Shown here: positions 1-64,000 of the stretch, piece by piece
Layout of the letters: each line of letters opens with the position of its first letter
How positions within the stretch are numbered: position 1 is the stretch's first letter
Program-made: the position numbers and the translations under genes
The notes under the pieces: model-generated
Databases searched by the model: none
Told to the model about the DNA's origin: nothing
What the model saw: the letters and a program-made list of their open reading frames with translations, nothing else
NCBI GenBank assembly: GCA_902764415.1
Contig: CACWVU010000003.1
Span: 3,857 to 67,856 of the forward strand
Length of the DNA: 64,000 nucleotides
Direction: 5' to 3'
DNA from: an uncultured bacterium
GTDB lineage: Bacteria; Verrucomicrobiota; Kiritimatiellia; RFP12; UBA1067

Positions 1-1
1 C

Positions 2-1411
2 GGGAAGTCGATCACGCTACCCGTAGCCGCGCTCACGTATTCGGACAAGGGCAAGGGTCAGGTTTCCCGCAACTTCCACCGCTGGGCGCGTCGCCACTGG
101 ATGCCCAACGGCGCGAAGGAGAGGCCGACGCTTCTCAACAACTGGGAGGGGACGGGGCTTCTGTTCGTCGAAAAGGAAATCGTCACGATCATGGACGGCG
201 CGAAGTCCGTCGGTGTTGAAATGTTCGTCCTCGACGACGGCTGGTTCGGGCTCGGCGACCGTGTTCGCAATACCGACGACCGTGGGCTTGGCGACTGGTA
301 CGTGAACAAGGAGAAACTTCCAAATGGACTTGCTGGTCTTGCCGCCGAAGCGAAGAAGCGCGGGCTCAAGTTCGGTTTCTGGGTGGAGCCCGAAATGGCG
401 AACATCGGGAAGTGCGATCTTCTCGCAAAGCACCCCGACTGGGCGCTGCAGGAGAAGGGCCGCCCGATGCGCGGCGGACGCGGCGGCACGCAGGTCGTCC
501 TTGACTTCGTAAATCCTGCCGTGCGCGACGAGATCTGGAGCCAGCTCGACGCGGCGTATTCTTCCGTCCCGGGCCTTGCCTACGTCAAGTGGGACGCGAA
601 CGCGAACATCGACAACGTCGGCTCGACGTATCTCGACGCGGCGCACCAGGGCAACCTCTACTTCGACTACACGATGGGCTACTACGACGTCCTCGCCCGC
701 CAGCGGGCAAAATATCCAAACCTCGACATGCAGGCGTGCTCGTCGGGCGGCGGACACATGGAATACGGCTCGCTCAAGTACTGCGACGAGTTCTGGACTT
801 CTGACAACACCGATCCGCGTGACCGAGTGAAGATGCAGTGGGGCGCGAGCATGTTCTATCCAGCATGCGCGATGGCGAGCCATGTGACCGTTACGGGGCG
901 CCAAGTGCCGTTCAAGTATCGCGTTGACGTTTCGTTCTCCGGGCGCTTTGGCATCGAAATGCAACCGAAGAGCATGAAGCCGAGAGAACTCGATTTCGCC
1001 CGCAACGCCCTCAAGGAATATCATCGCATACGTCCTGTCGTGCAGCAGGGCGACTTGTATCGTCTTGTCTCGCCTTTCGAGCACGACTACGCAGCGCTTA
1101 TGTACGTGAACGAGCAGAAGACCCATGCCATCGTCTGCATGTACGGGCTTTCCCGCGACACGCGCAAGAACTATTTGCCGCCGCTTATCATGCAGGGGCT
1201 CGACCCAAAGAAGCACTATCGCCTTCGTGAATTGAACACCGAGAGCTGGCGCGGGCCGCATTCGCCGCTTCTCGGGAAATGTACTGACTTCGTTGCCGAG
1301 ATGGACGAAAAGATACTCCCGACAGGCGAGGCGCTGATGACTTTCGGCCTTCCTGTTTCGCTTGGCAGCAAGGACTACGACTCCGCCATATTCGAGCTCA
1401 TAGCTGAATAG
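2..1411 (+). CDS. alpha-galactosidase, GH36 family (5' end cut by window edge)
   Basis: The frame is open from nt 2: GKSITLPVAALTYSDKGKGQVSRNFHRWARRHW precedes the listed Met at 101. GH36 hallmarks are FVLDDGWFG, YVKWDAN, CSSGGGHMEYG and FWTSDNTDPRDRVKMQWG. Stop TAG at 1409-1411. Confidence 0.88.
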   Translation, partial: GKSITLPVAALTYSDKGKGQVSRNFHRWARRHWMPNGAKERPTLLNNWEGTGLLFVEKEIVTIMDGAKSVGVEMFVLDDGWFGLGDRVRNTDDRGLGDWYVNKEKLPNGLAGLAAEAKKRGLKFGFWVEPEMANIGKCDLLAKHPDWALQEKGRPMRGGRGGTQVVLDFVNPAVRDEIWSQLDAAYSSVPGLAYVKWDANANIDNVGSTYLDAAHQGNLYFDYTMGYYDVLARQRAKYPNLDMQACSSGGGHMEYGSLKYCDEFWTSDNTDPRDRVKMQWGASMFYPACAMASHVTVTGRQVPFKYRVDVSFSGRFGIEMQPKSMKPRELDFARNALKEYHRIRPVVQQGDLYRLVSPFEHDYAALMYVNEQKTHAIVCMYGLSRDTRKNYLPPLIMQGLDPKKHYRLRELNTESWRGPHSPLLGKCTDFVAEMDEKILPTGEALMTFGLPVSLGSKDYDSAIFELIAE

Positions 1412-1450
1412 TACTGCGGATTATGTGGATGTGCTGACAGTATAGTGAAT

Positions 1451-1797
1451 GAAACTCCGATCCGTATGGCTCTCGCTACCGCTCCGCAGAATATGTTTTG
1501 CTTCGCGCATAGCATTCGTTTTCCACGGCCACTCTTGCCTTGTTTTATATCTGCGGCTTCGCCGCAGTGGGCTCTTATGGGGGTCTGGGGGCTGCGCCCC
1601 CAGTTAAAAAAACCTTTGCGTTCTTTGTGTTCTTTGCGGCTGACAAAACCTGCCGTGGATCTGAATTGGGGTTGCGAGATGCGAAGCTGTGGAGCGGGAA
1701 TGCGCCCGCGCCGAAGGCGTCGGGTTGGCCGAGGGCGAAGCCCAAGCCGCGAAGCGGCCGCAAGGGCACGCGCGAGAACCCCAACCATCGGAGTTTT
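1451..1797. repeat. structured nested-palindrome repeat element, copy A (carries a 72-nt extra segment ~1698-1771)
   Basis: The termini are inverted: aaactccgat..ctcgctaccgctcc at the 5' end pairs with ggagcgg..gcgagaacccc..atcggagttt at the 3' end. Internal hairpins are ctgcggc-ttc-gccgcag and ctgggggc-tgc-gcccccag, and a TTCTTTGnG x3 array is present. A ~170-nt core differs from copy B (26971-27245) at only a handful of positions by eye. Confidence 0.85.
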
Positions 1798-1835
1798 AAA
1801 CACTAAAAACACCGAGGAATCGAAGGGTAATCAAA

Positions 1836-4800
1836 ATGCATAAGTTTATAAAGCTCGTAACTTTTGCCGCGGTGGTTGCGGCGGCGACTGCCGCGGGCGC
1901 TGGCGATGCGTCGCCGTCTTCCTGGGCATGGCTTGGTTTTGTCCGCGAAGGCGGCGCAGTGGTCGCGCCTCGCCCAGACTCTCGCTTCGACTGCCCCATG
2001 CGCGGCAAATCCGTCGCGTGGGAAGCGCGCGACACGTTCAATCCTGCGGCCGCGACGTTCGGCGGAGAACTTGCCATACTCTACCGCGCCGAAGACGCGT
2101 CAGGAGAGGGCATAGGCGAGCGGACTTCGCGCATCGGTCTTGCACTATCGTCCGACGGCTCGTCGTTCAGGCGGCTTGGCAAACCTGTTCTCTTCCCGGG
2201 CAAGGACGGCGCCGAGGAATGGGACGCGCCAGGGGGGTGCGAAGACCCGCGCGTCTGCGAGACGCCCGACGGTCGCTACCTCATGCTCTACACGATGTGG
2301 AACCGGAAAGTTCCACGTCTTGGCGTTGCGACGTCGCGCGACCTTTTGAAATGGACGAAGCACGGCCCTGCCTTTTCAGGACGTTTCCGCGATCTCGCAA
2401 CGAAGTCCGCGTCAGTGGTTTGCGAACGTAAGGGCGATTCTCTCGTTGCGGCGAAAATCGGCGGCAGGTATCTTATGTACTGGGGCGAGGAGTTCGTGAA
2501 CATCGCGACTTCCGACGACCTCGTTAACTGGAGTCCGGTTTGCGACGCGAACGGAGAGCTGCTGCGCGTAATCGAGCCGCGCAAGGGGAAGTTCGACTCG
2601 GCGCTCACCGAGTGCGGCCCGCCGGCGGTCCTGACCCAGAAGGGAATCCTTCTCCTCTACAACGGAAAGAACACGGCGGGGACGGACGGCGACGCGCGCT
2701 ATGCGGCGGGTGCATACTGCGGAGGTCAGGTGCTCTTTTCCGTCGACGATCCGACCAAGGTCGTGGCGCGGCTCGACGAGCCGTTCTTCGTCCCCGAGGC
2801 GGAATACGAGAAGTCGGGGCAGTATCCGGCCGGAACGGTATTCCTTGAGGGCCTGGTTCCGTTCCGCGGCAAGTGGCGGCTTTTCTTCGGCTGCGCCGAC
2901 TCGCGCGTCGGCATGGCGACGCTACCTTGCGACGGAATGGAAAACCGGGCCGCGGGAGTCGTTTCCTTCGCCGACCCCAAGTCCGTTCCGCCCGGGAAGT
3001 TTACTTTCATTTCACCCGGCACTCACCCTTCACTCGGCATTCATGTTTCACCCGGCACTCACCCTTCACCAGCAGGGGTGTGGAATGGCGAGGAGTTCCA
3101 GAAGGATGAAACGTGTGCGTCGTTTTCGAAGTACGTCACAAACGCGGCGGAGGTAAAGCGCGTGGAGGTCTTCGCCACGGCGCTCGGCGCGTTCGAGCTT
3201 TACGTCAACGACTCGCTGGTCAGCGTGGAGGAAGACGGCAACCGGGCCGACTTCCTCAGGCCGGGCGCAACCGACGTGTGGCGCCGGCGGCATTTCCTCT
3301 CCTACGACGTCACGCGCCTTTGGCGGCGCGGCAAAGGCGAGTGGAACGACGTCTCCGCCTTCGTCGCCCGTTCGTGGTTCTCCGACGCCGCCGGCGGTCG
3401 CAAGGACGCAAAGCCCGCCTTGGCCGCAAAGGTGAAGCTGGTGTTCTGCGACGGCTCGAGCGCGATCGTGGAAACCGATCCAAGCTGGGCCGCGAATTTT
3501 TCCGCGCCTTTCGAACGTGCGGGAATCTACTTCGGCGAAGTGTGCGATGCGCATGGACAATATAGCGCCACACACTGCGCCGGAAGCATTTTTTCCGGGG
3601 TGAACACCAATTTCACCGGTGTCGTCACCGCGATGGAAGGCCCTGGCGTGTCGCTGAGGCGCGACCTTGCGCTTGATCCCAAGGAGGCGTACGTCTATTC
3701 GGATGCGGACGTCTCGGGCGCGACGAGCAACGCCTTTGGAACCGTATGCGGGCGGAAGGTCCGGCTGCGGGTCGGCGAGAGCGTCCTGCTCAAGCCCGGC
3801 GAGCGTCTCGTCGTCGACTTCGGCCAGAACGCCGCGGCGGTGCCGGAGATCGTCGCGCGGTCCTACATGGGCTTCGTCCTTTCCTTCCGGGGCGGCGAGA
3901 TGCTGAACGACTTGAACGGCGAAAAGTCGCGCGGCAACGACGGGCCGGGCGGGAGCGTCTACCGCGCAAACCTCCGCAAGCTGGCGGCGGACGGGGCGAT
4001 GGCGAAGTACGTCTTTGCGAGCGACGATGCGGAGCCGGCCGGAATTTGTGTAGCGCGCTACATGCCGTCGTTCACTTTCTTTGGCTATCGCTACGCCGAG
4101 ATTTCCGCCACCGGTCCAGTTGAGATTCTTTCCGTGAGGTCGATTCCGGTGACTTCCATTGCGAAGTCGATGGAGCGCGGCACGATCACGACCGGCAACG
4201 CCGACGTGAACCGCCTGGTCGAGAACGCGCGCTGGGGGATGTACTCCAACTACCTTTCGATCCCGACCGACTGTCCGCAGCGCGACGAGCGGATGGGCTG
4301 GTGCGGCGACACGCAGGTATTCGCGCCGGCGGCGTTTCGTTTCGCCGACGCGTACGGTTTTCTTTCCAAGTGGATGACGGACATGCGCGACGCGCAGGCG
4401 GCCGGCGAGGACGGGCTCTATCCGGCGGTTGCGCCGATGATGAGCTGGGGCGCGGTCATGTGGGGGCGCCTCGGCTGGGCCGACGCCGGCGTCGCCGTGC
4501 CCTGGACGGCGTGGCGCATGACGGGCGACACGCGGATAGTCGAGGAGAACTGGGATTCGATGTCGCGCTATGTCGACAGGATCGCCTTGACGCAACATCG
4601 CACGACCGACGGCTTCCAGTGGGGCGACTGGGTTTCGTACGAGCAGATCACACCGACCGGTTCCTGGCCCGCAGACCACCAGTGGGACGGACGCTACCTT
4701 CTGCCCGAGGCGCAGAAGTACTTCGACTACCTCGGCGGCTGCCAGTGGCTGATGGACGCGCGGCGGATGGCCGACATGGCGAAGGCGACCGGCCGCGGCG

Positions 4801-7418
4801 AAGACGCGACGCGATACTCCAAGATGGCGGACGAGGCGCGGGCGTACCTCAAGGCGAATTTCTTCGAGCAGGACGGGGGGTTGCTAAAGATATTCCGCCA
4901 CCTGCAGACGCCGGCCATCTTCGCGCTGCGGCTGGGGCTCTACGACGGCGCGGCGAAGGACACTGCCGTCGCGGCGCTCCTGAAGAACATCGAAGACCAC
5001 GGCGGATGCCTGCAGACGGGCTTCCTCGGGACGGCGCAGATCCTCGACGCGCTTGCCTACGACGCCAACCGTCCCGACGCCGCGTATTCGCTGCTGCTCC
5101 AGGACAAGGATCCGAGCTGGCTCTTTACGGTGCGCCAGGGCGCCACGACGATGTGGGAGCGCTGGAACAGCTACACGAAGGAGAAGGGGTTCGGTCCCGT
5201 GGACATGAACAGCTTCAACCACTACGCCTACGGATCGTTTGCCGACTGGCTCTTCGGCGCTGCCGCAGGGATCCGCCCCGGTCCCGACGGCGGCTTCGAC
5301 GACCGCTTCGAGCTGGCGCCGCTGCCCGACAGACGGCTTGGAAAAGTTGAGGCGACATACAAGACGAAGAACGGCGTCATCAGGAGCGCGTGGCGCTATT
5401 GCGACGACGGCGCGCTCGTCTGGGAATTCGCCGTGCCGGAGGGTTCCGTCGCGGCGGTGACGTTCAACGGCGAGACGCGCGACTATGCCGCGGGCACTTA
5501 CACGCTTGAGACTGTTCCTCGCCCCCTCCGGCCGCCGGCTGTACCACTCGTGACGTGCGACCCGTTCTTCTCGGTGTGGTCGCCGCACGACCGGCTGACG
5601 GACGGCGAGACGACGCACTGGGCCTCATGGAAAACGCAGCCGCTCAGCATCGTTTTGGATGCGGGGGGGAAGGTGTACCGACTCTGCGGAACCGAGCCCG
5701 CCGATGCTCCGGCGCTTGAACAGGTCGCCTGCGAGGTGCGTCCGCTCACGACGGTCGTGCGGTATGCCGGTGCGGACGGTCTCAGCGCGACGCTCGAGTT
5801 CTTGACCGCGAAGGATCCCGACGACCTAGAGACGTTCTCTCGTCCGGTGACGTACCTCACCGCGTCCGTTGAAGGCGCGAAGACGTGGAAGCTCCGCGTC
5901 TCGTTCGGCGCGAACATCTGCCGCGAGGACGAAAGCGCCGCGGTCGCGACCAACGCGCTGACGGTGGCAGGGCGTCCGGCCGTGCGGCTTGGAAGAGTCG
6001 AGCAGAATCCGCTCGGGAGCTCGGGCGACACGGTGAGATGCGACTGGGGCTATGCCTGGACGGTCGACTGCGGCGACCATTTTATCCTGGCATACGACGA
6101 CGTGAAGTCGATACGTTGGTTCGACCGCGACCTGCCCGCATACTGGCGCAGGCACGGAAAGAGCTTTGAGAAGATGCTGGAGGATGCGGTCGGCGCATAC
6201 GCCGCGGTGCGCAAAGCCGCCCAGGCGAAGGACGCCGCGCTTCTGGCGGCGTTCCGGCGGCGCGGCGGCGAGAAATACGCGCGTCTCTGTGCGCTCGCGT
6301 GGCGGCAGAGCTTCGCCGCGTGCAAGCTCGTGACGGGACCCGGCGGGGAGCTTCTGTACTTTTCGAAGGAGAACGGCTCGAACGGATGCATTGGAACGGT
6401 GGACGTATTCTATCCGCAGCTGCCGCTTCTGCTCTACACCTCGGCCGAACTCACCCGCGCCACGCTGCGCCCGATACTCGAGTACGCCGCGTCGGACAAG
6501 TGGAAATACGACTATGCGCCGCACGACCTCGGGCAGTATCCGCTCGCAACCGGCCAGGTGTACTCGATGGGGACAGACCCCAAGACCGGCAAGCCGTACG
6601 CCGACGCGGACCGGATGCCGGTGGAGGAGTGCGGCAACATGCTCATCGCGCTCGCGGCGCTGGCGCAGAAGGAGGGGAACGCCGGCTTCGCCGAGCAGTG
6701 GTGGCCGACGGTGACGAAGTGGGCGGAATACCTCAAGCGGTTCGGCTTCGATCCCGGGGACCAGCTCTGCACCGACGACTTCGCCGGACACCTCGCGCAC
6801 AACGCCAACCTTTCGCTTAAGTCGATACTCGCCCTCCGTTCGTATGCGATGCTGGTGGAAATGCGCGAGCGGGCCCGCGGCGAGTCGTCTGATGAATCCG
6901 ACCGCCTCAAGCTCGAAGCGCTGATGATGAGCATGCAGTGGGTCAAGGCGGCGAAAGACGGACGTGACGGCGCGACGCGCCTCGCCTTCGACCAGCCGGA
7001 GACGTGGAGCCTCAAGTACAACCTCGTGTGGGACCGCGTGCTTGGGTTCGACCTCTTCCCGGACGAGGTCTTCCGCGGCGAAACCGCCGCGTACATCCGG
7101 TTCGCAAACAAGTTCGGCGTTCCGCTCGACAGCCGCAAGACATACACGAAAGGCGACTGGACGATGTGGTGCGCGGCGATGGCCGACAGTCGCGAGGAAT
7201 TCGACGCGCTCGTGGCGGGCGTATACCGCTTTGCGGACGAAACGCCTTCGCGCGTGCCGCTTTCGGACTGGTACGAGACAGTCGGCGAGGGGAAGATGGT
7301 CGGGTTCCTCGCCCGCAGCGTGGTCGGGGGATTTCTCATGCCGATGCTCACTGCCGCCGCCGAGGACGACGCCCGGCGCGCCAGGCAACCTCATGGCGAA
7401 GGGAGGTGCTCAAGATGA
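1836..7418 (+). CDS. secreted tri-modular glycosidase: GH130-like + GH78 alpha-L-rhamnosidase + DUF4964/DUF5127/DUF4965/DUF1793 'glutaminase-like' module (1,860 aa)
   Basis: N-terminal signal MHKFIKLVTFAAVVAAATAAGAG. GH130-type motifs ~1.9-2.95 kb: DTFNPAA, ILYRAED, SRIGLALSSDG, CEDPRV, DGRYLMLYT. GH78 ~3.08-5.51 kb: ATALGAFELYVND and IPTDCPQRDERMGWCGDTQVF. Third module from ~5.53 kb: LRPPAVPLVTCDPFFSVWSP, DVFYPQLPLLLY, YAPHDLGQYP, MPVEECGNMLI, DDFAGHLAHNANLSLK. It is one ORF with no internal stop. Confidence 0.85.
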   Translation: MHKFIKLVTFAAVVAAATAAGAGDASPSSWAWLGFVREGGAVVAPRPDSRFDCPMRGKSVAWEARDTFNPAAATFGGELAILYRAEDASGEGIGERTSRIGLALSSDGSSFRRLGKPVLFPGKDGAEEWDAPGGCEDPRVCETPDGRYLMLYTMWNRKVPRLGVATSRDLLKWTKHGPAFSGRFRDLATKSASVVCERKGDSLVAAKIGGRYLMYWGEEFVNIATSDDLVNWSPVCDANGELLRVIEPRKGKFDSALTECGPPAVLTQKGILLLYNGKNTAGTDGDARYAAGAYCGGQVLFSVDDPTKVVARLDEPFFVPEAEYEKSGQYPAGTVFLEGLVPFRGKWRLFFGCADSRVGMATLPCDGMENRAAGVVSFADPKSVPPGKFTFISPGTHPSLGIHVSPGTHPSPAGVWNGEEFQKDETCASFSKYVTNAAEVKRVEVFATALGAFELYVNDSLVSVEEDGNRADFLRPGATDVWRRRHFLSYDVTRLWRRGKGEWNDVSAFVARSWFSDAAGGRKDAKPALAAKVKLVFCDGSSAIVETDPSWAANFSAPFERAGIYFGEVCDAHGQYSATHCAGSIFSGVNTNFTGVVTAMEGPGVSLRRDLALDPKEAYVYSDADVSGATSNAFGTVCGRKVRLRVGESVLLKPGERLVVDFGQNAAAVPEIVARSYMGFVLSFRGGEMLNDLNGEKSRGNDGPGGSVYRANLRKLAADGAMAKYVFASDDAEPAGICVARYMPSFTFFGYRYAEISATGPVEILSVRSIPVTSIAKSMERGTITTGNADVNRLVENARWGMYSNYLSIPTDCPQRDERMGWCGDTQVFAPAAFRFADAYGFLSKWMTDMRDAQAAGEDGLYPAVAPMMSWGAVMWGRLGWADAGVAVPWTAWRMTGDTRIVEENWDSMSRYVDRIALTQHRTTDGFQWGDWVSYEQITPTGSWPADHQWDGRYLLPEAQKYFDYLGGCQWLMDARRMADMAKATGRGEDATRYSKMADEARAYLKANFFEQDGGLLKIFRHLQTPAIFALRLGLYDGAAKDTAVAALLKNIEDHGGCLQTGFLGTAQILDALAYDANRPDAAYSLLLQDKDPSWLFTVRQGATTMWERWNSYTKEKGFGPVDMNSFNHYAYGSFADWLFGAAAGIRPGPDGGFDDRFELAPLPDRRLGKVEATYKTKNGVIRSAWRYCDDGALVWEFAVPEGSVAAVTFNGETRDYAAGTYTLETVPRPLRPPAVPLVTCDPFFSVWSPHDRLTDGETTHWASWKTQPLSIVLDAGGKVYRLCGTEPADAPALEQVACEVRPLTTVVRYAGADGLSATLEFLTAKDPDDLETFSRPVTYLTASVEGAKTWKLRVSFGANICREDESAAVATNALTVAGRPAVRLGRVEQNPLGSSGDTVRCDWGYAWTVDCGDHFILAYDDVKSIRWFDRDLPAYWRRHGKSFEKMLEDAVGAYAAVRKAAQAKDAALLAAFRRRGGEKYARLCALAWRQSFAACKLVTGPGGELLYFSKENGSNGCIGTVDVFYPQLPLLLYTSAELTRATLRPILEYAASDKWKYDYAPHDLGQYPLATGQVYSMGTDPKTGKPYADADRMPVEECGNMLIALAALAQKEGNAGFAEQWWPTVTKWAEYLKRFGFDPGDQLCTDDFAGHLAHNANLSLKSILALRSYAMLVEMRERARGESSDESDRLKLEALMMSMQWVKAAKDGRDGATRLAFDQPETWSLKYNLVWDRVLGFDLFPDEVFRGETAAYIRFANKFGVPLDSRKTYTKGDWTMWCAAMADSREEFDALVAGVYRFADETPSRVPLSDWYETVGEGKMVGFLARSVVGGFLMPMLTAAAEDDARRARQPHGEGRCSR
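3010..3072 (+). repeat. degenerate 18-nt tandem repeat (~3.5 units) forming the GH130/GH78 linker
   Basis: tttcacccggcactcacc / cttcactcggcattcatg / tttcacccggcactcacc / cttcaccag. An exact 24-nt direct repeat lies at 3010-3033 and 3046-3069. It translates as SPGTHP-SLGIHV-SPGTHP-SPA. Confidence 0.8.
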
Positions 7419-8569
7419 AGAAGCGCGAGATACTCCTTCTTTCTCCTTCAGCACAGAGAGACCTCACCGACATATTGTCGGGGATTGTGCCGGCTGTCGA
7501 GCGGAATGGCTGGAGCGTCCATGTGGTTGGCGACATCCATTCCCGAAAGAGACTTCTTGCTCTCCTTAAGTTCTGGTCGCCGGACGGCTGCATCGTCCAC
7601 AGTGGACTCAACGACGGAGGAATAGTCCCTGAGGATTTTGGAAGAATTCCCGTCGTGTGGATAGATCGCGATCCGGCGACGCTGCCGCCTTCGGCGCTGT
7701 GTGTCATTCAGGATTCGCGTCCCGCCGGAACACTTGCCGCCAAGGAACTCCTTAGATTCAACCTTGAGTTGTATGCGTTTGTCGACCGGGCGAACCCGCA
7801 GTTTTGGTCCGAGGACCGCCGCAAAGCTTTCCGCGAGGCCGTCGAACTTAACGGGAAAGACTATCGGGAATATACAGAGCCCAGCAAATCGAAGTGGCGC
7901 CGCGGCCTAAAGAAGTTTCTTCTTTCGCTTCCCAGGCCCTGCGGGGTGTTCTGCACAAACGACTCGGTTGCCGTTGAAGTGATGTCGCAGGCGTCAAAAC
8001 TCGGCATAGAGATGCCTGACGAGATGCTGGTTGTTGGAGTTGATGACGTAGATGCGTTTTGCGAGGCCGTTTCGCCGACGCTGACGAGCGTGCACCCCTC
8101 CTTTGCGGCGGCAGGACTTGCTGCTGCGGAGCTTCTCGCGAGAAGCATTGCTAATCCGAAGCTCAAGGGTGTGATCAAGACTTTCGTGGCGCATGAGATA
8201 ACGCGGCGGCAGTCCACGCGCCACATCACTACGAATGGCGGCAACATCGGCCTTGCGCTCGAGATGATCCGAAGGAGGGCGGCGGAGGGCGTTGCCGTCG
8301 ACGAGGTGGTGTCGCTCATGGGGTGTTCTCGGCGTGCCGCAGAACTCCGCTTCAGGCAGTATCTGCACAGCACCATTCTCGACGAGATACATGCTGCGCG
8401 CATCGAACTTGCGAAGAGAATCATATTGAGTGGCAAGTTCAAGATCGGCGGGCTGCACCTTCGCTGCGGCTTCGACTCGCCCGCGACCTTCCGCCGCGTG
8501 TTCAAGTCGGTCACGGGGCTTTCACCGCAGGCATACCTGCAAAAACACCAAGAGGTAACGACAACATGA
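7415..8569 (+). CDS. AraC-family transcriptional regulator with N-terminal LacI/periplasmic-binding-protein-like sugar-binding domain (XylR-type hybrid)
   Basis: ATG 7415 overlaps the upstream TGA (ATGA, 7415-7418) and is preceded by gggagg at 7401-7406. The C-terminal AraC HTH reads VDEVVSLMGCSRRAAELRFRQYL...LHLRCGFDSPATFRRVFKSVTGLSPQAY. The N-terminal part has an alternating beta-alpha PBP-like pattern (VFCTNDSVAVEVM, VVGVDD). The longer ORF start at 7004 lies inside the upstream gene. Confidence 0.82.
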   Translation: MKKREILLLSPSAQRDLTDILSGIVPAVERNGWSVHVVGDIHSRKRLLALLKFWSPDGCIVHSGLNDGGIVPEDFGRIPVVWIDRDPATLPPSALCVIQDSRPAGTLAAKELLRFNLELYAFVDRANPQFWSEDRRKAFREAVELNGKDYREYTEPSKSKWRRGLKKFLLSLPRPCGVFCTNDSVAVEVMSQASKLGIEMPDEMLVVGVDDVDAFCEAVSPTLTSVHPSFAAAGLAAAELLARSIANPKLKGVIKTFVAHEITRRQSTRHITTNGGNIGLALEMIRRRAAEGVAVDEVVSLMGCSRRAAELRFRQYLHSTILDEIHAARIELAKRIILSGKFKIGGLHLRCGFDSPATFRRVFKSVTGLSPQAYLQKHQEVTTT

Positions 8570-10740
8570 AAAACAGAAACAGAATCGCGCCTTTCCTGTG
8601 CGCCGCCTGGGGATCACTGGCGCTCTGCGCCTCGGCCGCGGAGGCGGTGGGATACTGCGCCTACGTCGACCCGTTCATCGGAACCGCCGGCACGGGCCAT
8701 ACATTTCCCTCCGCCTGCGTTCCCTTCGGCCTCGTCCAGGCCGGGCCCGACACGGGCAACGGAGACTGGGCGCACTGCTCCGGCTACAGCTACGAAGACA
8801 AGTCCATCTTCGGCTTCTCGCAGACCCATCTCAACGGCACTGGCTGTCCCGATCTCGGCGACGTGAGGATCCTTCCCTTTGCGGCGGAGTCCGTTCCCGG
8901 GTCGGTGGCCTACGACAAGGCGAGCGAGCGCGCGAAGCCCGGCTTCTACGCCGTCACGCTTGCCGGCGGCGTCAGGGTCGAGGCCTCCGCGACCGAGCGC
9001 TGCGCCATCTACCGCATTTCCTATCCGAAGGGCGCGAAGGGCCGTCTTCTCGTCGACCCCCACTGGTGCATAACGAGGCGCCAGCCCGCCTCCGACTGCA
9101 TCCGCTCCGTCGACGTCGCGCCTGACGGCAGGGCCGGCGTCTCGGGCAAGGTCGCCGTCAACAACTGGGTCGAGCGCACCTACGCCTTCAAGATGGAGTT
9201 CTCCCGGCCGTTCTTGTCGGAGAAGGATCTCGTCTTCGACTTCGGCGAGTCGTCGGGCGAACCGCTCGTGGTGAAGGTCGCGCTCTCCGCGCTGGGCGGC
9301 GTTTCCGACGCCGCGCGCAACCTCGCCGCGGAGATACCCGGCTGGGATTTCGACCGCGTCGCAGCTGCCGCGGACGCGAAGTGGTCGAAGATGCTCTCCT
9401 GCGTGGCGGTCGAGGGCAGCGACGACCAGAAGCGCAACTTCTACACCTCCCTCTACCACCTCTTCATCCAGCCGAACAACATTGCCGATGCCGGCCACAA
9501 GCCCTTCTACTCCACGCTTTCCACCTGGGACACCTTCCGCGCGGCGCATCCGCTCTACACGATCCTCGTTCCCGAGAAGGCGGCGGAATTCGTCGACTCG
9601 ATGCTGGAGCAGGGCCGTCGCACGGGGTATCTTCCGATCTGGACCTTGTGGGGTCGGGACAACCAGTGCATGATCGGCACACATTCCATTCCCGTCATCG
9701 TCGATTGGTTCTTGAAGGATTACTTTAGCCGCAAAGAACGCAAAGAGCACAAAGACTTTGCGGATTCTGCGTCCTTTGCGGCTAAAAAACAATACTGGCT
9801 TGCCGCGTATGAGCAGATCAAGGAGACGCTCACGAAGCGGCACGAGGGGCGCTACAAGGAGCGCTGGGATCTTCTCGACCGGCACGGATACTATCCGTAC
9901 GACGTGATCAGGAACGAATCGGTCTCGCGCACGCTTGAATGCGCCTACGACGACTGGTGCGCGGCGCAGATGGCCGCGAAGCTCGGACACGAGGAGGACG
10001 CGGAGTTCTTCCGCCGCCGGTCGGAGAACTGGCGGAACGTCTTCGATCCGTCGCTCGGACTCATGCGCAGCAAGGACTCGAAAGGCAACTGGCGCGATCC
10101 GTTCGATCCTTCCGCAGTCGGCTACGGCGAAGGCTACGACTTCACCGAGGGGAACTCGTACCAGTACACCTGGCACGTCATGCAGAACCCCGACGGCCTC
10201 GTAGCGGCGATGGGCGGACGCGAGGCGTTCGTGAAGCGGCTTGACTGGCTTTTCGAGCGGCCCGAGGTGGTGAAGGGCGAGGTTTTCGACGTCACGGGGC
10301 TCATCGGGCAGTACGTCCACGGCAACGAGCCGAGCCACCACGTCATCTACTTCTACACGCTTGTCGGCGAGCGCGACAAGGCCGCGCGCAGGGTCCGCGA
10401 CGTGTTCGACAGGTTCTACCTCCCAAAGCCGGACGGGCTCTGCGGCAACGACGACTGCGGACAGATGAGCGCCTGGTACGTCTTTTCGGCGCTCGGGTTC
10501 TATCCGTTCAACCCCTGCGGCGGCACGTACGTCCTCGGCGCGCCGCAGATTCCGAAGGCGACGATAGAGCTTGCGGGCTGCAAGACCCTGACCGTCGTCG
10601 CCAACAACCTCTCCGTCGAGAACAGGTACGTGAAGTCGGTCACGTTCAACGGCAAGCCGCTCGACAAGACGATCGAGCACGCCGACCTCATGTCCGGCGG
10701 CGAGCTCGTCTTTGAAATGACGAACGCCGCGCGAAGATGA
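8566..10740 (+). CDS. GH92 family alpha-mannosidase (secreted), carrying an in-frame palindromic insert
   Basis: ATG 8566 overlaps the upstream TGA (ATGA). Signal MKNRNRIAPFLCAAWGSLALCASAAEA. GH92 hallmarks are YVDPFIGTAGTGHTFPSACVPFGLVQAGPDT, GYLPIWTLWG, GNEPSHHVIYFY and GLCGNDDCGQMSAWYVFSALGFYP. Confidence 0.92.
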   Translation: MKNRNRIAPFLCAAWGSLALCASAAEAVGYCAYVDPFIGTAGTGHTFPSACVPFGLVQAGPDTGNGDWAHCSGYSYEDKSIFGFSQTHLNGTGCPDLGDVRILPFAAESVPGSVAYDKASERAKPGFYAVTLAGGVRVEASATERCAIYRISYPKGAKGRLLVDPHWCITRRQPASDCIRSVDVAPDGRAGVSGKVAVNNWVERTYAFKMEFSRPFLSEKDLVFDFGESSGEPLVVKVALSALGGVSDAARNLAAEIPGWDFDRVAAAADAKWSKMLSCVAVEGSDDQKRNFYTSLYHLFIQPNNIADAGHKPFYSTLSTWDTFRAAHPLYTILVPEKAAEFVDSMLEQGRRTGYLPIWTLWGRDNQCMIGTHSIPVIVDWFLKDYFSRKERKEHKDFADSASFAAKKQYWLAAYEQIKETLTKRHEGRYKERWDLLDRHGYYPYDVIRNESVSRTLECAYDDWCAAQMAAKLGHEEDAEFFRRRSENWRNVFDPSLGLMRSKDSKGNWRDPFDPSAVGYGEGYDFTEGNSYQYTWHVMQNPDGLVAAMGGREAFVKRLDWLFERPEVVKGEVFDVTGLIGQYVHGNEPSHHVIYFYTLVGERDKAARRVRDVFDRFYLPKPDGLCGNDDCGQMSAWYVFSALGFYPFNPCGGTYVLGAPQIPKATIELAGCKTLTVVANNLSVENRYVKSVTFNGKPLDKTIEHADLMSGGELVFEMTNAARR
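9724..9786 (+). repeat. 63-nt palindromic mini-element inserted in frame in the GH92 CDS
   Basis: A perfect 13-bp inverted repeat: tttagccgcaaag (9724-9736) and ctttgcggctaaa (9774-9786). The interior gccgcaaagaacgcaaagagcacaaag matches the reverse complement of the TTCTTTGnG module of elements A/B at 24 of 27 nt. It starts on a codon boundary, spans 21 codons, and translates FSRKERKEHKDFADSASFAAK. Confidence 0.8.
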
Positions 10741-10755
10741 CGGCGAAGGCATGAG

Positions 10756-11799
10756 ATGAAGCGTCTGCGGGGATTTGACTACAAGCGGCCATTCTTCTAC
10801 ATGGTGACGCTGAAGCGGCTGCCGGGGCTGGCCGCCTTCTCGCAGATTTCGGACGAGGCGCCGCCGCCGGGATGGTGCCGGACGGGCCCGGCGCCGCAAA
10901 ACGCGCACGGGCGGCCGCGTTACCTTGTCGAGAACGAGATTACCAAGGCGTTTGCGCGGGTGATCCGCGAATTCGCCGCGAAGTGGTGGGGGCTGTGGCC
11001 GATAGACTGCTTTGTGATCATGCCAGATCACATTCACTTGCTCATTCGCATCAAGGATACCGGCGATCAGATGCCGCTCGGGAGCTATGTCTACCAGCTG
11101 ATGAAGGCGCTGGCAGGGGAGTATTGGCGCCTGACGGGGCAGGCGCCGCAAAACGCGGTGCAGAGGACGGGGGCCGGCGCCGCAAAACGGCTCGAACAGG
11201 GCAAGAGTGTTGCAGGGGCGGCCTCGTCCGCCCCGCCCGCCCCTGTCTTCGAGCGAGCCTGGCATGACTGGATCGTGAAGAAGGATGGCCAGCTCGCGGC
11301 CTTTACGCGCTATATTCGCGAGAACCCGGAGCGGGCTTGGCTCCGCCGCGCCAATCGCCGATATTTTGGCAAGGTGCACAAGGTCTCTTTCCTTGGCCGC
11401 GAGTGGTTCGCGTATGGCAACCTTGCGATTCTCGATCTGCCGGTGCTTGTGGCGGTGAAGGGGCACCGCGCAACGAAGCCGGGCACGCCGGAGTGGAATG
11501 CGCTTGTGGATTCTTGCGCGCGCATCGGGCCGGGCGGCGCAGGCGTGGGAACATTCATGAGCCCGCTGGAAAAGGAATGCGGCAACGCCATCGCCAAGGC
11601 GGGTGGGAAGTGGGTTGTGCTTTCGCCCGAGGGCTTCCACGAGCGGTGGCATCCGCCGCGCGAGAAGGAGCGCTTCTGCGCCGAAGGGCGCATGCTCTTC
11701 CTCTCGCTCTGGCCGCCGATGGAACGGCGGCCGCAAAACGCGGAACTTTACCAGCGCTGCCATGAGATGGGGGACGTCGTGGCAGCGGGGCTGGGGTAG
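10756..11799 (+). CDS. RAYT-like HUH tyrosine transposase homologue (IS200/IS605 TnpA superfamily, COG1943-type) with ~155-aa C-terminal extension
   Basis: HUH motif in FVIMPDHIHLLIRI. Catalytic-Tyr helix AWHDWIVKKDGQLAAFTRYIRENPERAWL. The N-terminal GFDYKRPFFYMVT is typical of the family. The C-terminal half (from ~FLGREWFAYGNL) is of unrecognised family. Confidence 0.7.
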   Translation: MKRLRGFDYKRPFFYMVTLKRLPGLAAFSQISDEAPPPGWCRTGPAPQNAHGRPRYLVENEITKAFARVIREFAAKWWGLWPIDCFVIMPDHIHLLIRIKDTGDQMPLGSYVYQLMKALAGEYWRLTGQAPQNAVQRTGAGAAKRLEQGKSVAGAASSAPPAPVFERAWHDWIVKKDGQLAAFTRYIRENPERAWLRRANRRYFGKVHKVSFLGREWFAYGNLAILDLPVLVAVKGHRATKPGTPEWNALVDSCARIGPGGAGVGTFMSPLEKECGNAIAKAGGKWVVLSPEGFHERWHPPREKERFCAEGRMLFLSLWPPMERRPQNAELYQRCHEMGDVVAAGLG

Positions 11800-11852
11800 G
11801 TGCGTTGCGTATTCTGAGCGGCGATTTTTGCGCGAGTTGAGCGCGTGGGGGG

Positions 11853-11881
11853 TTGCATTGTTCCCCGCGATTTTGTATAAT
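11853..11881 (+). promoter_or_regulatory. sigma70-like promoter for the 3,530-aa gene
   Basis: TTGCAT (11853-11858), a 17-nt spacer, then a perfect TATAAT (11876-11881). GGAGG at ~11900-11904 lies 8 nt before ATG 11913. Confidence 0.55.
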
Positions 11882-11912
11882 ACCGAACAAACAATAATGG
11901 GAGGAATGTAAC

Positions 11913-14900
11913 ATGAAGGTCTCAAAACTGCTCTCCGTTGTGGTGGCGGCCGCTTCCACTTTGTTCGTTGCACTCTCCGCTCGCGCGGAATTTACTTGCG
12001 AGCTTTCGTTCCTGCAGGCGCCGTCAACCGCGCTCGCGAACTTCCCCGTGCTTGTGCGGCTCGCGGAGGACGCGCCGACGGGCTTCTCCTATGCGGACTG
12101 CCCCACGGCGAGCTGCATCTGGTTCACGGACGCGAACGACGACGCGATTCCCTGCGACGTCGATACGTGGGACGATGAAGGCGAGTCGCTGGTCTGGGTC
12201 TCGGTCCCCTCGCTCTCCTCCTCCGCGACAATCAAGATGCACTGGGACGCCGCCGGCGCGCCGGCGGGCCTGCCCGCCTCGTCGCAGGTGTGGTCGCTCG
12301 CGAACTACGTCGGCGTCTGGCACATGAACGAGCTTGTATACGACTCGACCAAGGAAAAGCACTACACGCCCGACTCCTCCGCGAGCGGCTGGAACGCCTA
12401 CAAGGTCACCCAGTCCGATGCCGTCCCGGCGCCCGTCACGACGGCAACCGGCGTCACCGCCAATCCAACGCCGCTCACCGGCACGGCGATGAACATCGCC
12501 TACGGCGCCGGCAAGGACAACGCTGCATTCGGCGGCTTTGCTGTCCCAATGGCCCAGACTTCATCTTTCACGCTGGGCGGCTCCGGATTTACGCTTTCCG
12601 CCATCGTCAACTCCCAGCAGGTCGCCAACGACGGCCGCTGCCGTGTCATCGCCTTTGGCGCTGCCTACAACGAAATGGCGAACCTCTCCATCGGTTGCGA
12701 CAACATCTATGTCATGGGAGGAACCAACCATCTCAAGGCCAATCCCCGCGGCCAGACGGACTGGGTTTACTCGGCTGGCGTCTTCAACTCGCCCCGCTCG
12801 AAGATCTACGCCGACGGCGTCTGCCTTTCCGGTAGCAACGAAGGCAACCCCAGCCTCGCGAGCCTCTCGCTCACGAAGGGCATCGGCCTCGGCTGCTTCA
12901 TCGACGGCAAGAACACCCTTGACGGCTACCTCGATGAAGCCCGCATCCGCAATGTCGCCTCGACCGGCGAATGGGTTGCCGAGGAATACAAGACCGTGAC
13001 GACGGCGAACTATGTCTCCTTCGGCGAGGTGGAGACCGGCGTCGAGGTACTGCGCCTCGGCCCTGTCGCCGTCTCGGACGTGACGCCGACGAACGCGGTC
13101 GTCACGGGCGAGCTGCGCACGCTCGGCGAAGGCGCGACCTCGGCCGACGTCTGGCTCGTCTATACGGACGGCGGCGCCACGACGAACCGCATCGCCCTCG
13201 GGCCGAAGAGCGGCGAACCCTCTGCGCTCTCGGTCACGCTCGAGAACCTCGCCGAGAAGACGACCTACACCTGCTGGTTCACCGCGACGAACAACCTCTC
13301 GGCCGGCGCGGACTCCGCCACGGCGTCGTTCAAGACGAAGCGGATTCCGACTGGAACCGGCATCTACGAGTGCGAGCTTTCCTTCCCCTCCGCGCCCGCG
13401 ACGCCCCTTGAGAACTTCCCCGTCCTCGTGCGTCTTGCCAACGACGCGCCCGAGGGCTTCCTCTACGAGGACTGCCCGACCGCCGCGCACCTCTGGTTCA
13501 CGGACGGATACGATACCGTCCTTCCCTTCGAGGCAGACACGTGGAACACGGCGGGTGAATCGCTCGTCTGGGTTTCGGTGCCGTCCTTCTCGTCGGCGAC
13601 GAAGATCACGATGCACTGGTCGAGCGACGCGGACAGCGTCGAGGATTCGCCCGACGCGCGCGAGGTGTGGACGCGCGCCGGCTACAACGCCGTCTGGCAC
13701 TTTAGCGGCAGCGCGGCGGAGTCCGTGAACGGGCTCAACGCCAGTGTCACAAAGGGCTCACCGACCTACGATGGCAACGCATCCTATCCCGGCCCGCTCG
13801 GCAAGACGCTCTGGCTCGCCAACAACTCCGCGCTCGGCTATGCTGTCGATCCCGCCTGGACGACGCTCGGCGCGAACGCAAGTCTGACCATCTCGTGCCT
13901 GGCGCGGCCAGTCACCGCAAGCCTCGGCGGCTACGCCCGCATGGTCTGCTGCCAGACCTCCTGGGAAGTCAAGCACGGCTACACGTTCGCGGTCCACAGT
14001 CCTATCAGTAAGATCACGCTTGGCTCGTCTGATTCGAGCGAACTCGCGCTGAACAGCGGCACCGGCAATTGGTCCGGCTGGCCCTCCACCGACTGGGTTC
14101 ATCTTACGGCAAGATACGACAACACCGCCGGCGCCATCTTCAAGGACGGCCAGACGGCGATAAGCGGCGCGATCAAGACGCTCGCCACGCCGGAGGGCGT
14201 GCTCTACCTCGGTGCGAACGGCGACGGCAACCAGCGGTTCTGGGTCGGCGGCCTCGACGAAATCCGCATCCGCGCGGCGGCTTCCTCGGACGACTGGGTC
14301 GCGGCGGAATACGCGACGATGGCGACGGCGAACTATGTTTCCTTCGGCGACGTGGAGGAAGCCGCCGCCGGCGTTTCGCTCGAGTTCGGAACGCCGTCCG
14401 TTTCGTCCGTCTCGGCGACGGGCGCGATCATTTCGGCGCGCCTCAAGAGCCTCGGCGAGAACGCGACGTCCGCAAATCTCTGGGTTGTCGTTTCCGGCTT
14501 CGGCCAGACGCGCACCTATCCGCTTGTTCCGGCGACAGGGCCGAAGGTCGTCGAGGCGACGCTTTCGGGCCTCCAGCCCGGCGCGGACTGGACCGCCTAC
14601 CTGACGGCGACGAACAACGCCTCGCCCGCCGTTGGGACGAATTCCGCCGCCGTCGTCTTCTCGACGGATTCCGACGCCGGCGGCCTCGGTGGGGTCGGCC
14701 TCTATCAGGCGGTCACGACCAGCAGCGCGATTCCCGCCGACGCCGCGGCGAACTGGGATATTGCCGCGTCCGGCATCGTTACGCTCGGCCCGCTCGCCAT
14801 GCGCTGCGCCCTGAGCTCAGGAACGCACCAGTGGCAGGCGACGGACGGCTCCAGCTACCAATGGAGCAACAACACGGGCTTCGGCTATGCGGGCTGCATG

Positions 14901-17900
14901 TATATGGAGGCCGGCAAGGACTACTACTTCGGCGGCGCGATCGACGACGCGGGCTGCGTGTGGGTCGATGATGGCGTTGCTGGCTGGGATGCAAAGCGCA
15001 CCGCCTCGCAGCTCGGCGGCTACCAAAGTTGGAACAAGGCAGGCCCCTATACCGTAGCCAAGACCGGCTTCCGCCGCGTGGTCTTCTCCTGCTGGAACGG
15101 TGGCGGCGGCGCCGGCGCGGAATCCGGCGGTTCAGTCACCAGCGAACAGGCGGCGCTCCGCTACGCGGCAGTCGCGAACGGCGCGGCCGCGCCAGGCAAG
15201 GACGACGCCTCCTGGCTTCCCGCGGTCGATCCGGGCGACGGCTCGCTCTTCCGCCTCAGCGTCGGTGTGCTCCGCGGGGTCTCCGTTCTTTCGGCGGTGC
15301 GCGACGGCACGCTCCTCTCCGCACGGGTCGCCGTGGACGCGGCGGCTCCCGGTGAAATAAGCAAGCTCAGGTATGTCTTCGGCGCGACGCACGGCGGGTT
15401 CAACCCTGCGGACTGGGAGGGCGGCTCGCTCGTCGTGTCGTCGCTCCCGGCGACGGCGGCGACGAACGACTACATCGTCGGCATCGCGGCGGACACGCGC
15501 TACGTGCGCTTCTACATCGACGACGACGGCGCGATCGGCTGGTCGGCCACGATTTCGCTCGACTGGGCCGGCGAAACGACGATAGCGGACGACTTCCTCT
15601 TCATCGGGGACCCCGAAGTCCTGTCCGTAGGCGCCGACAAGGCGACCGTTTCGGCGGTTCTCAACGCGCCCGGCGACGGCGCGACGGCGGCCCAGGCCTG
15701 GTTTGTCGTCACCGGCGGCGGCGAGACTTTCACCGTTCCGGCCGGCACGGCCACATCGCGGACGAACCTCACGGTTGAAGTTACCGGTCTTGTGCCAGAG
15801 ACGGAATATTCAATCTGGTGCACTGCGACGAACAACGCCGCCGAGCCCGCCGGCGCCGATACCCCGGCCGCGACCTTCACGACCGGCCCCAAGTTTTCCG
15901 GCTGGACGCCGGGGCAGACCGCGTTCAAGCAGAACGGAAAGTCGTTCTCCGCGACAGTCCCGATTCTCAACCTCGGCGTCGGCACGACGACCCTCTACCT
16001 GATGACGGGACCGGGCAACGGCAACGTCCCGAACATTTCGGCGACTAAGGTCGTGACGGGAACCGGTGAGCAGACGATTACCGCCGACTTCTCCGCCCTG
16101 CCGTGGGGCACGAAGTACTACTACGGGCTCATGATGGTGAGCGGGACGGCCGAGGAGGCCGTCACCAACGGTCCCTTCACCGCCAGCGGAGAGATCTTCA
16201 GCAACAAATCCTTCGAGCTCCAGGACAACTCGACCTACACATGGGTCGGCGGGGCGACGGGCGTCTGGAACGACGCCGGCAACTGGGAGCGGACTGCGGC
16301 GGGGTCGAACGCCACCACGCTCTACGCCGGCTATCCGGTCTACGGCTCGACGGCGGTCTTCGCGACAAATGTCCAGGTGACCGTGACCATTCCCGCAACG
16401 GAGGGAACGACGACGGTCTCCGGCGGCGTTCCGTCCTGGTCGGTCTCGAATGTTAACCTGACCAATATGGATGCGCCGCTTGTCTTCACACCTGGGCCGC
16501 AGGGCCAGACGAGCATCTTCTACATCGTCGGAAGCATCGTCGCGAGCAGGACATCGAACCGGCTTGTCTTTGACAACTGCCTGTGCCAGCTCCCCAAGCT
16601 CCAGGACACAGGCGCAAACGCCTACAATGCCGAGAACGGCGGAAACCTCGTCGTCACCATTACGGGCGGGTCAGAGGCGTCGTTTAGTTCCATTGAGCCG
16701 AACTATCCGGGCGTCAAGCTCCGCATCGAGGACGGATCGCTCGTGAAATCCGGGACTATTTGCGGCGGCTCCGGCAACACGTCTTATCCGGCGGTGATCG
16801 AAATCGAGGACGCGGAGCTGCGCTCGACGGGGTATATCCAGCCTGACTATCGGGGGATTGGCGGTACGGTCTTCCGGTTCCTCGGCCGCAACCCGAAGCT
16901 TCTGTCCAGCTACTACGCGACCAAGAACTCCGACACCCCGTCCGCCTTCGAGTTTGTCGTGCCGGCCGGTGGCTACTTTACGCCGCCGCTCCACTTCTAC
17001 GGCGACAGCATCCTCGCGTCCGGCGGAAGCAAGGCGATTCTGCTACGCGTCTCCGCCGATTCGCCCGCGCTGGCGACGGGTGTCGGGACGACGACCCGAT
17101 TTGTGAATGCGAAGATCGCGGCCGGCTCCTCCACCGCGCGTGTGGACTTCGACCTGCCTACCGGCGTGACGACGTCAACCTACACGGACGCAAACGGCAA
17201 CGCCGACGGCTATGTCGTCACGATTCCGGCCGGCGACGGCCCGGCGCTTTCGGATGTCGCGCTCGCCTACGCGGGCAACGGCAGCTTCGACGTGGCGGGG
17301 TCGGTTGACCCAGGTTCCGCAGGCAGCGCCACCGTGAAGGTCTATCTGGCGGAAGGGGAGGGCGATTTCGCCGCGGCCGCGACGACGAACGTCACCGCCG
17401 CGGGCGCCTTCCGTCTGCGGGTTTCCGGGCTGACGGACGGAACGGCGTATCGCTGGTATGCCGAGGCCGTTTCCGCGTCGGGCAGCCACGCGACCGAACC
17501 TGAAAGCGTCACCTTCCAGTCCGGCATCGCGAGCGTTTCCGCCGCGACGGTGGAGCCGCATCCCGTCTTGAACGGCGATACGGTCTACACGTTCACCGAT
17601 TCGACCGCCCCCGGCTCAATTACTTTCTCGCAGGGCGGCCTCGTCGAAGTCCTCGTCGTCGGTGGCGGCGGCGCGGGCGGCAACAGCGCCGGCGGCGGCG
17701 GCGGCGGCGGCGCGTTCCTCCATCGCCGTGCCTTCGTTCCCGCCGGAACGTATGCGGTCACCGTCGGCAAGGGCGGCTACAACGCGACGGTAGCCAACAA
17801 CGTTTTGCCGGTCGATGCGGAATCCTCCGCGCTCGGCGCTCTCTTCGTCGCGGCCGGCGGTGGCGCGGGCGGATGCTGGGATATCCCGAGCGGCACGTCG

Positions 17901-20900
17901 CTCGGCGGCAGCGCCGGCGGCAACAGCGACAAGGTTGGAACGCCCACCACCTCCGGCATGTATCCCTTCGGACACGATGGCGGCGTGGTGCCGGTCTTCG
18001 GCAATAAATTTTTCGCGGCCGGCGGCGGCGGCGCGGGCGGCGTCGGCGGCGACGGGCGCATCTGGAACAATGTCTACATTGGCGGCTATGGCGGCGACGG
18101 CGTTGCCTGCGACATCACCGGCGAGAGCGTCGTCTACGCGGCTGGCGGCGGCGGTGGCGCGGGTACGGCGGGCTTTATCAGCGGCGCCGCGGGGCTTGGC
18201 GGTGTTCCCGGCTGCGGCCCTGCGGAACAGGTGCGCGTGCAGGATGCGCCCGCCAACACCGGCGCGGGCGGCGGCGGCGGCAACTTTGGCTCCAACTACT
18301 TGAAGCAGGGCGGTGCGGGCGGCAGCGGCATCGTCGTGGTGCGCGTCCTGAGCGGCGCGGACGACGGCACGGATGCGCTCGACGTGAAGACGCTCACGGC
18401 GGATGTCGTCGGCGATTCCGCGACGATCTCGGGCTCGCTCCTCAATCTCGGCGCGGGCGCGACGTCCGCGAACGTGTGGCTGGTCGTGACGGGCGGCGGC
18501 GAGACGCGGAGCATCGACCTCGGCACGACGAATGCCGTCCCTGCGGCTTTCACCTATACGGTCGAGGGGCTTGACTACGGCACGGCATATACGTTCTACT
18601 TCACGGCGACGAACAACTTCGGCGTCGGCGCGGGCGAGGCGTCAGGCGCGGCTTCGGCGGCGACGCCCGGTAACGAACTCTACTATTCGGAAATCTCCTT
18701 CCCGACCGCGCCGGCGACGCCGCTCGAGAACTTCCCGGTGCTTTTGCGGATTTCCTCCACGTCGCCGGTTGGCTTCTCCTACGCGAACTGCCCGACGGCG
18801 GACAAGCTCTGGGTTCTCGACGACACCGGCGCAGTGCTGCCGTTCGAGGTCGATACCTGGAACCCCGAGGGCGAATCGCTCCTCTGGGTCTCGGTGCCTA
18901 ACTTCTCCGCTGACACGACGCTCACGCTGCAGTGGGCCGTCGACGGGCACTCGCGTCCGGCAGTCCCGGCGGCCACGGAAGTCTGGTCGCGCGCGAACTA
19001 CGTTGGCGTCTGGCACATGAACGAGCTCCTTACGGACGGCACCGGCACCTATACGCCGGATGCCACCGTTAACGGCTGGAAGGCCTACAAGGCGAACGAG
19101 GCCGACGCCTTCCCGCTTGCGGACACAGTATCGTCCTACGCCGCCTCCACGCCGCCGACGGGCCGCGCGATGATCAGCCAGCTCGGCGACGACACCTTCA
19201 CGACGGGCGGCTTCCTCGTTCCGGCGTCCCTCACCTCGGAAACGACGATCGGGCCGTTCTCGATCTCCATCTTCGAGGCCTACGTCCAACCGTACAACAA
19301 CAAGTACTCCAGTCTCGTCTCCTTTGCGTCGGCCTACAACACGCTGGCCAGCATGCGGATCAAGCTGGACACCTGCTGGATCTACAACGGCGGCAGCAAC
19401 CCGTCGTTCAGCCTGACCGCCGACGGCCAGGCCTACAGCGCCTGGCGCCACCTCGGCGGCGTGTGGGACGCCGTCCCCTACGGCTACCTCAACGGCGAGG
19501 CGAGGTACCTGAACCAGAAGAACTGGGACGTCTCCAAGACGCTCTCGAACGGCATCGGCCTTGGCACGCTCACCGGCCATACGGAGACGCAGCAGGGCTA
19601 CATGGACGAAGTCCGCATCCGCAACGCCGCCTCGTCCGCCGACTGGATGGCCGCCGAATACGCCACGGTGATGGATCATGGCTACGCGGTCTTCGAGGAC
19701 GCCGAAATCGACACGGGCGCGCCGCGCGTCGGCAAGCCGGCCATCGTCGAGGCATCCGGGACGAGCGCGACGCTCGCCGCGACCGTTGTGAAGCTCGGCG
19801 ACAATGCGACGGAAGCCGACATCTGGCTCGTCCTCGAGGGCGGAACGAAAACACTGACCTATCCCGTCGGGAAGGCGACGGCGCCGCTCCAGTCCTTCAC
19901 GAACACGGTCACCGGCCTTGCCAACTCCACCGTCTACACCGCGTACTTCACGGTGACGAACAATGCCGAGCCCGCCGCCAGCTCCGACTCCAAGACGGTA
20001 TCGTTCGAGACCGAGACCTTGCCGGCCAACTGGAACACCGGCTCGTTTGCGCTCTCCGGCAGCGGGAAGTCGCTTACGACATCCATCGACGTTACCGACC
20101 TCGGCACCGGCACGACAACGCTCTATCTCATGACGGGCCCCGGTTGGAATAGCGAGAACATCGTCTCCGCAACGAGTGTCCTCACCAACACGGGCGTGCA
20201 TTCGTTTACCCTTGACTACCCGGACATGCCGTGGGGAAAATCGGTCTACGTTTCGTTCCTGCTCGTGAACGGCACGGAGCAGAACGCGATCACCAACGGC
20301 CCCTATACCGCAAACGGCCAGGCGTTCTACAACAAGTACGTCACGTTCCAGGACAACTCGACCTACACCTGGATCGGCGGCGCGGCGGGCGACTGGAACG
20401 ACCCGACCAAGTGGGAGCTGACGACGAAGGGCAGCGCTGCGGGTGAGACGCCGGCCGGCTACCCGGTTTATGGCTCGACGGCATACTTCAAGACGAACAT
20501 CGCAGTGACCGTCGCGATTCCCGCTACGGCCGGCACCTCGGTTTCGGGCGGCACGCCGTGCTGGTATGTCGGCTCGCTCAACATGAGCAACATGTCCGCG
20601 CCGCTCACGTTCGTCTCGACTTCAATCGCAGACGAATGCCGCATCCAGGCGGGCGGCATCAGCGCGGACAACGCGAACCTCGACGTCACCTTTGATGGTT
20701 GCTACTTCAACACAGGCTCGGCGCCGCACATCGGTGCCAACGCAACTGTTGACGGGCGCAATACCGTCTTGACGTTCAAGAACGGCGCGCGCGGTTATTT
20801 CAACCAGCTCTGGGTCGACAAGCCGGCCGCGAAGGTGCGCGTCCTGAGCGGGTCGCTTCTTGAAGACGGCTACCTGCTGTGCGGCACCAATGTCGCGGGC

Positions 20901-22505
20901 GACGAGAACAAGCCAGTGCTTGAAGTCGAGGACGCTGAATACATAAACAGGCAGAATTCGGTTGCCTTTGACTACAACAACACTACCAACGGCTTGCTGA
21001 TCCGCCTTCTTGGTAGGCACCCGCGCGTCTCATCCCCGAACTTCAATCTGGCCCGTGCCTCCGGCGGCTGCATCGAGTTTGTCGTCCCGGCGGGTGGCTA
21101 TGCGGATGCGCCAATCCATTTCCTCTCGAACGGCGAGTTCAACTCGGCCAAGAATGCGCCGATCCGGCTTAGAGTCTCGCCTGACTCGCCGGCGCTTAAG
21201 GCCGGGTTTGCCACGACGACGCGCCTTGTGGATGCGAAGCTCGTCGTCGTGTCCGAGGAGTCCGCGGCGGTTTCGTTCGAGCTGCCGTCGGGCGTGACGA
21301 CGTCGCGCCACACCAACGAGGACGGCCACGAGGAGGGCTATGACTGCTCGATTCCCGCGGGGACCGGGCCGACGCTCTCCGATGTCAGGGTCGTCGCGTG
21401 CGGCGACGCCTCCTTCACGGTCAACGGCACGGTGGCCACGCACAACGACGAGGCTGCCACCATCAGGGCCTACGTTGCCGCGGACGGTGGCGACTTCGCG
21501 GCAAAGGGCGCCGCGGTTGCCGCCGCCGGACAGTTTGCCGTCAAGGCCAAGAACCTGACGGCCGGAACCAGGTATCGCTGGTATATCGAGGCCACGACGG
21601 CCTCCGGCTCGCACTGCACCGAGGCGCAGGAGCTGACGTTCCGTCCCGGCAAGGCGTCCGTTGCGTCGGCGAGCGAGGAGCCGATTCTGGTGGGCGGCGA
21701 AAAGGTCTATGTCTTCACCAATTCCACCGAGGCCGGCTCGATCACCTTCGCGCAGGGCGGCCTCGTCGAGGTGCTGGTCATCGGCGGCGGCGGCGCGGGC
21801 GGCAACGCCATGGGCGGCGGCGGCGGCGCGGGCGCGTTCCTGCACCGCTACGACTTCATCCCGGCCGGCACCTACGAGGTGACCGTCGGCAAGGGCGGCT
21901 ACAACACCGGCAACAACCAGGGCAGCGATGCGGTTCCGGCGGAGGCCTCTTCGATCGGCGACGTCTTCGTGGCGCCGGGCGGCGGCGCGGGCGGACGCTG
22001 GGGCGCGCAGGGCAAGGTGCAGGGCGGCAGCGCCGGCGGCAACAGCGGCAACGCCAATGTTCCGGCGGTCGGCATCGGCATCTATCCGCTCGGCCGCGAC
22101 GGCGGCTCGCAGACAACCGGCAACGCGTATATCGGCGCGGGCGGCGGCGGCGCAGGCAGCGCGGGACATGACTCCCGGACATGGGGCGGCATTTACTACG
22201 GCGGGCGCGGCGGCGACGGCGTCGCCTGCGACATCACCGGCGTGAGCGTCGTCTACGCGGCCGGCGGCGGCGGCGGCGCGGGCACGGTGGGCTACATCCC
22301 CGGCTCGGCGGGACTGGGCGGCGTCCGCGGCTGCGGCAGAAGCGACACAGAAATCTTCAACGCGCCCGACAACACCGGCTCCGGCGGCGGCGGCGGCAGC
22401 TATCAGACAGGCACGTACCAAATGGGCGGCGCGGGCGGCAGCGGCATCGTCGTCATCCGTGTCAAGGAGTTCTTCCGGCCCGGTACGGTGTACTACATCC
22501 GGTAG
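11913..22505 (+). CDS. giant secreted DUF2341/LamG/Fn3-like/glycine-rich-domain protein (3,530 aa)
   Basis: Sec signal MKVSKLLSVVVAAASTLFVALSARA. Three DUF2341-type modules (..NFPVLVRL..ESLVWVSVP..) are each followed by a LamG-type jelly roll ending (G)Y(L/M)DE(A/V)RIRN..EY. Five Fn3-like units end in TATNN/TVTNN. A PA14-like stretch lies at ~14.7-15.1 kb. There are two NSTYTW(V/I)GGA.G.WND..(N/K)WE units and two glycine-rich domains. It is an uninterrupted ORF with high G/C-ending codon use. Confidence 0.9.
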   Translation: MKVSKLLSVVVAAASTLFVALSARAEFTCELSFLQAPSTALANFPVLVRLAEDAPTGFSYADCPTASCIWFTDANDDAIPCDVDTWDDEGESLVWVSVPSLSSSATIKMHWDAAGAPAGLPASSQVWSLANYVGVWHMNELVYDSTKEKHYTPDSSASGWNAYKVTQSDAVPAPVTTATGVTANPTPLTGTAMNIAYGAGKDNAAFGGFAVPMAQTSSFTLGGSGFTLSAIVNSQQVANDGRCRVIAFGAAYNEMANLSIGCDNIYVMGGTNHLKANPRGQTDWVYSAGVFNSPRSKIYADGVCLSGSNEGNPSLASLSLTKGIGLGCFIDGKNTLDGYLDEARIRNVASTGEWVAEEYKTVTTANYVSFGEVETGVEVLRLGPVAVSDVTPTNAVVTGELRTLGEGATSADVWLVYTDGGATTNRIALGPKSGEPSALSVTLENLAEKTTYTCWFTATNNLSAGADSATASFKTKRIPTGTGIYECELSFPSAPATPLENFPVLVRLANDAPEGFLYEDCPTAAHLWFTDGYDTVLPFEADTWNTAGESLVWVSVPSFSSATKITMHWSSDADSVEDSPDAREVWTRAGYNAVWHFSGSAAESVNGLNASVTKGSPTYDGNASYPGPLGKTLWLANNSALGYAVDPAWTTLGANASLTISCLARPVTASLGGYARMVCCQTSWEVKHGYTFAVHSPISKITLGSSDSSELALNSGTGNWSGWPSTDWVHLTARYDNTAGAIFKDGQTAISGAIKTLATPEGVLYLGANGDGNQRFWVGGLDEIRIRAAASSDDWVAAEYATMATANYVSFGDVEEAAAGVSLEFGTPSVSSVSATGAIISARLKSLGENATSANLWVVVSGFGQTRTYPLVPATGPKVVEATLSGLQPGADWTAYLTATNNASPAVGTNSAAVVFSTDSDAGGLGGVGLYQAVTTSSAIPADAAANWDIAASGIVTLGPLAMRCALSSGTHQWQATDGSSYQWSNNTGFGYAGCMYMEAGKDYYFGGAIDDAGCVWVDDGVAGWDAKRTASQLGGYQSWNKAGPYTVAKTGFRRVVFSCWNGGGGAGAESGGSVTSEQAALRYAAVANGAAAPGKDDASWLPAVDPGDGSLFRLSVGVLRGVSVLSAVRDGTLLSARVAVDAAAPGEISKLRYVFGATHGGFNPADWEGGSLVVSSLPATAATNDYIVGIAADTRYVRFYIDDDGAIGWSATISLDWAGETTIADDFLFIGDPEVLSVGADKATVSAVLNAPGDGATAAQAWFVVTGGGETFTVPAGTATSRTNLTVEVTGLVPETEYSIWCTATNNAAEPAGADTPAATFTTGPKFSGWTPGQTAFKQNGKSFSATVPILNLGVGTTTLYLMTGPGNGNVPNISATKVVTGTGEQTITADFSALPWGTKYYYGLMMVSGTAEEAVTNGPFTASGEIFSNKSFELQDNSTYTWVGGATGVWNDAGNWERTAAGSNATTLYAGYPVYGSTAVFATNVQVTVTIPATEGTTTVSGGVPSWSVSNVNLTNMDAPLVFTPGPQGQTSIFYIVGSIVASRTSNRLVFDNCLCQLPKLQDTGANAYNAENGGNLVVTITGGSEASFSSIEPNYPGVKLRIEDGSLVKSGTICGGSGNTSYPAVIEIEDAELRSTGYIQPDYRGIGGTVFRFLGRNPKLLSSYYATKNSDTPSAFEFVVPAGGYFTPPLHFYGDSILASGGSKAILLRVSADSPALATGVGTTTRFVNAKIAAGSSTARVDFDLPTGVTTSTYTDANGNADGYVVTIPAGDGPALSDVALAYAGNGSFDVAGSVDPGSAGSATVKVYLAEGEGDFAAAATTNVTAAGAFRLRVSGLTDGTAYRWYAEAVSASGSHATEPESVTFQSGIASVSAATVEPHPVLNGDTVYTFTDSTAPGSITFSQGGLVEVLVVGGGGAGGNSAGGGGGGGAFLHRRAFVPAGTYAVTVGKGGYNATVANNVLPVDAESSALGALFVAAGGGAGGCWDIPSGTSLGGSAGGNSDKVGTPTTSGMYPFGHDGGVVPVFGNKFFAAGGGGAGGVGGDGRIWNNVYIGGYGGDGVACDITGESVVYAAGGGGGAGTAGFISGAAGLGGVPGCGPAEQVRVQDAPANTGAGGGGGNFGSNYLKQGGAGGSGIVVVRVLSGADDGTDALDVKTLTADVVGDSATISGSLLNLGAGATSANVWLVVTGGGETRSIDLGTTNAVPAAFTYTVEGLDYGTAYTFYFTATNNFGVGAGEASGAASAATPGNELYYSEISFPTAPATPLENFPVLLRISSTSPVGFSYANCPTADKLWVLDDTGAVLPFEVDTWNPEGESLLWVSVPNFSADTTLTLQWAVDGHSRPAVPAATEVWSRANYVGVWHMNELLTDGTGTYTPDATVNGWKAYKANEADAFPLADTVSSYAASTPPTGRAMISQLGDDTFTTGGFLVPASLTSETTIGPFSISIFEAYVQPYNNKYSSLVSFASAYNTLASMRIKLDTCWIYNGGSNPSFSLTADGQAYSAWRHLGGVWDAVPYGYLNGEARYLNQKNWDVSKTLSNGIGLGTLTGHTETQQGYMDEVRIRNAASSADWMAAEYATVMDHGYAVFEDAEIDTGAPRVGKPAIVEASGTSATLAATVVKLGDNATEADIWLVLEGGTKTLTYPVGKATAPLQSFTNTVTGLANSTVYTAYFTVTNNAEPAASSDSKTVSFETETLPANWNTGSFALSGSGKSLTTSIDVTDLGTGTTTLYLMTGPGWNSENIVSATSVLTNTGVHSFTLDYPDMPWGKSVYVSFLLVNGTEQNAITNGPYTANGQAFYNKYVTFQDNSTYTWIGGAAGDWNDPTKWELTTKGSAAGETPAGYPVYGSTAYFKTNIAVTVAIPATAGTSVSGGTPCWYVGSLNMSNMSAPLTFVSTSIADECRIQAGGISADNANLDVTFDGCYFNTGSAPHIGANATVDGRNTVLTFKNGARGYFNQLWVDKPAAKVRVLSGSLLEDGYLLCGTNVAGDENKPVLEVEDAEYINRQNSVAFDYNNTTNGLLIRLLGRHPRVSSPNFNLARASGGCIEFVVPAGGYADAPIHFLSNGEFNSAKNAPIRLRVSPDSPALKAGFATTTRLVDAKLVVVSEESAAVSFELPSGVTTSRHTNEDGHEEGYDCSIPAGTGPTLSDVRVVACGDASFTVNGTVATHNDEAATIRAYVAADGGDFAAKGAAVAAAGQFAVKAKNLTAGTRYRWYIEATTASGSHCTEAQELTFRPGKASVASASEEPILVGGEKVYVFTNSTEAGSITFAQGGLVEVLVIGGGGAGGNAMGGGGGAGAFLHRYDFIPAGTYEVTVGKGGYNTGNNQGSDAVPAEASSIGDVFVAPGGGAGGRWGAQGKVQGGSAGGNSGNANVPAVGIGIYPLGRDGGSQTTGNAYIGAGGGGAGSAGHDSRTWGGIYYGGRGGDGVACDITGVSVVYAAGGGGGAGTVGYIPGSAGLGGVRGCGRSDTEIFNAPDNTGSGGGGGSYQTGTYQMGGAGGSGIVVIRVKEFFRPGTVYYIR
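11988..13000 (+). other. DUF2341 + LamG module 1 of the 3,530-aa protein
   Basis: FTCELSFLQAPSTALANFPVLVRLAEDAP..GESLVWVSVPSL..IKMHW, then GVWHMNE...GYLDEARIRNVASTGEWVAEEYKTV. Confidence 0.7.
13365..14322 (+). other. DUF2341 + LamG module 2
   Basis: YECELSFPSAPATPLENFPVLVRLANDAP..GESLVWVSVPSF..ITMHW, then AVWHFSG...GGLDEIRIRAAASSDDWVAAEYATM. Confidence 0.7.
17634..18355 (+). other. glycine-rich domain 1 (phage-tail-fibre-like 'glycine-rich domain' family)
   Basis: GGLVEVLVVGGGGAGGNSAGGGGGGGAFLHRRAFVPAGTYAVTVGKGGYN ... AAGGGGGAG ... NTGAGGGGGN ... GGAGGSGIVVVRV. Confidence 0.65.
18679..19670 (+). other. DUF2341 + LamG module 3
   Basis: YYSEISFPTAPATPLENFPVLLRISSTSP..GESLLWVSVPNF..LTLQW, then GVWHMNE...GYMDEVRIRNAASSADWMAAEYATV. 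Confidence 0.7.
21754..22470 (+). other. glycine-rich domain 2 (paralogue of 17634-18355)
   Basis: GGLVEVLVIGGGGAGGNAMGGGGGAGAFLHRYDFIPAGTYEVTVGKGGYN ... NTGSGGGGGS ... GGAGGSGIVVIRV. It is collinear with domain 1. Confidence 0.65.
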
Positions 22506-22522
22506 GCGGGCATACGCCCGCC
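22505..22522 (+). terminator. GC-rich stem-loop immediately after the stop of the 3,530-aa gene (possible terminator, no U-tract)
   Basis: ggcgggc-atac-gcccgcc gives a 7-bp stem and 4-nt loop, overlapping the last base of TAG 22503-22505. No T-run follows. Confidence 0.3.
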
Positions 22523-22608
22523 GAAGGGACGGAAGGGACAAAAGGGACAGAAGGGACAAACATGACCAGCCAGTCGCTTAAGTCGCTTTTGTCGCTCTCG
22601 TCCCTTGA
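22522..22608. repeat. hairpin built from two phased 9-mer arrays (4 x nnAAGGGAC / 4 x GTCsCTnnn)
   Basis: The left array is cgaagggac ggaagggac aaaagggac agaagggac (22522-22557). A 15-nt loop follows. The right array is gtcgcttaa gtcgctttt gtcgctctc gtcccttga (22573-22608). The arms are imperfect reverse complements, with a recurrent central mismatch per unit. Confidence 0.8.
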
Positions 22609-22687
22609 ATGGGGCTCAAATGGGACCAAAGGGACAAACATGACCAGCCAGTCGCTTAAGTCGCTTTTGTCGCTCTCGTCCCTTGAA
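22551..22687. repeat. two exact 59-nt direct repeats (22551-22609 and 22629-22687, period 78 nt)
   Basis: aagggacaaacatgaccagccagtcgcttaagtcgcttttgtcgctctcgtcccttgaa occurs twice, identical by eye. The second copy ends 10 nt before ATG 22698. Confidence 0.85.
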
Positions 22688-22697
22688 GAGGTCCCCA

Positions 22698-23384
22698 ATG
22701 GCTGAAGTTCCGAAGATCGTTTTGCCGCATGGCGGCTACCGCAACCTCATCGTCTACCGCAAGAGCGACGTGATCTACCAGGGCACCGTCGCATTCTGCC
22801 GCCGCTTTCTGCCGGCGCGCGGCGACCGCACGGTCGACCAGATGACGCAGGCCGCGCGCTCCTGCAAGCAGAACATCGCCGAAGGGTCGGCGGCGAGCGG
22901 CACCTCGAAGGAGACGGAGATTAAGCTGACCAACGTCGCCCGGGCGACGCTTGACGAACTCCTCGAAGACTATCTCGACTACCTGAAGTCACATGGCGCC
23001 GGGGAATGGCCGGCCGCCAGCGAGAAGAAGGCGGCGGCGCGCGACTTCGCGAAGAGCCACGCCGACTGGGACGACTGGAAGCCGTTCTTCGAGTCGCGCT
23101 CGGCGGAGACGCTCTGCAATCTGATGATCGTCGTCATCCAGCAGACGAAATACCTGCTCGACAAGATGATTGCCGCGCAGGAAGAGGACTTCAAGCTGCA
23201 TGGCGGCGTCCGCGAGCGGATGCACGCGGCGCGAACCGCCGCGCGCGGCGAAGACTGGGACGGGGCGATCTATTCGCGGCTTGACGGCGCGGCGTCCGCC
23301 GAAGAGCTCGCCGCTCGCGCCGCCGAGATGCGCGAGCGCATATCCAAGGCAGTCTGGGGCATAAAGCAGCGGAAGGGCTGGTAG
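22698..23384 (+). CDS. four-helix-bundle protein ('23S rRNA intervening-sequence protein' family) with C-terminal suffix domain
   Basis: YRNLIVYRKSDVIYQGTVAFCRRF...QMTQAARSCKQNIAEGSAASGTSKETEIKLTNVARATLDELLEDYLDYL is the typical core of this family. ATG 22698 is preferred over the TTG at 22683, which lies inside the repeat. Confidence 0.8.
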   Translation: MAEVPKIVLPHGGYRNLIVYRKSDVIYQGTVAFCRRFLPARGDRTVDQMTQAARSCKQNIAEGSAASGTSKETEIKLTNVARATLDELLEDYLDYLKSHGAGEWPAASEKKAAARDFAKSHADWDDWKPFFESRSAETLCNLMIVVIQQTKYLLDKMIAAQEEDFKLHGGVRERMHAARTAARGEDWDGAIYSRLDGAASAEELAARAAEMRERISKAVWGIKQRKGW

Positions 23385-23386
23385 GC

Positions 23387-23558
23387 CAAAGGGACGGAAG
23401 GGACAGAAGGGACGAAAGGGACGGGCCAGGGCTTGGCGGTGCCTGGGCCGGGCTGCCCAGGGCTTGCGGGCCAGGGCCGGGCTGGCCAAGGCTTTGCAGG
23501 GCCGGGCTTGGCGGGCTTGGCGGTCGCTTAGGTCCCTTCTGTCGCTTTTGTCCCTTTT
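23387..23558. repeat. long hairpin: 4 x nnAAGGGAC array + ~100-nt GC-rich degenerate repeat loop + 4 x GTCsCTTnn array
   Basis: The left array is caaagggac ggaagggac agaagggac gaaagggac (23387-23422). The middle is made of gggcc(a/g)gggct(t/g)gc-type units. The right array is gtcgcttag gtcccttct gtcgctttt gtccctttt (23523-23558). It begins 2 nt after stop TAG 23382-23384. Confidence 0.8.
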
Positions 23559-23614
23559 CGCGGCGGTTTGCGTAAACCGAGCGGAAAATTTTGCGTAGAA
23601 TGGGCGGCGCGTCA

Positions 23615-23644
23615 TTGCCAACGCCATTGCCGTTGTGATATAAT
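23615..23644 (+). promoter_or_regulatory. sigma70-like promoter with extended -10, positioned for a leaderless transcript of the 23651 gene
   Basis: TTGCCA (23615-23620), an 18-nt spacer, then TGaTATAAT (23636-23644). Only 6 nt (atcgcc) separate the -10 from ATG 23651, and no Shine-Dalgarno is present. Confidence 0.4.
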
Positions 23645-23650
23645 ATCGCC

Positions 23651-26600
23651 ATGAAGATCAACTATCGCTTTTTCGCCTTGGCTTGCGCTGCCGCCTGCTG
23701 TCCGCTTGCGGGCTTTGCCGCGGCTGCGGCGGCCACGTTTTCGTTTGGCGAGGTCAAGGTCGACTGCGAGGAGCGCGACGGCTGGAAGCTTGCGTTTTCC
23801 CGCGAAGTCGCGCCTGATGGCGCGGAGATCGCGAAGATCGCGCTCGACTGCGCGGAGGCGAAGACGCCGCCGAAGACGCGGCTGTCGCTCGCCGTCCCGC
23901 AGGTCGGCATGGACTACGCCTGGAACGTCAACACTGGCGACTGCGGCATGCGCCCGAACTGGGGCGCGAACTCGAGCACCGAGGTCGCGCAGGGGATGCC
24001 GGTCTTCGTCTACTTCGACGGCAACGACACGAGCCATTTCTCCGTCGCGGCCGAGGAGTGCGTGCACCACCTCAACTACAAGGGCGGCGTCCGCGAGGAG
24101 GGGAGCCTCCTCGAGATCGGCATCGGCTGGTTCGAGACGCCCGAGGCCCCGATCTCGCACTACGAGACGCGCGTGAGGTTCGACGCGCGCGCGAGGGGAT
24201 TCGCCGACGCGGTGCGCGAGGCCGTCGCGTGGATCGAGCGGACGGCGGGCATCGCGCCGTGCCGCGTTCCCGCGTCCGCGTGCGACCCGCTCTACTCGAG
24301 CTGGTACTGCTTCCACCAGGACGTCCACGCCGCCGACATCGAGGCGGAGCTCGCGATCGCGGCGAAGCTCGGCATGAAGACGTTCATCCTCGACGACGGT
24401 TGGCAAATGGAGGATACGAGCCGCGGTTATGCGTTCTGCGGCGACTGGCAGGTGGCGCCGCGGCTTTTCCCGGACATGGCCGCGCACGTGAAGAGAGTGC
24501 AGGACATGGGGGTAAAGTACATGGTGTGGTACTCCGTCCCGTTCGTCGGGCAGAAGAGCGTGAACTACGAGCGGTTCAAGGGCAAGTACCTCTACGAGAA
24601 CCCCGGCATCGGCGCCGCCGTCCTCGACCCGCGCTTTCCGGAGGTGAGGCAGTTCCTCGTCGATACGTACGTGAAGGCGCTCAAGGACTGGAACATCGAC
24701 GGCTTCAAACTTGACTTTATTGATTCGTTCGCGATCTGGGGAGAGGATCCTGCCGCAAAGGAGAATTACGCAGGGCGCGACATCAAGTCGCTTCCGCTCG
24801 CGGTAGACGCCCTGATGACCGAGGTCAAGAACGCGCTTACGGCGATAAAGCCCGACATTCTCGTCGAGTTCCGCCAGAGCTACGTCGGACCCGCGATCAG
24901 GAAGTACGGCAACATGCTGCGCGTGGGCGACTGCCCCGGCAACCTCCGCCGCAACCGCTTCGCGATCGCGAACCTGCGCCTCGCGTCGGGCGGGACGGCG
25001 GTCCATTCCGACATGCTGGAGTGGAACTTCGCGGACAGCCCCGAGCACGCCGCGCTCTACGTGATCAACTCCATGTTCGGCGTCGTGCAGTATTCGGTCA
25101 TGCTCCGCGACGCGCCGAAGGAGCACCTCGCGATGGTGGAGAAGTGGATCAAGTTCTCGCAGGACCACCGCGACACTCTGCTCAACGGCAAGTTCACGCC
25201 GCGCCATCCCGAGCTCCAGTATCCCGTCATCGAGGCCGAGGGCGACGACGAGGTCGTCATCGGGCTCTACGACGACGGCCGCGTAGTGGACGTTCCCGAG
25301 GGGAAGAGGACGTTCGTGATGAACGCGTCGGGCAAGGACTCCTTCGTCGTCCGCCGCGGCGGAAAGCTCTCCGAAGTCGCCTGCAAGTCGGGCGACTGGA
25401 TCGAGTTCCGCGCGCCGCCGCCGCCCGAGACCGACTGGATGGCCGGCAAGATCGGCGCGTTTGTCCACTACTGGCCGGGCCTCGCCGGGCACGAGGCGAA
25501 GAAGTTCGACGTCGAGCAGCTGAAGCGCGACCTCGTCGCCGCGGGCGTGGACTACTTCTTCCTCACGCTCGGCCAGAACGCGGGGACGTACATCGCGCCC
25601 AACGAAACCTACGATCGCCTCACGGGCCACAAGCGCGGCGAGGCGACGGCGGCCTGCAATGGTCGCGACATTCCGCGTGAAGTCATCGAGGCGCTCAAGG
25701 GCACCGGCATCAAGTTCTGCCTCTACCTTCCCTGCCGCGGCCCCGGGCGCGCGCCGGAGGACTGCGAGAAGCTGGGCTACATCCCTTCGCGCGACGACCA
25801 CTCGGACTGCACCGACACGCCCGAGGGCCTCGAGAACTGGTGCAAGGTCATCGCGGAGTGGAGCGAGCGCTACGGCCGCGACGTCCACGCCTGGTGGTTC
25901 GACGGCGCGGGCGGCCCCGGCTTCGGCGGCGACCGCGAGACGCTGGCGATCCGCGCCGCCGCGCGCCGCGGCAATCCCGACGCGGTCTGCGCCTTTGCGA
26001 AGAAGATCGTCGACTACGACCACGGCTTCCGCTGGGTGCTGGGCATGGACCGCAAGGAGGGCCGCGAGCTCGATACGCTCTTCACCGACTACAACTGCCG
26101 CGGCGAGGCGAGGCACGACGTGTGGGCGGGATGCGACTTCACGGCCGGCGAGGCGACTAACCCGATGCGCCTTCCCTGCGACGGACGCGAGGTGCTTGGC
26201 CGCCAGTGGTTCACGCTCACCTACCTGGGCGGCATGTGGGGATGGACGGACGTCCGCCACACCGACAATGTCTGGTCTGACTGGATGAAGCGCGTCATTC
26301 CGCTCGGCGCGAGCGTCTGCTTCGACGTCGGCTTCGTCCACGAGGACGGCAGGATGTCGCCGGCGCAGGTCGCGCAGCTCAGGCGCATCGTCGCGCTCGC
26401 GCGCGGCAAACCTGACGCGGAGACCGCCGCGCGGCACGAGCGCGAGACGAAGGTCGTCAGCGCGCTCAGGGACGTCGAGCTGGCGTATGGACGCGGATGC
26501 GAGAATCCGCTCTGTCTTGAAGACAGGGACACGGGCGACGCCGAGATCCGCGCCGCGCTCGACAAGGACGGCGCGGTGTTCGTGAACGAGCGCGCGAAGG

Positions 26601-27247
26601 CGACGGTGATCGGAAGCGATCTCGTGCTGAAGCAGGGGCAGGTGTTCATCGGCGACAAGGATTCGAAGTTCGCCGCGCCGGAAGGGAAGCGCGTCACGGT
26701 GAAGCTGGCGGACGGCGTGATGTTCGAGGGCGGCACCTGGAAGGGCGTCGACTTCGACCTCAGGGGCTGCAGGCACTTCATCTTCCGCCGCGTGTGGACG
26801 GAGGACTGCCGCGTGCTCACGGACGGCGCGTCAGAGTGCGTGATAGAATACCTCACATCGCCGAATCCGACACCGAAGCAGGTTTTCGAGATAATCTGCT
26901 CGGGGGAGGAAGCATCACACAGAGTCACAGAGACACAGAGGGCTAGGGGCCTGTGTGCGGCGCTGTGTATGAAACTCCGATCCGTGGGGCTCTCGCTACC
27001 GCTCCGCAGAATGGACTATGCTTCGCATTTGACATTCGTCATTACACGGACACTCTTACCGTGTTTTATATCTGCGGCTTCGCCGCAGGGGGCTCTTATG
27101 GGGGTCTGGGGGCTGCGCCCCCAGTTAAAAAAAACTTTGCGTTCTTTGTGTTCTTTGCGGCTGACAAAACCTGCCGTGGATCTGAATTGGGGTTGCGAGA
27201 TGCGAAGCTGTGGAGCGGTAGCGAGAACCCCAACCATCGGAGTTTAA
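23651..27247 (+). CDS. secreted two-domain glycosidase: clan GH-D (GH27/GH36-like) alpha-galactosidase-type barrel + second GH29-like domain; the last ~110 codons are translated repeat element (true 3' end uncertain)
   Basis: Signal MKINYRFFALACAAACCPLAGFAAA. Clan GH-D motifs are FILDDGWQ, GFKLDFIDSF and NMLRVGDCP. The second domain runs from ~25.43 kb (WMAGKIGAFVHYWPG ... HAWWFDGAGG). The ORF reads through outer IR 26916-26941 and element copy B to TAA 27245-27247. Confidence 0.75.
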   Translation: MKINYRFFALACAAACCPLAGFAAAAAATFSFGEVKVDCEERDGWKLAFSREVAPDGAEIAKIALDCAEAKTPPKTRLSLAVPQVGMDYAWNVNTGDCGMRPNWGANSSTEVAQGMPVFVYFDGNDTSHFSVAAEECVHHLNYKGGVREEGSLLEIGIGWFETPEAPISHYETRVRFDARARGFADAVREAVAWIERTAGIAPCRVPASACDPLYSSWYCFHQDVHAADIEAELAIAAKLGMKTFILDDGWQMEDTSRGYAFCGDWQVAPRLFPDMAAHVKRVQDMGVKYMVWYSVPFVGQKSVNYERFKGKYLYENPGIGAAVLDPRFPEVRQFLVDTYVKALKDWNIDGFKLDFIDSFAIWGEDPAAKENYAGRDIKSLPLAVDALMTEVKNALTAIKPDILVEFRQSYVGPAIRKYGNMLRVGDCPGNLRRNRFAIANLRLASGGTAVHSDMLEWNFADSPEHAALYVINSMFGVVQYSVMLRDAPKEHLAMVEKWIKFSQDHRDTLLNGKFTPRHPELQYPVIEAEGDDEVVIGLYDDGRVVDVPEGKRTFVMNASGKDSFVVRRGGKLSEVACKSGDWIEFRAPPPPETDWMAGKIGAFVHYWPGLAGHEAKKFDVEQLKRDLVAAGVDYFFLTLGQNAGTYIAPNETYDRLTGHKRGEATAACNGRDIPREVIEALKGTGIKFCLYLPCRGPGRAPEDCEKLGYIPSRDDHSDCTDTPEGLENWCKVIAEWSERYGRDVHAWWFDGAGGPGFGGDRETLAIRAAARRGNPDAVCAFAKKIVDYDHGFRWVLGMDRKEGRELDTLFTDYNCRGEARHDVWAGCDFTAGEATNPMRLPCDGREVLGRQWFTLTYLGGMWGWTDVRHTDNVWSDWMKRVIPLGASVCFDVGFVHEDGRMSPAQVAQLRRIVALARGKPDAETAARHERETKVVSALRDVELAYGRGCENPLCLEDRDTGDAEIRAALDKDGAVFVNERAKATVIGSDLVLKQGQVFIGDKDSKFAAPEGKRVTVKLADGVMFEGGTWKGVDFDLRGCRHFIFRRVWTEDCRVLTDGASECVIEYLTSPNPTPKQVFEIICSGEEASHRVTETQRARGLCAALCMKLRSVGLSLPLRRMDYASHLTFVITRTLLPCFISAASPQGALMGVWGLRPQLKKTLRSLCSLRLTKPAVDLNWGCEMRSCGAVARTPTIGV

Positions 27248-27275
27248 AACCTCTGTGTCTCCGTGCCTCTGTGTG
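26916..27275. repeat. nested-palindrome repeat element copy B (26971-27245) enclosed by an outer 26-nt inverted repeat of CACAGAG-type words
   Basis: The outer arms are cacacagagtcacagagacacagagg (26916-26941) and cctctgtgtctccgtgcctctgtgtg (27250-27275), complementary at 24 of 26 positions. The inner element is collinear with copy A (1451-1797) and lacks its 72-nt segment. Confidence 0.85.
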
Positions 27276-27333
27276 AACAAAATCCGTCAAGGTTTTAAAG
27301 AACTAAACAATCAAACAGAAAGGAAAACAAAAC

Positions 27334-28554
27334 ATGATCAGCAGAAGGTCGTTTATTGGCGCGGGGTCCGCGCTTCTCGCTGTCGCCGGGTGCGCGACCG
27401 CCGGCAAGGATGAGAAGAAAGAGGTGATGCAGGGCTTCGACGAGAACTTCGCCGGAAAGCTCTCCGGAACGGAGTGGAAGCCGTTCTCCGACAAGAAGGT
27501 CCGCGTCGGCATCGCGGGCGAGGGCGTGTGCAACTTCGGCTCCGCCTTCGCCTACCAGACGCACCCGAACGTCGAGGTGGTCGCAGTCACCGACCTCGAT
27601 CCCGAAAAGTGCAAGCAGCTCCAGGAGCGCACGAAGGCGCAGAAGACCTATCCGAGCTGCGAGGAGCTCATCAAGAACGCCGCGGCGGACAAGATCGAGG
27701 CGCTCTACATCGCCACGGACGCGCCGAGCCATGCGCGACTTGCGATCATGGCGCTCGAGCACGGGCTCAACGTCGCGAGCGCCGTGCCGGCGTTCTTCGG
27801 CAAGGACCAGCTTGAGCTCGTCCCGAAGATCGTCGAGGCGGCGAAGAAGAGCGGCAAGCTCTATATGATGAACGAGACGACGGCGTTCCGTCCCGAATGC
27901 GTCGCGATGCGCGCGCTCTTCGAGGGCGGGGCGCTCGGCAAGCACGTCTACACCGAGGGCGAATACTTCCACTACTGGGGGCAGAACGGGATCGCGTCGT
28001 ACAACGGCTGGCGCCACGGCCTGCCGCCGCAGTACTATCCGACGCACTCGAACGGCTTCTACACCTGCTCGACTCACGGCTCGTTCACCGAGGTCATGTG
28101 CGTCGGCATCACGAGCGACCTCCCCGACTTCAAGGATGGGAAGAATCCCCACAAGAACCCGTTCGGCTCGGAAGTCGCGCTCTTCAAGACGTCCGACGGC
28201 GGCGCGGCGCGCATGGGGGTCATGTGGGACGCGCCCGGCTACCACGGCGAGACGGGACGCATCAACGGCTCCAAGGGGAGCTACGGCACCTACACGTCCA
28301 ACTACGAAGGACAGGAGAAGGCGCTCGCCGCGAAGATCAACATCCTGAAGGCCCCGCTGCCGCCCGGCGTCAATGCCGGCTGGCACGGCGGTTCGCACGC
28401 GTACCTTACGGACGACTTCATCCGCGGCATTCTCGTTCCCGGGCACAAGGTGTGCTGCGGCCTCAAGACGGCGCTTGACACGACGATCGCCGGCGTGTAT
28501 GCGCACATGTCGGCGCTCAAGGGCGGCGAGACCCTGAAGATCCCCCAGATCTGA
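27334..28554 (+). CDS. Gfo/Idh/MocA-family NAD(P)-dependent oxidoreductase with twin-arginine signal (possible GH109-like enzyme)
   Basis: TAT-type N-terminus MISRRSFIGAGSALLAVAGCATAG. Rossmann start KVRVGIAGEGVCNFG, then HPNVEVVAVTDLDPEKCKQL. ATG 27334 follows aaaggaaaa. Confidence 0.85.
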   Translation: MISRRSFIGAGSALLAVAGCATAGKDEKKEVMQGFDENFAGKLSGTEWKPFSDKKVRVGIAGEGVCNFGSAFAYQTHPNVEVVAVTDLDPEKCKQLQERTKAQKTYPSCEELIKNAAADKIEALYIATDAPSHARLAIMALEHGLNVASAVPAFFGKDQLELVPKIVEAAKKSGKLYMMNETTAFRPECVAMRALFEGGALGKHVYTEGEYFHYWGQNGIASYNGWRHGLPPQYYPTHSNGFYTCSTHGSFTEVMCVGITSDLPDFKDGKNPHKNPFGSEVALFKTSDGGAARMGVMWDAPGYHGETGRINGSKGSYGTYTSNYEGQEKALAAKINILKAPLPPGVNAGWHGGSHAYLTDDFIRGILVPGHKVCCGLKTALDTTIAGVYAHMSALKGGETLKIPQI

Positions 28555-28559
28555 AGGCG

Positions 28560-29936
28560 ATGAGAAACCTCTGCGGAACGATCCTTGCCGCGGCGATGCT
28601 CGCGGCAGGGATCGGATGCGGTCGGCGCGGCGACGAGGCCAGCTTCGCGACGTTCGACGCCAGGGCGAGGGCGGGCGAGAGCCTTACCGTCGCCTACTTC
28701 GGCTGCTCGCTCATGTGGAGCGCAAACGCCTCCGAGCCGAACGAGACCGGGTTCCGCGGGCTCATGTCGCGCTATCTGGAGAAGCGGTATCCCAAGGCGC
28801 ATTTCCGCTTTGTGGATGCCTCGGTCGGCGGCACGGGCGCGATGCTGGGCGTGTTTCGTCTCGAAAGGGACGTCCTGTCCAGGCAGCCGGATCTCGTGTT
28901 CCTCGACTTCGCGTGCAACGACGGCTGGGACGGCAAGGCGCTGGCGACGACCTGCTGCTACGAGTCAATCGTCCGGCGACTGGTCGGCGACGGCATTCCC
29001 GTGATGCAGATGTTCTTCACCTTCCGGTTCTGGCTCGAGGGGTCGCTTGAGCCGGGAGCCGAGACGGCCGTCCACCAGCGGATAGTGCCGTACCGCCGCC
29101 TTGCGGAGGAGTACGCGACCGGCGTCGGCGACGTGTACCGGGACTCGCCGCTCGTCGCCGACCTGAAAAGCGGCAAGACCACGTTCGACGCCGTGTGGCC
29201 GATCGACGGCGGGCACCCCGCCGACCTCGGCTACCACTACTTCGCGGAAGCCGCCTTTGCCGGCTTCGAGCGGGCGGTCAGGGAGGGAACAGTCTGCCGC
29301 GTTCCGGAAAAGCCGGTGTTCGGGACGGTGGCGGATGTGCAAAGACTTGATTTTAGCCACAACCACCTTCGCCATCCGCCTACGCAAAGACTACGGCGGA
29401 CAAGAGGCTACGGTGGTCAAGAAGAACGCAAAGAACGCAAAGGGATTTGCGGCAATGGATTTGTGGCTGGCGCAAACACAAATTCCTGGCGCAGGGCGCT
29501 TACGTACCGCACTTCGCTTTGGTACGACGGGCTTTCCTCGCGGTGGATGGACGATGTGCTGGCATTCTCCGGCACGAACCGCGCGCCCGTGTCCGTGGAG
29601 GCGGCGGGCAACATGCTGGGCGTGTTCGGCGAGGCGGACGAGAACGCGCTGACGGCGGCGATTCTCTGCGACGGGGAGAAGATCGCGGACTTCAACGCCT
29701 ACCACAACGCCGGCAAGGGGCGGCTCTTCTTCTGGCGGGACGTGCTGCTGAAGGATTATGCGAAAGGGGAGTCCGCGGCGCATAAATGGATCGTCGACCC
29801 CGTCCCCGACGGCAAGGGAGAGTTCCGGATCGGCGCCATCTGCACGGCGACGATCAAGCCGGAGGCGGAATTCGCCGGCGACGCCGGCTCAGATTTCGAC
29901 ATCTCCGCCATCGACCATGCCCGCGGCGTGAAGTAA
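28560..29936 (+). CDS. SGNH/GDSL-family hydrolase (lipoprotein-like signal) + C-terminal beta-rich domain, with in-frame repeat insertion in the linker
   Basis: Signal/lipobox MRNLCGTILAAAMLAAGIGCG. SGNH blocks are VAYFGCSLMWS, DLVFLDFACNDG and WPIDGGHPADLGY. ATG 28560 lies 5 nt after the upstream TGA, with gaagg as SD. Confidence 0.8.
   Translation: MRNLCGTILAAAMLAAGIGCGRRGDEASFATFDARARAGESLTVAYFGCSLMWSANASEPNETGFRGLMSRYLEKRYPKAHFRFVDASVGGTGAMLGVFRLERDVLSRQPDLVFLDFACNDGWDGKALATTCCYESIVRRLVGDGIPVMQMFFTFRFWLEGSLEPGAETAVHQRIVPYRRLAEEYATGVGDVYRDSPLVADLKSGKTTFDAVWPIDGGHPADLGYHYFAEAAFAGFERAVREGTVCRVPEKPVFGTVADVQRLDFSHNHLRHPPTQRLRRTRGYGGQEERKERKGICGNGFVAGANTNSWRRALTYRTSLWYDGLSSRWMDDVLAFSGTNRAPVSVEAAGNMLGVFGEADENALTAAILCDGEKIADFNAYHNAGKGRLFFWRDVLLKDYAKGESAAHKWIVDPVPDGKGEFRIGAICTATIKPEAEFAGDAGSDFDISAIDHARGVK
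29355..29468 (+). repeat. composite palindromic repeat inserted in frame in the SGNH gene linker
   Basis: The inverted repeat agccacaa (29355-29362) / ttgtggct (29461-29468) spans 114 nt, or 38 codons. The interior aagaacgcaaagaacgcaaagg matches the reverse complement of elements A/B at 21 of 22 nt. It is followed by tttgcgg, and ctacggcgg/ctacggtgg is a direct repeat. It translates ..HNHLRHPPTQRLRRTRGYGGQEERKERKGICGNGFVA.. Confidence 0.7.
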
Positions 29937-29977
29937 GGCACGAAGCGCTGGCGAAAAGTTGTCTACAGCTGGAATTG

Positions 29978-30010
29978 TCAAGGGGTAGATTATTGTAGAT
30001 AGCCCCTTGA
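29978..30010 (+). promoter_or_regulatory. stem-loop between the SGNH gene and the giant-gene operon (weak terminator or operator), overlapping the -35 box
   Basis: tcaagggg (29978-29985) and ccccttga (30003-30010) form an 8-bp stem around a 17-nt loop (tagattattgtagatag). Confidence 0.3.
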
Positions 30011-30035
30011 TTCCAACAGTATATTTTGGTATTAT
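30007..30035 (+). promoter_or_regulatory. sigma70-like promoter upstream of the small gene and the 10,451-aa gene
   Basis: TTGATT (30007-30012), a 17-nt spacer, then TATTAT (30030-30035), inside the only AT-rich tract of the region (29.94-30.09 kb). Confidence 0.45.
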
Positions 30036-30088
30036 GCACATTGTTTGATGGGGGCATAGTGTCTTCATCAGGCGCGACATGTAGATAA

Positions 30089-30559
30089 ATGATGAAAAAC
30101 ACGAGTAGATATCTCGTGCCAATTGTGCTTGGCGCAGTTGGCGTAGGGGTGGTTTGTCTCCTTTGTTTTCGCGGCTGCGGCAAAGGCGGCGAGTCCGACA
30201 ATGCGGCGGCGCAGGCGGCCTTGGCCGAGGCGCGCAAGGCGGAGCTGGACGCGAAGATGCGTGAGTCGTACGAACGCCGCATCGAGATCGCGCAGGTGCG
30301 CGAGGTGATTGCCGAGCAGATGCGGAAGATGGTCGACGCGATGCGCGAGAAGATGCCGGGCGCGAGCGACGACGAGGTGCTCGCGGCGCTGGAGAAGGAG
30401 CAGGAGTGGCGCTCGCTCCGCCGCCGGATAGTCGATTTGGAAACGGCTAACGCCGACAACCGGCGCAGGACCGGCGAGGTTCTGCGCGAGTACAAGGACG
30501 TCGCTGCGCCGACGCCGGAGAAGTCTCCGGCGGATGGCGACGGCGGCGAAGGAAAGTAG
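30089..30559 (+). CDS. small membrane-anchored coiled-coil protein (156 aa), unknown function, probably co-transcribed with the giant gene
   Basis: N-terminal TM helix YLVPIVLGAVGVGVVCLLCF. A charged heptad-like helical region follows (AAAQAALAEARKAELDAKMRESYERRIEIAQVREVIAEQMRKMVDAMREK). Codon use is G/C-ending like the neighbours. The stop lies 10 nt before ATG 30570. There is no obvious SD. Confidence 0.65.
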   Translation: MMKNTSRYLVPIVLGAVGVGVVCLLCFRGCGKGGESDNAAAQAALAEARKAELDAKMRESYERRIEIAQVREVIAEQMRKMVDAMREKMPGASDDEVLAALEKEQEWRSLRRRIVDLETANADNRRRTGEVLREYKDVAAPTPEKSPADGDGGEGK

Positions 30560-30569
30560 GTAGTAATCT

Positions 30570-33500
30570 ATGAAGCTTTCGATGACGATGAAGAAGACGA
30601 GGAGGACAGGCATGATCAAGCGTTTCGCGGCATTCGCGTTCGCGGCATTCGTCGCGTTCGGCGCCCAGGCGGTGGAGGGTGAAGGCGACATCCGCTCGGT
30701 GGAGGCGGTGTACAACCTCTCTGCCGGCTACAGCTACCCCAACGACGTCTCGCCCCACAAGGTGGGCGAGACGTTCTACATCCTGGTGCGGCTCCTCAAC
30801 GAAGACTACCGCAACCTTAACACCAACCACCAGTGGCAGATTGTGCAGAGCGCCAACGGCGTTGCCATCGGCAATGCGCAGGCCTCGGTGTTCTGGCCGG
30901 GCCTCAGGATCGCCATCGGCTCCCAGATCCGGACTGCCGACTTCTCCTCCACCGGTCCGAACGGCGAGATGTCGGGTCCGAACCTCGAGTTCCCGTACTA
31001 CACCGACTTCTACTTCAAGTACACGGTGCAGGAGGGTGAGCTTGGGCTGCCGGTAAGATTAGTCAACTCCAAGGAGCAGATCATCAACTCCGCGACCATT
31101 TCCGGCTCCTATAGCCTAAAGTTCGTGAACGTCAACACGCTCAACAACTCCAACGGCTACTACTGGAACTTGGTCAACGACAAGGGCACCATGGCCTCGT
31201 TCTGGTTTGGGCCAGATGTGCCGGATCCGGAGCCGTTTGACTACCCAACCGAGCCTTCGCCGGGCACTGGCAATGGGCATATCTTCCCAGTATACATCTA
31301 TCCCGGCCTTTATGTGCAAACTATCGACTTCGAGCCCACCTACGCCGATGCCACTGATCCCGCCAACAAGATCTGGCGCGACGTCTATCAGGGCATTTCT
31401 GACAGCCCGGGCAAGGATCCGGCGATCGTCGGCACCGCCCAGGACGAAGGCGGCGCCACCACCGTCTACATCTGGAGCGAGGACGAGAGCATCTTCTCGG
31501 TGGCCGGCATCCCGGGCGAGACGGTGTCGTACCGCGTCAAGGGCGAGCTGGTGTCGCGGACGGTCTATCCGGTGCAGCTGACGGCGAACGGCCTCTCTTC
31601 CTTCAAGCTCATGGGCGGGGCGTCGGCCGAGGTGGGCGCGTGGACCAACATCGTCCTTTGCGCCACCAAGATCCCGGCGATCAACGCCAACGAGGAGATT
31701 GTGGATGGCTGCCTGGTGACCCGCCGCGTGCGCGTCGTGGCCGCCCCGGCGCCGTTCATCACGTTCTCCGACGCGGACGGCAACCGATCCGTCTCGCTGG
31801 AGGCGACGAGCGCCTACACGGTCGGCTCGCAGATGAAGATGACCTTCTCCAAGGCGTTTGACGACTACGACGTGAAGGTGAAGCTGATGATGAGCGTCGG
31901 CTCGACGTCGATCGACCTGGTGGCGGAGAAGTACATCCTTGTTTCCGACTCCGACGGCGCCGACCCGGCGAGCACCGCGTCCCTCGCCGAGATCACGATG
32001 CCGCGCGGCCAGACCGAGACCTACTTCTACATCTACCCGCTTGGCACCTGCAAGGAGCTGAAGACGATCGGCATAGTCGTCTCCAACAGCATCGACCAGG
32101 CGACGCAGCCGGAGGCTTACGAGCAGTTCAAGGACGGCACCCACCGCAACATGACGGTGAAGGTGACCGACCAGAAGCCGGTCGTCACCGCCTCCATCCC
32201 GTCCTCGGGCTTCAAGAACGACACGGTGAACGTCGACGTCACCGTGGGCGACAACTGGCGTGACCTCTCCGAGCAGAACACCAATGGCTACAGGGTCGTC
32301 ATCATCCTCGGCGGCACCAAGGTGTACGAGACGAACGTGGTCCATTTCGCCGAGAACGAGCAGATTTCCTTCCCGGTCGTCATCCCCGCCGAGGGCAATC
32401 CGCTCAAGGGCACGGTGCAGGTGTGGGACCAGATGGGCAACGCCAGCGACACCTCCCTGGAGGGCTCGATCCTCACCATCGAGGCCCTGGCGCCGCTCAC
32501 GGTGATGGCCGGCACCTTCCAGAGCCGCGACAAGAGCGTCGCGCCCGACACCGACGCGACCTACGCCGAAGGCCAGCAGGTCTACGTCGGCGCGGTGCTC
32601 TCGTCGCCGGCGGCGACCAAGATGTACGCGTTCATCGTGCCGATGGACGCGGCAAGCTCCAACCTCGTCTACACCTCGGCGACGACGAACGGCCTCGAGA
32701 TCAACACCTCGGGCGACAACGCCCAGTACTCGGTGAGGGCGCCGATCAAGCTCCTGGACGGCGACGTCGAGGGGCGCCGCGTCAACCTTGGCGTGGTGCT
32801 GAAGGACAAGCAGGACTGGTTTGACCCTGGCGCCAAGGTGGTCGACACCTACTCCCTGGGCGGCACCTGGACCCTTACCGTCACCAACGTCCCGCCGACC
32901 TACGCGTCCGACGGCGTCTGGGGCGGCGAGGAGACGAACCGCATCGAGGTGGCCAACGGCGCGCGCTATCCCGGTCGCGTCTCCGCGACGACGCCGGTGC
33001 AGTTCAGCGTCAAGGTGGCAGATCCCGGCGTCATTGACGCGACGAGCGGCACCACCCGCGTCAGGTGGACCTGGACCGACGGTCCTGCCGACGACCGCTT
33101 CACGCAGAGCCAGATCACCACGGTCGACGCCAACGGCATCGCCACCGCCACGTTTATCTTCGAGGAAGAGGGGCAGGTTCAGAATGTCTCCCTGCAGCTG
33201 CAGGACCGCGACATGCGGGCGGACAACCCGAACGTCTTCGGTGACGACAAGTATTTCTTCTCTGTGGCAGTCGGCGACGTGCCGACCGTGATTATCGACT
33301 TTGCCAAGAGCGATGGCCCGAACTATGTGGAAACTGCCAACAAGAACCACAACTTCTTCACGGTCAAGATGTCCGAGTGGCCTACTGCCAGCGTGCCCGG
33401 CCGCGAGCGTCTCGGCCTCACCAACCCGCTGTATGTTAAAGTGACGCTGCCGACCGACTACCAGGACGACTCGCGCGCGGTCCTCCATCTCGTCGACACC

Positions 33501-36500
33501 AACGGCGTGGTACAGGTGGACGACGACGAAGGCATCGTGATTACCTTCAAGACGGCGAAGCAGGCCACCCGCGACGGCATCAAGGTCTATTTCGACCTCG
33601 ACAGCCAGAACGGCGGCTCCGGCCCGGTGATGGATCCCTCCGCGTTTCTCGTCAAGGCCGAGGTGATCACCGACACCGCAGCCAGCGACTACCAGACCTG
33701 GGCCGAGTACTACGCCTCGATCGAGGAGCAGGTCACGCTCATGAACGACAATCCGTCGAAGTTCACGCTCGACATGGCCGGCACCCAGGACTGGGCCGGC
33801 TACGCGGGCGCCACCAACGAATGGACGGCGGGCGAGACGATCAAGCTCACGTGGTCCTACACCGACATCGCGCCTGACGTCACCAACCAGGACGCCACCA
33901 TCTCCTGGACGCTCGCCGACGTCAACAACAAGCGCTCGGTGAAGGTCATCGCCGCCACGAACTCGATTACCTATTCCACAAAGTCGCCGAAGGTCGCCAC
34001 CGCCACCGGCACCTACGAGTTCAAGGTGCCGAACGCCAAGTACACCAAGGTCACGGTGACGGCGCGCGACGGCGACGGCGGCGAGGCGGCGTACGAGTTC
34101 TGGATCCACGTCATCCCGACCAAGAACGTAATCATCAACCCCTACGGCCCGAGCCCGACGACCAGCACCAAGTACGGCACCGCCTCCGGCCTCGGCCGCG
34201 GCCACATCTACGTCGAGGGCTCCACCAAGCAGTACACGATGCGCCAGTTCCAGCAGACCTGGCTGTACTCCGAGAGCGACCCCCAGGCGTTCCTCTACGC
34301 GGCCGGCTATCCGGCCACCAATACCGTCGCCTACGACGACGGCACGCTCGGCATCGCCGCCGGCTTCGAGCTCGCGGCGGAGCCGAACGCGCAGGGCGGC
34401 AAGTGGGCAACCGCGCAGGGCGAGTCCACCCGCTACAGCTACGGTCCGAGCGAGTACGACAACTACTTCTACTGCTGGCTGATGAAGAACCAGGACAGCG
34501 GCGGCTGGGAGATCCAGGTGGTCAACCCGCTGACCAGCCCCGCGACGGCCCAGCCATTCAACCCGATGCTGCCGGCCACCGACGCCAACAACAACGGCGC
34601 TTATCCGTCCATCGAGGTGGAGGCGGTCTTCGCGCGCGAGTACTACCCCTCCGACAACCTCGGCGACATCAACGCCGACGGGATCCCCGACGCCTACGTG
34701 AAGCTCTACCCCGGCTTCGGCGTCTTCGACGACGGCGGCGCGCTCACCGGCAACGACCTCAGCCGGCTTGACAACTTCAATGTCGACGAGGACTACCTGC
34801 CCGCGGCGGAGTCGGTGGAGTACGCGAAGTTCATCCCCGGCAACGCGGCCGACTGGGTGATGCGCGGCGTGCCGTTCAACGCGCGGCGCGAGATCCGCGG
34901 CTGGGACTACCACCTCAACAACGGCCCCGCCATCTCCGGCGTGCTCAACTCCGCGCCCGAGCGCCGCTACACCAATCCGAAGGAAGACGCCGACTCCACC
35001 CTCTCCGCGCTCGAGTACATGGGCTTCCTCACTTGGTGTGCGAAGAACGGGCATGACGCGGCGGACGAGGCTTCGTGGCTGCTCTGGTCGCCCGAGAACC
35101 CGACTGACCCGACGCTGGCCGACACCGACGGCGACAAGATTCCCGACGGCTACGAGTACTACATCTGGTACCGCGCCCATGTCGGCTACATCGACTACGA
35201 CGGCCAGTACCGCCGCCTGATCGGCCGCCGCTACAACACCGAGAACCCAGCCGAGCCGACGGTGATTCCGTCCGAGGAAATCGAAAGCATCTACAACCCC
35301 AACGTGCCAAACGACCTGCTCGCCTACGTCGACACCGACGGCGACGGCCTCAACGACCTCATCGAGTTCGAGCTGGGCACCAATCCGGTCGACTTCGACT
35401 CCGACGGCGACGGCCTGCCCGACGGCTTCGAGGTGTTCATCTCCAAGACCGACCCGCTTATCGCCGACCTCATGACCTCCAACCCCGACGGCGACGCCAA
35501 GGCCGAGCTGGTGGTCGAGAACCTCTCCGTAATCGGCATCCTCAATAGCGACGGCAAGGTGGAAAGGTACACGATCCTCAACCCCGACCTCGGCGAGAGC
35601 TTCGACGTCAGCGATGAGACGGTCGACGGCGACTGGACGTACATCCTGAACCTCTCCGACGGCGGCCGCGTCACCAACGCCTACGTGACGGCGACGGCGA
35701 ACGTCGTGACCAACGGCTACTTCGGCTCCATGACCGGTGCTGGCACCTACCTCGTCAGCTACCTGCCGTCCGAGTCGACCTGGAAGTGCGTCGACGTGGG
35801 CGACGGAGCCTACTACCTCGGCGAGCCGGTCGAGGTGAACCCCGGGCTCAGGATCAACTTCATCAAGGCCGGCGTCACCGCCAAGCGGACGACCCTCGCC
35901 GCGGCCCCGAAGATGGCCTACAGCGTCTGGAAGTACGACTACAGCGGGCGGCTGGTGCTCGGCCAGGAGCTGCACGAGAAGTGGACGCCCATCTTCCTGC
36001 CCGCCGGATCGACGGTCGTGGAGCGCCCAGCCGCGAAGAACGTCACGCTCCTCCACCACCATGTCTACCAGTACCGCGGGCTCGCCAAGGACAAGCTTGA
36101 CCGCTCCCGCAAGGTCTGGGTGCCCGTCAAGGCGTTCGATCCGCGCACCGCGTGGCGCGTCGCCGGCGGAGCCAACACCTCGGCGTTCTCCACCTACGAC
36201 GAGTTCATGTACCCGCACTTCCTGCTGCAGGACTCCTACCGCTACTCCGCCGGGGCGGCGCTCTATACCGGCGGCTGGTCGGTGTCGCTCTCCGAGCTCA
36301 CCCCGAACAACGACCACGGCACCCGCGTGAGCATCTGGGAGCGCTACTGTCCCGACCCGCTGAACGCCGACACCGACGGCGACGGCTGCCCCGACGGCTG
36401 GGAGGCGTACCTCTTCGACGGCCCGCCCGTGTATCTACCGGACAATGACGAAAACTTCCCGGGCGAGCGCGTCTATTCCGTGGTGCTCACGCCCTCCATC

Positions 36501-39500
36501 TACAACATCGGCTGCAAGGTCGCGGCGGGCTCGCCGGTCTCCTCCTCGGTCGCCGAGGACGGCTCCTCCAGCTGGGCCGACGAATACGCCGGCTACGACT
36601 CCACCGGCGCCTATCCCGACTGCCCGACGATCGTCAACGGCAACCGCTTCCCGGACTGGACCAACAAGGCGTGGCCGACCGATCCGTGGCAGGACGACAC
36701 CGACGGCGACGGCATCCCCGACATGGCCGAACGCGACTTCTTCCGCTACGGCAACGCGACCGCCCCCGGCGCGGGCGGCGGCCTCAACCCGCTTTCGTGG
36801 GACACCGACCAGGACGGCCTGCCCGACCCGTGGGAGGCCGAGTTCGCCGGAACCTACACCCCAGGAGACGAGAAGACGACCGCCACCACCGTCGCCGTGG
36901 ACGAGAACGGCAACACCAACACCACCGTCTCGGTCACCCGTGCCGGCGGCACCTGGTCCGGCGGCATGGACGGCACCGTCAACGACGCGACGCTCGACTA
37001 CGACCACGACGGTCTCCAGAACTGGCAGGAGTACCTCGTTGGCGCGATGCGCTGCTGGCGCTACGACGACACCATCTCCGAGTGGGACAACAACGTATTC
37101 AACGAGATGGCTCTGCAAGCCGCGATAGACAATCTGTCAGGCGTTGCCGATGTTGCCGACGCCAATGTCTGGAACGCGTTCTGGACCGACCGTCTGGTGA
37201 GCGATGCCCAGCAGGGCGCCAACCCCGACGGCCAGTATCCGGTCGGCAAGGGCTACAGCCCGGACCACGCCGGCTACAACCCGCGTATCACGGTTGACGG
37301 CTTTTTCGACTGCAGCGCCAGCTACTTCTCGCTCTGCGAGAACGAGTGGGACCCCGTCGCCGGCAGCTGGTACATGTTCCGCGACGGCATCAACCACGAC
37401 CTCTCCAACCCCGGCGAGGAGTGGACGTTCCTTGAGGGTTCGACGCTCGTCCAGTGCAACCGCTTCACCTGGCGCCCGTACTACGAGGCGCTATCCGGCA
37501 GCTCGCCAAAGAGCCTCGGCGACGACTCGATGTCCGGCGGCTACGACTTCGGCACGTTCCCGAGCTACGTCATCGCGCCAGACAGGTACATCTGCTGCGA
37601 CCCGACCCTCGCCGACACCGACGGCGACGGCATGGACGACTACTACGAGCTCTACCACGGCATGAACCCGCTGCTCGGCATCGCTGGCGCGAGCGAACGC
37701 AGCAACGGCGGCTACGACCTCGTCTTCGCCGCGTACGGCGGCGGACAGGGCACCCCCGGTTCCGAGGAGCCTCCGCCCGCCTCCGCCGATGTCAACTACT
37801 GGAAAAAGCGGCCGACGGACGGCACCCAGAGCCCCAACCCCTGCTGGCGCATCAACCAGACCCGGCGCATTGGCACGGGCCTGAGCGACTACGACTACGA
37901 GGCCTATCCCTGGCTCAACGGCCTCGCCTACGCCGACCCCGACGGCGACGACCTGCGCAACCAGACCGAGTCGATCATGTCTGACATGCAGGCCCAGTCG
38001 ACCTGGCTCCACTCCGACCCGACGCCGCTGTGGATGACCGATCTCGACTACGAGGGGTCGATTACCCACCGCTACTACATCCCCACGGAGGTCCGCGGCC
38101 TCATCATCCTCGGCGCGCCCGACGGCTTCTTCGACCCCGAGACCCTGAAGGAGTACAAGTTCAACGACTTCATGGGCTACACCTGGGTTGACGGCGAGCC
38201 GCCGACACTCTCCATCGCCGGCGTCGACCTCAACCTCGGCAATGTCTTTGACGTCGCGTACGACTTCGAGGAGAACGAGGGCTACGACACCGACCACGAC
38301 TACATTTCCGACCACGACGAGGCCGCCGGCAAGACCAAGAGCGCCTCCGACCCGCAGGACTCCGACTCGCCGCTGCGCCGCCAGGCGATGTACTTCCCCG
38401 GCGAGGACTCGCTTCTCGAGACCACCCTCGAGGACCCCGAGTACTCGGCCGTTGGCGCGATCATCGGCAACGACCTGCCGTTCCTCTACTACACCGTCGA
38501 GTGCTGGGCCAAGCCCGAGGGCGACCTCACCCGCGACCAGACGGTGGTTGAGCGCGCGGTCTACACCGGCAAGTCGAACCTCGGCGACGAGCAGTTCCTC
38601 CGCAAGAACTTCCTCATCGGCATCAAGAACGGCCGCTGGTACACGATGTACGACTCGGCCGGCACCTCCGTCAACGATCCGCAGCAGATTCTCGACGGCC
38701 CGTTCGCGACCACCAACTGGACGCACGTCGCGGCGACCTTCGACGGCGAATACCTGAGCCTCTACATCAACGGCGTCAAGTACAAGCAGATCAAGACCAG
38801 CCTCCGGCCCGAAAACGGCGTCGCCGCGGTCGGCACCGACGTCGGCGGACGGCTCGAAGGCCGGTCCGACTGGGGCAACTACGCCGCCATCCTCGTGGGC
38901 GCGTCGGCGACGACCTTCGAGGGCGTCGTGATGGACAGCCTCTACCGCCAGCTTTCGATGGTCGGCACCAAGTTCAGCGACTACGACCGCTACTTCCGGG
39001 GCTACGTCGACGAAGTCAGGGTATGGGACGGCGCGCGCGCCGAGAGCGAGATCCGCGCCGACTACAAGAAGCGCTACACCCGCGCCGACGCGCTCGCCAA
39101 CCGCGAGGCCGTCTGGGAGGTCTGGAGCCAGGGCATCGTCAACCGCTCGCCGTCCACCGAGAACCTGCTCCCGGCCGAGCTCAGGCGCCACTGGACGTTC
39201 GACCACATGCCCGGCGGCGTCAGCACCGACGTGGTGATGCGCAGCCCCGCCGGCTTTACCACCGCCGAGGGCGTCGTCGACGCCAAGGCCATCTGGTCGC
39301 GACCCAAGGAATGGGAGAGCCCGTGGTGGACCTCGGTTGAAGTCCGCTCGACCGTCTACAAGGAGCATTACGAGGCCTGGATTCCGTGGATTTCCGACAC
39401 CGTCGGCCATCTGCCGCGGTTCGACAAGACCACCACCGACTCCAAGTACTGGAGCGAGGACATGATTGGCGGCGAGTTCGCCTCCACCTTCGGCTATTCG

Positions 39501-42500
39501 CAGGTCTCCTTCCCGCGCTCGGCCGAGCCCTGGAGCCGCTGGCGCCAGGCGCTGCACCGCACGGTCCCCGCGACCGCCATCGACGAGCGCTACAACTGGA
39601 TCTCCGAGGATCCAGCCCTCCTGCTCACCTACTACTTCACCATGCGCTATCGCCTGAAGGAGGGCTTCGACCTGCTGCCGCTCGGCGGCGCCTACGCCAA
39701 GCGCATATCCGCCGCCGAGGGCGGCATGTGGGACGACGGAACCGCCGCCGACGCCTGGGCCGAGACCGGCGCCGACGCCGACTTCGACCGCCTGCCCGAC
39801 TGGTGGGCCGACTACGCGCGCAACAACTACTGCGACCCGCTCGACCCGCCGGAGCGCATCGGCTGGGACACCGCCGTCAACTACGACGGCATCGTCATGG
39901 CCGCCTGGGCCGCCTACCTGCGCGACCTCGCCCGCGGCATGCTCTCCGACGGCAAGTACCACCCCGAGTTCGCCGACAACCGCGACCTCGACCACGACGG
40001 CATCCCCGACTGGTGGGAGGACATGTACAAGATCAACACCGGCTCGAAGGACGACGCCGTCGCCGACCCCGACCACGACGGCCTCTCCAACTACCAGGAG
40101 TACCTCATCTCCGAGGTCGACCGCATCGTCGCGCTCGATCCGACCCTCGCCCACTCCATCACCGAGGACGTGGTCGACTACTACGTCCAGACCACCAACT
40201 CGCTCGGCGAGACCGTCTACCTCGGCGAGCTCTACGCCGACCACGACTTCATGGAGGACCTCGAGGAGGACGCGAACGGCCTCGACCGCACCCGCTACGA
40301 CGCCAACACCGACGCCGACGAGGACGGCTGGTCGGCCTGGAGCGAGCTGCGCTACTCCGACTACAAGCTGACGACCGCCCAGAAGTTCGTCTCGCACCTC
40401 GCCGGCGTCGAGGAGGTCGAGGACTACCCGGTCCCGGTCGTCCACGCCACCCTGCGCTACAACGGCTCCAAGGTGCCAGTCGGCTCCACCGCGCCGGTCA
40501 TCGTCTACGCCTACTCCGGCAACAACCTCCAGAACGAGCCCAACGCCGTCTACACCGTCACCCCGGGCGCCAGCGAGACCCGCTACCTCTACCTCGGCTT
40601 CTTCGAGGACCGCGTCTTCCACGGCACCCTCACCCCGGGCTGGGTGGTCAACAACCTCGGCTCGTTCTCGCTCCAGGTGGCGCATGCCCAGCCCGACGAC
40701 ATCTTCAGCTGGGAGATCTTCGACGACGAAGGCAACAGCCTCGGCCTCTACTCCGGCACCTACGATGAGATGCGGGCGGCGGTCACCACCTACGGCAGCC
40801 GTTGCAAGGTGAAGACGAAGGAGTTTGTCTGGTCCGACACCCTCGCCTCCGGCAACGGCGGCACCAGCGACGACGAGTTCGCCCTCAAGATCGCCTCCGT
40901 CGACAGCACGATGAAGGGCCATATCCTGCTCTTCAACAAGCGCGTGGGCGACATCGATCTCATCACCGGCGACTTCGACCTCGACGTCAGCGTGCTCAAG
41001 TCGTATTTCATGACCTATGGCATCGCGCTGCCGCAGCACTTCCTGCGTCTCATGTACCAGTCCCAGCTGCCGACGCTGCAGACCAAGGACCTCCAGGTCT
41101 CGCTCGCCCGGCCCGACCGCGGCAAGCTCACCGAGGGCGTCACCGCCTTCGTCGCGTTCATCGATGCTGACGGCGACGGCGCCTTCACCCCCGGCACCGA
41201 CCCGATCGGCTTCATGAAGGACGTCGAGGTCGGCTGGGACCAGGTGCCCTCGCTCGTCATCGAGATGACCGACTCCTCGCAGGCCGCCGGCGAGCGCTTC
41301 GCCTACGGCGGCGGCTCCAACACCGTCGACACCCTGCGCATCATCCGCACCTCGGTTAACGGCTCCGAGGAGGGCGTCAAGCGCCGCATCGTCTACAGCC
41401 GCGAGACCGGCGACGTCAAGCGCAACACCGTCTACGAGGGCGACCTCGTCACCTCCGGCAAGTTCGGCCTCGACTGGTCCAGCCTGCGCGCCGACCTCAA
41501 GGCGATGGAGACGGTCGCGTTCGACGACGTCACCGAAGTCGGCTACACCGTCACCCTCGGCGGCGGCTCGGTGCAGAACATCAACCCGGCGAATGTGGCC
41601 CGCACGTTCACGGTGGAGTACACCACCAAGCCGGTCAAGCCCACCCTCTACTCGCCGAGCGCCCTCGCCGACCCGAAGGTCGAGACCGCGCGGCCCGAGT
41701 TCAAGTGGTCCGGCGCCGACGGCTACACCTCCTTCATCCTCCAGATCTGGAACGCCGAGACGAACGTCTACGCCTCGCCGCTCACCGCGCTGCCGCCGAC
41801 CGACTCCTTCGGCCGCTACTTCTGGACGCCGCCGGTCTACATCGGCAACGACATAAGCGACGACGCCTGGGCGCTCAACAACAACACCAACTACCGCTGG
41901 CGCGTGGCGATGTTCAACGCCAAGTTCTCCGACACCAACGCCGCGGACGTGGCGTGGAGCGACTTCGCCGCCTTCGAGACCCGGCTCGCCCCGGCGAACG
42001 ACTTCTCGACCCGCCTCGGCCGCGCCGACGTCAAGGTGCGCTACTACGGCCCGGCCACCAACGAGCTCGGCACGGTGATCGTGCAGCTCTTCCGCAACGC
42101 CGACTTCGCCGGTGTCCCCGCCGCGCAGACCCGCCTCTACGCCGCCGACCTCGCCGCCGAGGCGAACTCGCTCACCAACGCCGCGGCCGTCTCCTTCCTC
42201 GGCCTCGACGCCGACGAGTACTTCGCGGTCGCCTTCATCGACCGCAACGGCAACGCCAAGCGCGAGCCCTACGAGACCTGGGGCTACTCCGCCCAGGTCG
42301 GCCATTCGCTGCCGGCCATCTGGCGTCCGCTCGGCGCCAAGGTCGACCCGACCAGCTCCGAGGTTTCGACGGTCGAGGTGTTCATGGAGGACACCGACGT
42401 CAACCGCGACGACATCCTCGACTGGAACCAGGACGAGTCGCTGCTCGCCACCGCCGCGTCCGGCACCGCCTCCGGCGCCGACACGAGCGACGTCGACCTT

Positions 42501-45500
42501 GACGGCCTCACCGGCGACGAGGAGACCGGCGACACCTACACCAACAGGCAGCGGTGGGACACCGACGGCGACGGCATGCCCGACGGCTGGGAGGCCCGCT
42601 TCGCCGACACCGACCCGCTCATGGCCGACGCCGAGCTCGCCGCGGACGGCGACCTGATGGCATTCGCCGTCACCAACGGCATCTACCGCCTCGTCACCGA
42701 CGCCGCCGGCGCGCGCTACCTCGTGCGCGACACCAACTCCGCCTACCGCGTGGGCGACGTGATCTCGACCACCAACCTCGTCACCACCTACGACTACATG
42801 ACGGTAGTCGCCGACGAGACCGGCACCAACTTCGTCACCGTCACCTACGCCGGCCTCGGCACCAATGTCCTCGCGACCGGCACCTTCAAGATCGACACCA
42901 TCTCGCCGGTGTCGGTGGCGCTCGTCCACGCCCAGGTCTACGACGAGTTCGGCTACTGGCAGTCCACCGCGGTCGACCCCGCCGACCCGCTCACCAAGCC
43001 GTTCACCGCGCTCGACAAGTACATGCTCGCGCGCTACTTCGAGGCGATCGGCTTCACCGGCGTCCGTGAGGAGGCGATGAACGTCTCGAAGACGTGGAAG
43101 GACTTCACCCTCAAGCCGCTCGACGCCGACTGCGACCGCGACGGCGTGGCCGACGGCTGGGAGCTCTACCTCATGTTCGGCACCAACGGCGTCGCCACCG
43201 CCCAGACCCTCGCGACGCCGGCCGCCGCCGAGATCAGCCCGTGGAAGTACGCCGACCGCGACGCTGACATCGATGGCGACGAACTCTCGCTCGTCGACGA
43301 ATACGCCCAGGGCCGCACCCCGTCCGATCCGTGGAACAAGTACTCGGTCTACGAGGAGCTGCTCGCCGCCGGCGTCGTGCCGGAGGACGCCGACAAGTTC
43401 ACCGACGCCAAGGCCCGCCGCTTCGCGATCGCCGCGGCCGACTACGACGAGGACTGGGACCTCGACCAGATATCCAATGTCCAGGAGATGTGGGCGTACT
43501 ACCGCGACATGGCGCGCCTCGCCGACATCGACCCGGAGAACCCGCGGTCCGACGGCTTCACGCCCGACTACTTCCGCATGATCGGCACCAACAGCTACCT
43601 TGGCGCCTACTACAACGGCGCCGAGTTCGTCGAGCGCGCCGCCCGCAGCATGCTCGACATCACCGACCTCAGGATGGCCGGCACCCGCGACCTCTACCAC
43701 TCCGGCTGGGACCTCTGGTCGATCGTCCGCTACTCCTACGCCAAGCAGGAGGAGAGCGGCGAGGAGTTCTCCGAGGAGCTGAGCGTCGCCAACAAGTACA
43801 CCTATGTGATGTTCGAGGGCTACGAAGGCGTCACCGAGGACGCGCTCGTCAAGTTCCACCACGACGATCTTGGCCATGCCACCTGCGGCTCGCTTGCCGG
43901 AGTGATAACCACCCACGGCGGCCTCGAGCAGATGAAGGAGGAAATCCGCCAGCGCTCGGTGAGCGCCCTTGACGCCTCCGGCTTCGATACACCCGAGCCG
44001 ATGGTGAAGTTCACCTTCCGGTATACCGGCTTCGGCATGCGCGACGTGATCGTCGACGTCTGGCAGACCTCGTCGATCTACCCCGAGCGCGGCGAGCAGG
44101 TTGCATCCTCCTTCGCGCTCCAGCCCGCCTTCGACGCCGGCGTCGCCTACGCACGGGCGAAGTTCCCCGCGCGCGGCACCCTCAAGCAGGGCCCGGCGAA
44201 GTTCGTCGCCTACATCGACGCGGACGAGTCCGGCACGCTCTCGCCCGGCGAGACCTTCGGCGTCGCCGAGGCCAACGTGGGCTACTCCGACCTCGACCTT
44301 ACCATCCGGCTCGGCGACGGCAATCCGGCCCTGCCGACCATCAACCTCGTCGCCAACGGCACCAACGACACCGAGCGTCCGATCCAGACGGTGGCGATCG
44401 TCCGCACCAAGGTGAACGGCCAGTACGTCTCGCCGCGCGGCGTGATGCTCAAGCGCTACGACAACAACGTCAACCGCACCGCCATCTACCCGAGCGACTG
44501 GATCAACGAGACCGACGGCTTCATCGGCGTCGACAAGTACCTCGCCTTCGACGCGCAGGCCGACATCGACCCGAGCGACGAAACGCTGCCGGCGGTCGAG
44601 GAGGTCACCTACGAGATCGTGAAGCTCCGCCGCTCGTTCCTGATCGACAGCGACGACGGCACCAAGATCAGCAACACCAACCTCAACCACTACGTCTACA
44701 CCGAGGTGGTCGAGGACGAGGAGACCGGCGACAGCTCCAACGTCTACCACACCGTCGACCAGCAGGTGAACGAGGAGTTCACCCTCCGCTACTCGGTCGC
44801 GCGCGACGTCCCGCTCGAGGTGACCGGTTCCGCCGCCTCGAAGGCGAGCGACACCGTCGTCTCGTTCCTGGTCCCGGCCGACCGCGCGGTCACCAAGTTC
44901 TGGCTCGACATCGACGGCTCCGTCAAGGGCGGCGACTCCGACCGCGGCTTCCTGCTCGCGAACCTGGTGACGGGCGACGTCCTCAACACCGCCCCCGGCC
45001 TGACTGGCCAGTACACGAGCCGCCGCGTCATCCTCGACGGCGACTGGTTCCGCGAGAACGGCATCGCGTTCACCGAGGGCGAGCACGGCGTGCGCGTAGC
45101 GCTCGGCAACGACAAGTTCCCGGCCGCCCCGACCGAAGCGGCGGAATGGTCCGAGCGGGCAGAGTTCAGCGTCGCCGCGGACGCCGTCTTCAAGGGCATG
45201 GTTGCGGTGCGGGCGGTTCACCCGGTCGTCACCAACGAGAACGCCTTCACCACCATCACCGTCGCCGCCTACGAGCAGCCGGACCTCGCCAACCCGGTGG
45301 CGACCGCGACCAGCGTCACCAACGGCGCGGCGGTGGTGCTCGGCGGCCTCAGGACCGGCCGCAAGTACTACCTCGCCGCCTGGTACGTGAAGGACGCCGC
45401 CGACGGACGCAGCGGCTCCTCCGCCGCCGATCCGAAGGTGCGCATGCCCTACGACACCTGGGGCTACCTGACGATGCTCGGCGAGGCCACCAATGGCTTC

Positions 45501-48500
45501 AACGCCGCGGCGATCGTGGCGACCGAGAAGTCGGTGCCGACGAACACCATCTGGATGCAGGACACCGACTGGAACGACAACGGCGTCGCCGACCGCGAGG
45601 AGAACCTCACCATCAAGTCGATCCCCGGCTTTACCCCGTCCGAGGCGCCGGAGTGGGAGGACGTCGACTGCGACGGCATCCCGGACCAGGACGACGAGGA
45701 CCCGGTCTTCGACAACTCGACGAAGTCGATCGAGGGCGACGTGATGGCCAAGGCGACGCTGAAGATGCTCACGGTGAGGATCGGCACGGTGGAGCTCGAG
45801 ACCAACTGGGTCACCTACGTCGTCTACGACCCCGATCAGGAGACCGCGACCAGGCTCGACGGCGACACCATCGTCATCCCGCGCGGCACCCCGGCGAGCG
45901 CGCTCACGAGCCTCTACACCACCTACCTCTACGGCCGCAAGAAGAGCGCTCCGCTCGGCATCGGCGTGGCGACGAACCTCGCGGAGGGCGTCGTCTACGA
46001 GCACGAGTGGAAGGACGTCGCGCTCGTCCACCACCAGGTCTACGAGCGCTTCGGCTTCAACCCGAACACCGCGAACGCGCTTGCCTCGCCCTCGAACTGG
46101 GTGAACACCGCCAAGTTCACCGCGCTCGACAAGTACATCGTGACCAACTACCTCTACGCGATCGGCGCGGTCGTCGACCCCGCCTCGTTCACCAACTGGA
46201 CGCTGAACGCCCGCCGCGTCGACTTCGACTACGACGGCCTCACCGACGGCTGGGAGCTCTACACGATGTTCGGCACCAACGCCGTCCAGGCGCTCGACAA
46301 GACCGCCAAGGCCTCGGTCATCAACGCCTGGGTGGCGGGCGACCGCGAGCTCGACCCCGACGGCGACGGCCTCACCAACCTCCACGAGTACAACGGCGGC
46401 TTCGAGCCGACGGATCCGTGGAACAAGTACACGTTCGATTTCGGCACCCCGTTGCCGGGTGGAGCGTTGCCGCTTACTGACTATGAAGCCCGCCGCTTCG
46501 ACATTGGCTCGGCGGAAAAGCAGCTTGCCGACGATGACAATGACGGCCTCTCGAACTGGGCGGAACTGCTCGCGACGCGCAACGGAGCGTTCGGCGAGTT
46601 CGACGTCAAGAAGGACTTCACCGTCACCAACCAGTTCGACTACTTCCGGACGAACGGACTCGAGGGCGTCGCGCGCCGCTACGCCGGCTTTGTCGTGACC
46701 GACCATGACTTTGTCGGCGACGCCTGGGAAGATGCGCATGATCTCACGGTGGCGAACCGCTACGTCTACGACGCCCACACCGACTACGATGACAACGGCT
46801 GGTCGCTCTGGAGCGAGGCCACCGCCGCCGCCATGTGGAAGCCCGAGGTGATCACCAACACCTACGACATGGGCGACGAGGTCTACACCTGGGTCTACAC
46901 CAACGGAGTCGAGTTCACCGGCACGCCGCTGCCGAAGGTGAACCTCGTGGCCATCGGCGACGTCGGTGACAAGAACTATTCGTACCAGCAGGTCGAAAAC
47001 GAGGGCACGACCAACGCGGTGACCAACACCGTCTGGGCGACGTATCCCGTCACGCTCAAGGCGTACCGCGGCAATGACCTTGGTAGCGCCTACAGAACGT
47101 TCTACGTGGACGGCACGGTGAAGGACGGCGTTCTCGTCGCCTCCTTCGACGGTGAGGGATTGGTGGAGGGCCTCAACACCTTTGTTCTTGAGAACGGCGA
47201 TGCGTCCGGATTCTGCAAGGCGATGGTTGGCTTCGACCGCGTCGATCTCGAGATCTCCATTGATTCCGGCGAAAGCGTCATTCCACCGCGCACCGTCTAC
47301 GGCTGGGGCGATGCGGTCTCCATCCGCCGCACGGAGATCAACGGCCGCACGTGCCCGATGCGTTATGTCTGGTCCGGCTCGGTCGACGGCTATGTCACGG
47401 CGGCGGACGTTCTCAAGTCCGGCGCGATCGATCTCGACGCGCGCTATTTGGTCGAGGACGCGGCGGCGATGGGCATCGCCAACACCAACATCGCGAGTGT
47501 GACCTATGAGGTCTCCGGCTGGTACGGCCAGACGTTCACCAAGACTTTCGCCGCGAAACGGCCGGTGGCGATCCCGGTTTCGCCCACCATCGGCAAGGCG
47601 TACACGGTAAGGACGCGCAAGCCGGTCTTTGCGTTCGCGGGGCTTGACGGCGCCACCGCGTTCGCGTTGCAGATCTCCATTTCCACGAACGCGGCAGACG
47701 TCTTCCTCGCCACGACCAATCTCCTGCCGGCCGCCAACTCCGCTGGGAGTCGCATCTTCAAGAGCGATTGGCAGATTGGCGAGGGACTCGACCTCAACGA
47801 CAGTTCCAACTACTTCTGGCGCGTCGTCGGTCTCAGCGCGAAGTGGCCGGAAGTTGAGGAGAGCGGAGCATCCGCGTGGGCCGAGTTCAAGACGTCCGTC
47901 GACTCTACGAAGGCGAACACCGGCTACGGCAAGATTGCGGCCGAGGTTCGCTACTACGGGGCGGCGACGAACGACACCGCCAGCGTAATCGTGGGCGTCT
48001 GGCGCGACGCCGCCTTCGCGGGAACACCGGTGGCTATGAAGCACCTCGCGGCCGGCGACTTCGCCGCACTCGCGGTACAGAAGGAAGAGAGCGAATTCTT
48101 CAAGCCGACTGCGAGCGTGGAGTTCGACGGCATCGAACCCGGCAACTACTACGTGATGGCCTACAACGATCTGAACGGCAACGGGAAGCGCGACGCTTGG
48201 GAGAGCTGGGGCTATAAGAACAAAGTCGGCACGGATGAGCCCGATCTTTATGCGCCGGTGGCGCTTACCGTCGTTTCCACCAAGGCGGCGACGCCGACGG
48301 CGCTCGTCTTTATGGAGGATACCGACATCAACGACAACGGCATCCCGGATTGCGTAGAGGACATTGATTTCTGCGGCGAAGATCCATCCTCGGTGTCCGG
48401 GAGCATGGATCTGGACGGCGACGGTCTTGACGAGTCCGACGAAATCTGGAACGAGCACCTCTATGGCACCGACCCGCTGGTCTGGGACACCGACGGCGAC

Positions 48501-51500
48501 GGTCTCCCCGACGGTTACGAGGTCTGGGCCGGACTCGACCCGGTCAGCGAGTACGATATCATGCTGACGCGTACCTACGCCGACACCAACGGTGTCGAGC
48601 AGACATACACCTATCGGACGTCCGCGGCGGAGAATGCGGAGGATGGCGACGTGATGGCCTACGCGATGATCGTGCGCAGGGCGCTTGTCGTCGCCGATGC
48701 AGTCGGCGGGGAGACCGTCACGCTCGTCGTCGATCCTGCCGACACGACGGACTACCGCGTCGGCGGCAAGCTGAAGGCCGGTGGCGTTACGAGCTTCGCG
48801 ACCGCCGTGCCCTATGCGACGCTGCCTTCCGCCGACTGGAACGAATACACCGAGAAGGAGTACTACGTGCTCTCCACGAACGTCTACGAGGCGACGGACA
48901 ACGACTTCGTGGTTGATGTCGTCGACGAGTTCGAGATCATGCTCATGCACTGGCAGGTGTACGGCGCGTTCGGCTTCGAGTCGGGCGTCGCGACGCCCGG
49001 CGATACGGAAAAGCGCGCGGACGGACAGGTCCATACGCGTCCGATGTACGGCATCGACAAGTACCTCGTCTCGGCGCTCCTCGGCATCGAAGAAGACATG
49101 AACCAGAATCGCCGCTGGGGACAGGGCCTCACCTGCCTCAAGCCCGGTGTCAGCGACTACGATGGCGACGGCATCCCGGACGGCTGGGAGCTTTATATGA
49201 TGTTCCCGGGCGCGAAGGCAGGCCGCTACGAGCCGGCGATGAATCCTTGGAAGCCGTTCGACGGCTACACGCCAGGCGCCGGCGGAATGACCTGGACCGG
49301 CCTCGACTACTACGACAAGGACGGCAACCTCCACACCGCCGGTGATGCCGACTGGACGCCGGCCGACTGGTACAACGGCGGCGCTAACGCGGCCTCGCCG
49401 TACACGGCCAACGACGGCAACACGTTCTACGTGGACATCGACGACAAGACGGCGCGCCAGTGGAACATCGAGTCGGTGACGAACCAGCTTGCGGACGTGG
49501 ACAACGATGGCCTCTCCAACATGGACGAGTATCTCGCCGCGCGCGACACGCTCGTGCCCGGAGCCGCCGACCTGGACGTCAGGAACAACTTCTCCAACGG
49601 CACGACTCTCGACTACTTCCGCACCAACGGAGTCTCTGGCGCCGGACGCCGCTACCTCGGCGAGATCGCGACCGACCACGACTTCATCGAGGACTGGTAC
49701 GAAGACTTCTACAACACCGACTCCGCCAGCCGCAACCGCTACGATGCGTACAACGACCGCGAGGAGGACGGATGGTCGAACTGGAGCGAGGCCCGCGCCG
49801 GCACCAACCCCGAGCTCTTCGGCACGCTCTCCCTCGTCCGCTACGACCTTACCGAGGACAATGTGGTCGCCGAGTATCCGATCCCCACCATCGGCGTGAC
49901 GCTCACCTACCAGACGATGGATACGTTCGATAGCTCCATCGTCTTGAAGGCGTGGCACGGCGACACGGCGGCGGGGACGCCCGACGCGGTTTGGACCGTG
50001 TCTGGTGCGGCGAACGGATCGACGATCAGCAAGCGCTTCCTCGGCCTCAACCCGAACCGCAGGGTCGACTTCAACATTGGCCCGGGCGACATCGCCGAGC
50101 ACCATGTCAAGATCCGCTGGTACGACCCAGACTACTACATCGAAACTATCAACTATGAAACGAACGGCACGATAAAGTCGATCGTCTACACCATCCATGA
50201 CATCGACTCCTCGCGCTGGTCGACACCGCCATACTTCGGCGATGACGTGCTGGATCAGTCCAACGGCAAGTACACTGCAGCGATTCCCGGCGGTTGGGTG
50301 AACTACAAGACCGGAGACATCTCAATCGACTTCTCCGATCCCGCCTACCGGGACACCGACTACACCTACCACGAGAGGGTCGACGACAACCAGAAGATCA
50401 TTCACCACTGGAACCTCACGCGCTCGTTCTTCAACGTCGAGTACATGAGCCGCATCGTCTCGAGCGGCAACCGCAAGACGTTCTCGCTCTCCAAGCCGAT
50501 GGAGGCCGACGCGAACTCCAAGGGCCGCCTCGTCGAGGGCAGGACGATCTTCATCGCCTTCGCTGATGTGAACGGCAACGGCGTGCTGGATCCCGGCGAG
50601 CCCTTCGGCTACCAGAAGGGCGTCGAGGTCGGCTGGGACAAGGTCGCCGATTTGAGGATTGAACTCACCGACGAGGCGCCGGCGCTGCCGCGCGTCGCTC
50701 TCGGAGGCATTTCCTCCAACGCCTGGCTGAGCATTCGTCGCCAGGTGGTGAATGATTCCGTCCGCAGAGGTATAGAGAAGGTCGTCTGGACCGGCCGTGC
50801 GCCGTCGTCCGGCAGCCTGACCGAGGCCGACATCCTGCTGGAAGCGGGTGGTTACGTGTTCGACGGCAGTCTTACGAACGATGCCGTCAAGGCCGGCCTC
50901 GGACAGGTCTACAGCTCCTGCTACGGCCTCTATGCCGACGGCGACCTGATTGCAGCCTTCACCAACGTCTTCGACCTGGCGCGCGATGTGCCGGTGCCGG
51001 TCTCGCCGAGCGATAAAAACGGCTATCTTGTCCGCACGGCAAGGCCGACATTCGTCTTCAACGGCGACCGTTCGAAGTACACGGCGTTCGCAATCCAGAT
51101 TGCCGACGCGGCAGGCGACGTCGTCTGGACGTCGACAACCAACGTGTTCCCGGCCGCTACCGCCTCTGGCAGCGAATATGTCGCCCCCGTCTACATCGGC
51201 CAGGGCCAGTTGCTCGCCGACGGCACGAACTACCTCTGGCGCGTCGCGCAGTTCAACAGCAAGTTCCCGACGGCCGAGGATGACGCGGACTGGAGCGATT
51301 GGACTCCGTTCAAGACCGCCGTCGATTCGACGGACGGCGATACGGGCTACGGCAAGCTCTCCGCTGAGATCCGCTACTACGGCGCCGCGACCTCCGCGCT
51401 GACGAACGTGATCGTGGGTGTCTATGATACGGCCGACTTCACGGGCGAGCCGATTGCGAAGGCGACGCTTCTCGGCGACGGCACCGTGCAGGATCTCGCG

Positions 51501-54500
51501 AGGATTCCCGACGCTGGCAAGGGCTTCATGAACATCGAGACAAATGTCGTCTTCGACGGCGTCTCGGCCGGTCCCCGCTATGTCATGGCGTACATCGACG
51601 TGAACGGCAACGGCCGCCGCGACCGCTACGAGCCGTGGGGCTACTACAACAACGTCGGCACCGATACCAAGGCGCTCTACACGCCGATGTCGCTGGCCGT
51701 CAGCGCGGCCAAGGCGGATGCACCGAGCTGCATCGTCTTCATCGAGGACACCGATGTCAACGACAACGGCATCCCGGACAGCGCCGAAGACACGTCGTCC
51801 TGGACGGATCCGCTTCCCGCCAGCGCCGATCTCACCGACGCCGATGGCGACGGGCTGACTGCATTTGACGAAATCAACCTCTACGGCACCAATCCGTACT
51901 GCGCGGACACCGACGGCGACGGCATGGACGACGGCTGGGAAGTCGCGAACGGGCTGAACCCGCGCGTGGACGACTCGGATGTTGTCGGTGCCGACGATGT
52001 CATGGCCTATGCCGAGGTTGAGGCGCAGATTGCGGTTTCGAACGACACGGTCTATGTGGTGATGACGGTTGTTGATGGATACGGCAAGGTCGTCGCGACG
52101 AACCTCTACGACACGTTCACGCTGGGCGACGGCAGGATCGCGGTCGGCAAGAAGTCCGACGCGGTGGTGGTGCCTGGACAGTTCTATGCGACGATTTCCA
52201 CGAACGTGGTGCTGATCCACTCCGCCGTCTACGACTGGTTCGGTTTCGACCCGACCACGGCGAACCCGCGCGCCACTGCGGCGGAGGACGAAGGCGGCGA
52301 GGACGGCAACGGCCTCGGTCGGAACACGGTTCCGTTCACCGCGTATTGGAAATTCGTCACTGAAAAGCACTACCTCAAGGAACTCTTCGGGGTCGACTGG
52401 TCGCTCAAGACCGCAGCGATTGATTCCAACGCCAACGGTCTGCCAGACGGCTGGGAGCTCTATGTCGCGTTCGCCACCAAGACGGTCGATCCGAACACCA
52501 ACACCGGCTTCCCGCTCGCCGGCGACATACTGGTCGACGCCATCGCCAACTTCAACGAAGGCGTCGACGAGTCCGATCCGTGGAACCGGTACTACTTCTA
52601 CGAGCAGCTTGGCAGCACGAATGGCGTAGTCCGCTACACCAATGCCGAGGCGCGCAAGTACGATCTCGCCAACGGCGACCTCACCAATGACGAGGACTTC
52701 GACGGGCTCTCCAACTACTCCGAGTTCCTCGCCTCGAAGTTGACGCCTGCCATTGAACTGGATGTCACCAATCCCGTCACCGACGGCGTGACCCCGGACT
52801 ACTTCCGCAAGGCCGGCGACGACTATATGGGCCTCCTCTTCAACGGCGGCGAGTTCATCGAACCGGAACTGCGGAGGGTGATGGGCATCGCCACGCAGAC
52901 TGGTGCCGGTACGCAAGACTACAAGGACACCGGCTGGGATGCTTGGGCGACGGCGCGCTACTCCATCTACAACATGGATCAGACCGTCGACATCTCCGGC
53001 GTCGTGAGCGACGAGTTGATGCTCCTTATTCGCTACTGGAATGTGATCAGGCCCGGCGAGTTCACGGGCACGACCGTGAAAGAAGCTCTGGACTTCTTCC
53101 ATGAGGTCTGGGAAGGCGTCATCCGCCTGATCGACAGCGAGGGCAACATCCTAATCGACGGCAAGGACGCGAGCGTGAGCGGTCCCGGCACCATTCATCA
53201 GGCAGACGCCGCGCAGACGACCACGCAGGTCGTGGCCTTCTTCGGCGGCCAGGCGAAGATGGAGGAGGTCATCGCCCGGAACAAGAAGGACATCGCGGCG
53301 GACCAGATCGTCAAGCCGGAGCCGGAAGTCAAGCTCTTGCTCAAGTACGCCGGCAACGGATCGCACAATGTCGTCATCGAGGCATACCAGCTCAACCCGG
53401 CGTATCCAGAATACGGCGAGCAGATGACGGCGCAGTGGACGACGCCGGTGACGTTCTCCGCAGGCATCGCGCAGACTGTTCTCGCCACGACCCCGGCGTC
53501 CGGCGCGCTCCTGCAGGGTCCGGCGAGGTTCGTCGCCTACATCGACCAGGACGGCAGCAACTCGCTTTCGGCCGGCGACATCTTCGGCGAGACGTCCTGC
53601 GAAGTGGGCTACCTCGGCTGCAACCTCGAGATTGCGCTCGGCGAGGCCAACCCGGCCCTCCCGGCGCTGCGCCTCGCCGACGGCACGAATGCTGTCAACA
53701 CGATTGCACTCGTCCGCACGGCGATCAACGGCAAGCCGCTCTACAATAACGCGAAGGGCGTGTTCATCGTCCAGTTCCCGAACAACGCCGCGCGCGAGTC
53801 GCTGTATCCCGACGAGTACGACTCGGGCGACTACATCGGCATCGACCAGGGGCTCTCGACGCTGGTGAACATCAAAGACGAGCACGGCGTCGTGACGAAC
53901 GGCATTGAGAGCGTGACCTATGAGGTGCTGCGGCTCACGCCTTACGAAATTGCGGGGCTCTCCATCACGAACCTCAACCACTACATACTGGTCGAGACGA
54001 ACGGCGAGTCGTCCGTCACCTCCAACTTCGTGAATCAGTCGGTGAACGAGGAGATCACGATTAAGTACTCGCTCATACGCGACGTCGCGAAATCCATCGC
54101 GTGCGCGGGTTCGACGGCGGATGACCTCACGTTCACCTTCACGGTGCCGACCGACACCGCAAACACCAAGTTCTGGCTGAAGACCGTGTCCGGTGTCGAA
54201 ACGAACATCCTCGGTGGCACAAAGGGATTCATCCTCAATGACATTCGCGACGGCGTGGTCGTACTTGACAAGCAATGGTTCAAGAAGAACAATGTCGCGA
54301 TCCCGACGGGACGCGTCAAGTTCGGCGTGGTTCTCGGCAACGACAGGTTTGGCAGGCCCGGAGACAGTTCCGACGACTGGAATTGCGCGTTGGCTGAGGT
54401 GTTCGTCAACGAAGGCGCGTCCTTCGACGGCAAGCTCGCGGTCGTGGTCAAGCATCCGACGGCGACACTGGGATCGAAGTTGACGATTGCCGCGTACGAG

Positions 54501-57500
54501 AGCTCTGACCTCGCGAACGCGGTCGCGGTCACGAACAATGTTGCCGCCAGTACGGCGGTCGAGCTCACGGGCCTCCGTCCTGGCGCGAGCTACTATATCG
54601 CCGCGTGGTACGTCAACGACGAGAATGACGGTCGCGGCAGCGACAAGAGCGGCAACAAGTACCGCATGCCCTACGACACCTGGGGCTACTACTGCAAACT
54701 CGACGTCACGAATGCGCTTGGGGTTGCGTCGTCGATGGCGTTCGATCCGGTGGCGGTCATCGCGGCGACGAATGCGTCCGAGATCACGATCTATCTGCAA
54801 GACACCGATTGGAACGCCAACAACATCGTTGATCGCGAAGAGAACTTCCGCGCCATCAACGGCGATTACGACCGCTCGGTCGACCCGAAGTACGGCTTCG
54901 ATATCGCTGGCATCGACGAGGTGGAACTCTTCAGCGACGCAGGCGAGAACGACGTCTTCGCGTACGCCGAGGTCCCGTTCTACTGCGTGATGGCGAATGT
55001 CGGCGGCGCCGAGATGTGGTTCGCGGTGACCAATCTCGACGAGGAGACCGTCTCCGACAAGATTGTTCCCGGCATTCCTGTCGGCGCATTGCTCAAGGAT
55101 CTCATTACGCTCAAAGCGACCTACTTCTATGACTTCGGCAAGACGAAGCCCACCCGCCTCGCGCTCGGCACTAACATCGTCTGGACCGGCGAGGAGAAGG
55201 TGGTGAAGGCGGTGGAGAGCAAGTCGCTCATCCTCGTCCACGGCCAGGTGTACGACTACTTCAAGTTCAACCCGAACACGGCGAACGGGCGCATCGCCAA
55301 GTCCGGGTGGGTGAACACCAGATCGTTCACGAGCGCGGACAAGAGCTACGTCACCAACTACCTTGCGAACGTCCTCGGCGAAACGGATGTTTCGGGGAAG
55401 GCACTTCCGATCGACTATCCCGACGCAGATGAGGTCGTGAACGGACGAGGCGACGGCATCCTCGACGGCTGGGAGCTCTATGTCAAACACAGCCCGTGGG
55501 ACTTCACCGACCGCACGTTTGACGCGGATGAAGACGGTCTTGACCAACTCCACGAGTACGACGGCGGCTTCGAGCCGACCGACCCGTGGGACGCGTATTC
55601 GGTGTACAACAACTTCTTCGAGAACGGGCTGCTCCTGCCTGGCACGCCGAAGTTTACCGACGCCGAGGCGCGCAGGTTCGGCATCGCCGAGGCCGACGTA
55701 GACAAGGACGACGACAACGACCTCCTTACCAATCTCCAGGAGATCCAGGCGTACTACTACGACCGGACGGGCCTTGACGACATCGACCCGGAGAAGGCGT
55801 GGAGCGACGGCGCGACGCCGGACTACTTCCGCGCGGTCGGCTCGACCTACCTCGGCCTCCTCTTCAACGGCGGCGAGTTCATCGAGCCAGAAGCCCGCAA
55901 GGCGCTTGGCATCGGCGTCTTCAGCCAGGTGGGCACACGCGACCACGCCATGACCGGCTGGGACAACTGGTCTACGGTGCGCTACAGCATCGCCAAGAAG
56001 GAGGGCACGCTGTCCGTCTCTGGCGTCAGCGAGGAGCTGATGCTGGTCATCCGCTACCTGAACGTGATCCGTCCCGGCGAGTTCCAGGGCGGCACGCTCG
56101 AGGAGGTGCTCGAGTTCTTCCACAGCAACTGGGAGGGCGTGACCCGCGCCATCGACAGCGAGGGCAATGTCGTGGTCGAGGCCAAGGACAAGGAAGTCCA
56201 CGGCGGCGCGTACATCGTCGACGCCGACGCGGTGTCCACCACCGAGGGGCTGATTCGCTTCTTCGGCGGCGTCGACCGGATGCAGGCCGACATCGCTGCG
56301 AACAAGAAGGTGCTGACCGACGCCGACATCGCCACTCCGGAGGTTGAGGTCGTCCTCACGCTCAAGTACGCAGGCAACGATTCGCAGAATATTGCAGTCG
56401 AGGCGTACCAGGTCAACCCGGCGTATCCTGAGTACGGAATGCAGCAGACGGCCAAGTGGAACGTGTCCGAGAAGTTCTCGGCCGGCGTCGCCCAGATCGT
56501 TCTTCCCTCCACTCCGGCGGCGGGCGCGCTCGTCCAGGGACCTGCGCGGTTCGTGGCGTACATCGACCAGGACGGCGACAACAAGCTCTCGGCCGGCGAC
56601 ATCTACGGCACCACCGACGTCGAGGTCGGCTACCTCGGCGCCAAGCTGACTATCAGGATGGGCGGCGAGCAGGACTACGCCTATCCGCTCGTCCGCGTGC
56701 AGGCGACCAACGACTGCTCGATTGTGGCGCTCGTCCGCTCCAAGATCAACGACGTGCCGCTCTACAGCCAGGTCGCCGGCGTCTACTACTGCTATCTGCA
56801 GAACAACGCCGCTCGCGAGGCGATCTACCCGATCGAGTTCTTCACCGAGGAGCACACCGGCCTTGACAAGGACCTTGCCCTCGACTACGGCGGGGAGCTG
56901 GAGCAGATCGAGTCGGTCACCTACGAAATCCTCCACCTCGACCTCGCGGGGCTCAACGACGTCAACGTCACCAACCTCAACCACTACCTCTGGATAGAGG
57001 AGGTCGAGACCGACGACGGCGTATCCAACGTCGTGCACTTCGTGGAGCAGTCCCTCAACGAGGAGGTCACCTTCCGCTACTCCAACACCCGCGACAAGGC
57101 GGACGTTTGGGGCGTCGCCGACGCGGTGAAGGGGAACGTCACCGTCTCGTTCACCGTCCCGAACGACGGCTACGCCAACACGCGCTTCTGGCTCAAGGTC
57201 AACGGAGCCGTCTACGACGGCGAGCACGGCAACGGCTTCCTGATCCCGCCGGTCGCCGACCACGTGGTCGTGCTCGACCAGGAGTGGTTCGACAACGAGG
57301 GCAAGGACGTCGTCTTCGACGTCGGCGAGAATAAGGTGCAGGTGCTGCTCGGCAACGACAAGTACGCGTACACTGAAGATGTTGCCGAGTGGTCCGAAGA
57401 GGCCCGGTTCAGCGTCGACGCCGCACCGATCCGCACCGGCAAGCTCGCGGTTGAGGTGAAGCATCCGCTTACCAACTTCACCAGTGGCGTCACCATCGCG

Positions 57501-60500
57501 GCCTACGAGACCGCCGACCTCGTGAACCCGGTCGTGGTCTCCAACAACGTCGCGTCCGACGCCGCGGTCGTCCTCGAAGGCCTCCGTCCCGGCGCGAAGT
57601 ACTATGTCGCCGCATGGTACGCGAAGGAGCCCGATGACGGCCGTCTCAACGCCGACACGCGCATGCCGTGGGACAGCTGGGGCTACTACTGCAACCTCAC
57701 TCATACCAATGCGCTCCAGATTGCCGGCACCTACGGCTTCGACCCGGTGGCGATTGCCGCGGGCGACACGCTGGTATCGACGAACGCCGTCTGGCTGCAG
57801 GACACCGACTTCAACGACAACGGCGTGGCCGACCGCGAGGAGGACTTCTTGGACGTGCCGGCTTTCTACGACCGCGAGCTTGAGGTCGCCTATTACTTCG
57901 ACATCGCCGGCGCCGAGGAGCGCCACACCAGCGGCGGCGGCGGCTCGACGGCCACGCACTGGGCGATGGCCTATGCTGTGGTGCCGTACGCGACGGTGGC
58001 GACGACCAACGAGCGCGGCGCGGTGGTCTGGTACGCGGTCGTTGTCGACCCCGCCGACCCCTCGTCCTCCAACGTCACCAGCGTCGGCATCGCGGTGGGC
58101 ACGCCGCTCTCCGAGCTCAAGCTCGCCTCCACCTACTACTACGGCAAGGAGCTGGCGCTCGGCACCAACGTCTCCTTCGCCGCCGACTCGGAGTGGAAGG
58201 TGACCGAGTCGCGGGTGCAGGACGTCGTGCTCGTCCATGCCCAGGTGCTCGACCGCTTCGGCTTCGACCCGGCGACAGCCAACAGCGCCATCGCGACCGG
58301 CGAGCGCGTGAACTCGAAGGAATTCACCAAGCGCGACAAGTCCAGGTACCTCGCCGACTACCTCGAGAACGCGCTCGGCGTCACCAACGCCGCCGCCTAC
58401 GTGCTCAACACCACCGTCGACGACTCCGACCCGGTCTACGGCGGCATGGGCGACGGCATCGCCGACGGCTGGGAGCTCTACATGATGTTCAAGCCCGACG
58501 GCGTGAGGGACGGCATCGTCGGCACGGTCGCCGACCTCACCAACGAGCTGGTCAGGCTCTCGCCGTGGAACTACGACGACCGCGACGGCGACCTCGACGG
58601 CGATGGGCTCTCCAACCTCCTCGAGTACGACGGCGGCCACTTCCCGACCAACCCCTACGACGTCGACACCGACGGCGACGGAATCACCGACCTCTACGCC
58701 TGGAAGTACATGCTCAAGGGTGGCGAAGCCGACGGCGACACCGACGGCGACCGGCTCTCCAACTACGCCGAGTACCTCATCAGCGAGGTCTTCCAGTTCT
58801 GCGACCTCGATCCGCGCAACCCGAAGACCGACGGCGCGTGCGTCGACTACTTCCGCAAGGTTGGCAACCTCTACCTCGGCGAGCTCTTCACCGACCACGA
58901 CCAGGTCTCCGACCGCTGGGAGGCGCAGTATGCGACCGAGAAGTCCAATACCGGCGACATCTGGGCGAACCGCTACGTCTACGATCCCGAGAAGGACCTC
59001 GACGGCGACGGCTGGTCGAACTACGCCGAGTCGCGCGCCGGCACGAGTCCGGAGGTGGCCGACTCCATCGGCATCGACCAGATGACGCTGGCCGAGCACC
59101 CGGTCCCGATCATCGAGGCGACGGTAGTCTACAACGGCTACGACCCGATCTACGGCCCGATCGTCTTCCGCGCCTGGAACCAGAAGTACGACCCGGAGAT
59201 GATGCACGCGCCCGATGCGATCTGGACGGTGCCCTCGAGCGTCTCCCGCGGCAGCGACGGCAACGGCACCACGACGGACGCCGGCGCGCAGGTCCTGGAG
59301 GCCGCCAAGTATGTCGGCGTCAAGCCGGCCGGCCGCGTCGTCTACAGCCTCGGCCCGGGCTCGGTGACGCCCGGCTCGGTGAAGATCTACTTCCGCGATC
59401 CGGCCTTCCGCCGCGCGGTGGTGCGCGACAGGACCGAAGTCTACGTCTCCGACGCCGGCGTCTCGCAGGCGAAGTGGTATGCGCTCGTCCAGGACAAGAA
59501 CGGCGAGCTCGTCACCTCCATCACCAACCAGACCGCCGTCGCGGTTGGCTCGATCGACTACACCACCGGCAAGGTCGAGATCGACTTCGGCTCCGCCGCG
59601 CTCAGCGGCAGCGTCTACGCCCAGATGATCAACGCGACGAGCGGCAACGAGAAGATCGACTCCGACATCACCCACTCGCTCCAGTACTTCAACTGCGAGA
59701 AGCTCAACCTCGACGCAAGCTACGTGAAGCTCGAGTGGAACCGCACCCGCGTCGGCACCAACGTCGGCGGCGTCTACTACCTCGGCGACGCCGACCCGGC
59801 GACCGGCGAATCCTCCGGCGGCAGCTCCGGCGGCAACCCGTTCAGCTCCGGCGGCAACTCCACCAGCTTCACCTCCATGAGCAAGGGCTACGTGCGCGAG
59901 GGCCTGAACAGCTTCGTCGTCTACGCCGACCAGGACGGCGACGGCGACTACACGCCCGGCGAGCCCTTCGGCTTCGTGCGCGACGTCGACGTCGGCTGGC
60001 AGGGCGCCAAGTTCTCGGTCGAGCTCTCCGAGACCTCGCCGATCTTCGCCCGCGTCAACGTCCGGACCGAGGAGAACGACCGCGTCAACCTCTACGGCGT
60101 CTACAGCGACACGATGTTCATCACCAACATCATGGACCTCGCCACCGCCCAGAGCGTCGACGAAGCCTCCATGACCGACGGCGGCCGCTACATCCACGTC
60201 CGGATCGACCGCTACGCCGTCAACGGCGTGCAGCTCGGTGTCGGCGCCGGCCAGCTCAACATCGACGACCGCGTGCTGGTCGACAAGTACATCGACGGCA
60301 ACGTCCGCAGCGTCTTCCACGAGGGCGACTTCCTAAAGGAGGGCGAGTTCGACATCGACTGGTCCACCTTCGAGGAAATCTCCGAAAGCCCGGAAATCGC
60401 GGAGAAGCTCGGCAACAACCCCGACATCACCTCCGTCGCCTACCGCATCGTGGTCGACAACGCGCTGGTGGTGAGCCCGGCCACGAACAACCTCTCGCTC

Positions 60501-61925
60501 GCCTGCGTGTTCACCCGCCGCTTCGACGCCGACGACGGCGTGTCCCGCCAGATCCCGACCGACCTTGAGGACGTCGTCTGCCACGGCGCACGGCCGACCT
60601 TCAGCTGGTCGATGGGCTCCAAGAACACCTACACCGCCTTCCAGCTGCAGATCCTCGACGGCGGGTCGGTGGTCTACGACAGCGGTGTCCAGCTCGCTCC
60701 GTGCAGGAGCCCGGATGGCAAGTACACCTGGACCGCCCCGATCTCCGTCGGCGACCAGATGCCCAGCGGCCAGATCCTCTCCACGACCGGCAACTACACC
60801 TGGCGCGTCGCGATGTACAACGCCAAGTTCAAGCCCCATCCCTTCGTCGACGCCTTCTCGCAGAAAGCCTCGTTCCGCACCGACGTCGACGCCCAGCAGG
60901 ACACGGACGACGACGGCTTCAACGCCATCAACGTCTGCGTGAAGTACACCGGCCCCGTGGACGTGCTCGCTTTCTGCGACGACGCCTCCGTCAAGGGCAA
61001 GGTGCGCCTCCAGGCGTTCACCACCGCCGACTTCAGCGGCAAGGCGCGCTTCCAGGAGGCCGGATCCACCGACACCAAGATCGTCAGCGTGCCGGCCTCG
61101 CAGACCATCGTCACCGGCAAGGACGAGATCGCCGACGCCTCGCACACCATGGCGAACGCGCGGCTGATCGGCCTCCCCGCCGGCACCTACTACATCCGCG
61201 CCTACATCGACACCAACGGCAACTTCGAAAAGGACGACTGGGAGTCCTGGGGTCAGGCCACGGTGCCAGTCACCGTCGGTGCTGGGCTTGTTGCGCCGGT
61301 CGTCGGTCTCTACATCGAGGACGCCGACACCAACCAGGACTGGGTGCCAGATGCGCTTGAGTTCGACAACGACGGTCAGCTGAAGGACGAGTACAAGGGC
61401 AAGACGACCATCTCCGGCGAGTTCCTGATGTCGAAGAACCTCGCGGCGGCAATGTCCGGCAACACCCTGGAGGCCGGCATCTCCACCGGCATCTCCGGCG
61501 CCACCATCACGGCGTTCCAGTATGTCAACGCGATGGGTACGCTGCTCGGCGCCAACTCGAGCGGCAAGACGACGACGATCGACGCCATCCGCGAGGCGGT
61601 GGAGAAGAAGGTCAAGGACGGCACGGTGAAGATCACGTCGATCGCCTTCGACCCGGTCGACAAGAAGGTGGTGCTGGCGGTCGACGCCGAGGTGGCGGAC
61701 TCGGTGGCGGGCGAGCTCTTCTCGAAGATCTACGAGTTCCCGTCCGACGACGAGGCGAAGGTGACGGTCAAGGTCTACCGCAAGGATTCGCTGGTGCAGG
61801 CCGACTGGGTGCTCGTCCACACCGAGGCTAACGTCGCGGTCGGCAAGCACAGCCAGTACGTGGAGGTGGACCTCCCCGACGGCGACTACACCAGCGGCTT
61901 CTACCGCGTCGAGATCGAGCAGTAG
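30570..61925 (+). CDS. giant secreted multi-repeat protein, 10,451 aa (LamG + dozens of TSP3-like Ca-binding repeats + ~1,000-aa super-repeats)
   Basis: 31,356 nt with no stop. Signal ..MIKRFAAFAFAAFVAFGAQA. An alternative start is ATG 30612, preceded by gaggagg at 30598-30604. TSP3-like motifs occur throughout 34.6-61.4 kb: DTDGDGIPDGWE, DTDGDGLPDGYE, DPDHDGLSNYQEYL, DSDGDGLPDGFE. Coding periodicity is strong: G/C-ending codons were 20/20, 15/20, 14/20 and 19/20 in four spot samples. Confidence 0.9.
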   Translation: MKLSMTMKKTRRTGMIKRFAAFAFAAFVAFGAQAVEGEGDIRSVEAVYNLSAGYSYPNDVSPHKVGETFYILVRLLNEDYRNLNTNHQWQIVQSANGVAIGNAQASVFWPGLRIAIGSQIRTADFSSTGPNGEMSGPNLEFPYYTDFYFKYTVQEGELGLPVRLVNSKEQIINSATISGSYSLKFVNVNTLNNSNGYYWNLVNDKGTMASFWFGPDVPDPEPFDYPTEPSPGTGNGHIFPVYIYPGLYVQTIDFEPTYADATDPANKIWRDVYQGISDSPGKDPAIVGTAQDEGGATTVYIWSEDESIFSVAGIPGETVSYRVKGELVSRTVYPVQLTANGLSSFKLMGGASAEVGAWTNIVLCATKIPAINANEEIVDGCLVTRRVRVVAAPAPFITFSDADGNRSVSLEATSAYTVGSQMKMTFSKAFDDYDVKVKLMMSVGSTSIDLVAEKYILVSDSDGADPASTASLAEITMPRGQTETYFYIYPLGTCKELKTIGIVVSNSIDQATQPEAYEQFKDGTHRNMTVKVTDQKPVVTASIPSSGFKNDTVNVDVTVGDNWRDLSEQNTNGYRVVIILGGTKVYETNVVHFAENEQISFPVVIPAEGNPLKGTVQVWDQMGNASDTSLEGSILTIEALAPLTVMAGTFQSRDKSVAPDTDATYAEGQQVYVGAVLSSPAATKMYAFIVPMDAASSNLVYTSATTNGLEINTSGDNAQYSVRAPIKLLDGDVEGRRVNLGVVLKDKQDWFDPGAKVVDTYSLGGTWTLTVTNVPPTYASDGVWGGEETNRIEVANGARYPGRVSATTPVQFSVKVADPGVIDATSGTTRVRWTWTDGPADDRFTQSQITTVDANGIATATFIFEEEGQVQNVSLQLQDRDMRADNPNVFGDDKYFFSVAVGDVPTVIIDFAKSDGPNYVETANKNHNFFTVKMSEWPTASVPGRERLGLTNPLYVKVTLPTDYQDDSRAVLHLVDTNGVVQVDDDEGIVITFKTAKQATRDGIKVYFDLDSQNGGSGPVMDPSAFLVKAEVITDTAASDYQTWAEYYASIEEQVTLMNDNPSKFTLDMAGTQDWAGYAGATNEWTAGETIKLTWSYTDIAPDVTNQDATISWTLADVNNKRSVKVIAATNSITYSTKSPKVATATGTYEFKVPNAKYTKVTVTARDGDGGEAAYEFWIHVIPTKNVIINPYGPSPTTSTKYGTASGLGRGHIYVEGSTKQYTMRQFQQTWLYSESDPQAFLYAAGYPATNTVAYDDGTLGIAAGFELAAEPNAQGGKWATAQGESTRYSYGPSEYDNYFYCWLMKNQDSGGWEIQVVNPLTSPATAQPFNPMLPATDANNNGAYPSIEVEAVFAREYYPSDNLGDINADGIPDAYVKLYPGFGVFDDGGALTGNDLSRLDNFNVDEDYLPAAESVEYAKFIPGNAADWVMRGVPFNARREIRGWDYHLNNGPAISGVLNSAPERRYTNPKEDADSTLSALEYMGFLTWCAKNGHDAADEASWLLWSPENPTDPTLADTDGDKIPDGYEYYIWYRAHVGYIDYDGQYRRLIGRRYNTENPAEPTVIPSEEIESIYNPNVPNDLLAYVDTDGDGLNDLIEFELGTNPVDFDSDGDGLPDGFEVFISKTDPLIADLMTSNPDGDAKAELVVENLSVIGILNSDGKVERYTILNPDLGESFDVSDETVDGDWTYILNLSDGGRVTNAYVTATANVVTNGYFGSMTGAGTYLVSYLPSESTWKCVDVGDGAYYLGEPVEVNPGLRINFIKAGVTAKRTTLAAAPKMAYSVWKYDYSGRLVLGQELHEKWTPIFLPAGSTVVERPAAKNVTLLHHHVYQYRGLAKDKLDRSRKVWVPVKAFDPRTAWRVAGGANTSAFSTYDEFMYPHFLLQDSYRYSAGAALYTGGWSVSLSELTPNNDHGTRVSIWERYCPDPLNADTDGDGCPDGWEAYLFDGPPVYLPDNDENFPGERVYSVVLTPSIYNIGCKVAAGSPVSSSVAEDGSSSWADEYAGYDSTGAYPDCPTIVNGNRFPDWTNKAWPTDPWQDDTDGDGIPDMAERDFFRYGNATAPGAGGGLNPLSWDTDQDGLPDPWEAEFAGTYTPGDEKTTATTVAVDENGNTNTTVSVTRAGGTWSGGMDGTVNDATLDYDHDGLQNWQEYLVGAMRCWRYDDTISEWDNNVFNEMALQAAIDNLSGVADVADANVWNAFWTDRLVSDAQQGANPDGQYPVGKGYSPDHAGYNPRITVDGFFDCSASYFSLCENEWDPVAGSWYMFRDGINHDLSNPGEEWTFLEGSTLVQCNRFTWRPYYEALSGSSPKSLGDDSMSGGYDFGTFPSYVIAPDRYICCDPTLADTDGDGMDDYYELYHGMNPLLGIAGASERSNGGYDLVFAAYGGGQGTPGSEEPPPASADVNYWKKRPTDGTQSPNPCWRINQTRRIGTGLSDYDYEAYPWLNGLAYADPDGDDLRNQTESIMSDMQAQSTWLHSDPTPLWMTDLDYEGSITHRYYIPTEVRGLIILGAPDGFFDPETLKEYKFNDFMGYTWVDGEPPTLSIAGVDLNLGNVFDVAYDFEENEGYDTDHDYISDHDEAAGKTKSASDPQDSDSPLRRQAMYFPGEDSLLETTLEDPEYSAVGAIIGNDLPFLYYTVECWAKPEGDLTRDQTVVERAVYTGKSNLGDEQFLRKNFLIGIKNGRWYTMYDSAGTSVNDPQQILDGPFATTNWTHVAATFDGEYLSLYINGVKYKQIKTSLRPENGVAAVGTDVGGRLEGRSDWGNYAAILVGASATTFEGVVMDSLYRQLSMVGTKFSDYDRYFRGYVDEVRVWDGARAESEIRADYKKRYTRADALANREAVWEVWSQGIVNRSPSTENLLPAELRRHWTFDHMPGGVSTDVVMRSPAGFTTAEGVVDAKAIWSRPKEWESPWWTSVEVRSTVYKEHYEAWIPWISDTVGHLPRFDKTTTDSKYWSEDMIGGEFASTFGYSQVSFPRSAEPWSRWRQALHRTVPATAIDERYNWISEDPALLLTYYFTMRYRLKEGFDLLPLGGAYAKRISAAEGGMWDDGTAADAWAETGADADFDRLPDWWADYARNNYCDPLDPPERIGWDTAVNYDGIVMAAWAAYLRDLARGMLSDGKYHPEFADNRDLDHDGIPDWWEDMYKINTGSKDDAVADPDHDGLSNYQEYLISEVDRIVALDPTLAHSITEDVVDYYVQTTNSLGETVYLGELYADHDFMEDLEEDANGLDRTRYDANTDADEDGWSAWSELRYSDYKLTTAQKFVSHLAGVEEVEDYPVPVVHATLRYNGSKVPVGSTAPVIVYAYSGNNLQNEPNAVYTVTPGASETRYLYLGFFEDRVFHGTLTPGWVVNNLGSFSLQVAHAQPDDIFSWEIFDDEGNSLGLYSGTYDEMRAAVTTYGSRCKVKTKEFVWSDTLASGNGGTSDDEFALKIASVDSTMKGHILLFNKRVGDIDLITGDFDLDVSVLKSYFMTYGIALPQHFLRLMYQSQLPTLQTKDLQVSLARPDRGKLTEGVTAFVAFIDADGDGAFTPGTDPIGFMKDVEVGWDQVPSLVIEMTDSSQAAGERFAYGGGSNTVDTLRIIRTSVNGSEEGVKRRIVYSRETGDVKRNTVYEGDLVTSGKFGLDWSSLRADLKAMETVAFDDVTEVGYTVTLGGGSVQNINPANVARTFTVEYTTKPVKPTLYSPSALADPKVETARPEFKWSGADGYTSFILQIWNAETNVYASPLTALPPTDSFGRYFWTPPVYIGNDISDDAWALNNNTNYRWRVAMFNAKFSDTNAADVAWSDFAAFETRLAPANDFSTRLGRADVKVRYYGPATNELGTVIVQLFRNADFAGVPAAQTRLYAADLAAEANSLTNAAAVSFLGLDADEYFAVAFIDRNGNAKREPYETWGYSAQVGHSLPAIWRPLGAKVDPTSSEVSTVEVFMEDTDVNRDDILDWNQDESLLATAASGTASGADTSDVDLDGLTGDEETGDTYTNRQRWDTDGDGMPDGWEARFADTDPLMADAELAADGDLMAFAVTNGIYRLVTDAAGARYLVRDTNSAYRVGDVISTTNLVTTYDYMTVVADETGTNFVTVTYAGLGTNVLATGTFKIDTISPVSVALVHAQVYDEFGYWQSTAVDPADPLTKPFTALDKYMLARYFEAIGFTGVREEAMNVSKTWKDFTLKPLDADCDRDGVADGWELYLMFGTNGVATAQTLATPAAAEISPWKYADRDADIDGDELSLVDEYAQGRTPSDPWNKYSVYEELLAAGVVPEDADKFTDAKARRFAIAAADYDEDWDLDQISNVQEMWAYYRDMARLADIDPENPRSDGFTPDYFRMIGTNSYLGAYYNGAEFVERAARSMLDITDLRMAGTRDLYHSGWDLWSIVRYSYAKQEESGEEFSEELSVANKYTYVMFEGYEGVTEDALVKFHHDDLGHATCGSLAGVITTHGGLEQMKEEIRQRSVSALDASGFDTPEPMVKFTFRYTGFGMRDVIVDVWQTSSIYPERGEQVASSFALQPAFDAGVAYARAKFPARGTLKQGPAKFVAYIDADESGTLSPGETFGVAEANVGYSDLDLTIRLGDGNPALPTINLVANGTNDTERPIQTVAIVRTKVNGQYVSPRGVMLKRYDNNVNRTAIYPSDWINETDGFIGVDKYLAFDAQADIDPSDETLPAVEEVTYEIVKLRRSFLIDSDDGTKISNTNLNHYVYTEVVEDEETGDSSNVYHTVDQQVNEEFTLRYSVARDVPLEVTGSAASKASDTVVSFLVPADRAVTKFWLDIDGSVKGGDSDRGFLLANLVTGDVLNTAPGLTGQYTSRRVILDGDWFRENGIAFTEGEHGVRVALGNDKFPAAPTEAAEWSERAEFSVAADAVFKGMVAVRAVHPVVTNENAFTTITVAAYEQPDLANPVATATSVTNGAAVVLGGLRTGRKYYLAAWYVKDAADGRSGSSAADPKVRMPYDTWGYLTMLGEATNGFNAAAIVATEKSVPTNTIWMQDTDWNDNGVADREENLTIKSIPGFTPSEAPEWEDVDCDGIPDQDDEDPVFDNSTKSIEGDVMAKATLKMLTVRIGTVELETNWVTYVVYDPDQETATRLDGDTIVIPRGTPASALTSLYTTYLYGRKKSAPLGIGVATNLAEGVVYEHEWKDVALVHHQVYERFGFNPNTANALASPSNWVNTAKFTALDKYIVTNYLYAIGAVVDPASFTNWTLNARRVDFDYDGLTDGWELYTMFGTNAVQALDKTAKASVINAWVAGDRELDPDGDGLTNLHEYNGGFEPTDPWNKYTFDFGTPLPGGALPLTDYEARRFDIGSAEKQLADDDNDGLSNWAELLATRNGAFGEFDVKKDFTVTNQFDYFRTNGLEGVARRYAGFVVTDHDFVGDAWEDAHDLTVANRYVYDAHTDYDDNGWSLWSEATAAAMWKPEVITNTYDMGDEVYTWVYTNGVEFTGTPLPKVNLVAIGDVGDKNYSYQQVENEGTTNAVTNTVWATYPVTLKAYRGNDLGSAYRTFYVDGTVKDGVLVASFDGEGLVEGLNTFVLENGDASGFCKAMVGFDRVDLEISIDSGESVIPPRTVYGWGDAVSIRRTEINGRTCPMRYVWSGSVDGYVTAADVLKSGAIDLDARYLVEDAAAMGIANTNIASVTYEVSGWYGQTFTKTFAAKRPVAIPVSPTIGKAYTVRTRKPVFAFAGLDGATAFALQISISTNAADVFLATTNLLPAANSAGSRIFKSDWQIGEGLDLNDSSNYFWRVVGLSAKWPEVEESGASAWAEFKTSVDSTKANTGYGKIAAEVRYYGAATNDTASVIVGVWRDAAFAGTPVAMKHLAAGDFAALAVQKEESEFFKPTASVEFDGIEPGNYYVMAYNDLNGNGKRDAWESWGYKNKVGTDEPDLYAPVALTVVSTKAATPTALVFMEDTDINDNGIPDCVEDIDFCGEDPSSVSGSMDLDGDGLDESDEIWNEHLYGTDPLVWDTDGDGLPDGYEVWAGLDPVSEYDIMLTRTYADTNGVEQTYTYRTSAAENAEDGDVMAYAMIVRRALVVADAVGGETVTLVVDPADTTDYRVGGKLKAGGVTSFATAVPYATLPSADWNEYTEKEYYVLSTNVYEATDNDFVVDVVDEFEIMLMHWQVYGAFGFESGVATPGDTEKRADGQVHTRPMYGIDKYLVSALLGIEEDMNQNRRWGQGLTCLKPGVSDYDGDGIPDGWELYMMFPGAKAGRYEPAMNPWKPFDGYTPGAGGMTWTGLDYYDKDGNLHTAGDADWTPADWYNGGANAASPYTANDGNTFYVDIDDKTARQWNIESVTNQLADVDNDGLSNMDEYLAARDTLVPGAADLDVRNNFSNGTTLDYFRTNGVSGAGRRYLGEIATDHDFIEDWYEDFYNTDSASRNRYDAYNDREEDGWSNWSEARAGTNPELFGTLSLVRYDLTEDNVVAEYPIPTIGVTLTYQTMDTFDSSIVLKAWHGDTAAGTPDAVWTVSGAANGSTISKRFLGLNPNRRVDFNIGPGDIAEHHVKIRWYDPDYYIETINYETNGTIKSIVYTIHDIDSSRWSTPPYFGDDVLDQSNGKYTAAIPGGWVNYKTGDISIDFSDPAYRDTDYTYHERVDDNQKIIHHWNLTRSFFNVEYMSRIVSSGNRKTFSLSKPMEADANSKGRLVEGRTIFIAFADVNGNGVLDPGEPFGYQKGVEVGWDKVADLRIELTDEAPALPRVALGGISSNAWLSIRRQVVNDSVRRGIEKVVWTGRAPSSGSLTEADILLEAGGYVFDGSLTNDAVKAGLGQVYSSCYGLYADGDLIAAFTNVFDLARDVPVPVSPSDKNGYLVRTARPTFVFNGDRSKYTAFAIQIADAAGDVVWTSTTNVFPAATASGSEYVAPVYIGQGQLLADGTNYLWRVAQFNSKFPTAEDDADWSDWTPFKTAVDSTDGDTGYGKLSAEIRYYGAATSALTNVIVGVYDTADFTGEPIAKATLLGDGTVQDLARIPDAGKGFMNIETNVVFDGVSAGPRYVMAYIDVNGNGRRDRYEPWGYYNNVGTDTKALYTPMSLAVSAAKADAPSCIVFIEDTDVNDNGIPDSAEDTSSWTDPLPASADLTDADGDGLTAFDEINLYGTNPYCADTDGDGMDDGWEVANGLNPRVDDSDVVGADDVMAYAEVEAQIAVSNDTVYVVMTVVDGYGKVVATNLYDTFTLGDGRIAVGKKSDAVVVPGQFYATISTNVVLIHSAVYDWFGFDPTTANPRATAAEDEGGEDGNGLGRNTVPFTAYWKFVTEKHYLKELFGVDWSLKTAAIDSNANGLPDGWELYVAFATKTVDPNTNTGFPLAGDILVDAIANFNEGVDESDPWNRYYFYEQLGSTNGVVRYTNAEARKYDLANGDLTNDEDFDGLSNYSEFLASKLTPAIELDVTNPVTDGVTPDYFRKAGDDYMGLLFNGGEFIEPELRRVMGIATQTGAGTQDYKDTGWDAWATARYSIYNMDQTVDISGVVSDELMLLIRYWNVIRPGEFTGTTVKEALDFFHEVWEGVIRLIDSEGNILIDGKDASVSGPGTIHQADAAQTTTQVVAFFGGQAKMEEVIARNKKDIAADQIVKPEPEVKLLLKYAGNGSHNVVIEAYQLNPAYPEYGEQMTAQWTTPVTFSAGIAQTVLATTPASGALLQGPARFVAYIDQDGSNSLSAGDIFGETSCEVGYLGCNLEIALGEANPALPALRLADGTNAVNTIALVRTAINGKPLYNNAKGVFIVQFPNNAARESLYPDEYDSGDYIGIDQGLSTLVNIKDEHGVVTNGIESVTYEVLRLTPYEIAGLSITNLNHYILVETNGESSVTSNFVNQSVNEEITIKYSLIRDVAKSIACAGSTADDLTFTFTVPTDTANTKFWLKTVSGVETNILGGTKGFILNDIRDGVVVLDKQWFKKNNVAIPTGRVKFGVVLGNDRFGRPGDSSDDWNCALAEVFVNEGASFDGKLAVVVKHPTATLGSKLTIAAYESSDLANAVAVTNNVAASTAVELTGLRPGASYYIAAWYVNDENDGRGSDKSGNKYRMPYDTWGYYCKLDVTNALGVASSMAFDPVAVIAATNASEITIYLQDTDWNANNIVDREENFRAINGDYDRSVDPKYGFDIAGIDEVELFSDAGENDVFAYAEVPFYCVMANVGGAEMWFAVTNLDEETVSDKIVPGIPVGALLKDLITLKATYFYDFGKTKPTRLALGTNIVWTGEEKVVKAVESKSLILVHGQVYDYFKFNPNTANGRIAKSGWVNTRSFTSADKSYVTNYLANVLGETDVSGKALPIDYPDADEVVNGRGDGILDGWELYVKHSPWDFTDRTFDADEDGLDQLHEYDGGFEPTDPWDAYSVYNNFFENGLLLPGTPKFTDAEARRFGIAEADVDKDDDNDLLTNLQEIQAYYYDRTGLDDIDPEKAWSDGATPDYFRAVGSTYLGLLFNGGEFIEPEARKALGIGVFSQVGTRDHAMTGWDNWSTVRYSIAKKEGTLSVSGVSEELMLVIRYLNVIRPGEFQGGTLEEVLEFFHSNWEGVTRAIDSEGNVVVEAKDKEVHGGAYIVDADAVSTTEGLIRFFGGVDRMQADIAANKKVLTDADIATPEVEVVLTLKYAGNDSQNIAVEAYQVNPAYPEYGMQQTAKWNVSEKFSAGVAQIVLPSTPAAGALVQGPARFVAYIDQDGDNKLSAGDIYGTTDVEVGYLGAKLTIRMGGEQDYAYPLVRVQATNDCSIVALVRSKINDVPLYSQVAGVYYCYLQNNAAREAIYPIEFFTEEHTGLDKDLALDYGGELEQIESVTYEILHLDLAGLNDVNVTNLNHYLWIEEVETDDGVSNVVHFVEQSLNEEVTFRYSNTRDKADVWGVADAVKGNVTVSFTVPNDGYANTRFWLKVNGAVYDGEHGNGFLIPPVADHVVVLDQEWFDNEGKDVVFDVGENKVQVLLGNDKYAYTEDVAEWSEEARFSVDAAPIRTGKLAVEVKHPLTNFTSGVTIAAYETADLVNPVVVSNNVASDAAVVLEGLRPGAKYYVAAWYAKEPDDGRLNADTRMPWDSWGYYCNLTHTNALQIAGTYGFDPVAIAAGDTLVSTNAVWLQDTDFNDNGVADREEDFLDVPAFYDRELEVAYYFDIAGAEERHTSGGGGSTATHWAMAYAVVPYATVATTNERGAVVWYAVVVDPADPSSSNVTSVGIAVGTPLSELKLASTYYYGKELALGTNVSFAADSEWKVTESRVQDVVLVHAQVLDRFGFDPATANSAIATGERVNSKEFTKRDKSRYLADYLENALGVTNAAAYVLNTTVDDSDPVYGGMGDGIADGWELYMMFKPDGVRDGIVGTVADLTNELVRLSPWNYDDRDGDLDGDGLSNLLEYDGGHFPTNPYDVDTDGDGITDLYAWKYMLKGGEADGDTDGDRLSNYAEYLISEVFQFCDLDPRNPKTDGACVDYFRKVGNLYLGELFTDHDQVSDRWEAQYATEKSNTGDIWANRYVYDPEKDLDGDGWSNYAESRAGTSPEVADSIGIDQMTLAEHPVPIIEATVVYNGYDPIYGPIVFRAWNQKYDPEMMHAPDAIWTVPSSVSRGSDGNGTTTDAGAQVLEAAKYVGVKPAGRVVYSLGPGSVTPGSVKIYFRDPAFRRAVVRDRTEVYVSDAGVSQAKWYALVQDKNGELVTSITNQTAVAVGSIDYTTGKVEIDFGSAALSGSVYAQMINATSGNEKIDSDITHSLQYFNCEKLNLDASYVKLEWNRTRVGTNVGGVYYLGDADPATGESSGGSSGGNPFSSGGNSTSFTSMSKGYVREGLNSFVVYADQDGDGDYTPGEPFGFVRDVDVGWQGAKFSVELSETSPIFARVNVRTEENDRVNLYGVYSDTMFITNIMDLATAQSVDEASMTDGGRYIHVRIDRYAVNGVQLGVGAGQLNIDDRVLVDKYIDGNVRSVFHEGDFLKEGEFDIDWSTFEEISESPEIAEKLGNNPDITSVAYRIVVDNALVVSPATNNLSLACVFTRRFDADDGVSRQIPTDLEDVVCHGARPTFSWSMGSKNTYTAFQLQILDGGSVVYDSGVQLAPCRSPDGKYTWTAPISVGDQMPSGQILSTTGNYTWRVAMYNAKFKPHPFVDAFSQKASFRTDVDAQQDTDDDGFNAINVCVKYTGPVDVLAFCDDASVKGKVRLQAFTTADFSGKARFQEAGSTDTKIVSVPASQTIVTGKDEIADASHTMANARLIGLPAGTYYIRAYIDTNGNFEKDDWESWGQATVPVTVGAGLVAPVVGLYIEDADTNQDWVPDALEFDNDGQLKDEYKGKTTISGEFLMSKNLAAAMSGNTLEAGISTGISGATITAFQYVNAMGTLLGANSSGKTTTIDAIREAVEKKVKDGTVKITSIAFDPVDKKVVLAVDAEVADSVAGELFSKIYEFPSDDEAKVTVKVYRKDSLVQADWVLVHTEANVAVGKHSQYVEVDLPDGDYTSGFYRVEIEQ
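38380..39080 (+). other. single LamG/concanavalin-A-like domain inside the giant protein
   Basis: RRQAMYFPGEDS...YTVECWAKPEGDLTRDQTVVERA...NWTHVAATFDGEYLSLYINGVKY...FRGYVDEVRVWDGARAESEIRADYKKRY is the typical Laminin_G_3 pattern. Confidence 0.75.
39700..61330 (+). repeat. seven divergent ~3-kb (~1,000-aa) coding super-repeats of two architectures (order A-B-A-A-B-B-A)
   Basis: The in-frame anchor motif L(V/M/I)H.QV(Y/L)..FG(F/Y) sits at nt 42921, 46023, 48942, 52212, 55233 and 58230, giving spacings of 1034, 973, 1090, 1007 and 999 aa. Type A units carry DHDF..NRY.Y...D(G/E)DGWS.WSE, F.AF.D..G.G...PG.P.G....VEVGW, RP.F.(W/F).G...Y.WRVA.FN.KF, RYYG.AT and Y.(V/I).AY.D.NGN(G).(K/R)(R/D)..E.WGY. 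Type B units carry PDYFR..G..Y.G..(Y/F)NG.EF(V/I)E, FVAYID.D....LS.G..(F/Y)G....VGY, NLNHY, KFWL, AAYE..DLAN(P/A)V, YY.AAWY and RMP(Y/W)D(T/S)WGY. Confidence 0.8.
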
Positions 61926-61926
61926 T

Positions 61927-61975
61927 GTTCGTGGTTCGTGGCTCGTGGTTCGTGATTCGCGGGCTGTGGATTGTG
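61927..61975. repeat. seven exactly phased heptamers (consensus GyTCGTG) directly after the giant-gene stop codon
   Basis: gttcgtg gttcgtg gctcgtg gttcgtg attcgcg ggctgtg gattgtg. It starts 2 nt after TAG 61923-61925 and ends 21 nt before ackA ATG 61996. No inverted partner lies nearby. Confidence 0.8.
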
Positions 61976-61995
61976 AAAAAGGGAAAAAGGAGAAA

Positions 61996-63135
61996 ATGAA
62001 GCAGAAGGAAATCAGAAAGGTGCTGGTGGTGAACTCCGGTTCGAGTTCGCTCAAGTACCAGCTCTTCGACATGAAGTCCGAGACGCGCCTCGCCAAGGGG
62101 CTCGTCGAGCGCATCGGCTGCGGCGGCCCCAAGGACCACGCCGCGGCCTTGGCGCAGGTCGTCGCCGATCTCGGCGACGCCGCGAAGGGGATCGACGCCA
62201 TCGGCCACCGCATCCTCCACGGTGGTGAGGTGTTCACCGACTCCGCGCTGATGACCAAGGCGAACATGGCGAAGGCGAAGAAGCTCGTGAAGTTCGGCCC
62301 CCTGCACATGCCCGCCAACCTCGGCGGCATCGAGGCGTGCGAGAAGATCTTCAAGGGTGTCCCCAACGTCGGCGTCTTCGACACCGCCTTCCACATCGCG
62401 ACGATGCCCGACTGCGCCGGCATGTACGCGATCGACCCGAAGTACTACAAGAAGATGGGGATCCGCAAGTACGGCTTCCACGGAACCTCGCACAAGTTCA
62501 TCACCCAGGCGGCGGCGAAGTTCCTGAAGAAACCGGTCTCCAAGGTCAACCTCGTCACCTGCCACCTCGGCAACGGATCCTCGCTCGCGGCGATCAAGAA
62601 CGGCGGCGTCGTGGACACCTCGATGGGCCTCACCCCGCTCGCCGGCATGGTGATGGGCACCCGTTGCGGCGATATCGACGCGGCGGCTGTGCTCGCGATC
62701 ATGGAGGCTGAGAAGCGCACCCCCGCCGAGATGGACACCATCCTCAACAAGAAGTCGGGCCTCCTCGCGCTCGCCGGCTCCAGCGACTGCCGCGACATCT
62801 GCGCCAAGGCGGAGAAGGGCGACAAGGCGGCCGAGCTCGCGCTCGAGATGCTCGCCTACCGCGTGGCGCTCTACATCGGCGCCTACAACACCGTCATCGG
62901 CGGTGCCGACGCGATCGTGATGACCGGCGGCATCGGCGAGAACTCCAAGGAGGTGCGCGAGCGGATCATCCGCCGTCTCGGCGCGCTCGGGATCAAGCTC
63001 GACCCCAAGGCCAACCAGGTCCGCGGCGAGGTCAAGGTCATCTCCGCCAAGGGCTCCAAGATCCCGGTGGTGGTCATCCCCACCAACGAGGAGCTCATGA
63101 TCGCCAGGGATACGGTGAAGGTTCTAGGCGCCTAG
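61996..63135 (+). CDS. ackA: acetate kinase
   Basis: MKQKEIRKVLVVNSGSSSLKYQLFD, HRILHGG, FDTAFH, YGFHGTSH, ITCHLGNG-type (VTCHLGNGSS), TSMGLTPLAG..MGTRCGDID and MTGGIGENS. SD aggag lies 4 nt upstream of ATG 61996. Confidence 0.95.
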   Translation: MKQKEIRKVLVVNSGSSSLKYQLFDMKSETRLAKGLVERIGCGGPKDHAAALAQVVADLGDAAKGIDAIGHRILHGGEVFTDSALMTKANMAKAKKLVKFGPLHMPANLGGIEACEKIFKGVPNVGVFDTAFHIATMPDCAGMYAIDPKYYKKMGIRKYGFHGTSHKFITQAAAKFLKKPVSKVNLVTCHLGNGSSLAAIKNGGVVDTSMGLTPLAGMVMGTRCGDIDAAAVLAIMEAEKRTPAEMDTILNKKSGLLALAGSSDCRDICAKAEKGDKAAELALEMLAYRVALYIGAYNTVIGGADAIVMTGGIGENSKEVRERIIRRLGALGIKLDPKANQVRGEVKVISAKGSKIPVVVIPTNEELMIARDTVKVLGA

Positions 63136-63172
63136 AAACCTAGAATCCTAGAAATCTAGAAGTCTATAAAAA
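63123..63172. repeat. phased CTAG octamer array spanning the ackA stop codon
   Basis: ttctaggcg cctagaaa cctagaat cctagaaat ctagaagt ctataaaa. TAG triplets sit at 63125, 63133 (the ackA stop), 63141, 63149 and 63157, exactly 8 nt apart, so all three frames are hit. CTAG is palindromic, so the same holds on the minus strand. Confidence 0.85.
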
Positions 63173-63184
63173 CAGAGATCAGCC

Positions 63185-64000
63185 ATGAACGCAATCAAGG
63201 AAATCATCGAAAAGGCCTCGAAGCTGAACGGCACCGTCGTTCTGCCCGAGGGCATGGACCCCCGTGTCGTCACCGCCGCCTGCGCCTGCGTCGACCGCAA
63301 GATCTGCACCCCGGTCGTCCTGGGCACTGCCGCGGAGATCGCCGCGGCCGAGGAGAAGGCGGGCCTCAAGCTCGTCGACCGCGGCATCAAGACCATCGAC
63401 TACACTTTAGGCGACGCCGAGCTCGAGAACGCCTACCTCGAGGCGTGGAACGCCAAGGAGTCGAAGAAGCCAGCCGAGAAGCAGAAGATCATCGACCTCG
63501 CCGGCGCCCAGAAGACGCTCCGCACCAAGCGCATCTACTTCGGCGGCATGATGGTGAAGCTCGGCCGCGTCGACGGCCTCGTCGCCGGCTCGATTGCCTC
63601 CACCGGCGACATGCTCCGCGCCGCCTTCCACACTCTCGGCACCCAGAAGGGCGTCAAGACCGCGTCAAGCTGCTTCATCCTCGACCTCAAGACGCCGACG
63701 GCCTCCGGCGACGGCGTGCTCGCCTTCGGCGACTGCGCGGTCATCCCCGACCCCACCGCCGAGCAGCTTGTGGACATCGGCCTCGCCACCGCGCAGACCT
63801 ACCGCGACCTCACCGGCAAGGAGCCGAAGGTCGCCTACCTCTCCTTCTCCACCAAGGGCTCCGCGGCGGGCCCGCTGGTCGAGAAGGTGCAGAAGGCGGT
63901 CGAGCTCGCCAAGCCCCGCTTCGCCGAGGCCGGCATCAAGATGGACGGCGAACTCCAGTTCGACGCGGCGGTCGTCCCCGCGACCGGCAGGCAGAAGAAC
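63185..64000 (+). CDS. pta: phosphate acetyltransferase (3' end beyond window)
   Basis: Hand translation from ATG 63185: MNAIKEIIEKASKLNGTVVLPEGMDPRVVTAA...IYFGGMMVKLGRVDGLVAGS...SSCFILD...GVLAFGDCAVIPDPTAEQLVDIG...PKVAYLSFSTKGSA...DGELQFDAAVVP. It is open to nt 64000. It is absent from the ORF track, which I assume is because no stop is reached. Confidence 0.92.
   Translation, partial: MNAIKEIIEKASKLNGTVVLPEGMDPRVVTAACACVDRKICTPVVLGTAAEIAAAEEKAGLKLVDRGIKTIDYTLGDAELENAYLEAWNAKESKKPAEKQKIIDLAGAQKTLRTKRIYFGGMMVKLGRVDGLVAGSIASTGDMLRAAFHTLGTQKGVKTASSCFILDLKTPTASGDGVLAFGDCAVIPDPTAEQLVDIGLATAQTYRDLTGKEPKVAYLSFSTKGSAAGPLVEKVQKAVELAKPRFAEAGIKMDGELQFDAAVVPATGRQKN

Follow-up and report, generated by a model that had tools for sequence, protein, structure and literature searches.

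We conclude that the 64,000-nt stretch of DNA analyzed here (the window) probably contains two evolutionarily separate modules and not one system. The first module (positions ~1-29936) reads as a PUL-like glycoside hydrolase (GH) cluster that lacks SusC/SusD and carries a giant secreted protein, A. The second (30007-64000) is part of the family core and consists of a small lipoprotein gene and a larger giant, B, followed by ackA-pta. Judged from their gene neighborhoods, A and B appear to be adjacent by chance and not as a conserved pair, because B is a core gene whose association with the enzymes is not conserved, whereas A does travel with them. The features of the window are collected in Table 1.

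Table 1. Features of the window, with coordinates in nt from its first position
Feature	Position	Strand	Basis and remarks
GH36 alpha-galactosidase	2..1411	+	Melibiase E 4.9e-97 and GH36 C-terminal domain; 5′ end cut by the window
MITE-like dispersed repeat copy	1445..1697	.	~255-290 nt, inverted ends; 92% identical to 26965-27218
GH130 + GH78 (alpha-L-rhamnosidase) + GtaA-type six-hairpin fusion	1836..7418	+	1,860 aa; Pfam; signal peptide
PBP-like sugar sensor + AraC HTH regulator	7415..8569	+	384 aa; Peripla_BP_3 E 1.2e-22, HTH_18 E 1.3e-12
GH92 alpha-mannosidase, secreted	8566..10740	+	Catalytic domain E 1e-159; leader
RayT / IS200-like Y1 transposase-like gene, weak	10756..11799	+	347 aa; REP_Tyr_transpos, Y1_Tnp
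Promoter-like site 5′ of giant A	11853..11881	+	TTGCAT-17-TATAAT, read from the sequence; below scanner threshold
Giant A	11913..22505	+	3,530 aa; Sec leader; C-terminus PGTVYYIR
Four-helix-bundle protein with suffix domain (23S rRNA IVS-protein family)	22683..23384	+	TIGR04258 E 6.5e-18, TIGR02436
Melibiase-like (clan GH-D-like) secreted protein	23651..27247	+	Melibiase E 5e-11, weak
Gfo/Idh/MocA oxidoreductase	27334..28554	+	Pfam E 2.7e-11; twin-arginine leader MISRRSFIGAG
SGNH/GDSL hydrolase	28560..29936	+	Lipase_GDSL_2 E 1.3e-9; lipoprotein-type leader
Promoter-like site 5′ of c0	30007..30035	+	TTGATT-17-TATTAT, TG before it; AT-rich spacer
Small coiled-coil lipoprotein c0	30089..30559	+	156 aa; lipobox FRGCGK; stop 11 nt before B start
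Giant B, head	30570..39566	+	aa 1-2999; Sec leader, beta-sandwich string, TSP3, LamG
Giant B, tail	39567..61925	+	Seven tandem diverged units of ~1,000-1,230 aa; protein ends SGFYRVEIEQ
B units 1-4	39567-42911, 42915-46013, 46017-48932, 48936-52196	+	Self-comparison, alignment, unit HMM
B units 5-7	52206-55199, 55227-58220, 58224-61919	+	Self-comparison, alignment, unit HMM
Acetate kinase, ackA	61996..63135	+	Pfam E 8e-131; 70 nt after B stop
Phosphotransacetylase, pta	63185..64000	+	PTA_PTB E 9e-63; truncated 3′ by the window edge

The original prediction had joined both giants and the secreted enzymes into one system, and most of its description of the locus holds. The giants occupy 41,949 of the 64,000 nt (65.5% of the window, given earlier as about 66%) in intact open reading frames, both begin with Sec-type signal peptides, and Pfam places Laminin_G_3 in each. 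The interleaved secreted enzymes were likewise recovered with Pfam (GH36, the GH130-GH78-GtaA fusion, GH92, and the melibiase-like, Gfo/Idh/MocA and SGNH proteins), as was the AraC sugar-sensing regulator (Peripla_BP_3 plus HTH_18). SusC and SusD, described as missing, gave no Pfam match in the scanned window ORFs of at least 150 aa; to our knowledge, such a pair is not expected outside Bacteroidota, so the label "non-Sus" is uninformative. Every gene of the window lies on one strand, and Rfam detected no known RNAs in the window.

In the first module, the GH36 gene extends beyond the window, and the full gene (757 aa, signal peptide, start at contig position C3:2994) is the sole copy in the genome. 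GH78 and GH92 each occur twice in the source genome, with one copy of both in the window, which together with the sole GH36 argues for a genuine specialized cluster and not background. ATGA start/stop overlaps join the fusion gene, the PBP-AraC gene and the GH92 gene, and by these overlaps the three genes appear to form a translationally coupled operon. A collinear orthologue of the fusion (1,835 aa) with the same three-enzyme domain set is present in relative L002, and a 1,767-aa gene with no domain matches on record stands at its position in L001; searches of the G315 and G329 assemblies yielded no orthologue. Neither L001 nor L002 has the GH92 gene between AraC and A. Both also lack the Y1-like gene that follows it, which has six paralogues in the source genome and matches its families weakly (NCBIfam REP_Tyr_transpos 35 bits, below the cut-off of 80; Pfam Y1_Tnp E 0.004). 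The IVS-family protein downstream of A has three paralogues in the genome at 49-72% identity. A promoter-like site (23615-23644, match 11/12) ends 7 nt before the ATG of the melibiase-like gene, and the last ~285 nt of this ORF (26965-27250) are the MITE-like DNA repeat and not native coding sequence. The repeat returned dozens of blastn matches on ~19 contigs, its ends also being matched in reverse orientation. The last 110 aa of the melibiase-like ORF were considered as a protein sorting domain, a candidate that we rejected; copies elsewhere hold stops and occur in several frames, and the shared segment is therefore a DNA repeat.

Giant A contains three DUF2341+LamG modules (aa 1-375, 485-823 and 2257-2592) and two fn3/Gly_rich_2 blocks of ~915 aa (aa ~1232-2148 and 2606-3519) that are 49% identical to each other. 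Its Laminin_G_3 match reaches 42.8 bits across two stretches (Pfam). Family and PDB sequence searches identified neither a catalytic domain nor a demonstrated carbohydrate-binding module in A, and PDB sequence searches with the Gly_rich_2 block and the DUF2341-LamG modules returned nothing informative. A literature search found no papers on Kiritimatiellae giants of this type, on DUF2341 function or on Gly_rich_2. Each giant had been credited with its own promoter. For A, a promoter-like site is readable in the sequence, overlapped by a hairpin (11844-11869), but it scores below the threshold of the scanner. For B, the claim did not hold up: the nearest site sits 5′ of the small gene at 30089-30559, only 11 nt separate the stop of this gene from the start of B, and B thus lacks a promoter of its own.

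The distribution of A is that of a rare accessory gene that travels with enzymes. Of the 151 family genomes searched, two besides the source genome matched the A core, each weakly and in part, and relatives at 75-94% identity were found in metagenomes only. On the two metagenome contigs examined (75% and 88% identity) the order GH36, large gene or fusion, AraC, A is kept, with the three enzyme domains of the large gene recorded in the 88% relative, and the melibiase-like and Gfo genes follow A in relatives at 75-88% identity. The cluster of the 88% relative runs on into IMPDH and signal peptidase genes, with no B within 10 kb. Synteny with the enzymes, proposed earlier as a check on both giants, is thus seen for A within a narrow range and breaks down for B. 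A more distant fn3/Gly_rich_2 giant also adjoins Gfo and GH36 genes; the neighbors of other distant Gly_rich_2/DUF2341 giants are not CAZymes but further giants, a nucleoside phosphorylase or a beta-lactamase. The association between A and the enzymes is seen at short evolutionary distances only, over which gene order may not yet have been shuffled.

Giant A also belongs to a class of proteins that carry an export leader and end in G, 0-2 residues, 4-5 hydrophobic residues and R. This G-x-hydrophobic-R tail occurs on 26 secreted ORFs of the source genome, the largest of which is A, and the A relatives P0001-P0004 and P0007-P0013 end in a tail like that of A. The tail is absent from giant B, whose family ends SGFY[KR]VE[IV]E[QE], and from c1, a giant found beside B in related genomes. 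PBP-AraC regulators form a set of 12 paralogues in the source genome. A tail-bearing ORF lies within 600 nt of six of the 12, whereas the figure for ORFs in general is 2.2% (binomial P 9e-8); with giant A counted the number becomes 7/12. Five of the six tail-bearing neighbors were scanned and gave a polysaccharide deacetylase, SGNH plus Gly_rich_2, Gly_rich_2, LamG, and in one case no family match. Tail-less LamG proteins flank three more AraC paralogues, one also with Gly_rich_2. We conclude that PBP-AraC regulators are statistically tied to tail-bearing secreted proteins in the source genome.

Because close relatives keep the enzymes together with AraC, and because tail proteins adjoin AraC regulators, A is plausibly a sugar-induced surface protein of the PUL-like cluster. 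The adjacent AraC regulator would switch on A when its sugar ligand is present, and A, once at the cell surface, may bind or adhere to the substrate of the cluster without acting on it catalytically. It has to be asked if either giant is related to glycans at all, since both could be general adhesins or coat proteins, with the place of A reflecting recent ancestry in a genome that encodes many large secreted proteins. There are ~30 ORFs of at least 1,500 aa in the 2.6-Mb source genome, distant A relatives do not sit beside CAZymes, and the lack of a catalytic domain and of a demonstrated carbohydrate-binding module in A fits such a role. We nevertheless consider this reading unlikely, as the window holds the only GH36 and one of the two copies of both GH78 and GH92, the pairing of PBP-AraC with tail proteins is far above chance, and a more distant A-like giant is again found beside Gfo and GH36.

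The first module resembles a Bacteroidota PUL in combining secreted GHs and a sugar-sensing regulator with A, a large and predicted non-catalytic surface protein. A is placed as surface glycan-binding proteins are, its own glycan binding being putative. The module differs from a PUL in lacking a SusC/SusD pair and in using a PBP-AraC hybrid as its regulator, and A has a Sec and not a lipoprotein leader as well as a Gly_rich_2 tail. It is also unlike a cellulosome-type scaffoldin, with no cohesin on the giants and no dockerin on the enzymes; neither family was matched in either giant or any enzyme in the parts scanned.

Giant B (30570-61925; 10,451 aa), in contrast to A, is a core gene of this Kiritimatiellae family, near-universal and present as a single copy. 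A search with the first 1,500 aa matched 114 of the family's 151 genomes (GTDB) and 58 of the 69 of high quality, and the homologues are nearly all single-locus, one reading frame being reported in two pieces in some of them. Among 201 genomes sampled across the class, seven matched, namely the source genome and six others of the same family. The c0 lipoprotein has no family match in Pfam or NCBIfam; lipobox-bearing homologues of it lie directly upstream of B homologues in 10/19 flanks from 8 genera, and also in G315, the nearest relative. In at least 20 same-genus genomes the c1 giant and a small lipoprotein gene directly precede B. Three other genera have a C10 peptidase gene upstream of the lipoprotein and B, and a fourth genome has a Flg_new-repeat giant there, itself after a C10-type gene. 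The c1 orthologue of the source genome is found elsewhere (C31:28424-39475), and an SGNH gene precedes the lipoprotein gene instead. Downstream, ackA-pta follows B in 10/10 same-genus genomes and in 6 genomes of four other genera, and a scan of the 70-nt gap between B and ackA revealed no promoter-like or terminator-like site. A functional link between ackA-pta and B was considered; since nothing links the fermentation enzymes to a surface fiber, we treat the arrangement as conserved core gene order.

These neighborhoods bear directly on the proposal that A, B and the secreted enzymes are one non-Sus glycan-capture system, in which giant Ca-binding lectin scaffolds hold glycans. The shared strand, the Laminin_G_3 domains of both giants, the TSP3 calcium repeats of B, the export leaders of the enzymes and the sugar-sensor regulator all fit it. 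G315 fits as well, with melibiase-like, Gfo and SGNH genes (97.5%, 96% and 89.5% identical to those of the window) immediately ahead of the lipoprotein gene and B. The SGNH-lipoprotein junction is therefore not unique to the source genome and could be functional, and the absence of A from G315 may be an assembly gap, as the G315 contig starts inside the melibiase-like gene. G315 is, however, the only relative in which these window genes adjoin B. Across at least 20 genomes of the genus, and in four further genera, B is flanked not by CAZymes but by the lipoprotein, ackA-pta and either c1 or a C10 peptidase. No B lies near A in its 88% relative, and the giants are distributed very differently in the family (2/151 for A, weakly and besides the source genome, against 114/151 for B). 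Neither cohesin nor dockerin was matched in the parts scanned, and LamG is common across the source genome (16 matches in at least 13 ORFs). We regard a single system as very improbable; the proposal is mostly unsupported, and the part of it that stands is that A travels with enzymes over short distances.

LamG is a small part of B, whose single Laminin_G_3 domain (aa 2641-2758, nt 38490-38843; 59-62 bits) makes up ~120 of 10,451 residues; most of the protein has no Pfam match. The best solved relative of this domain is a LamG-like module of pappalysin (E 5e-5), and its family, PF13385, is a fold-level and ligand-neutral assignment. TSP3_bac calcium-binding repeats were detected near aa 1610 and 2350 (Pfam). 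The combination of LamG and calcium repeats in B is compatible with glycan binding. The tandem units were detected by comparing 300-aa chunks, self-BLAST of the whole protein giving the identity match alone, and each unit contains D-x-D-x-DG calcium-type repeats and DUF2141-like sandwich domains. B relatives carry between 1 and 8 copies, with seven in the source genome and one in most family members. Coverage by the unit HMM rises from ~1, 2 and 3 units in proteins of ~4.0-4.2, 5.5-5.9 and 5.9-6.7 thousand aa to ~4, 6.8 and 7.7 units in proteins of ~7.0-7.8, 10.5 and 11.5 thousand aa, and unit number thus sets the length of B. Units 1-7 align one-to-one with those of G315 at 99, 89, 93, 97, 93, 65 and 76% identity, respectively, with the head at 89%; the outer units may be those that diverge fastest.

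An AlphaFold model of aa 6-1105, built with 20 orthologues, is all-beta (mean pLDDT 72.7), and Foldseek matched it to multi-sandwich arrays only, such as hydin, bacterial alpha-2-macroglobulin and mastigoneme. The model of one unit, from a 7-row alignment, reached a mean pLDDT of 41, and the unit profile gave a marginal calmodulin match alone against PDB sequences. The most likely reading of B is a general surface fiber stiffened by calcium. The lipoprotein would help to hold or assemble this long fiber, and the role of the fiber would be in the envelope or in adhesion generally and not specific to a substrate.

Giant fibrillar, adhesin-like surface proteins are known from Gram-negative bacteria. 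RTX adhesins such as LapA, SiiE and MpIBP are long secreted stalks of tandem beta-sandwich domains, stiffened by calcium and bearing few ligand-binding-type domains, and their length varies through repeat copy number. B resembles them in its tandem beta-sandwich stalk (predicted for aa 6-1105), calcium-type repeats, LamG domain and variable unit number. It differs in being led by an N-terminal Sec peptide where they have a type I secretion signal at the C-terminus, in being preceded by a small lipoprotein gene of its own, and in having a unit of ~1,000 aa with several domains where theirs is a single ~100-aa domain. RTX (HemolysinCabind) was not matched in A or B, and type I transporter genes are absent from the window.

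Giant genes with TSP3 repeats and a proposed attachment role have also been described in PVC bacteria (West-Roberts et al. 2023, bioRxiv 10.1101/2023.11.21.568195), including "dockerin-type giant proteins" that reach 30,000 aa or more and combine discoidin domains with numerous TSP3 and dockerin/EF-hand repeats; the name Kiritimatiellae has 0 occurrences in that paper. B shares with these giants a PVC host, a length above 10,000 aa, TSP3 repeats, a proposed attachment role and growth by repeat duplication. It is unlike them in being shorter than 30,000 aa, in having no dockerin, EF-hand or discoidin (F5_F8_type_C) match, and in being a Kiritimatiellae-specific core gene of conserved position. 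The likeness raises the question of whether B could act in predation or as a weapon on cell contact, as proposed for Omnitrophota and other PVC giants, with its peptidase and giant neighbors as attack machinery. The attachment roles proposed for TSP3-bearing PVC giants (bioRxiv 10.1101/2023.11.21.568195) and the C10 cysteine peptidase found in other genera ahead of the lipoprotein gene and B would agree with this. Pfam, however, matched no enzyme, toxin or transmembrane domain anywhere in B, the modeled part consists of beta-sandwich arrays only, and B belongs, as a single copy, to the core genes of a lineage of gut or rumen fermenters, in which it lies beside central fermentation genes. We therefore hold a weapon to be extremely improbable.

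A broader reading, which we offer tentatively and consider somewhat doubtful, is that the PBP-AraC regulators and their neighbors are a Kiritimatiellae counterpart of the PUL that has not been described before. Each PBP-AraC would control a neighboring surface protein with a Gly_rich_2-type G-x-hydrophobic-R tail that carries a LamG, SGNH or deacetylase module, A being the largest such protein and the one in a GH36/GH78/GH92/GH130 operon. Separately, the lipoprotein and B would form a fiber that grows in steps of ~1,000 residues, from 1 to 8 modules, of which the outermost would diversify fastest.

Kiritimatiellae are abundant uncultured glycan degraders in guts and rumens. The tempting over-reading of this locus, that two giants and a set of enzymes are one machine, is set aside in favor of two leads. 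One is that B is a core, positionally fixed gene, probably for a surface fiber, that grows by whole 1,000-residue modules. The other is the statistical tie between sugar-sensor AraC regulators and the secreted proteins that, like A, bear the tail, which, if true, would show how a Kiritimatiellae lineage organizes its glycan-responsive surface proteins.

All credible genes of the window (C3:3857-67856 of a 2.6 Mb assembly in 74 contigs) lie on the + strand. The giant secreted proteins A and B together occupy 41,949 nt, or 66% of the window, as originally predicted, and family matches of the window genes confirmed the predicted list of enzymes. The GH36 gene is the only one in the genome and the window holds one of two genomic copies each of GH78 and GH92, showing that this glycoside hydrolase cluster is not genomic background. 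The LamG folds highlighted on the giants are not distinctive here: LamG was matched 16 times across at least 13 ORFs of the genome, in which about 30 ORFs are 1,500 aa or longer.

Genes of the window, with positions in window numbering
Feature	Position	Strand	Remark
GH36	2-1411	+	5′ end cut by window
Secreted GH130 + GH78 + GtaA six-hairpin fusion, 1,860 aa	1836-7418	+	
Peripla_BP_3 + AraC regulator	7415-8569	+	ATG overlaps stop of fusion gene
Secreted GH92	8566-10740	+	ATG overlaps AraC stop exactly (ATGA)
Weak RayT/IS200-like gene, 347 aa	10756-11799	+	six paralogues
Giant A, 3,530 aa	11913-22505	+	
Four-helix-bundle protein with TIGR04258 suffix domain	22683-23384	+	directly 3′ of A
Melibiase-like protein	23651-27247	+	
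Twin-arginine Gfo/Idh/MocA protein	27334-28554	+	
SGNH lipoprotein	28560-29936	+	
Lipoprotein, 156 aa	30089-30559	+	
Giant B, 10,451 aa	30570-61925	+	
ackA	61996-63135	+	
pta	63185 onward	+	3′ end cut

The four-helix-bundle gene has paralogues on three other contigs (72%, 68% and 49% identity). A dispersed MITE-like repeat, some 255-290 nt long and bearing inverted ends, which has dozens of matches across about 19 contigs, is present at 1445-1697 and 26965-27250, and these two copies share 92% identity. Because the second copy provides the last ~95 codons of the melibiase-like ORF, the annotated C-terminus of that protein is probably not native.

Within the GTDB family of the source genome, the N-terminal 1,500 aa of B had matches in 114 of 151 genomes, including 58 of the 69 high-quality ones; across 201 genomes sampled from the whole class, the only seven matches were the source genome and six others, all of this family. 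This distribution makes B a family-specific core gene. Almost all of the matching genomes have a single locus, in some reported as two pieces of one reading frame, and a protein 73% identical to the head of B is assigned by NCBI to a Kiritimatiellae bacterium. Flanks of B homologues were taken from 20 genomes. We found ackA-pta directly 3′ of B in 10/10 same-genus genomes whose retrieved sequence extends past B, as well as in six genomes from four other genera, and a homologue of the small lipoprotein upstream of B in eight genera. Before the lipoprotein gene, same-genus genomes carry another giant, c1 (2,000-3,700 aa), and in at least 20 genomes no more than 1.5 kb separates its C-terminus from the start of B. 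In other genera the slot is filled by a Peptidase_C10 protein of ~1,000-1,180 aa or a Flg_new-repeat giant. Among the relatives' flanks, only that of the nearest relative, G315, has the melibiase-like, Gfo and SGNH genes ahead of the lipoprotein gene. Conserved synteny with the enzyme genes, proposed as a check of a single non-Sus glycan-capture system, thus did not hold for B, whose conserved neighbors are c1 or a peptidase, the lipoprotein and ackA-pta.

The c1 orthologue of the source genome is on another contig (C31:28424-39475). It encodes 3,683 aa with Gly_rich_2 at the N-terminus; within the region C31:20035-41048, it is preceded by genes with N-termini that resemble gidA, dnaA and dnaN as judged by eye, and followed by a 439-aa ATPase-like gene. 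c1 may have lost its place next to the lipoprotein gene and B through a rearrangement close to the origin of replication. At the other end of B, the 70-nt TCGTG-rich spacer before ackA (61926-61995) gave no promoter-like or terminator-like match and leads into a good ribosome-binding site. Four or five TCGTG/GTTCGTGG repeats lie in this spacer, which may be a regulator binding site for ackA-pta.

B begins with a Sec leader. For aa 6-1105, an AlphaFold model based on 20 orthologues (mean pLDDT 72.7) shows sandwich domains strung into an all-beta chain. Foldseek matched this model only to multi-sandwich arrays (hydin-like axoneme, bacterial alpha-2-macroglobulin, mastigoneme and complement proteins) with low TM-scores of 0.10-0.15, so this part is a generic bead string without an enzyme fold. 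Farther along B come TSP3 calcium repeats and a single LamG domain at aa 2641-2758; giant TSP3-bearing surface proteins have already been described in PVC bacteria (bioRxiv 10.1101/2023.11.21.568195). The rest of B, from aa 3000 onward, is made up of seven tandem units (~1,000-1,230 aa, 21-47% mutual identity), each containing D-x-D-x-DG-type repeats and DUF2141-like segments. The B family has its own conserved C-terminus, SGFY[KR]VE[IV]E[QE], unlike the R-ending tail described below.

When units were counted with a unit HMM, B-family length rose in whole-unit steps: about one unit at 4,000-4,190 aa, two at 5,500-5,900 aa, three at 5,900-6,700 aa and four at 7,000-7,800 aa, with 6.8 units covered in B itself and 7.7 in the 11,457-aa B of G315. 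The G315 protein has one unit more and a head 89% identical to ours, and the seven units pair one-to-one between the two proteins at 99, 89, 93, 97, 93, 65 and 76% identity. The units are therefore old and individually maintained, and the lower identity of the two outermost units (65% and 76% vs 89-99% for the inner ones) suggests faster change at the tip. Repeats might also arise as an assembly artefact, which is unlikely given their strong divergence and the collinear orthologue in G315.

Giant A also carries a Sec leader, together with three copies of a ~350-aa DUF2341+LamG module (aa 1-375, 485-823 and 2257-2592) and two ~915-aa fn3/Gly_rich_2 blocks sharing 49% identity. A domain-family scan of A gave no match to a catalytic family. 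Its close homologues (75-94% identity) come from metagenome assemblies only, and the two long contigs examined have the order GH36, a large gene at the position of the fusion, AraC, A, melibiase-like and Gfo; the three enzyme domains of the fusion are on record for the 88% relative, where the cluster continues into IMPDH and signal peptidase genes without B. A more distant fn3/Gly_rich_2 giant likewise adjoins Gfo and GH36, and other distant relatives adjoin further giants, a beta-lactamase or a nucleoside phosphorylase. The proposed synteny was therefore kept for A with GH36, AraC, melibiase-like and Gfo genes in close relatives, over a narrow range only. Besides the source genome, 2 of 151 family genomes matched the core of A (aa 830-2250), both weakly and partially, and the fusion enzyme had no orthologue in G315 or in another relative, G329. 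A is thus an accessory gene accompanying this cluster within that narrow range. The G315 contig starts within the melibiase-like gene, and A may simply be unassembled there. AraC directly precedes A in the 75% and 88% relatives, which lack GH92 and the RayT-like gene at this place; in the window these two genes (8566-11799) separate AraC from A, yet GH92 and AraC overlap by ATGA. The stretch could have been inserted in the source genome or lost from the relatives.

Promoter-like sites were called as consensus matches only. Of the separate promoters predicted for the two giants, a site is present before A (TTGCAT-17-TATAAT, below the threshold of the scanner), and the site near B (TTGATT-17-TATTAT) is in the AT-rich spacer upstream of the lipoprotein gene rather than before B. 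The best match of the window, TTGCCA-18-TATAAT with TG (23615-23644, 11/12), stops 7 nt short of the start codon of the melibiase-like gene, a distance that implies a leaderless or near-leaderless mRNA.

A ends in PGTVYYIR (window 22482-22505), a tail common to most of its homologues. Defining this tail as a C-terminal G, 0-2 residues, 4-5 hydrophobic residues and then R, we found it genome-wide on 26 secreted ORFs of at least 500 aa, for instance as GSVYYIR (typical) or GFIYIVR, with examples at C10:840-11846, C60:7909-15555 and C47:28338-31091. Where Gly_rich_2 is C-terminal, its profile ends where the tail does, and in several proteins the tail forms the last strand of the domain. A tail-bearing protein lies within 600 nt of 6/12 PBP-AraC paralogues vs 2.2% of all ORFs (binomial P 9e-8), or 7/12 with A counted. 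Five of the six neighbors were scanned, yielding a polysaccharide deacetylase, SGNH plus Gly_rich_2, Gly_rich_2, LamG and one protein without a family match; three further paralogues are flanked by tail-less LamG proteins, one also with Gly_rich_2. We infer from this pairing that A is probably under sugar-dependent control, a reduced form of the original prediction. The same tail ends a protein at C36:18792-21671 (-) with N-terminal sigma-70 regions 2 and 4 (ECF-like) followed by Gly_rich_2 domains, so that a cytoplasmic-type sigma module is fused to an apparently extracellular-type domain. Its paralogues at C10:14980-18747, C37:7381-10629 and C17:11174-13990 share its N-terminal sequence and tail.

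A single glycan-capture system thus holds in part for A, which stays near the glycoside hydrolase cluster in close relatives, and by synteny not for B. On sequence grounds, we suggest that two separate things have come to lie side by side at this locus in a lineage-specific way. One would be an accessory PUL-like cluster carrying the surface protein A, probably sugar-induced, and the other a core lipoprotein and giant-fibre pair, normally located between another giant (or peptidase) and ackA-pta. Two leads merit follow-up: the setting of B length in steps of entire kilo-residue modules, and the association between AraC regulators and neighbors that carry the tail.

Follow-up and report, generated by a model that had tools for sequence, protein, structure and literature searches.

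A repeat-derived palindrome carried in frame within a hypervariable loop of a Kiritimatiellia GH92 gene

Palindromic repeats that have colonised genes in frame are textbook knowledge in Rickettsia, and scattered cases have been reported among REPs and MITEs. As summarised in a later paper, Rickettsia palindromic elements (RPEs) are repeats of ~150 bp that fall into ten sequence families, are confined to Rickettsia and have one conserved peptide per family (Ogata et al. 2000/2002, summarised in PMC10969869), and the tetranucleotide CGTC is found at an RPE end (PMC3733652). Intragenic copies have also been reported for REPs, including different REPs near one recB site in Xanthomonas (PMC3733652), and ERIC, BOX and Anabaena MITEs are small non-autonomous elements that form in-frame fusions (PMC10969869).

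The DNA analysed here (the window, by which we mean the whole 64-kb stretch) carries a 63-nt palindrome inside a gene for a GH92 family glycoside hydrolase. An earlier note had proposed that this palindrome behaves like an RPE, and the analysis bears this out; a repeat-derived palindrome lies in frame in GH92, and modules of the same kind do so in other genes. The features at the locus are:

8563-10740, + strand: GH92 family glycoside hydrolase, 725 aa, with a signal peptide (Pfam Glyco_hydro_92N and Glyco_hydro_92, E = 7e-160)
9706-9813, + strand: hypervariable loop cassette TGGTTCTTGAAGGATTAC ... AAACAATACTGGCTTGCCGCGTATGAG, ~108 nt, differing among near-identical GH92 genes and common to distant ones
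9724-9786, + strand: imperfect palindrome, 63 nt, period 9, 2.9 copies
10756-11799, + strand: distant RAYT-like HUH/Y1 gene, candidate mobilising enzyme (NF047646, E = 8.8e-9, 35 bits against a cutoff of 80)

The palindrome consists of two 31-nt arms (9724-9754 and 9756-9786) that are 81% complementary and separated by a 1-nt spacer, and its outer 13 bp, TTTAGCCGCAAAG / CTTTGCGGCTAAA, form a perfect inverted repeat, just as had been stated. The left arm reads TTTAGCC followed by three GCAAAGARC-type 9-mers, an imperfect unit with 88% matches, and the right arm repeats the left in inverted form. The GC content of the palindrome is 0.48, compared with 0.64 for the GH92 gene and 0.65 for the window, and two of its three frames are free of stops.

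Like RPEs, these are palindromic selfish repeats that occur both in intergenic DNA and in frame in unrelated genes, where they add a fold-compatible peptide; in-frame copies were found here in the GH92, SGNH, PBP/AraC regulator, L184 and L016 ORFs. In contrast to RPEs, with which it is compared by description, the GH92 element is 63 nt long, is built of 9-nt units that combine with other modules, sits in a hot-spot loop whose content turns over, and has no terminal CGTC: its ends are TTTAGCC / GGCTAAA, and CGTC occurs just once, within the right arm (9770-9773). The host also differs, being a free-living, high-GC PVC bacterium rather than a Rickettsia; homologues of three window proteins carry the source names Kiritimatiellae or Kiritimatiellia bacterium. 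The earlier note knew of no description of this behaviour in a high-GC glycan degrader; this needs narrowing, as REPs inside genes, some of them at recurrent sites, are already on record outside Rickettsia (PMC3733652).

REPs, REPINs and BIMEs resemble the present repeats in being short hairpins that lie mostly 3' of genes, form frequent inverted pairs and build mosaic clusters, and a possible further likeness to REP/RAYT systems is the RAYT-like HUH gene that adjoins the GH92 gene. A REP, however, is a 20-40-bp GC-rich palindrome with an unpaired GTAG/CGTC tag, whereas the GH92 element is untagged and has 31-nt arms of tandem 9-mers, and the neighbouring gene is only distantly RAYT-like and unflanked by repeats. 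The GH92 element behaves like RPEs and intragenic REPs without being a member of either class. MITEs likewise have inverted-repeat ends, which are present here, and are occasionally translated within host ORFs. Unlike them, the GH92 element lies at the lower MITE size limit and is essentially all arm; neither a parent IS (in the 8-kb flanks) nor an unambiguous target-site duplication nor a clean empty site came to light for it. The STRRs, which Mazel et al. reportedly presented in 1990 as heptamers of heterocystous cyanobacteria and which are not known as hairpin pairs or in-frame protein inserts, are likewise short arrays with a unit of 7-9 nt that are scattered through intergenic DNA, but here the unit is 9 nt and the host of PVC type. 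PARCELs share with the GH92 element coding repeats, DNA dyad symmetry and a patchy spread over distant taxa; theirs, however, is a 25-residue protein motif whose long tandem tracts constitute entire ORFs, as opposed to a short intergenic-type hairpin in an enzyme loop. Finally, the tandem repeats of Borgs, which are archaeal extrachromosomal elements, are direct, perfect and of local origin (PMC9879509). They share fast evolution, in-ORF unit lengths divisible by three and low-complexity, probably disordered segments, whereas the units described here are imperfect, both inverted and direct, and common to unrelated loci and genomes.

The first base of the element opens a codon in the GH92 ORF, and its 63 nt make up 21 codons (residues 388-408) that encode FSRKERKEHKDFADSASFAAK. 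Start and length are thus as first read, the only slip, a trivial one, being the omission of one K before QYW. An example peptide of the GH92 insert is ERKEHKDFADSASFAAK. The predicted placement in a loop is upheld: an AF2 model sets the insert between helices 376-388 and 401-424, with pLDDT <50 at residues 392-400, and the GH92 structures 7zgm, 6f8z and 6f91 have ~20 residues fewer exactly at this site. From the intact ORFs we infer that the insert peptide is translated; it would also be neutral, and most likely plays no role of its own in the enzyme.

Within the window, the core of the element, GCCGCAAAGAACRCAAAGA, recurs at 1622-1640 and 27143-27161, both on the minus strand and within the two intergenic elements to which it had been related in the earlier note. 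Degenerate core matches lie at 9737 and 29425, and matches total five against 0.04 expected in the window. The GH92 element is identical to the window's intergenic module at 25 of 28 nt. The related copies are:

1614-1640, - strand: CAAAGAACR x3 module AGCCGCAAAGAACACAAAGAACGCAAAGG, intergenic, within the MITE-like element 1451-1797, with an adjoining GC hairpin and A-run
27135-27161, - strand: CAAAGAACR x3 module, second intergenic copy, inside the MITE-like element 26971-27245
29349-29468, + strand: in-frame repeat element, 120 nt, GATTTTAGCCACAA ... AAGAACGCAAAGAACGCAAAG ... TTTGTGGCT, in the SGNH/GDSL hydrolase ORF 28560-29936

The left arm of the SGNH element contains a nested hairpin, and SGNH homologues have at this site either a 10-aa loop or different module combinations. 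The nested hairpin carries GTAG motifs; a GTAG-REP reading of it was dropped, as GTAGGCGGATGG has six matches in the window against 6.0 expected.

Comparison of GH92 genes shows that the loop differs among close relatives. The window's gene and a no-insert GH92 allele are 97-100% identical on both sides, and the collapse in identity is confined to ~9667-9810. The ~108-nt cassette (GC 0.46) stands in place of 45 nt of an ancestral helix-helix loop, with the 63-nt palindrome as its middle. A clean 63-nt insertion is rejected because the flanking codons are also altered (WFLKDY ... KQYWLAAY as against AYLKGFKGDWPSVY), the no-insert allele differing over ~45 flanking nt as well. Among 120 GH92 homologues, >15 different inserts occupy this one site, and among GH92 genes whose sequences beyond the loop diverge by just 2-8% there are six or more alleles. 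One of these is the ancestral short loop AYLKGFKGDWPSVY, which is found within this close clade (P0012, 2.3% divergent). Other loop types are NPV and EVGEK. These many alternative cassettes make the site a hot spot, and the picture of a single event peculiar to this gene and genome fails, with modules present in other genes and genomes too.

In addition to varying between close relatives, cassettes are shared between distant ones. Near-identical cassettes (95-99% at the nucleotide level) lie within GH92 genes of merely 76-79% flank identity: L003 and L237 agree at 71 of 72 cassette positions between flanks of 79% and 77%, and L126 and L236 at 106 of 111 between flanks of 79% and 76%. For the window and L129 the cassette is 85% identical and the flanks 99% and 97%; for the window and L006 the cassette, again 85%, shows a modest excess only over flanks of 81% and 76%. 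The ends of the exchange tracts differ from pair to pair. The paralogous GH92 genes stand in two gene contexts, AraC-GH92-RAYT and radical SAM-GH92-Fic. Cassettes so alike in diverged flanks indicate that they move among GH92 genes via short-patch recombination. The proposal that the insert is lineage-specific therefore needs qualifying: the 21-aa segment is indeed missing from most GH92 proteins, but it is present in a GH92 that is only 65% identical (P0104/L006), and also in L224 and L202, and it is not a clean insertion. Its presence in the 65%-identical protein is cassette sharing, not ancient conservation. The building blocks of the cassettes are 7-9-nt units in 3-4 repeats, frequently as hairpins. 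They come in slippage-type variants of unit number (NPVNPVNPV and NPVNPD; SRKERKERK and SRKERK), and L005 has lost the left arm through a 33-nt in-frame deletion and keeps only the right.

We put at roughly 65% the probability that the 63-nt palindrome belongs to a dispersed family of hairpin repeats found mainly between genes, one copy of which became embedded in the GH92 loop, where it is tolerated and exchanged in cassettes. Each arm of the family would comprise about three 9-nt CAAAGAACR-type units bounded by TTWANCCR. One copy would have lodged in the DNA for the loop that connects two GH92 helices, surviving because its length is a multiple of three, its frame is open and a hydrophilic loop is tolerated by the fold. 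Two layers of change have probably acted at the site. In the first, modules would come in, become nested in each other, and grow or shrink by units or entire arms, perhaps through a copy mechanism acting on hairpin or single-stranded DNA together with replication slippage, and some enzyme or mechanism would copy modules between unrelated loci. In the second, GH92 genes exchange the whole cassette (~70-130 nt) through ordinary homologous recombination over short patches, using the conserved coding flanks, and it is through this layer that the window's allele most likely arrived.

That near-identical strains carry differing cassettes at one loop suggests that selfish short repeats remodel protein loops here, as they do in Rickettsia, and brings in-frame palindromic repeats to free-living, high-GC PVC glycan degraders. 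It also provides a population view, in which one enzyme loop holds ancestral or repeat cassettes among strains otherwise 92-98% identical, and in which modules can be seen to turn over while cassettes pass between diverged paralogues or orthologues. The GH92 loop is a testable system for how selfish intergenic repeats make new protein loops and linkers. Repeat inserts of this sort further inflate apparent protein diversity in metagenomic catalogues, splitting 90%-identity clusters of otherwise identical enzymes.

It is conceivable, though improbable, that the loop is instead hypervariable for adaptive reasons, with its frequent replacement favoured by diversifying selection that acts, for instance, on how a secreted enzyme recognises surfaces, binds partners or resists proteases, and with the repeats serving as raw material. 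The allele number among near-identical GH92 genes and the passage of cassettes between divergent ones would suit such selection, as would the similar hot spots of the L184 ORF and of SGNH, another enzyme of exported type. However, the ancestral short loop persists in the close clade, the inserts are low-complexity translations of intergenic repeats, and modules also lie in the linker of a cytoplasmic regulator and within the RAYT-like protein, cases to which an argument from surface recognition does not extend.

A search for further copies of the core had been suggested in the earlier note, and the pattern CAAAGAACRCAAAGARCRCAAAG was indeed found in >119 genome stretches, compared with ~0.14 expected for a random 23-mer. 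The genomes that bear it are labelled as many phyla, the labels being MAG record titles (L064, L069 and L077 are cyanobacterial), and several MAGs contain 2-4 matching contigs. Most of the 140 pattern matches have no long spanning ORF, and a near-identical palindrome with a minimal loop (L061) is intergenic. Modules in frame occur in a PBP/AraC regulator linker (L206/L219/L227; Pfam), the L184 ORF and the L016 abhydrolase-CMD-cupin ORF. A literature search with the repeat sequence string found no paper containing it, and one on Kiritimatiellae repeats found nothing relevant; with no Rfam family found either, the CAAAGAACR-type hairpins are apparently an undescribed family. A metagenome scan with the palindrome centre gave 52 matches, of which ~8 are true elements and most are an unrelated DNA polymerase I coding motif (EIRKAFVPR).

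Abundance alone is no evidence of a family, because a composition-matched control, the reversed sequence, is as frequent as the real pattern: in viral contigs it gave 34 matches, mostly in AT-rich giant-virus DNA, against 20 for the real pattern and 0 for two permuted-unit patterns. Since frequency proves nothing, the argument for a single family rests on shared boundary and hairpin architecture. The upstream boundary TTTAACCR is kept, with C at -2 in 115 of 122 copies and at -3 in 85 of 122, a position where the repeat unit itself has A, and an inverted arm lies within 130 nt of the array start in 46 of 123 cases (null, 8 of 2460).

It is tempting to speculate, though we consider it unlikely, that the nonamer hairpins form one multi-phylum family of frame-neutral loop cassettes, and that an enzyme acting on hairpins or single-stranded DNA inserts modules preferentially into existing module hairpins. 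If true, the loops would be self-perpetuating hot spots, and loop and linker evolution would be driven by a transposase, not by passive tolerance of junk. The enzyme proposed in that reading could be one of the RAYT-like HUH proteins, an expanded family with abundant members among Kiritimatiellia. At this locus the RAYT-like HUH protein is only a candidate for the mobilising enzyme. Its gene starts 16 nt 3' of GH92 and bears four in-frame 33-nt hairpin repeats of its own, with no CAAAGAACR-type modules flanking it; the protein has HUH and YIxxNP motifs and an extra C-terminal domain, and had no sequence match among solved structures. The gene lies near one of 119 other module loci. A tblastn search of all loci with the protein recovered the window, the syntenic L003/L004 and, weakly, L073, and no others, leaving a regular association with modules unsupported. 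For the GH92 element no mobilising enzyme was identified, a TA duplication would be indistinguishable because the flanks TTTA...TAAA are themselves palindromic, and no IS with matching ends was seen in the 8-kb flanks.

Slightly less probable than selection on the loop is a local origin with nothing mobile involved, in which 9-nt slippage and quasi-palindrome (template-switch) mutation produced the element and its likeness to the intergenic repeats is convergence. A 9-nt period preserves the frame intrinsically, copy-number variants exist, arrays with a 7-9-nt period are common in these genomes (7-nt arrays being as common as 9-nt ones in those that carry modules), and the frequency of the reversed control in viral contigs would also fit. 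A dispersed repeat family better explains the boundary (GATT)TTAGCCR, which is not periodic and, together with a trailing A-run, is common to intergenic copies and copies in unrelated genes. The close match to the window's intergenic module likewise argues against convergence, as does the reappearance of the same multi-module strings at unrelated loci (L109, GH92 and SGNH alleles).

In strength, the palindrome ranks first among the short-range inverted repeats of the window. Its predicted RNA fold has an energy of -29.3 kcal/mol, compared with -14.1 +/- 2.8 for shuffles (z = -5.5), and 0 of 200 shuffles folded as well. Across the family the arms covary at pairs 8/59 (GC:20, AU:16), 17/50 (GC:24, AU:14) and 26/41 (GC:15, AU:14), with a score reached by 0 of 500 shuffles; the helix is 85% paired, a percentage inflated by the choice of hairpins, all of which had 20 or more of 27 positions complementary. 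Such covariation is compatible with selection for pairing, and the hairpin, whose predicted fold is strong, might be kept for a role in RNA or DNA, for example as a site cut by RNase III or otherwise processed, a pause in translation that serves folding or export, a cruciform or a protein-binding site. We rate this lower again than a local origin. Arms copied as a unit would explain the covariation equally, near-identical GH92 genes do without the hairpin (L005; L003, which has (AATCCTGTY)x3; and L001, which has no insert), and pairing is weaker in L129 and L006, where the corresponding segment folds at -32 and -34 as against -45 kcal/mol. No terminator-like or promoter-like signal was found at 9724-9786, and an Rfam search that covered the element, 18 loci with hairpins and the window in full returned only chance sub-threshold miRNA-like matches and one tRNA.

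Chimeric assembly can create palindromes, but a sequencing or assembly artefact, or a GH92 pseudogene, is of negligible probability: the ORF is intact with all catalytic-domain motifs conserved, and the palindrome is not an assembly artefact, its allele recurring in many independent assemblies and samples, namely clusters P0001-P0008 (e.g. 67 member sequences, 8 contigs), L129 and the independent contig L185.

The GH92 mannosidase gene carries, in frame, a hairpin repeat whose existence and behaviour we regard as solid. The features concerned are:

1451-1797 and 26971-27245: intergenic MITE-like elements
8563-10740: GH92 mannosidase gene
9706-9813: hypervariable loop DNA of the GH92 gene (the cassette)
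9724-9786: 63-nt imperfect palindrome in the middle of the cassette
10756-11799: RAYT-like HUH/Y1 gene
28560-29936: SGNH/GDSL hydrolase ORF, with a 120-nt element at 29349-29468

In each arm of the palindrome (31 nt per arm, 81% complementary, 1-nt spacer) a 9-nt unit is repeated about three times, and the outermost 13 bp of the arms pair perfectly. The palindrome ranks first among short-range inverted repeats of the entire 64-kb window and folds at -29.3 kcal/mol, compared with -14.1 +/- 2.8 for shuffles (z = -5.5). It starts at a codon boundary and encodes FSRKERKEHKDFADSASFAAK; stops read from the sequence (TAG in TTTAGCC, TAA in GGCTAAA) are confined to one forward frame, the other two being open, and the 63-mer is therefore easily read through. 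Its core, GCCGCAAAGAACRCAAAGA, also lies on the opposite strand within both MITE-like elements, with five matches in the window versus 0.04 expected. The inverted-repeat and fold analysis and these matches thus bear out what an earlier note had described from the sequence, namely the palindrome with its perfect ends and codon-boundary start, and the core common to the intergenic elements.

Precisely at the palindrome site, about 20 residues are missing from the solved structures of GH92 proteins. Among 120 GH92 homologues (62-98% identity; source names, where given, Kiritimatiellae), the variable loop is bounded by PV(I/L)VD and Q(I/V)K(E/D)TL and takes two forms: a short ancestral-type loop, AYLKGF.GDW..VY, which agrees with the PDB proteins, and WFLK(D/E) - insert - (Y/F)W(L)(A/S)AY, in which the insert takes more than 15 different sequences. 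At the DNA level, every variable part falls between TTGAARGA and TAYTGGCT and is built from 7-9-nt units repeated three to four times, frequently as inverted pairs; most end in an A-run.

Table. Examples among the inserts in the second form of the GH92 loop
Palindrome peptide
Right half of the palindrome peptide only (homologue P0044)
NPVNPVNPV or NPVNPD
EVGEKSSSSRKEEKIHSPTPT.NSNS
SHKEHK...SASLRLCVK
STCSTCSTW
HVEHVDHVE
Composite: GNGEWGTGNG + DFSHKERKDRK + SASLRLCVK

AlphaFold2, run on an alignment of 40 sequences (mean pLDDT 73, pTM 0.81), puts the insert (residues 388-408) between helices 376-388 and 401-424. pLDDT is below 50 at residues 392-400, and in the model the latter half of the insert lengthens the following helix at its N-terminus. 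Relative to the catalytic site, the loop would lie at the far end of a 13-residue helix that begins just past the conserved CMIGTHS.

The insert is not an exact addition of 21 codons, as had been claimed. Compared with a no-insert allele (L001), the window gene is 97-100% identical in DNA across hundreds of bases on either side, and identity breaks down only within about 9667-9810, where ~108 nt stand in place of 45 nt; this exchange rules out a clean 63-nt insertion. The GC content of the cassette is 0.46, versus 0.64 for the GH92 gene. The no-insert GH92 genes of L001 and L002 have a different neighbourhood (radical SAM upstream, Fic downstream), and may be a recent paralogue, a relocation, or the product of gene conversion between two loci.

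In a tree of GH92 proteins built with the loop masked, the close clade (at most 8% divergent from the window protein) holds at least six loop alleles, including the ancestral loop, which is found in a protein only 2.3% divergent (P0012). The middle clade has the ancestral loop only and the far clade (26-37% divergent) insert-bearing loops only, and identical cassette types occur in close and far clades alike. The palindrome segment, lacking in the PDB proteins, is also present, in frame, in far-clade GH92 genes.

Table. Nucleotide identity of cassettes and flanks between GH92 loci (upstream flank; cassette; downstream flank)
L003 versus L237: 79%; 71/72 (99%); 77%
L126 versus L236: 79%; 106/111 (95%); 76%
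Window versus L129: 99%; 85%; 97%

Transferred tracts do not all end at the same place, and in L126 far-clade-like sequence begins ~25 nt further upstream; such variable ends fit ordinary short-patch homologous recombination and argue against a site-specific cassette integrase. The palindrome cassette of the window is 85-86% identical to those of L006 and L224 versus 76-82% in the flanks, and because this excess is modest, transfer of the palindrome cassette itself is only likely, and undated. Cassettes also vary in unit number, that of L005 has lost its left arm (33 nt), and nested insertions occur (the SGNH element of the window), which point to slippage and hairpin-associated rearrangement. 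All surviving cassette alleles keep the frame.

The GH92 loop is not the only in-frame host. The SGNH element opens with GAT TTT AGC CAC AA as in GH92, read D-F-S-H, and at this site homologues show either a loop of 10 aa or these modules combined in other ways (SRKERKERK..., SHKEHKDH..., NSNS..NPVNPV). A Peripla_BP_3 + AraC-HTH regulator (L206, L219, L227) has the GH92 palindrome in frame in its linker, as has, near residue 514, a 754-aa ORF of L184 (28-2289), which also holds the SASLRLCV module in frame near residue 280 and in which a Pfam search found no domain. A Kiritimatiellia MAG (L016) likewise has the module within an abhydrolase-CMD-cupin ORF. Nested in the SGNH element's left arm, a hairpin (29363-29420) carries three GTAG motifs on the minus strand, among them GTAGGCGGATGG, which resembles enterobacterial REP heads; the window has one copy of this hairpin and no enrichment of the motif.

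A scan for CAAAGAACRCAAAGARCRCAAAG in one genome per species matched at least 119 stretches. Among the matches listed, about 34 of 80 titled loci are PVC taxa and the others are labelled Chloroflexota, Acidobacteriota, Proteobacteria, Cyanobacteria, Bacteroidota and others (labels being MAG record titles), locus GC spans 0.45-0.69, and most copies are intergenic. In these matches the module boundary is conserved as TTTAACCR, with C at position -3 where the repeat unit has A, and 46/123 cases have an inverted arm no more than 130 nt away (null 0.3%). In a hairpin set chosen for complementarity, none of 500 shuffles reached the observed covariation score at variable arm positions, and slid-partner controls were far lower. 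Boundary, inverted arms and covariation are evidence that the repeats probably belong to a single family instead of having arisen independently by slippage. In viral contigs, one composition-matched control pattern equalled the real pattern in frequency. At L061, an intergenic minimal-loop palindrome is nearly identical to that of GH92, including the GATT...AAAAAA flanks. Module-bearing genomes have plentiful arrays of period 7, 8 and 9 nt and few of 10-12 nt. A search of Rfam found no family matching the repeat. Long pure CAAAGAACR arrays, up to ~14 units or more, occur at L015, L090, L097, L105, L120 and L125, some within long open frames, as in an actinobacterial isolate genome (Glaciihabitans).

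We favour, with a probability of roughly 0.65, a reading in which a dispersed, mostly intergenic hairpin repeat would be tolerated in frame within the GH92 helix-helix loop, which would have turned into a hot spot through module turnover and cassette exchange by homologous recombination. That the loop is instead adaptively hypervariable appears unlikely. Slightly less probable still is a purely local origin through slippage, since both non-periodic boundaries and multi-module strings are common to unrelated loci. We also doubt strongly that the hairpin functions at the RNA or DNA level, as near-identical GH92 genes carry hairpin-less alleles and terminator or promoter signals are absent. An artefact is scarcely credible.

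Cyanobacterial STRRs are tandem repeats of short units, a nature that the element shares, although it is inverted, imperfect and common to several loci. The same differences separate it from Borg repeats, of which only units divisible by three persist within ORFs (PMC9879509), as is also true here; PARCELs (PMC2996958) are distinct as well. The palindrome behaves like intragenic REPs, which include a recurrent site in recB (Di Nocera et al., PMC3733652), but has no GTAG or CGTC tag and arms of another kind. The likeness to Rickettsia palindromic elements (PMC10969869) proposed in the earlier note stands as to in-frame occurrence in unrelated ORFs, but taxon, size and CGTC tag do not match. For a MITE, duplication, empty site and parent IS could not be shown. 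The element is thus a variant of known in-frame palindromic repeat behaviour, outside the definitions of RPE, REP and MITE. According to the earlier note, such behaviour is not known to have been described in a high-GC glycan degrader. A literature string search found the repeat sequence in no paper, and intragenic REPs have been reported outside Rickettsia (PMC3733652).

The distant RAYT-like gene (NF047646, E = 8.8e-9, under the cutoff) follows GH92 after 16 nt; neither modules flanking it nor a regular proximity to modules was found. In L005 (8179-8228) GH92 and the LamG-type giant gene have no such gene between them, and in L126 (4096-4150) it is reduced to its first 14 codons, so that close strains are polymorphic for its presence. 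Its 1202 homologues (289-478 aa) are hypervariable in three segments filled with repeats and have an additional, conserved C-terminal domain. The window ORF itself carries four in-frame copies (10873, 11125, 11159, 11710) of a 33-nt unit, a GGCGCCTG-ACGGGG-CAGGCGCC hairpin plus GCAAAACGCG, giving G(P/Q)APQNA-type peptides.

Other repeats are also present. The MITE-like elements have the ends TGAAACTCCGAT ... ATCGGAGTTT and share a core of a GC hairpin, CTGGGGGCTGCGCCCCCAG, followed by TTAAAAAAA and (CTTTGYGTT)x3 GGCT; that at 26971-27245 is enclosed by inverted (CACAGAG)n arms (26917-26941 / 27250-27275), and in L003 (3113-3271), where the MITE halves are missing, the same core stands directly between (CACAGAGG)3 / (CTCTGYG) arms. 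Two giant ORFs are present, one of 3530 aa (11913-22505; DUF2341 / Laminin_G_3 / Gly_rich_2 with large internal duplications, judged from the L003/L004 orthologue) and an open frame of ~10,450 aa (about 30.6-62 kb). Downstream of the former, (GAAGGGACR)x4 arrays lie opposite GTCGCTT/GTCCCTT arrays (22523-22690 and 23389-23558), accompanied by a 78-nt tandem duplication; copy number differs in syntenic L003 (18651-18760). Directly after stop codons are two intergenic, non-palindromic arrays, (GTTCGTG)n then (GAAAAAGG)n at 61927-61996 and (CCTAGAAA)x4 at 63131-63161. Finally, an 18-nt repeat (3011-3070; 3.3 copies, …SPGTHPSLGIHVSPGTHPSP…) lies in frame in an 1860-aa GH130 / rhamnosidase fusion ORF, apparently between its domains.

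Follow-up and report, generated by a model that had tools for sequence, protein, structure and literature searches.

A 3,530-residue putative adhesin-like protein with two phage-type glycine-rich domains in a rumen Kiritimatiellia bacterium

What is the role of a very long bacterial protein that carries lectin-type domains beside domains whose closest matches are phage proteins, and how did its gene arise? The question is raised by a gene within the 64,000-nucleotide stretch of DNA analysed here (the window), which comes from a cattle-rumen Kiritimatiellia bacterium. Kiritimatiellia are abundant in the rumen and, to our knowledge, their surface biology is essentially unstudied. A search for literature on Kiritimatiellota and LamG, or on giant proteins of rumen Kiritimatiellae, found nothing relevant.

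The gene and its chromosomal setting

The initial annotation had described a second giant gene of 3,530 aa at 11913-22505, and the ORF list and translation bear this out. The reading frame is uninterrupted (11913..22505, stop codon included) and lies on the + strand, as do all the features described below, with a GGAGG ribosome-binding site ~8 nt upstream of the ATG. No sigma-70-type promoter passed the scan of the region 5' of the gene; a terminator-like hairpin upstream, at 11844-11869, would end the preceding gene. The protein starts with a Sec-type signal peptide read from the sequence (aa 1-25, MKVSKLLSVVVAAASTLFVALSARA|EF, 11913..11987), which ends ...LSARA|EF and has a near-identical counterpart in many free-standing paralogues.

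A gene of this kind could be an artefact of assembly in which paralogous genes were falsely fused into one ORF, since the multi-copy family to which it belongs breaks many assemblies and many of its matches are fragments on 1-5 kb contigs. However, the repeats within the gene share just 67-68% nucleotide identity, which is too low for mis-joining. Moreover, the three-unit ORF is complete in an independent assembly (L003, rumen bin RUG10640; 3,523 aa, 93% identical), the orthologue in L002 agrees over the first 2,511 aa (93% identical; annotated length 3,502 aa), and a 12,150-nt DNA contig from a separate run (X1) reproduces 10500-22580 with 0 differences. The gene is genuine, and an artefact of joining is extremely improbable. 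Apparent 'joints' in the read layout were considered as rearrangements and set aside as cross-matches, their anchors being merely 20-26 nt long and within glycine-codon repeats. Contigs from 3 rumen metatranscriptome runs match the gene at 95-99% and cover much of its length, which suggests that it is transcribed in the rumen, although such contigs may contain DNA carry-over.

The neighbouring genes encode glycoside hydrolases, an AraC-type regulator and oxidoreductases. GH36, a GH130/GH78/GtaA fusion and GH92 with the AraC-type regulator form a context conserved across three related genomes, and the slot of the giant gene has a conserved chromosomal position among metabolic genes in the three. 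Phage structural, baseplate, chaperone and integrase genes were absent from the 64-kb window and from the syntenic loci. The ORF that follows the giant gene matched PF05635 (Avd-family) with 29.3 bits, below the 33.8-bit cut-off. The locus is rearranged relative to L002, in which the Avd-like gene, an additional paralogue and a gene for an ATPase are situated upstream of the orthologue. The gene was also considered as the target of a diversity-generating retroelement, which was rejected as there is no reverse transcriptase and no downstream repeat of the gene's 3' end. The neighbouring 10,451-aa ORF (30570-61925) showed no similarity to the protein by BLASTP at E≤1e-5.

Paralogous units and internal repeats

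The protein is built of three paralogous units joined head to tail. The full order of a unit is DUF2341, LamG, Fn3, Ig-like domain, beta-rich central domain and C-terminal module. Unit 1 consists of the front half only, from DUF2341 to Fn3; everything beyond, from the Ig-like domain to the C-terminal module, is confined to units 2 and 3, where the C-terminal module comprises two Ig-like domains followed by a glycine-rich domain. The front part is repeated three times by self-BLASTP (aa 27-480, 485-940 and 2257-2704), a repeat that was absent from the initial annotation. The first copy, A1 (aa 26-480, 11988..13352), was matched in Pfam by Laminin_G_3 (E 4.9e-6) and DUF2341 (E 5.8e-4), and the N-terminus of P0005, a single-unit homologue, shares 86% identity with aa 1-461. 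The second, A2 (aa 485-940, 13365..14732), was recognised by self-BLASTP to A1 and A3 and holds the best Laminin_G_3 stretch (aa 689-797). A2 and the next ~820 aa are 56-60% identical to the paralogues P0011, P0018 and P0020 (type 2; aa 485-1763 overall). The third, A3 (aa 2257-2704, 18681..20024), aligns to A1 with 50% identity over 169 aa (E 7e-51) and is preceded by an Fn3-like linker (aa ~2160-2240, 18390..18632), which is similar by self-BLASTP to the Fn3 copies at aa 388-500, 838-902 and 1242-1308.

A longer repeat lies in units 2 and 3. Block 1 (aa 1231-2153, 15603..18371) is collinear with block 2 (aa 2606-3525, 19728..22487), both running through Fn3, Ig-like, central, two Ig-like and glycine-rich domains, with ~50% amino acid identity. 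Self-BLASTP in 200-aa tiles gave an unbroken collinear chain between the two (35-61% identity, E 1e-19 to 4e-52), and BLASTN self-matches were obtained for 17035-18337 with 21160-22453 (68.4%, E 1.6e-125) and for 15970-16480 with 20098-20605 (66.9%). Every shared peptide motif listed beforehand was found in both blocks of the translation, and the near-identical nucleotide stretch reported earlier corresponds to the 20-mer CAGGACAACTCGACCTACAC, with exactly 2 occurrences, at 16221 and 20349, where none is expected by chance. The two collinear blocks ending in glycine-rich domains thus stand as first described; their length does not, as the repeat spans ~2.77 kb and not ~2.45 kb because the preceding Fn3 domain also belongs to it, and 'internal duplication' is too simple a term. 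With a mutual identity of 50%, the blocks are as diverged from each other as from free-standing paralogues (51-54%), which argues against a recent tandem duplication and for an ancient concatenation or mosaic, in the giant gene, of paralogous units that differ widely.

In related rumen Kiritimatiellia the units occur as separate genes of 1,285-1,360 aa. Other metagenome bins of Kiritimatiellia contain proteins of ~1,300 aa with LamG, Fn3 and Gly_rich_2 (P0005, P0006 and P0007; 1,285-1,312 aa, each a 'hypothetical protein'), and these share the domain order, the hydrophobic-R tail and the type of signal peptide with the giant protein but have one unit instead of three. Their identity to the matching parts of the giant protein is 44-54%, apart from the P0005 N-terminus; A3 together with block 2 (aa 2257-3530) aligns to them over their full length (44-47%). 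P0007, of 1,285 aa, fills the syntenic slot in L001, and P0161 is a two-unit form of 1,776 aa. Type-2 paralogues (P0011, P0018, P0020, P0033 and others; ~1,330-1,400 aa) carry DUF2341, LamG, Fn3, a beta-rich insert, Fn3, Ig and the central domain, and end in another module (...FFFKDADGNEYADAAAIEAAGKTA..QIWYR..IIVR) in place of Ig-Ig-Gly_rich_2. The locus offers an example of a giant gene built from diverged ~1,300-aa paralogous units, with one-, two- and three-unit forms in related genomes.

Domain assignments and likeness to phage proteins

[quoted passage not shown] Laminin_G_3 (PF13385) matched three stretches with 42.8 bits (gathering threshold 27.6) and reached E 1e-16 in homologues, for which sub-regions of the giant protein had served as queries; fn3 scored 42.3 bits. 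DUF2341 (PF10102) scored 34.2 bits over the whole protein (gathering threshold 23.4); taken singly, none of its copies passes the threshold (A1 alone, 20.7 bits), and the family was matched in 8 of the 19 homologues with a best E of 1.3e-7. Sequence searches against the PDB with the whole protein and with family profiles returned only fibronectin, an arabinanase LamG-like match and low-complexity artefacts.

DUF2341, often beside LamG, is known as an N-terminal appendage of the A subunits of MotA/TolQ/ExbB-type ion transporters and from large proteins of archaeal type IV pilus loci (PMC12505986, PMC4858521). The giant protein has DUF2341 in common with both but, unlike the transporter subunits, has no membrane channel domain. 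The suggested association with MotA/TolQ/ExbB found no support in the stretches covered: no such domain lies in the protein or in the other large ORFs that the window contains, and neither ExbB/TolQ/MotA nor pilus genes were found in the 64 kb or in the gene tables of the syntenic loci L001 and L002.

The beta-rich insert between A2 and block 1 (aa 945-1232, 14745..15608), which has a counterpart in type-2 paralogues only, had been called PA14-like. Pfam gave no match at E≤10 for aa 940-1235, and the AlphaFold model is of low confidence here (pLDDT ~40-70). Scanned one by one with Pfam, the 19 homologues gave a single GLEYA touch (E 0.46, 1 of 19), and no PA14 structure was among the 50 PDB Foldseek matches listed. 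Neither Pfam nor the homologue scans nor a search for homologues of the segment supported the assignment, which was dropped. Inspected by eye, the insert shows a DDxG..W.D motif like that of PA14, which is recorded as a lead only.

The central domain follows in units 2 and 3 (copy 1, aa 1426-1765, 16188..17207, starting with YTWxGGxxGxWNDxxNW; copy 2, aa ~2802-3140, 20316..21332, placed by alignment to copy 1). In the AlphaFold model of aa 1325-2153 (pLDDT 89.3, pTM 0.82) copy 1 has high pLDDT and ~25 short strands. Copy 1 had no Pfam match at E≤10, and the 50 PDB Foldseek matches listed for both multi-domain models were Ig/Fn3-type entries, with nothing for the central domain or the beta-rich insert. 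Among 1.84 billion representatives, 23 clusters matched at E≤1e-3. The central domain is thus undescribed and beta-rich, and is probably a beta-solenoid.

The phage link proposed for the glycine-rich domains was borne out. Domain 1 (17523..18371) has a Gly_rich_2 core at aa 1903-2145 with 31% Gly, and domain 2 (aa ~3245-3517, 21645..22463), aligned to copy 1, a core with 33% Gly. Gly_rich_2 (PF21722) matched both stretches with 113 bits (E 2.8e-32; gathering threshold 24.3), the better one spanning positions 6-225 of the 226 in the profile. The same two stretches matched phrog_2295 (E 5.8e-54), and PHROGs match no other part of the protein. Likewise, a structural search of BFVD with domain 1, in whose model beta strands are parted by long confident stretches without DSSP secondary structure, gave ~100 matches at E≤1e-3. 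These were mostly phage 'glycine-rich domain-containing proteins'; glycine-rich proteins from phages, cyanophages and prasinoviruses were among them, with E-values as low as 5e-17, target TM-scores of up to 0.77 and an rmsd of 3.2 over 296 columns. We know of structures for this TNF-like/polyglycine 'glycine-rich' domain solely from the tips of phage tail fibres and from the receptors ALK and LTK.

Among these, the tail fibre of cyanophage Pam3 (gp24; PDB 7YFW, 7YPX), gp38 of Salmonella phage S16 and ALK/LTK have a beta-sandwich, extending glycine-rich loops (GGGGxGG) and a terminal GG.G..GI.IV strand, which the domains described here would share. The Pam3 domain is a receptor-recognising tip similar to S16 gp38 and ALK, and the beta-sandwich with glycine-rich loops acts as a receptor-recognition domain in phages (PMC9608196). 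The profile match to the Pam3 fibre was sub-significant (E 0.1, over ~170 residues including the terminal strand), and as the PDB Foldseek listings were filled by Ig/Fn3 entries, the link to Pam3 and ALK consists of this sub-significant sequence match and of predicted-structure matches. In contrast to the Pam3 and S16 fibre tips, the domain of the giant protein ends a very long bacterial secreted protein that has neither an N-terminal baseplate-docking helix nor a fibre chaperone gene. Proteins of cyanophage S-TIM4, Synechococcus phage Bellamy, Pelagibacter phage HTVC025P and Micromonas/Bathycoccus viruses are alike in the PF21722/phrog_2295 domain and in predicted fold, and some viral glycine-rich proteins also carry fused ConA-like, Fn3 or PA14 domains; they are, however, mostly 270-1,100 aa long with one glycine-rich domain, and lack DUF2341 and the central domain. 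The combination of domains had not been recognised as a described architecture. It is not unique, given P0005-P0007 and the ConA-like and glycine-rich combinations of phages, but all of those proteins are uncharacterised.

A possible role at the cell surface

On the evidence above, the giant protein is probably a Sec-exported, extracellular or cell-surface multivalent adhesin or glycan-capture protein made of a chain of paralogous units; its surface export, its binding of ligands and its evolutionary route are what we infer. The signal peptide would direct Sec export to an extracellular or cell-surface location. In each unit DUF2341 would form a beta-sandwich, LamG a ConA-type lectin and Fn3 a spacer, and the glycine-rich domains would be of the TNF-like/polyglycine-lattice type found at the distal, receptor-binding end of phage tail fibres. 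A long Fn3/Ig-spaced stalk would thus present lectin domains in three copies and phage-type binding tips in two, and such multivalency could give avidity, and possibly dual specificity, towards ligands that are polysaccharides or lie on cell surfaces. The gene in its giant form may have arisen by recombination within a multi-copy paralogue family whose members are normally separate ~1,300-aa genes, with the unit joins falling on domain boundaries. Other cellular Gly_rich_2 proteins (P0056 and P0095) have a prepilin N-terminus, which fits a tip-adhesin role. Against the reading as an adhesin stand the lack of a match to any known anchoring or sorting signal and the conservation of glycine-rich domain 1, which is 100% among the available orthologues: these differ chiefly in patches of LamG and in the Ig-like stretch ahead of the second tip, unlike phage receptor-binding proteins with their hypervariable tips. 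Binding of dietary or microbial glycans by the protein, if it occurs, would make the family a candidate for substrate capture in these polysaccharide degraders. As it stands, this is an uncharacterised adhesin-like protein and no new kind of system; it does provide a cellular, non-phage setting for the TNF-like/polyglycine domain, which occurs twice in one bacterial secreted protein beside lectin domains.

The central domain may have a catalytic instead of a structural function, and the protein might then be a multi-modular carbohydrate-active enzyme, a beta-helix polysaccharide lyase or hydrolase whose other modules serve as carbohydrate-binding domains and spacers. The conserved glycoside hydrolase cluster with its AraC-type regulator around the gene is in keeping with this, as is the ~30-40-residue rhythm of short strands in the central domain, which is like that of beta-helix enzymes. 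The few polar positions invariant in this domain (D, N, D and R) could be read in the same way, and LamG/ConA-like domains are often carbohydrate-binding modules. However, no catalytic family of Pfam or NCBIfam matched at any threshold, the PDB matches listed contain no enzyme save for the Ig-like domains of GH2 entries, and distant relatives of the central domain accompany InlB B-repeat and PKD domains, a company typical of surface proteins and not of enzymes. We regard an enzyme as unlikely. Slightly less likely again is a structural envelope protein (S-layer or sheath), or a decoy for phages or other binders, in place of an adhesin for nutrient polymers. A large, secreted, Gly/Ala/Thr/Ser-rich product of a multi-copy family would suit such a function, and the patchy divergence of orthologues suggests exchange between paralogues, as in exposed surface proteins; but nothing specific points to self-assembly, and Pfam and NCBIfam revealed no S-layer homology or other envelope-anchoring domain.

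The strong matches of the glycine-rich domains to phage proteins, and the weak one to the Pam3 fibre, might also indicate a chromosomal tail fibre or receptor-binding protein derived from a prophage, or the fibre of a tailocin or phage-like particle. This is very improbable. The PHROG matches stop at the glycine-rich domains, the protein bears a Sec signal peptide, and the gene sits in a conserved slot amid metabolic genes in three genomes, with the window and syntenic loci free of the phage genes sought.

Beyond the adhesin or glycan-capture role favoured here, a wider and distinctly speculative proposal concerns the family as a whole. Rumen and gut Kiritimatiellia would have a family of modular surface proteins that is specific to the lineage, recombines, and is defined by the central domain and the hydrophobic-R tail. 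Phage-type polyglycine tips would have been recruited into it so that the cell itself can recognise polysaccharides or other cells; shuffling of paralogues would yield one-, two- and three-unit genes, and with them a combinatorial binding repertoire, and the tail might serve as a novel tag for export or anchoring. We think this unlikely in its entirety, but the undescribed, narrowly distributed central domain and the tail deserve to be flagged for Kiritimatiellia. The tail (KEFFRPGTVYYIR, 22464..22502) consists of a turn, 4-5 hydrophobic residues and a terminal R/K, and looks family-specific. As a general sorting signal it was discounted: outside the family, 0 ORFs of ≥200 aa carry it in ~134 kb (the window and L001-L003), a small sample. 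Known sorting signals (PEP-CTERM, T9SS Por_Secre_tail, LPXTG and others) gave no NCBIfam match at E≤0.01 and none in Pfam. Within the family the tail is the near-universal ending of complete members, with or without a glycine-rich domain (SIIVR, CIIVR, TIVVR, VYYLR), and the giant protein itself terminates in ...PGTVYYIR.

An intact gene and its recognisable domains

The gene at 11913-22505 (+) was found, as the initial annotation had proposed, to be one uninterrupted ORF of 3,530 aa, with a GGAGG ribosome-binding site before its ATG and a typical Sec signal peptide (MKVSKLLSVVVAAASTLFVALSARA|EF) at the protein N-terminus. The nearest genome, rumen bin RUG10640, encodes an orthologue of 3,523 aa that is 93% identical along its whole length, and a second assembly (L002) encodes one of 3,502 aa with 93% identity across the 2,511 aa available. 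The sequence was also found in bovine gut metagenomes, including a 12,150-nt contig of one run that is identical to window 10500-22580, and three rumen metatranscriptome runs yielded contigs that are 95-99% identical to the gene and together span a large part of it. Together these orthologues and contigs exclude an assembly artefact, to which we attach a negligible probability, and the metatranscriptome matches make transcription in the rumen likely.

Pfam screening matched Gly_rich_2 in two stretches (113 bits, cut-off 24.3), Laminin_G_3 in three, DUF2341 (34.2 bits, cut-off 23.4) and fn3, bearing out the DUF2341, LamG and glycine-rich assignments made earlier, with DUF2341 and Gly_rich_2 above their cut-offs. 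An NCBIfam scan of the protein gave no match. The PA14-like segment also suggested (aa 945-1232) was not recovered: a Pfam scan of this region found nothing, even with the threshold relaxed to E<=10, and scanning 19 homologues singly for PA14 returned nothing beyond one GLEYA match (E 0.46). Its AlphaFold model is poor (pLDDT 40-70). A central domain of ~340 aa (aa 1426-1765 and its copy) is without Pfam match.

Every recognisable domain belongs to a known Pfam family, and the protein to a known kind, the giant modular surface adhesin-like proteins. The combination of LamG, Fn3 and Gly_rich_2, which the initial annotation did not recognise as a described architecture, is already present in databases, uncharacterised; what is new is the concatenation of three units into a form bearing two tips, an undescribed central domain and a family-specific C-terminal tail. 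This tail (window 22464-22502, +) was compared across family members P0001-P0041 and consists, in nearly all complete members, of a turn residue, 4-5 hydrophobic residues and a final R or K (SIIVR, CIIVR, TIVVR, VYYIR), independent of the preceding C-terminal module; none was seen outside the family in the sequences examined.

Internal repeats and mosaic composition

Tiled self-BLASTP aligned aa 1231-2153 with aa 2606-3525 in an uninterrupted collinear series of matches (tiles 35-61% identical, E 1e-19 to 4e-52), corresponding to nucleotides ~15603-18371 and 19728-22487 (+), and BLASTN gave 67-68% identity over the best-conserved parts (lowest E 1.6e-125). Both searches therefore reproduce the two collinear blocks described from the sequence, as does the 20-mer said to be shared by them, which occurs exactly twice (16221 and 20349; chance expectation none). 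The repeat is ~2.77 kb rather than the ~2.45 kb first reported, because the preceding Fn3 domain is part of it. A second repeat, missed initially, was revealed by self-BLASTP: a DUF2341-LamG-Fn3 unit in three copies (aa 27-480, 485-940 and 2257-2704, +). The collinear blocks are 50% identical to one another and either is 51-54% identical to the free-standing clade, which argues not for a simple internal duplication but for an ancient one, or for a fusion of paralogues that had already diverged.

Aligned with its homologues, which come from Kiritimatiellia metagenome bins, the protein proves to be a mosaic, its units being separate genes elsewhere. The N-terminus of P0005 (1,311 aa) shares 86% identity with residues 1-461; residues 485-1763 match type-2 proteins (~1,330-1,400 aa) at 56-60%, although these differ in their C-terminal module; and residues 2257-3530 align full-length with the single-unit proteins P0005-P0007 at 44-47%. 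In a related genome (L001) the syntenic slot, 3' of a GH130/GH78/GtaA fusion and an AraC-type regulator and 5' of GFO/IDH/MocA oxidoreductases, is occupied by the single-unit gene P0007 (1,285 aa), and an intact two-unit form is known (P0161, 1,776 aa). Each unit junction coincides exactly with the mature N-terminus of the unit that follows (...GIYECELSF, ...LYYSEISF), and no signal-peptide relic was found there in the translation, which points to joining via recombination between repeated Fn3/DUF2341 modules, not to read-through of adjacent genes.

Between orthologues, the bulk of the protein, first glycine-rich domain included, is 96-100% identical, and identity falls to 50-70% in single 50-aa windows of the LamG domains and the region before the second tip, a patchiness compatible with exchange among paralogues. 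Upstream of its orthologue, L002 carries an extra frameshifted two-unit paralogue, an Avd-like gene and an ATPase gene, and the leader of the extra paralogue is that of the window gene; these features argue that paralogue recombination produced a deletion or insertion at this locus. The extra paralogue (L002 8806-14077) is split into ORFs of 392 and 1,358 aa; the break, apparently a frameshift or a stop, lies near 9984-10001.

Predicted structure and possible function

AlphaFold modelled aa 1325-2153 confidently (pLDDT 89.3, pTM 0.82), and the model comprises, in order, an Ig/Fn3-like domain, the central domain, two Ig-like domains and the glycine-rich domain. The central domain shows ~25 short strands with a periodicity of 30-40 residues, and this pattern, with sequence repeats such as LVFDNCLCQL, VVTITGGSEA, KLRIEDGSLV and VIEIEDAELR, suggests a beta-solenoid. 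Exhaustive phmmer against 1.84 billion representatives yielded no more than 23 clusters at E<=1e-3, of which 8 reach E<=1e-30; the distant ones bear InlB B-repeat or PKD domains. The domain, whose N-terminal motif is YTWxGGxxGxWNDxxNW, is an undescribed, narrowly distributed module of secreted or surface proteins. This start motif is shared, as W.GG..G.WND..KW, with T9SS-secreted subtilases from the Bacteroidota (Algoriphagus, Cyclobacteriaceae; L004 8264-11728 and L005 8447-11791), in a stretch that lacks annotation and is weakly similar (31%) to the central domain over ~130 aa.

The glycine-rich domain is modelled as about twelve beta strands alternating with long high-confidence stretches lacking DSSP structure, as would be expected of stacked extended glycine segments. 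The proposed phage link of this domain held: in PHROGs only the glycine-rich domains matched, both to phrog_2295 (function unknown, E 5.8e-54), and the predicted viral structures of BFVD gave ~100 matches at E<=1e-3, which almost without exception are "glycine-rich domain-containing proteins". These derive from uncultured tailed phages, cyanophages, a Pelagibacter phage, a haloarchaeal virus and prasinoviruses, reach a target TM-score of 0.77, and several carry fused ConA-like, Fn3 or PA14 domains. The Pam3 cyanophage tail fibre (7YFW, 7YPX) matched the domain profile weakly (E 0.1), in an alignment that spans ~170 residues and takes in the terminal strand GG.G..GI.IV; its domain is described as a TNF-like sandwich running into a glycine-rich lattice, a receptor-recognising tip similar to S16 gp38 and ALK (PMC9608196). 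PDB Foldseek of both multi-domain models gave only tandem Ig/Fn3 entries among the matches listed, and none there to the central domain, beta-rich insert or glycine-rich domain.

The best-supported reading, which we regard as reasonably probable, is a Sec-exported multivalent binding protein assembled by module shuffling inside one paralogue family. Its Fn3/Ig-spaced stalk would carry three LamG lectin domains together with two glycine-rich tips of the phage type. Some cellular Gly_rich_2 proteins have prepilin N-termini, which is compatible with a tip-adhesin role for the domain. The giant gene is surrounded by genes for a GH36 alpha-galactosidase, an AraC-type regulator, a GH92 enzyme, an Avd-family ORF, a melibiase-like protein, an oxidoreductase and a GDSL hydrolase. 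A carbohydrate-active enzyme, with the central beta-helix as its catalytic part, is an unlikely reading, and a structural or decoy envelope protein is slightly less likely still. No phage genes were found in the window, and a prophage or tailocin fibre is highly improbable.

Genomic neighbourhood

All window genes lie on the + strand. The ExbB/TolQ/MotA company suggested for DUF2341 and LamG was not encountered, no such gene being present in the window. A fusion protein of 1,860 aa (1836-7418, +) combines GH130, a complete GH78-type alpha-L-rhamnosidase and a glutaminase-A-like (GtaA) six-hairpin domain, and is kept in L001 and L002. Directly upstream of the giant gene, a 347-aa ORF without Pfam match (10756-11799, +) has the same position in L002 and is absent from L001; a terminator-like hairpin (11844-11869) separates the two genes. 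Downstream, a second giant ORF of 10,451 aa (30570-61925, +) has a signal-peptide-like N-terminus, and a scan of all but its last ~2,450 aa gave Laminin_G_3, bacterial TSP3 repeats and DUF2141; by BLASTP it is unrelated to the 3,530-aa protein, and it does not end in the C-terminal tail of that family.

A GC-rich hairpin lies immediately 3' of the giant gene's stop codon. The Avd-family ORF that follows (22683-23384, +) matches PF05635 (23S rRNA intervening-sequence protein) at 29.3 bits, below the cut-off of 33.8. No diversity-generating retroelement is evident here, with neither reverse transcriptase nor template repeat nearby, and no reverse transcriptase was found in the window. Behind the GC-rich hairpin, within 22505-22700, come arrays of a 9-nt repeat (AAGGGACNN) and a tandemly duplicated 78-nt segment (22539-22616 and 22617-22694, copies 91% identical); since the same 9-mer array recurs just past the ORF (23380-23438), the latter is bracketed by them. 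Arrays and duplication form long hairpins (-93 kcal/mol, z -6.6), and arrays and ORF together may represent a REP-like element or small mobile cassette. In L002 the Avd-family ORF recurs with 97.8% nucleotide identity, but behind another paralogue.
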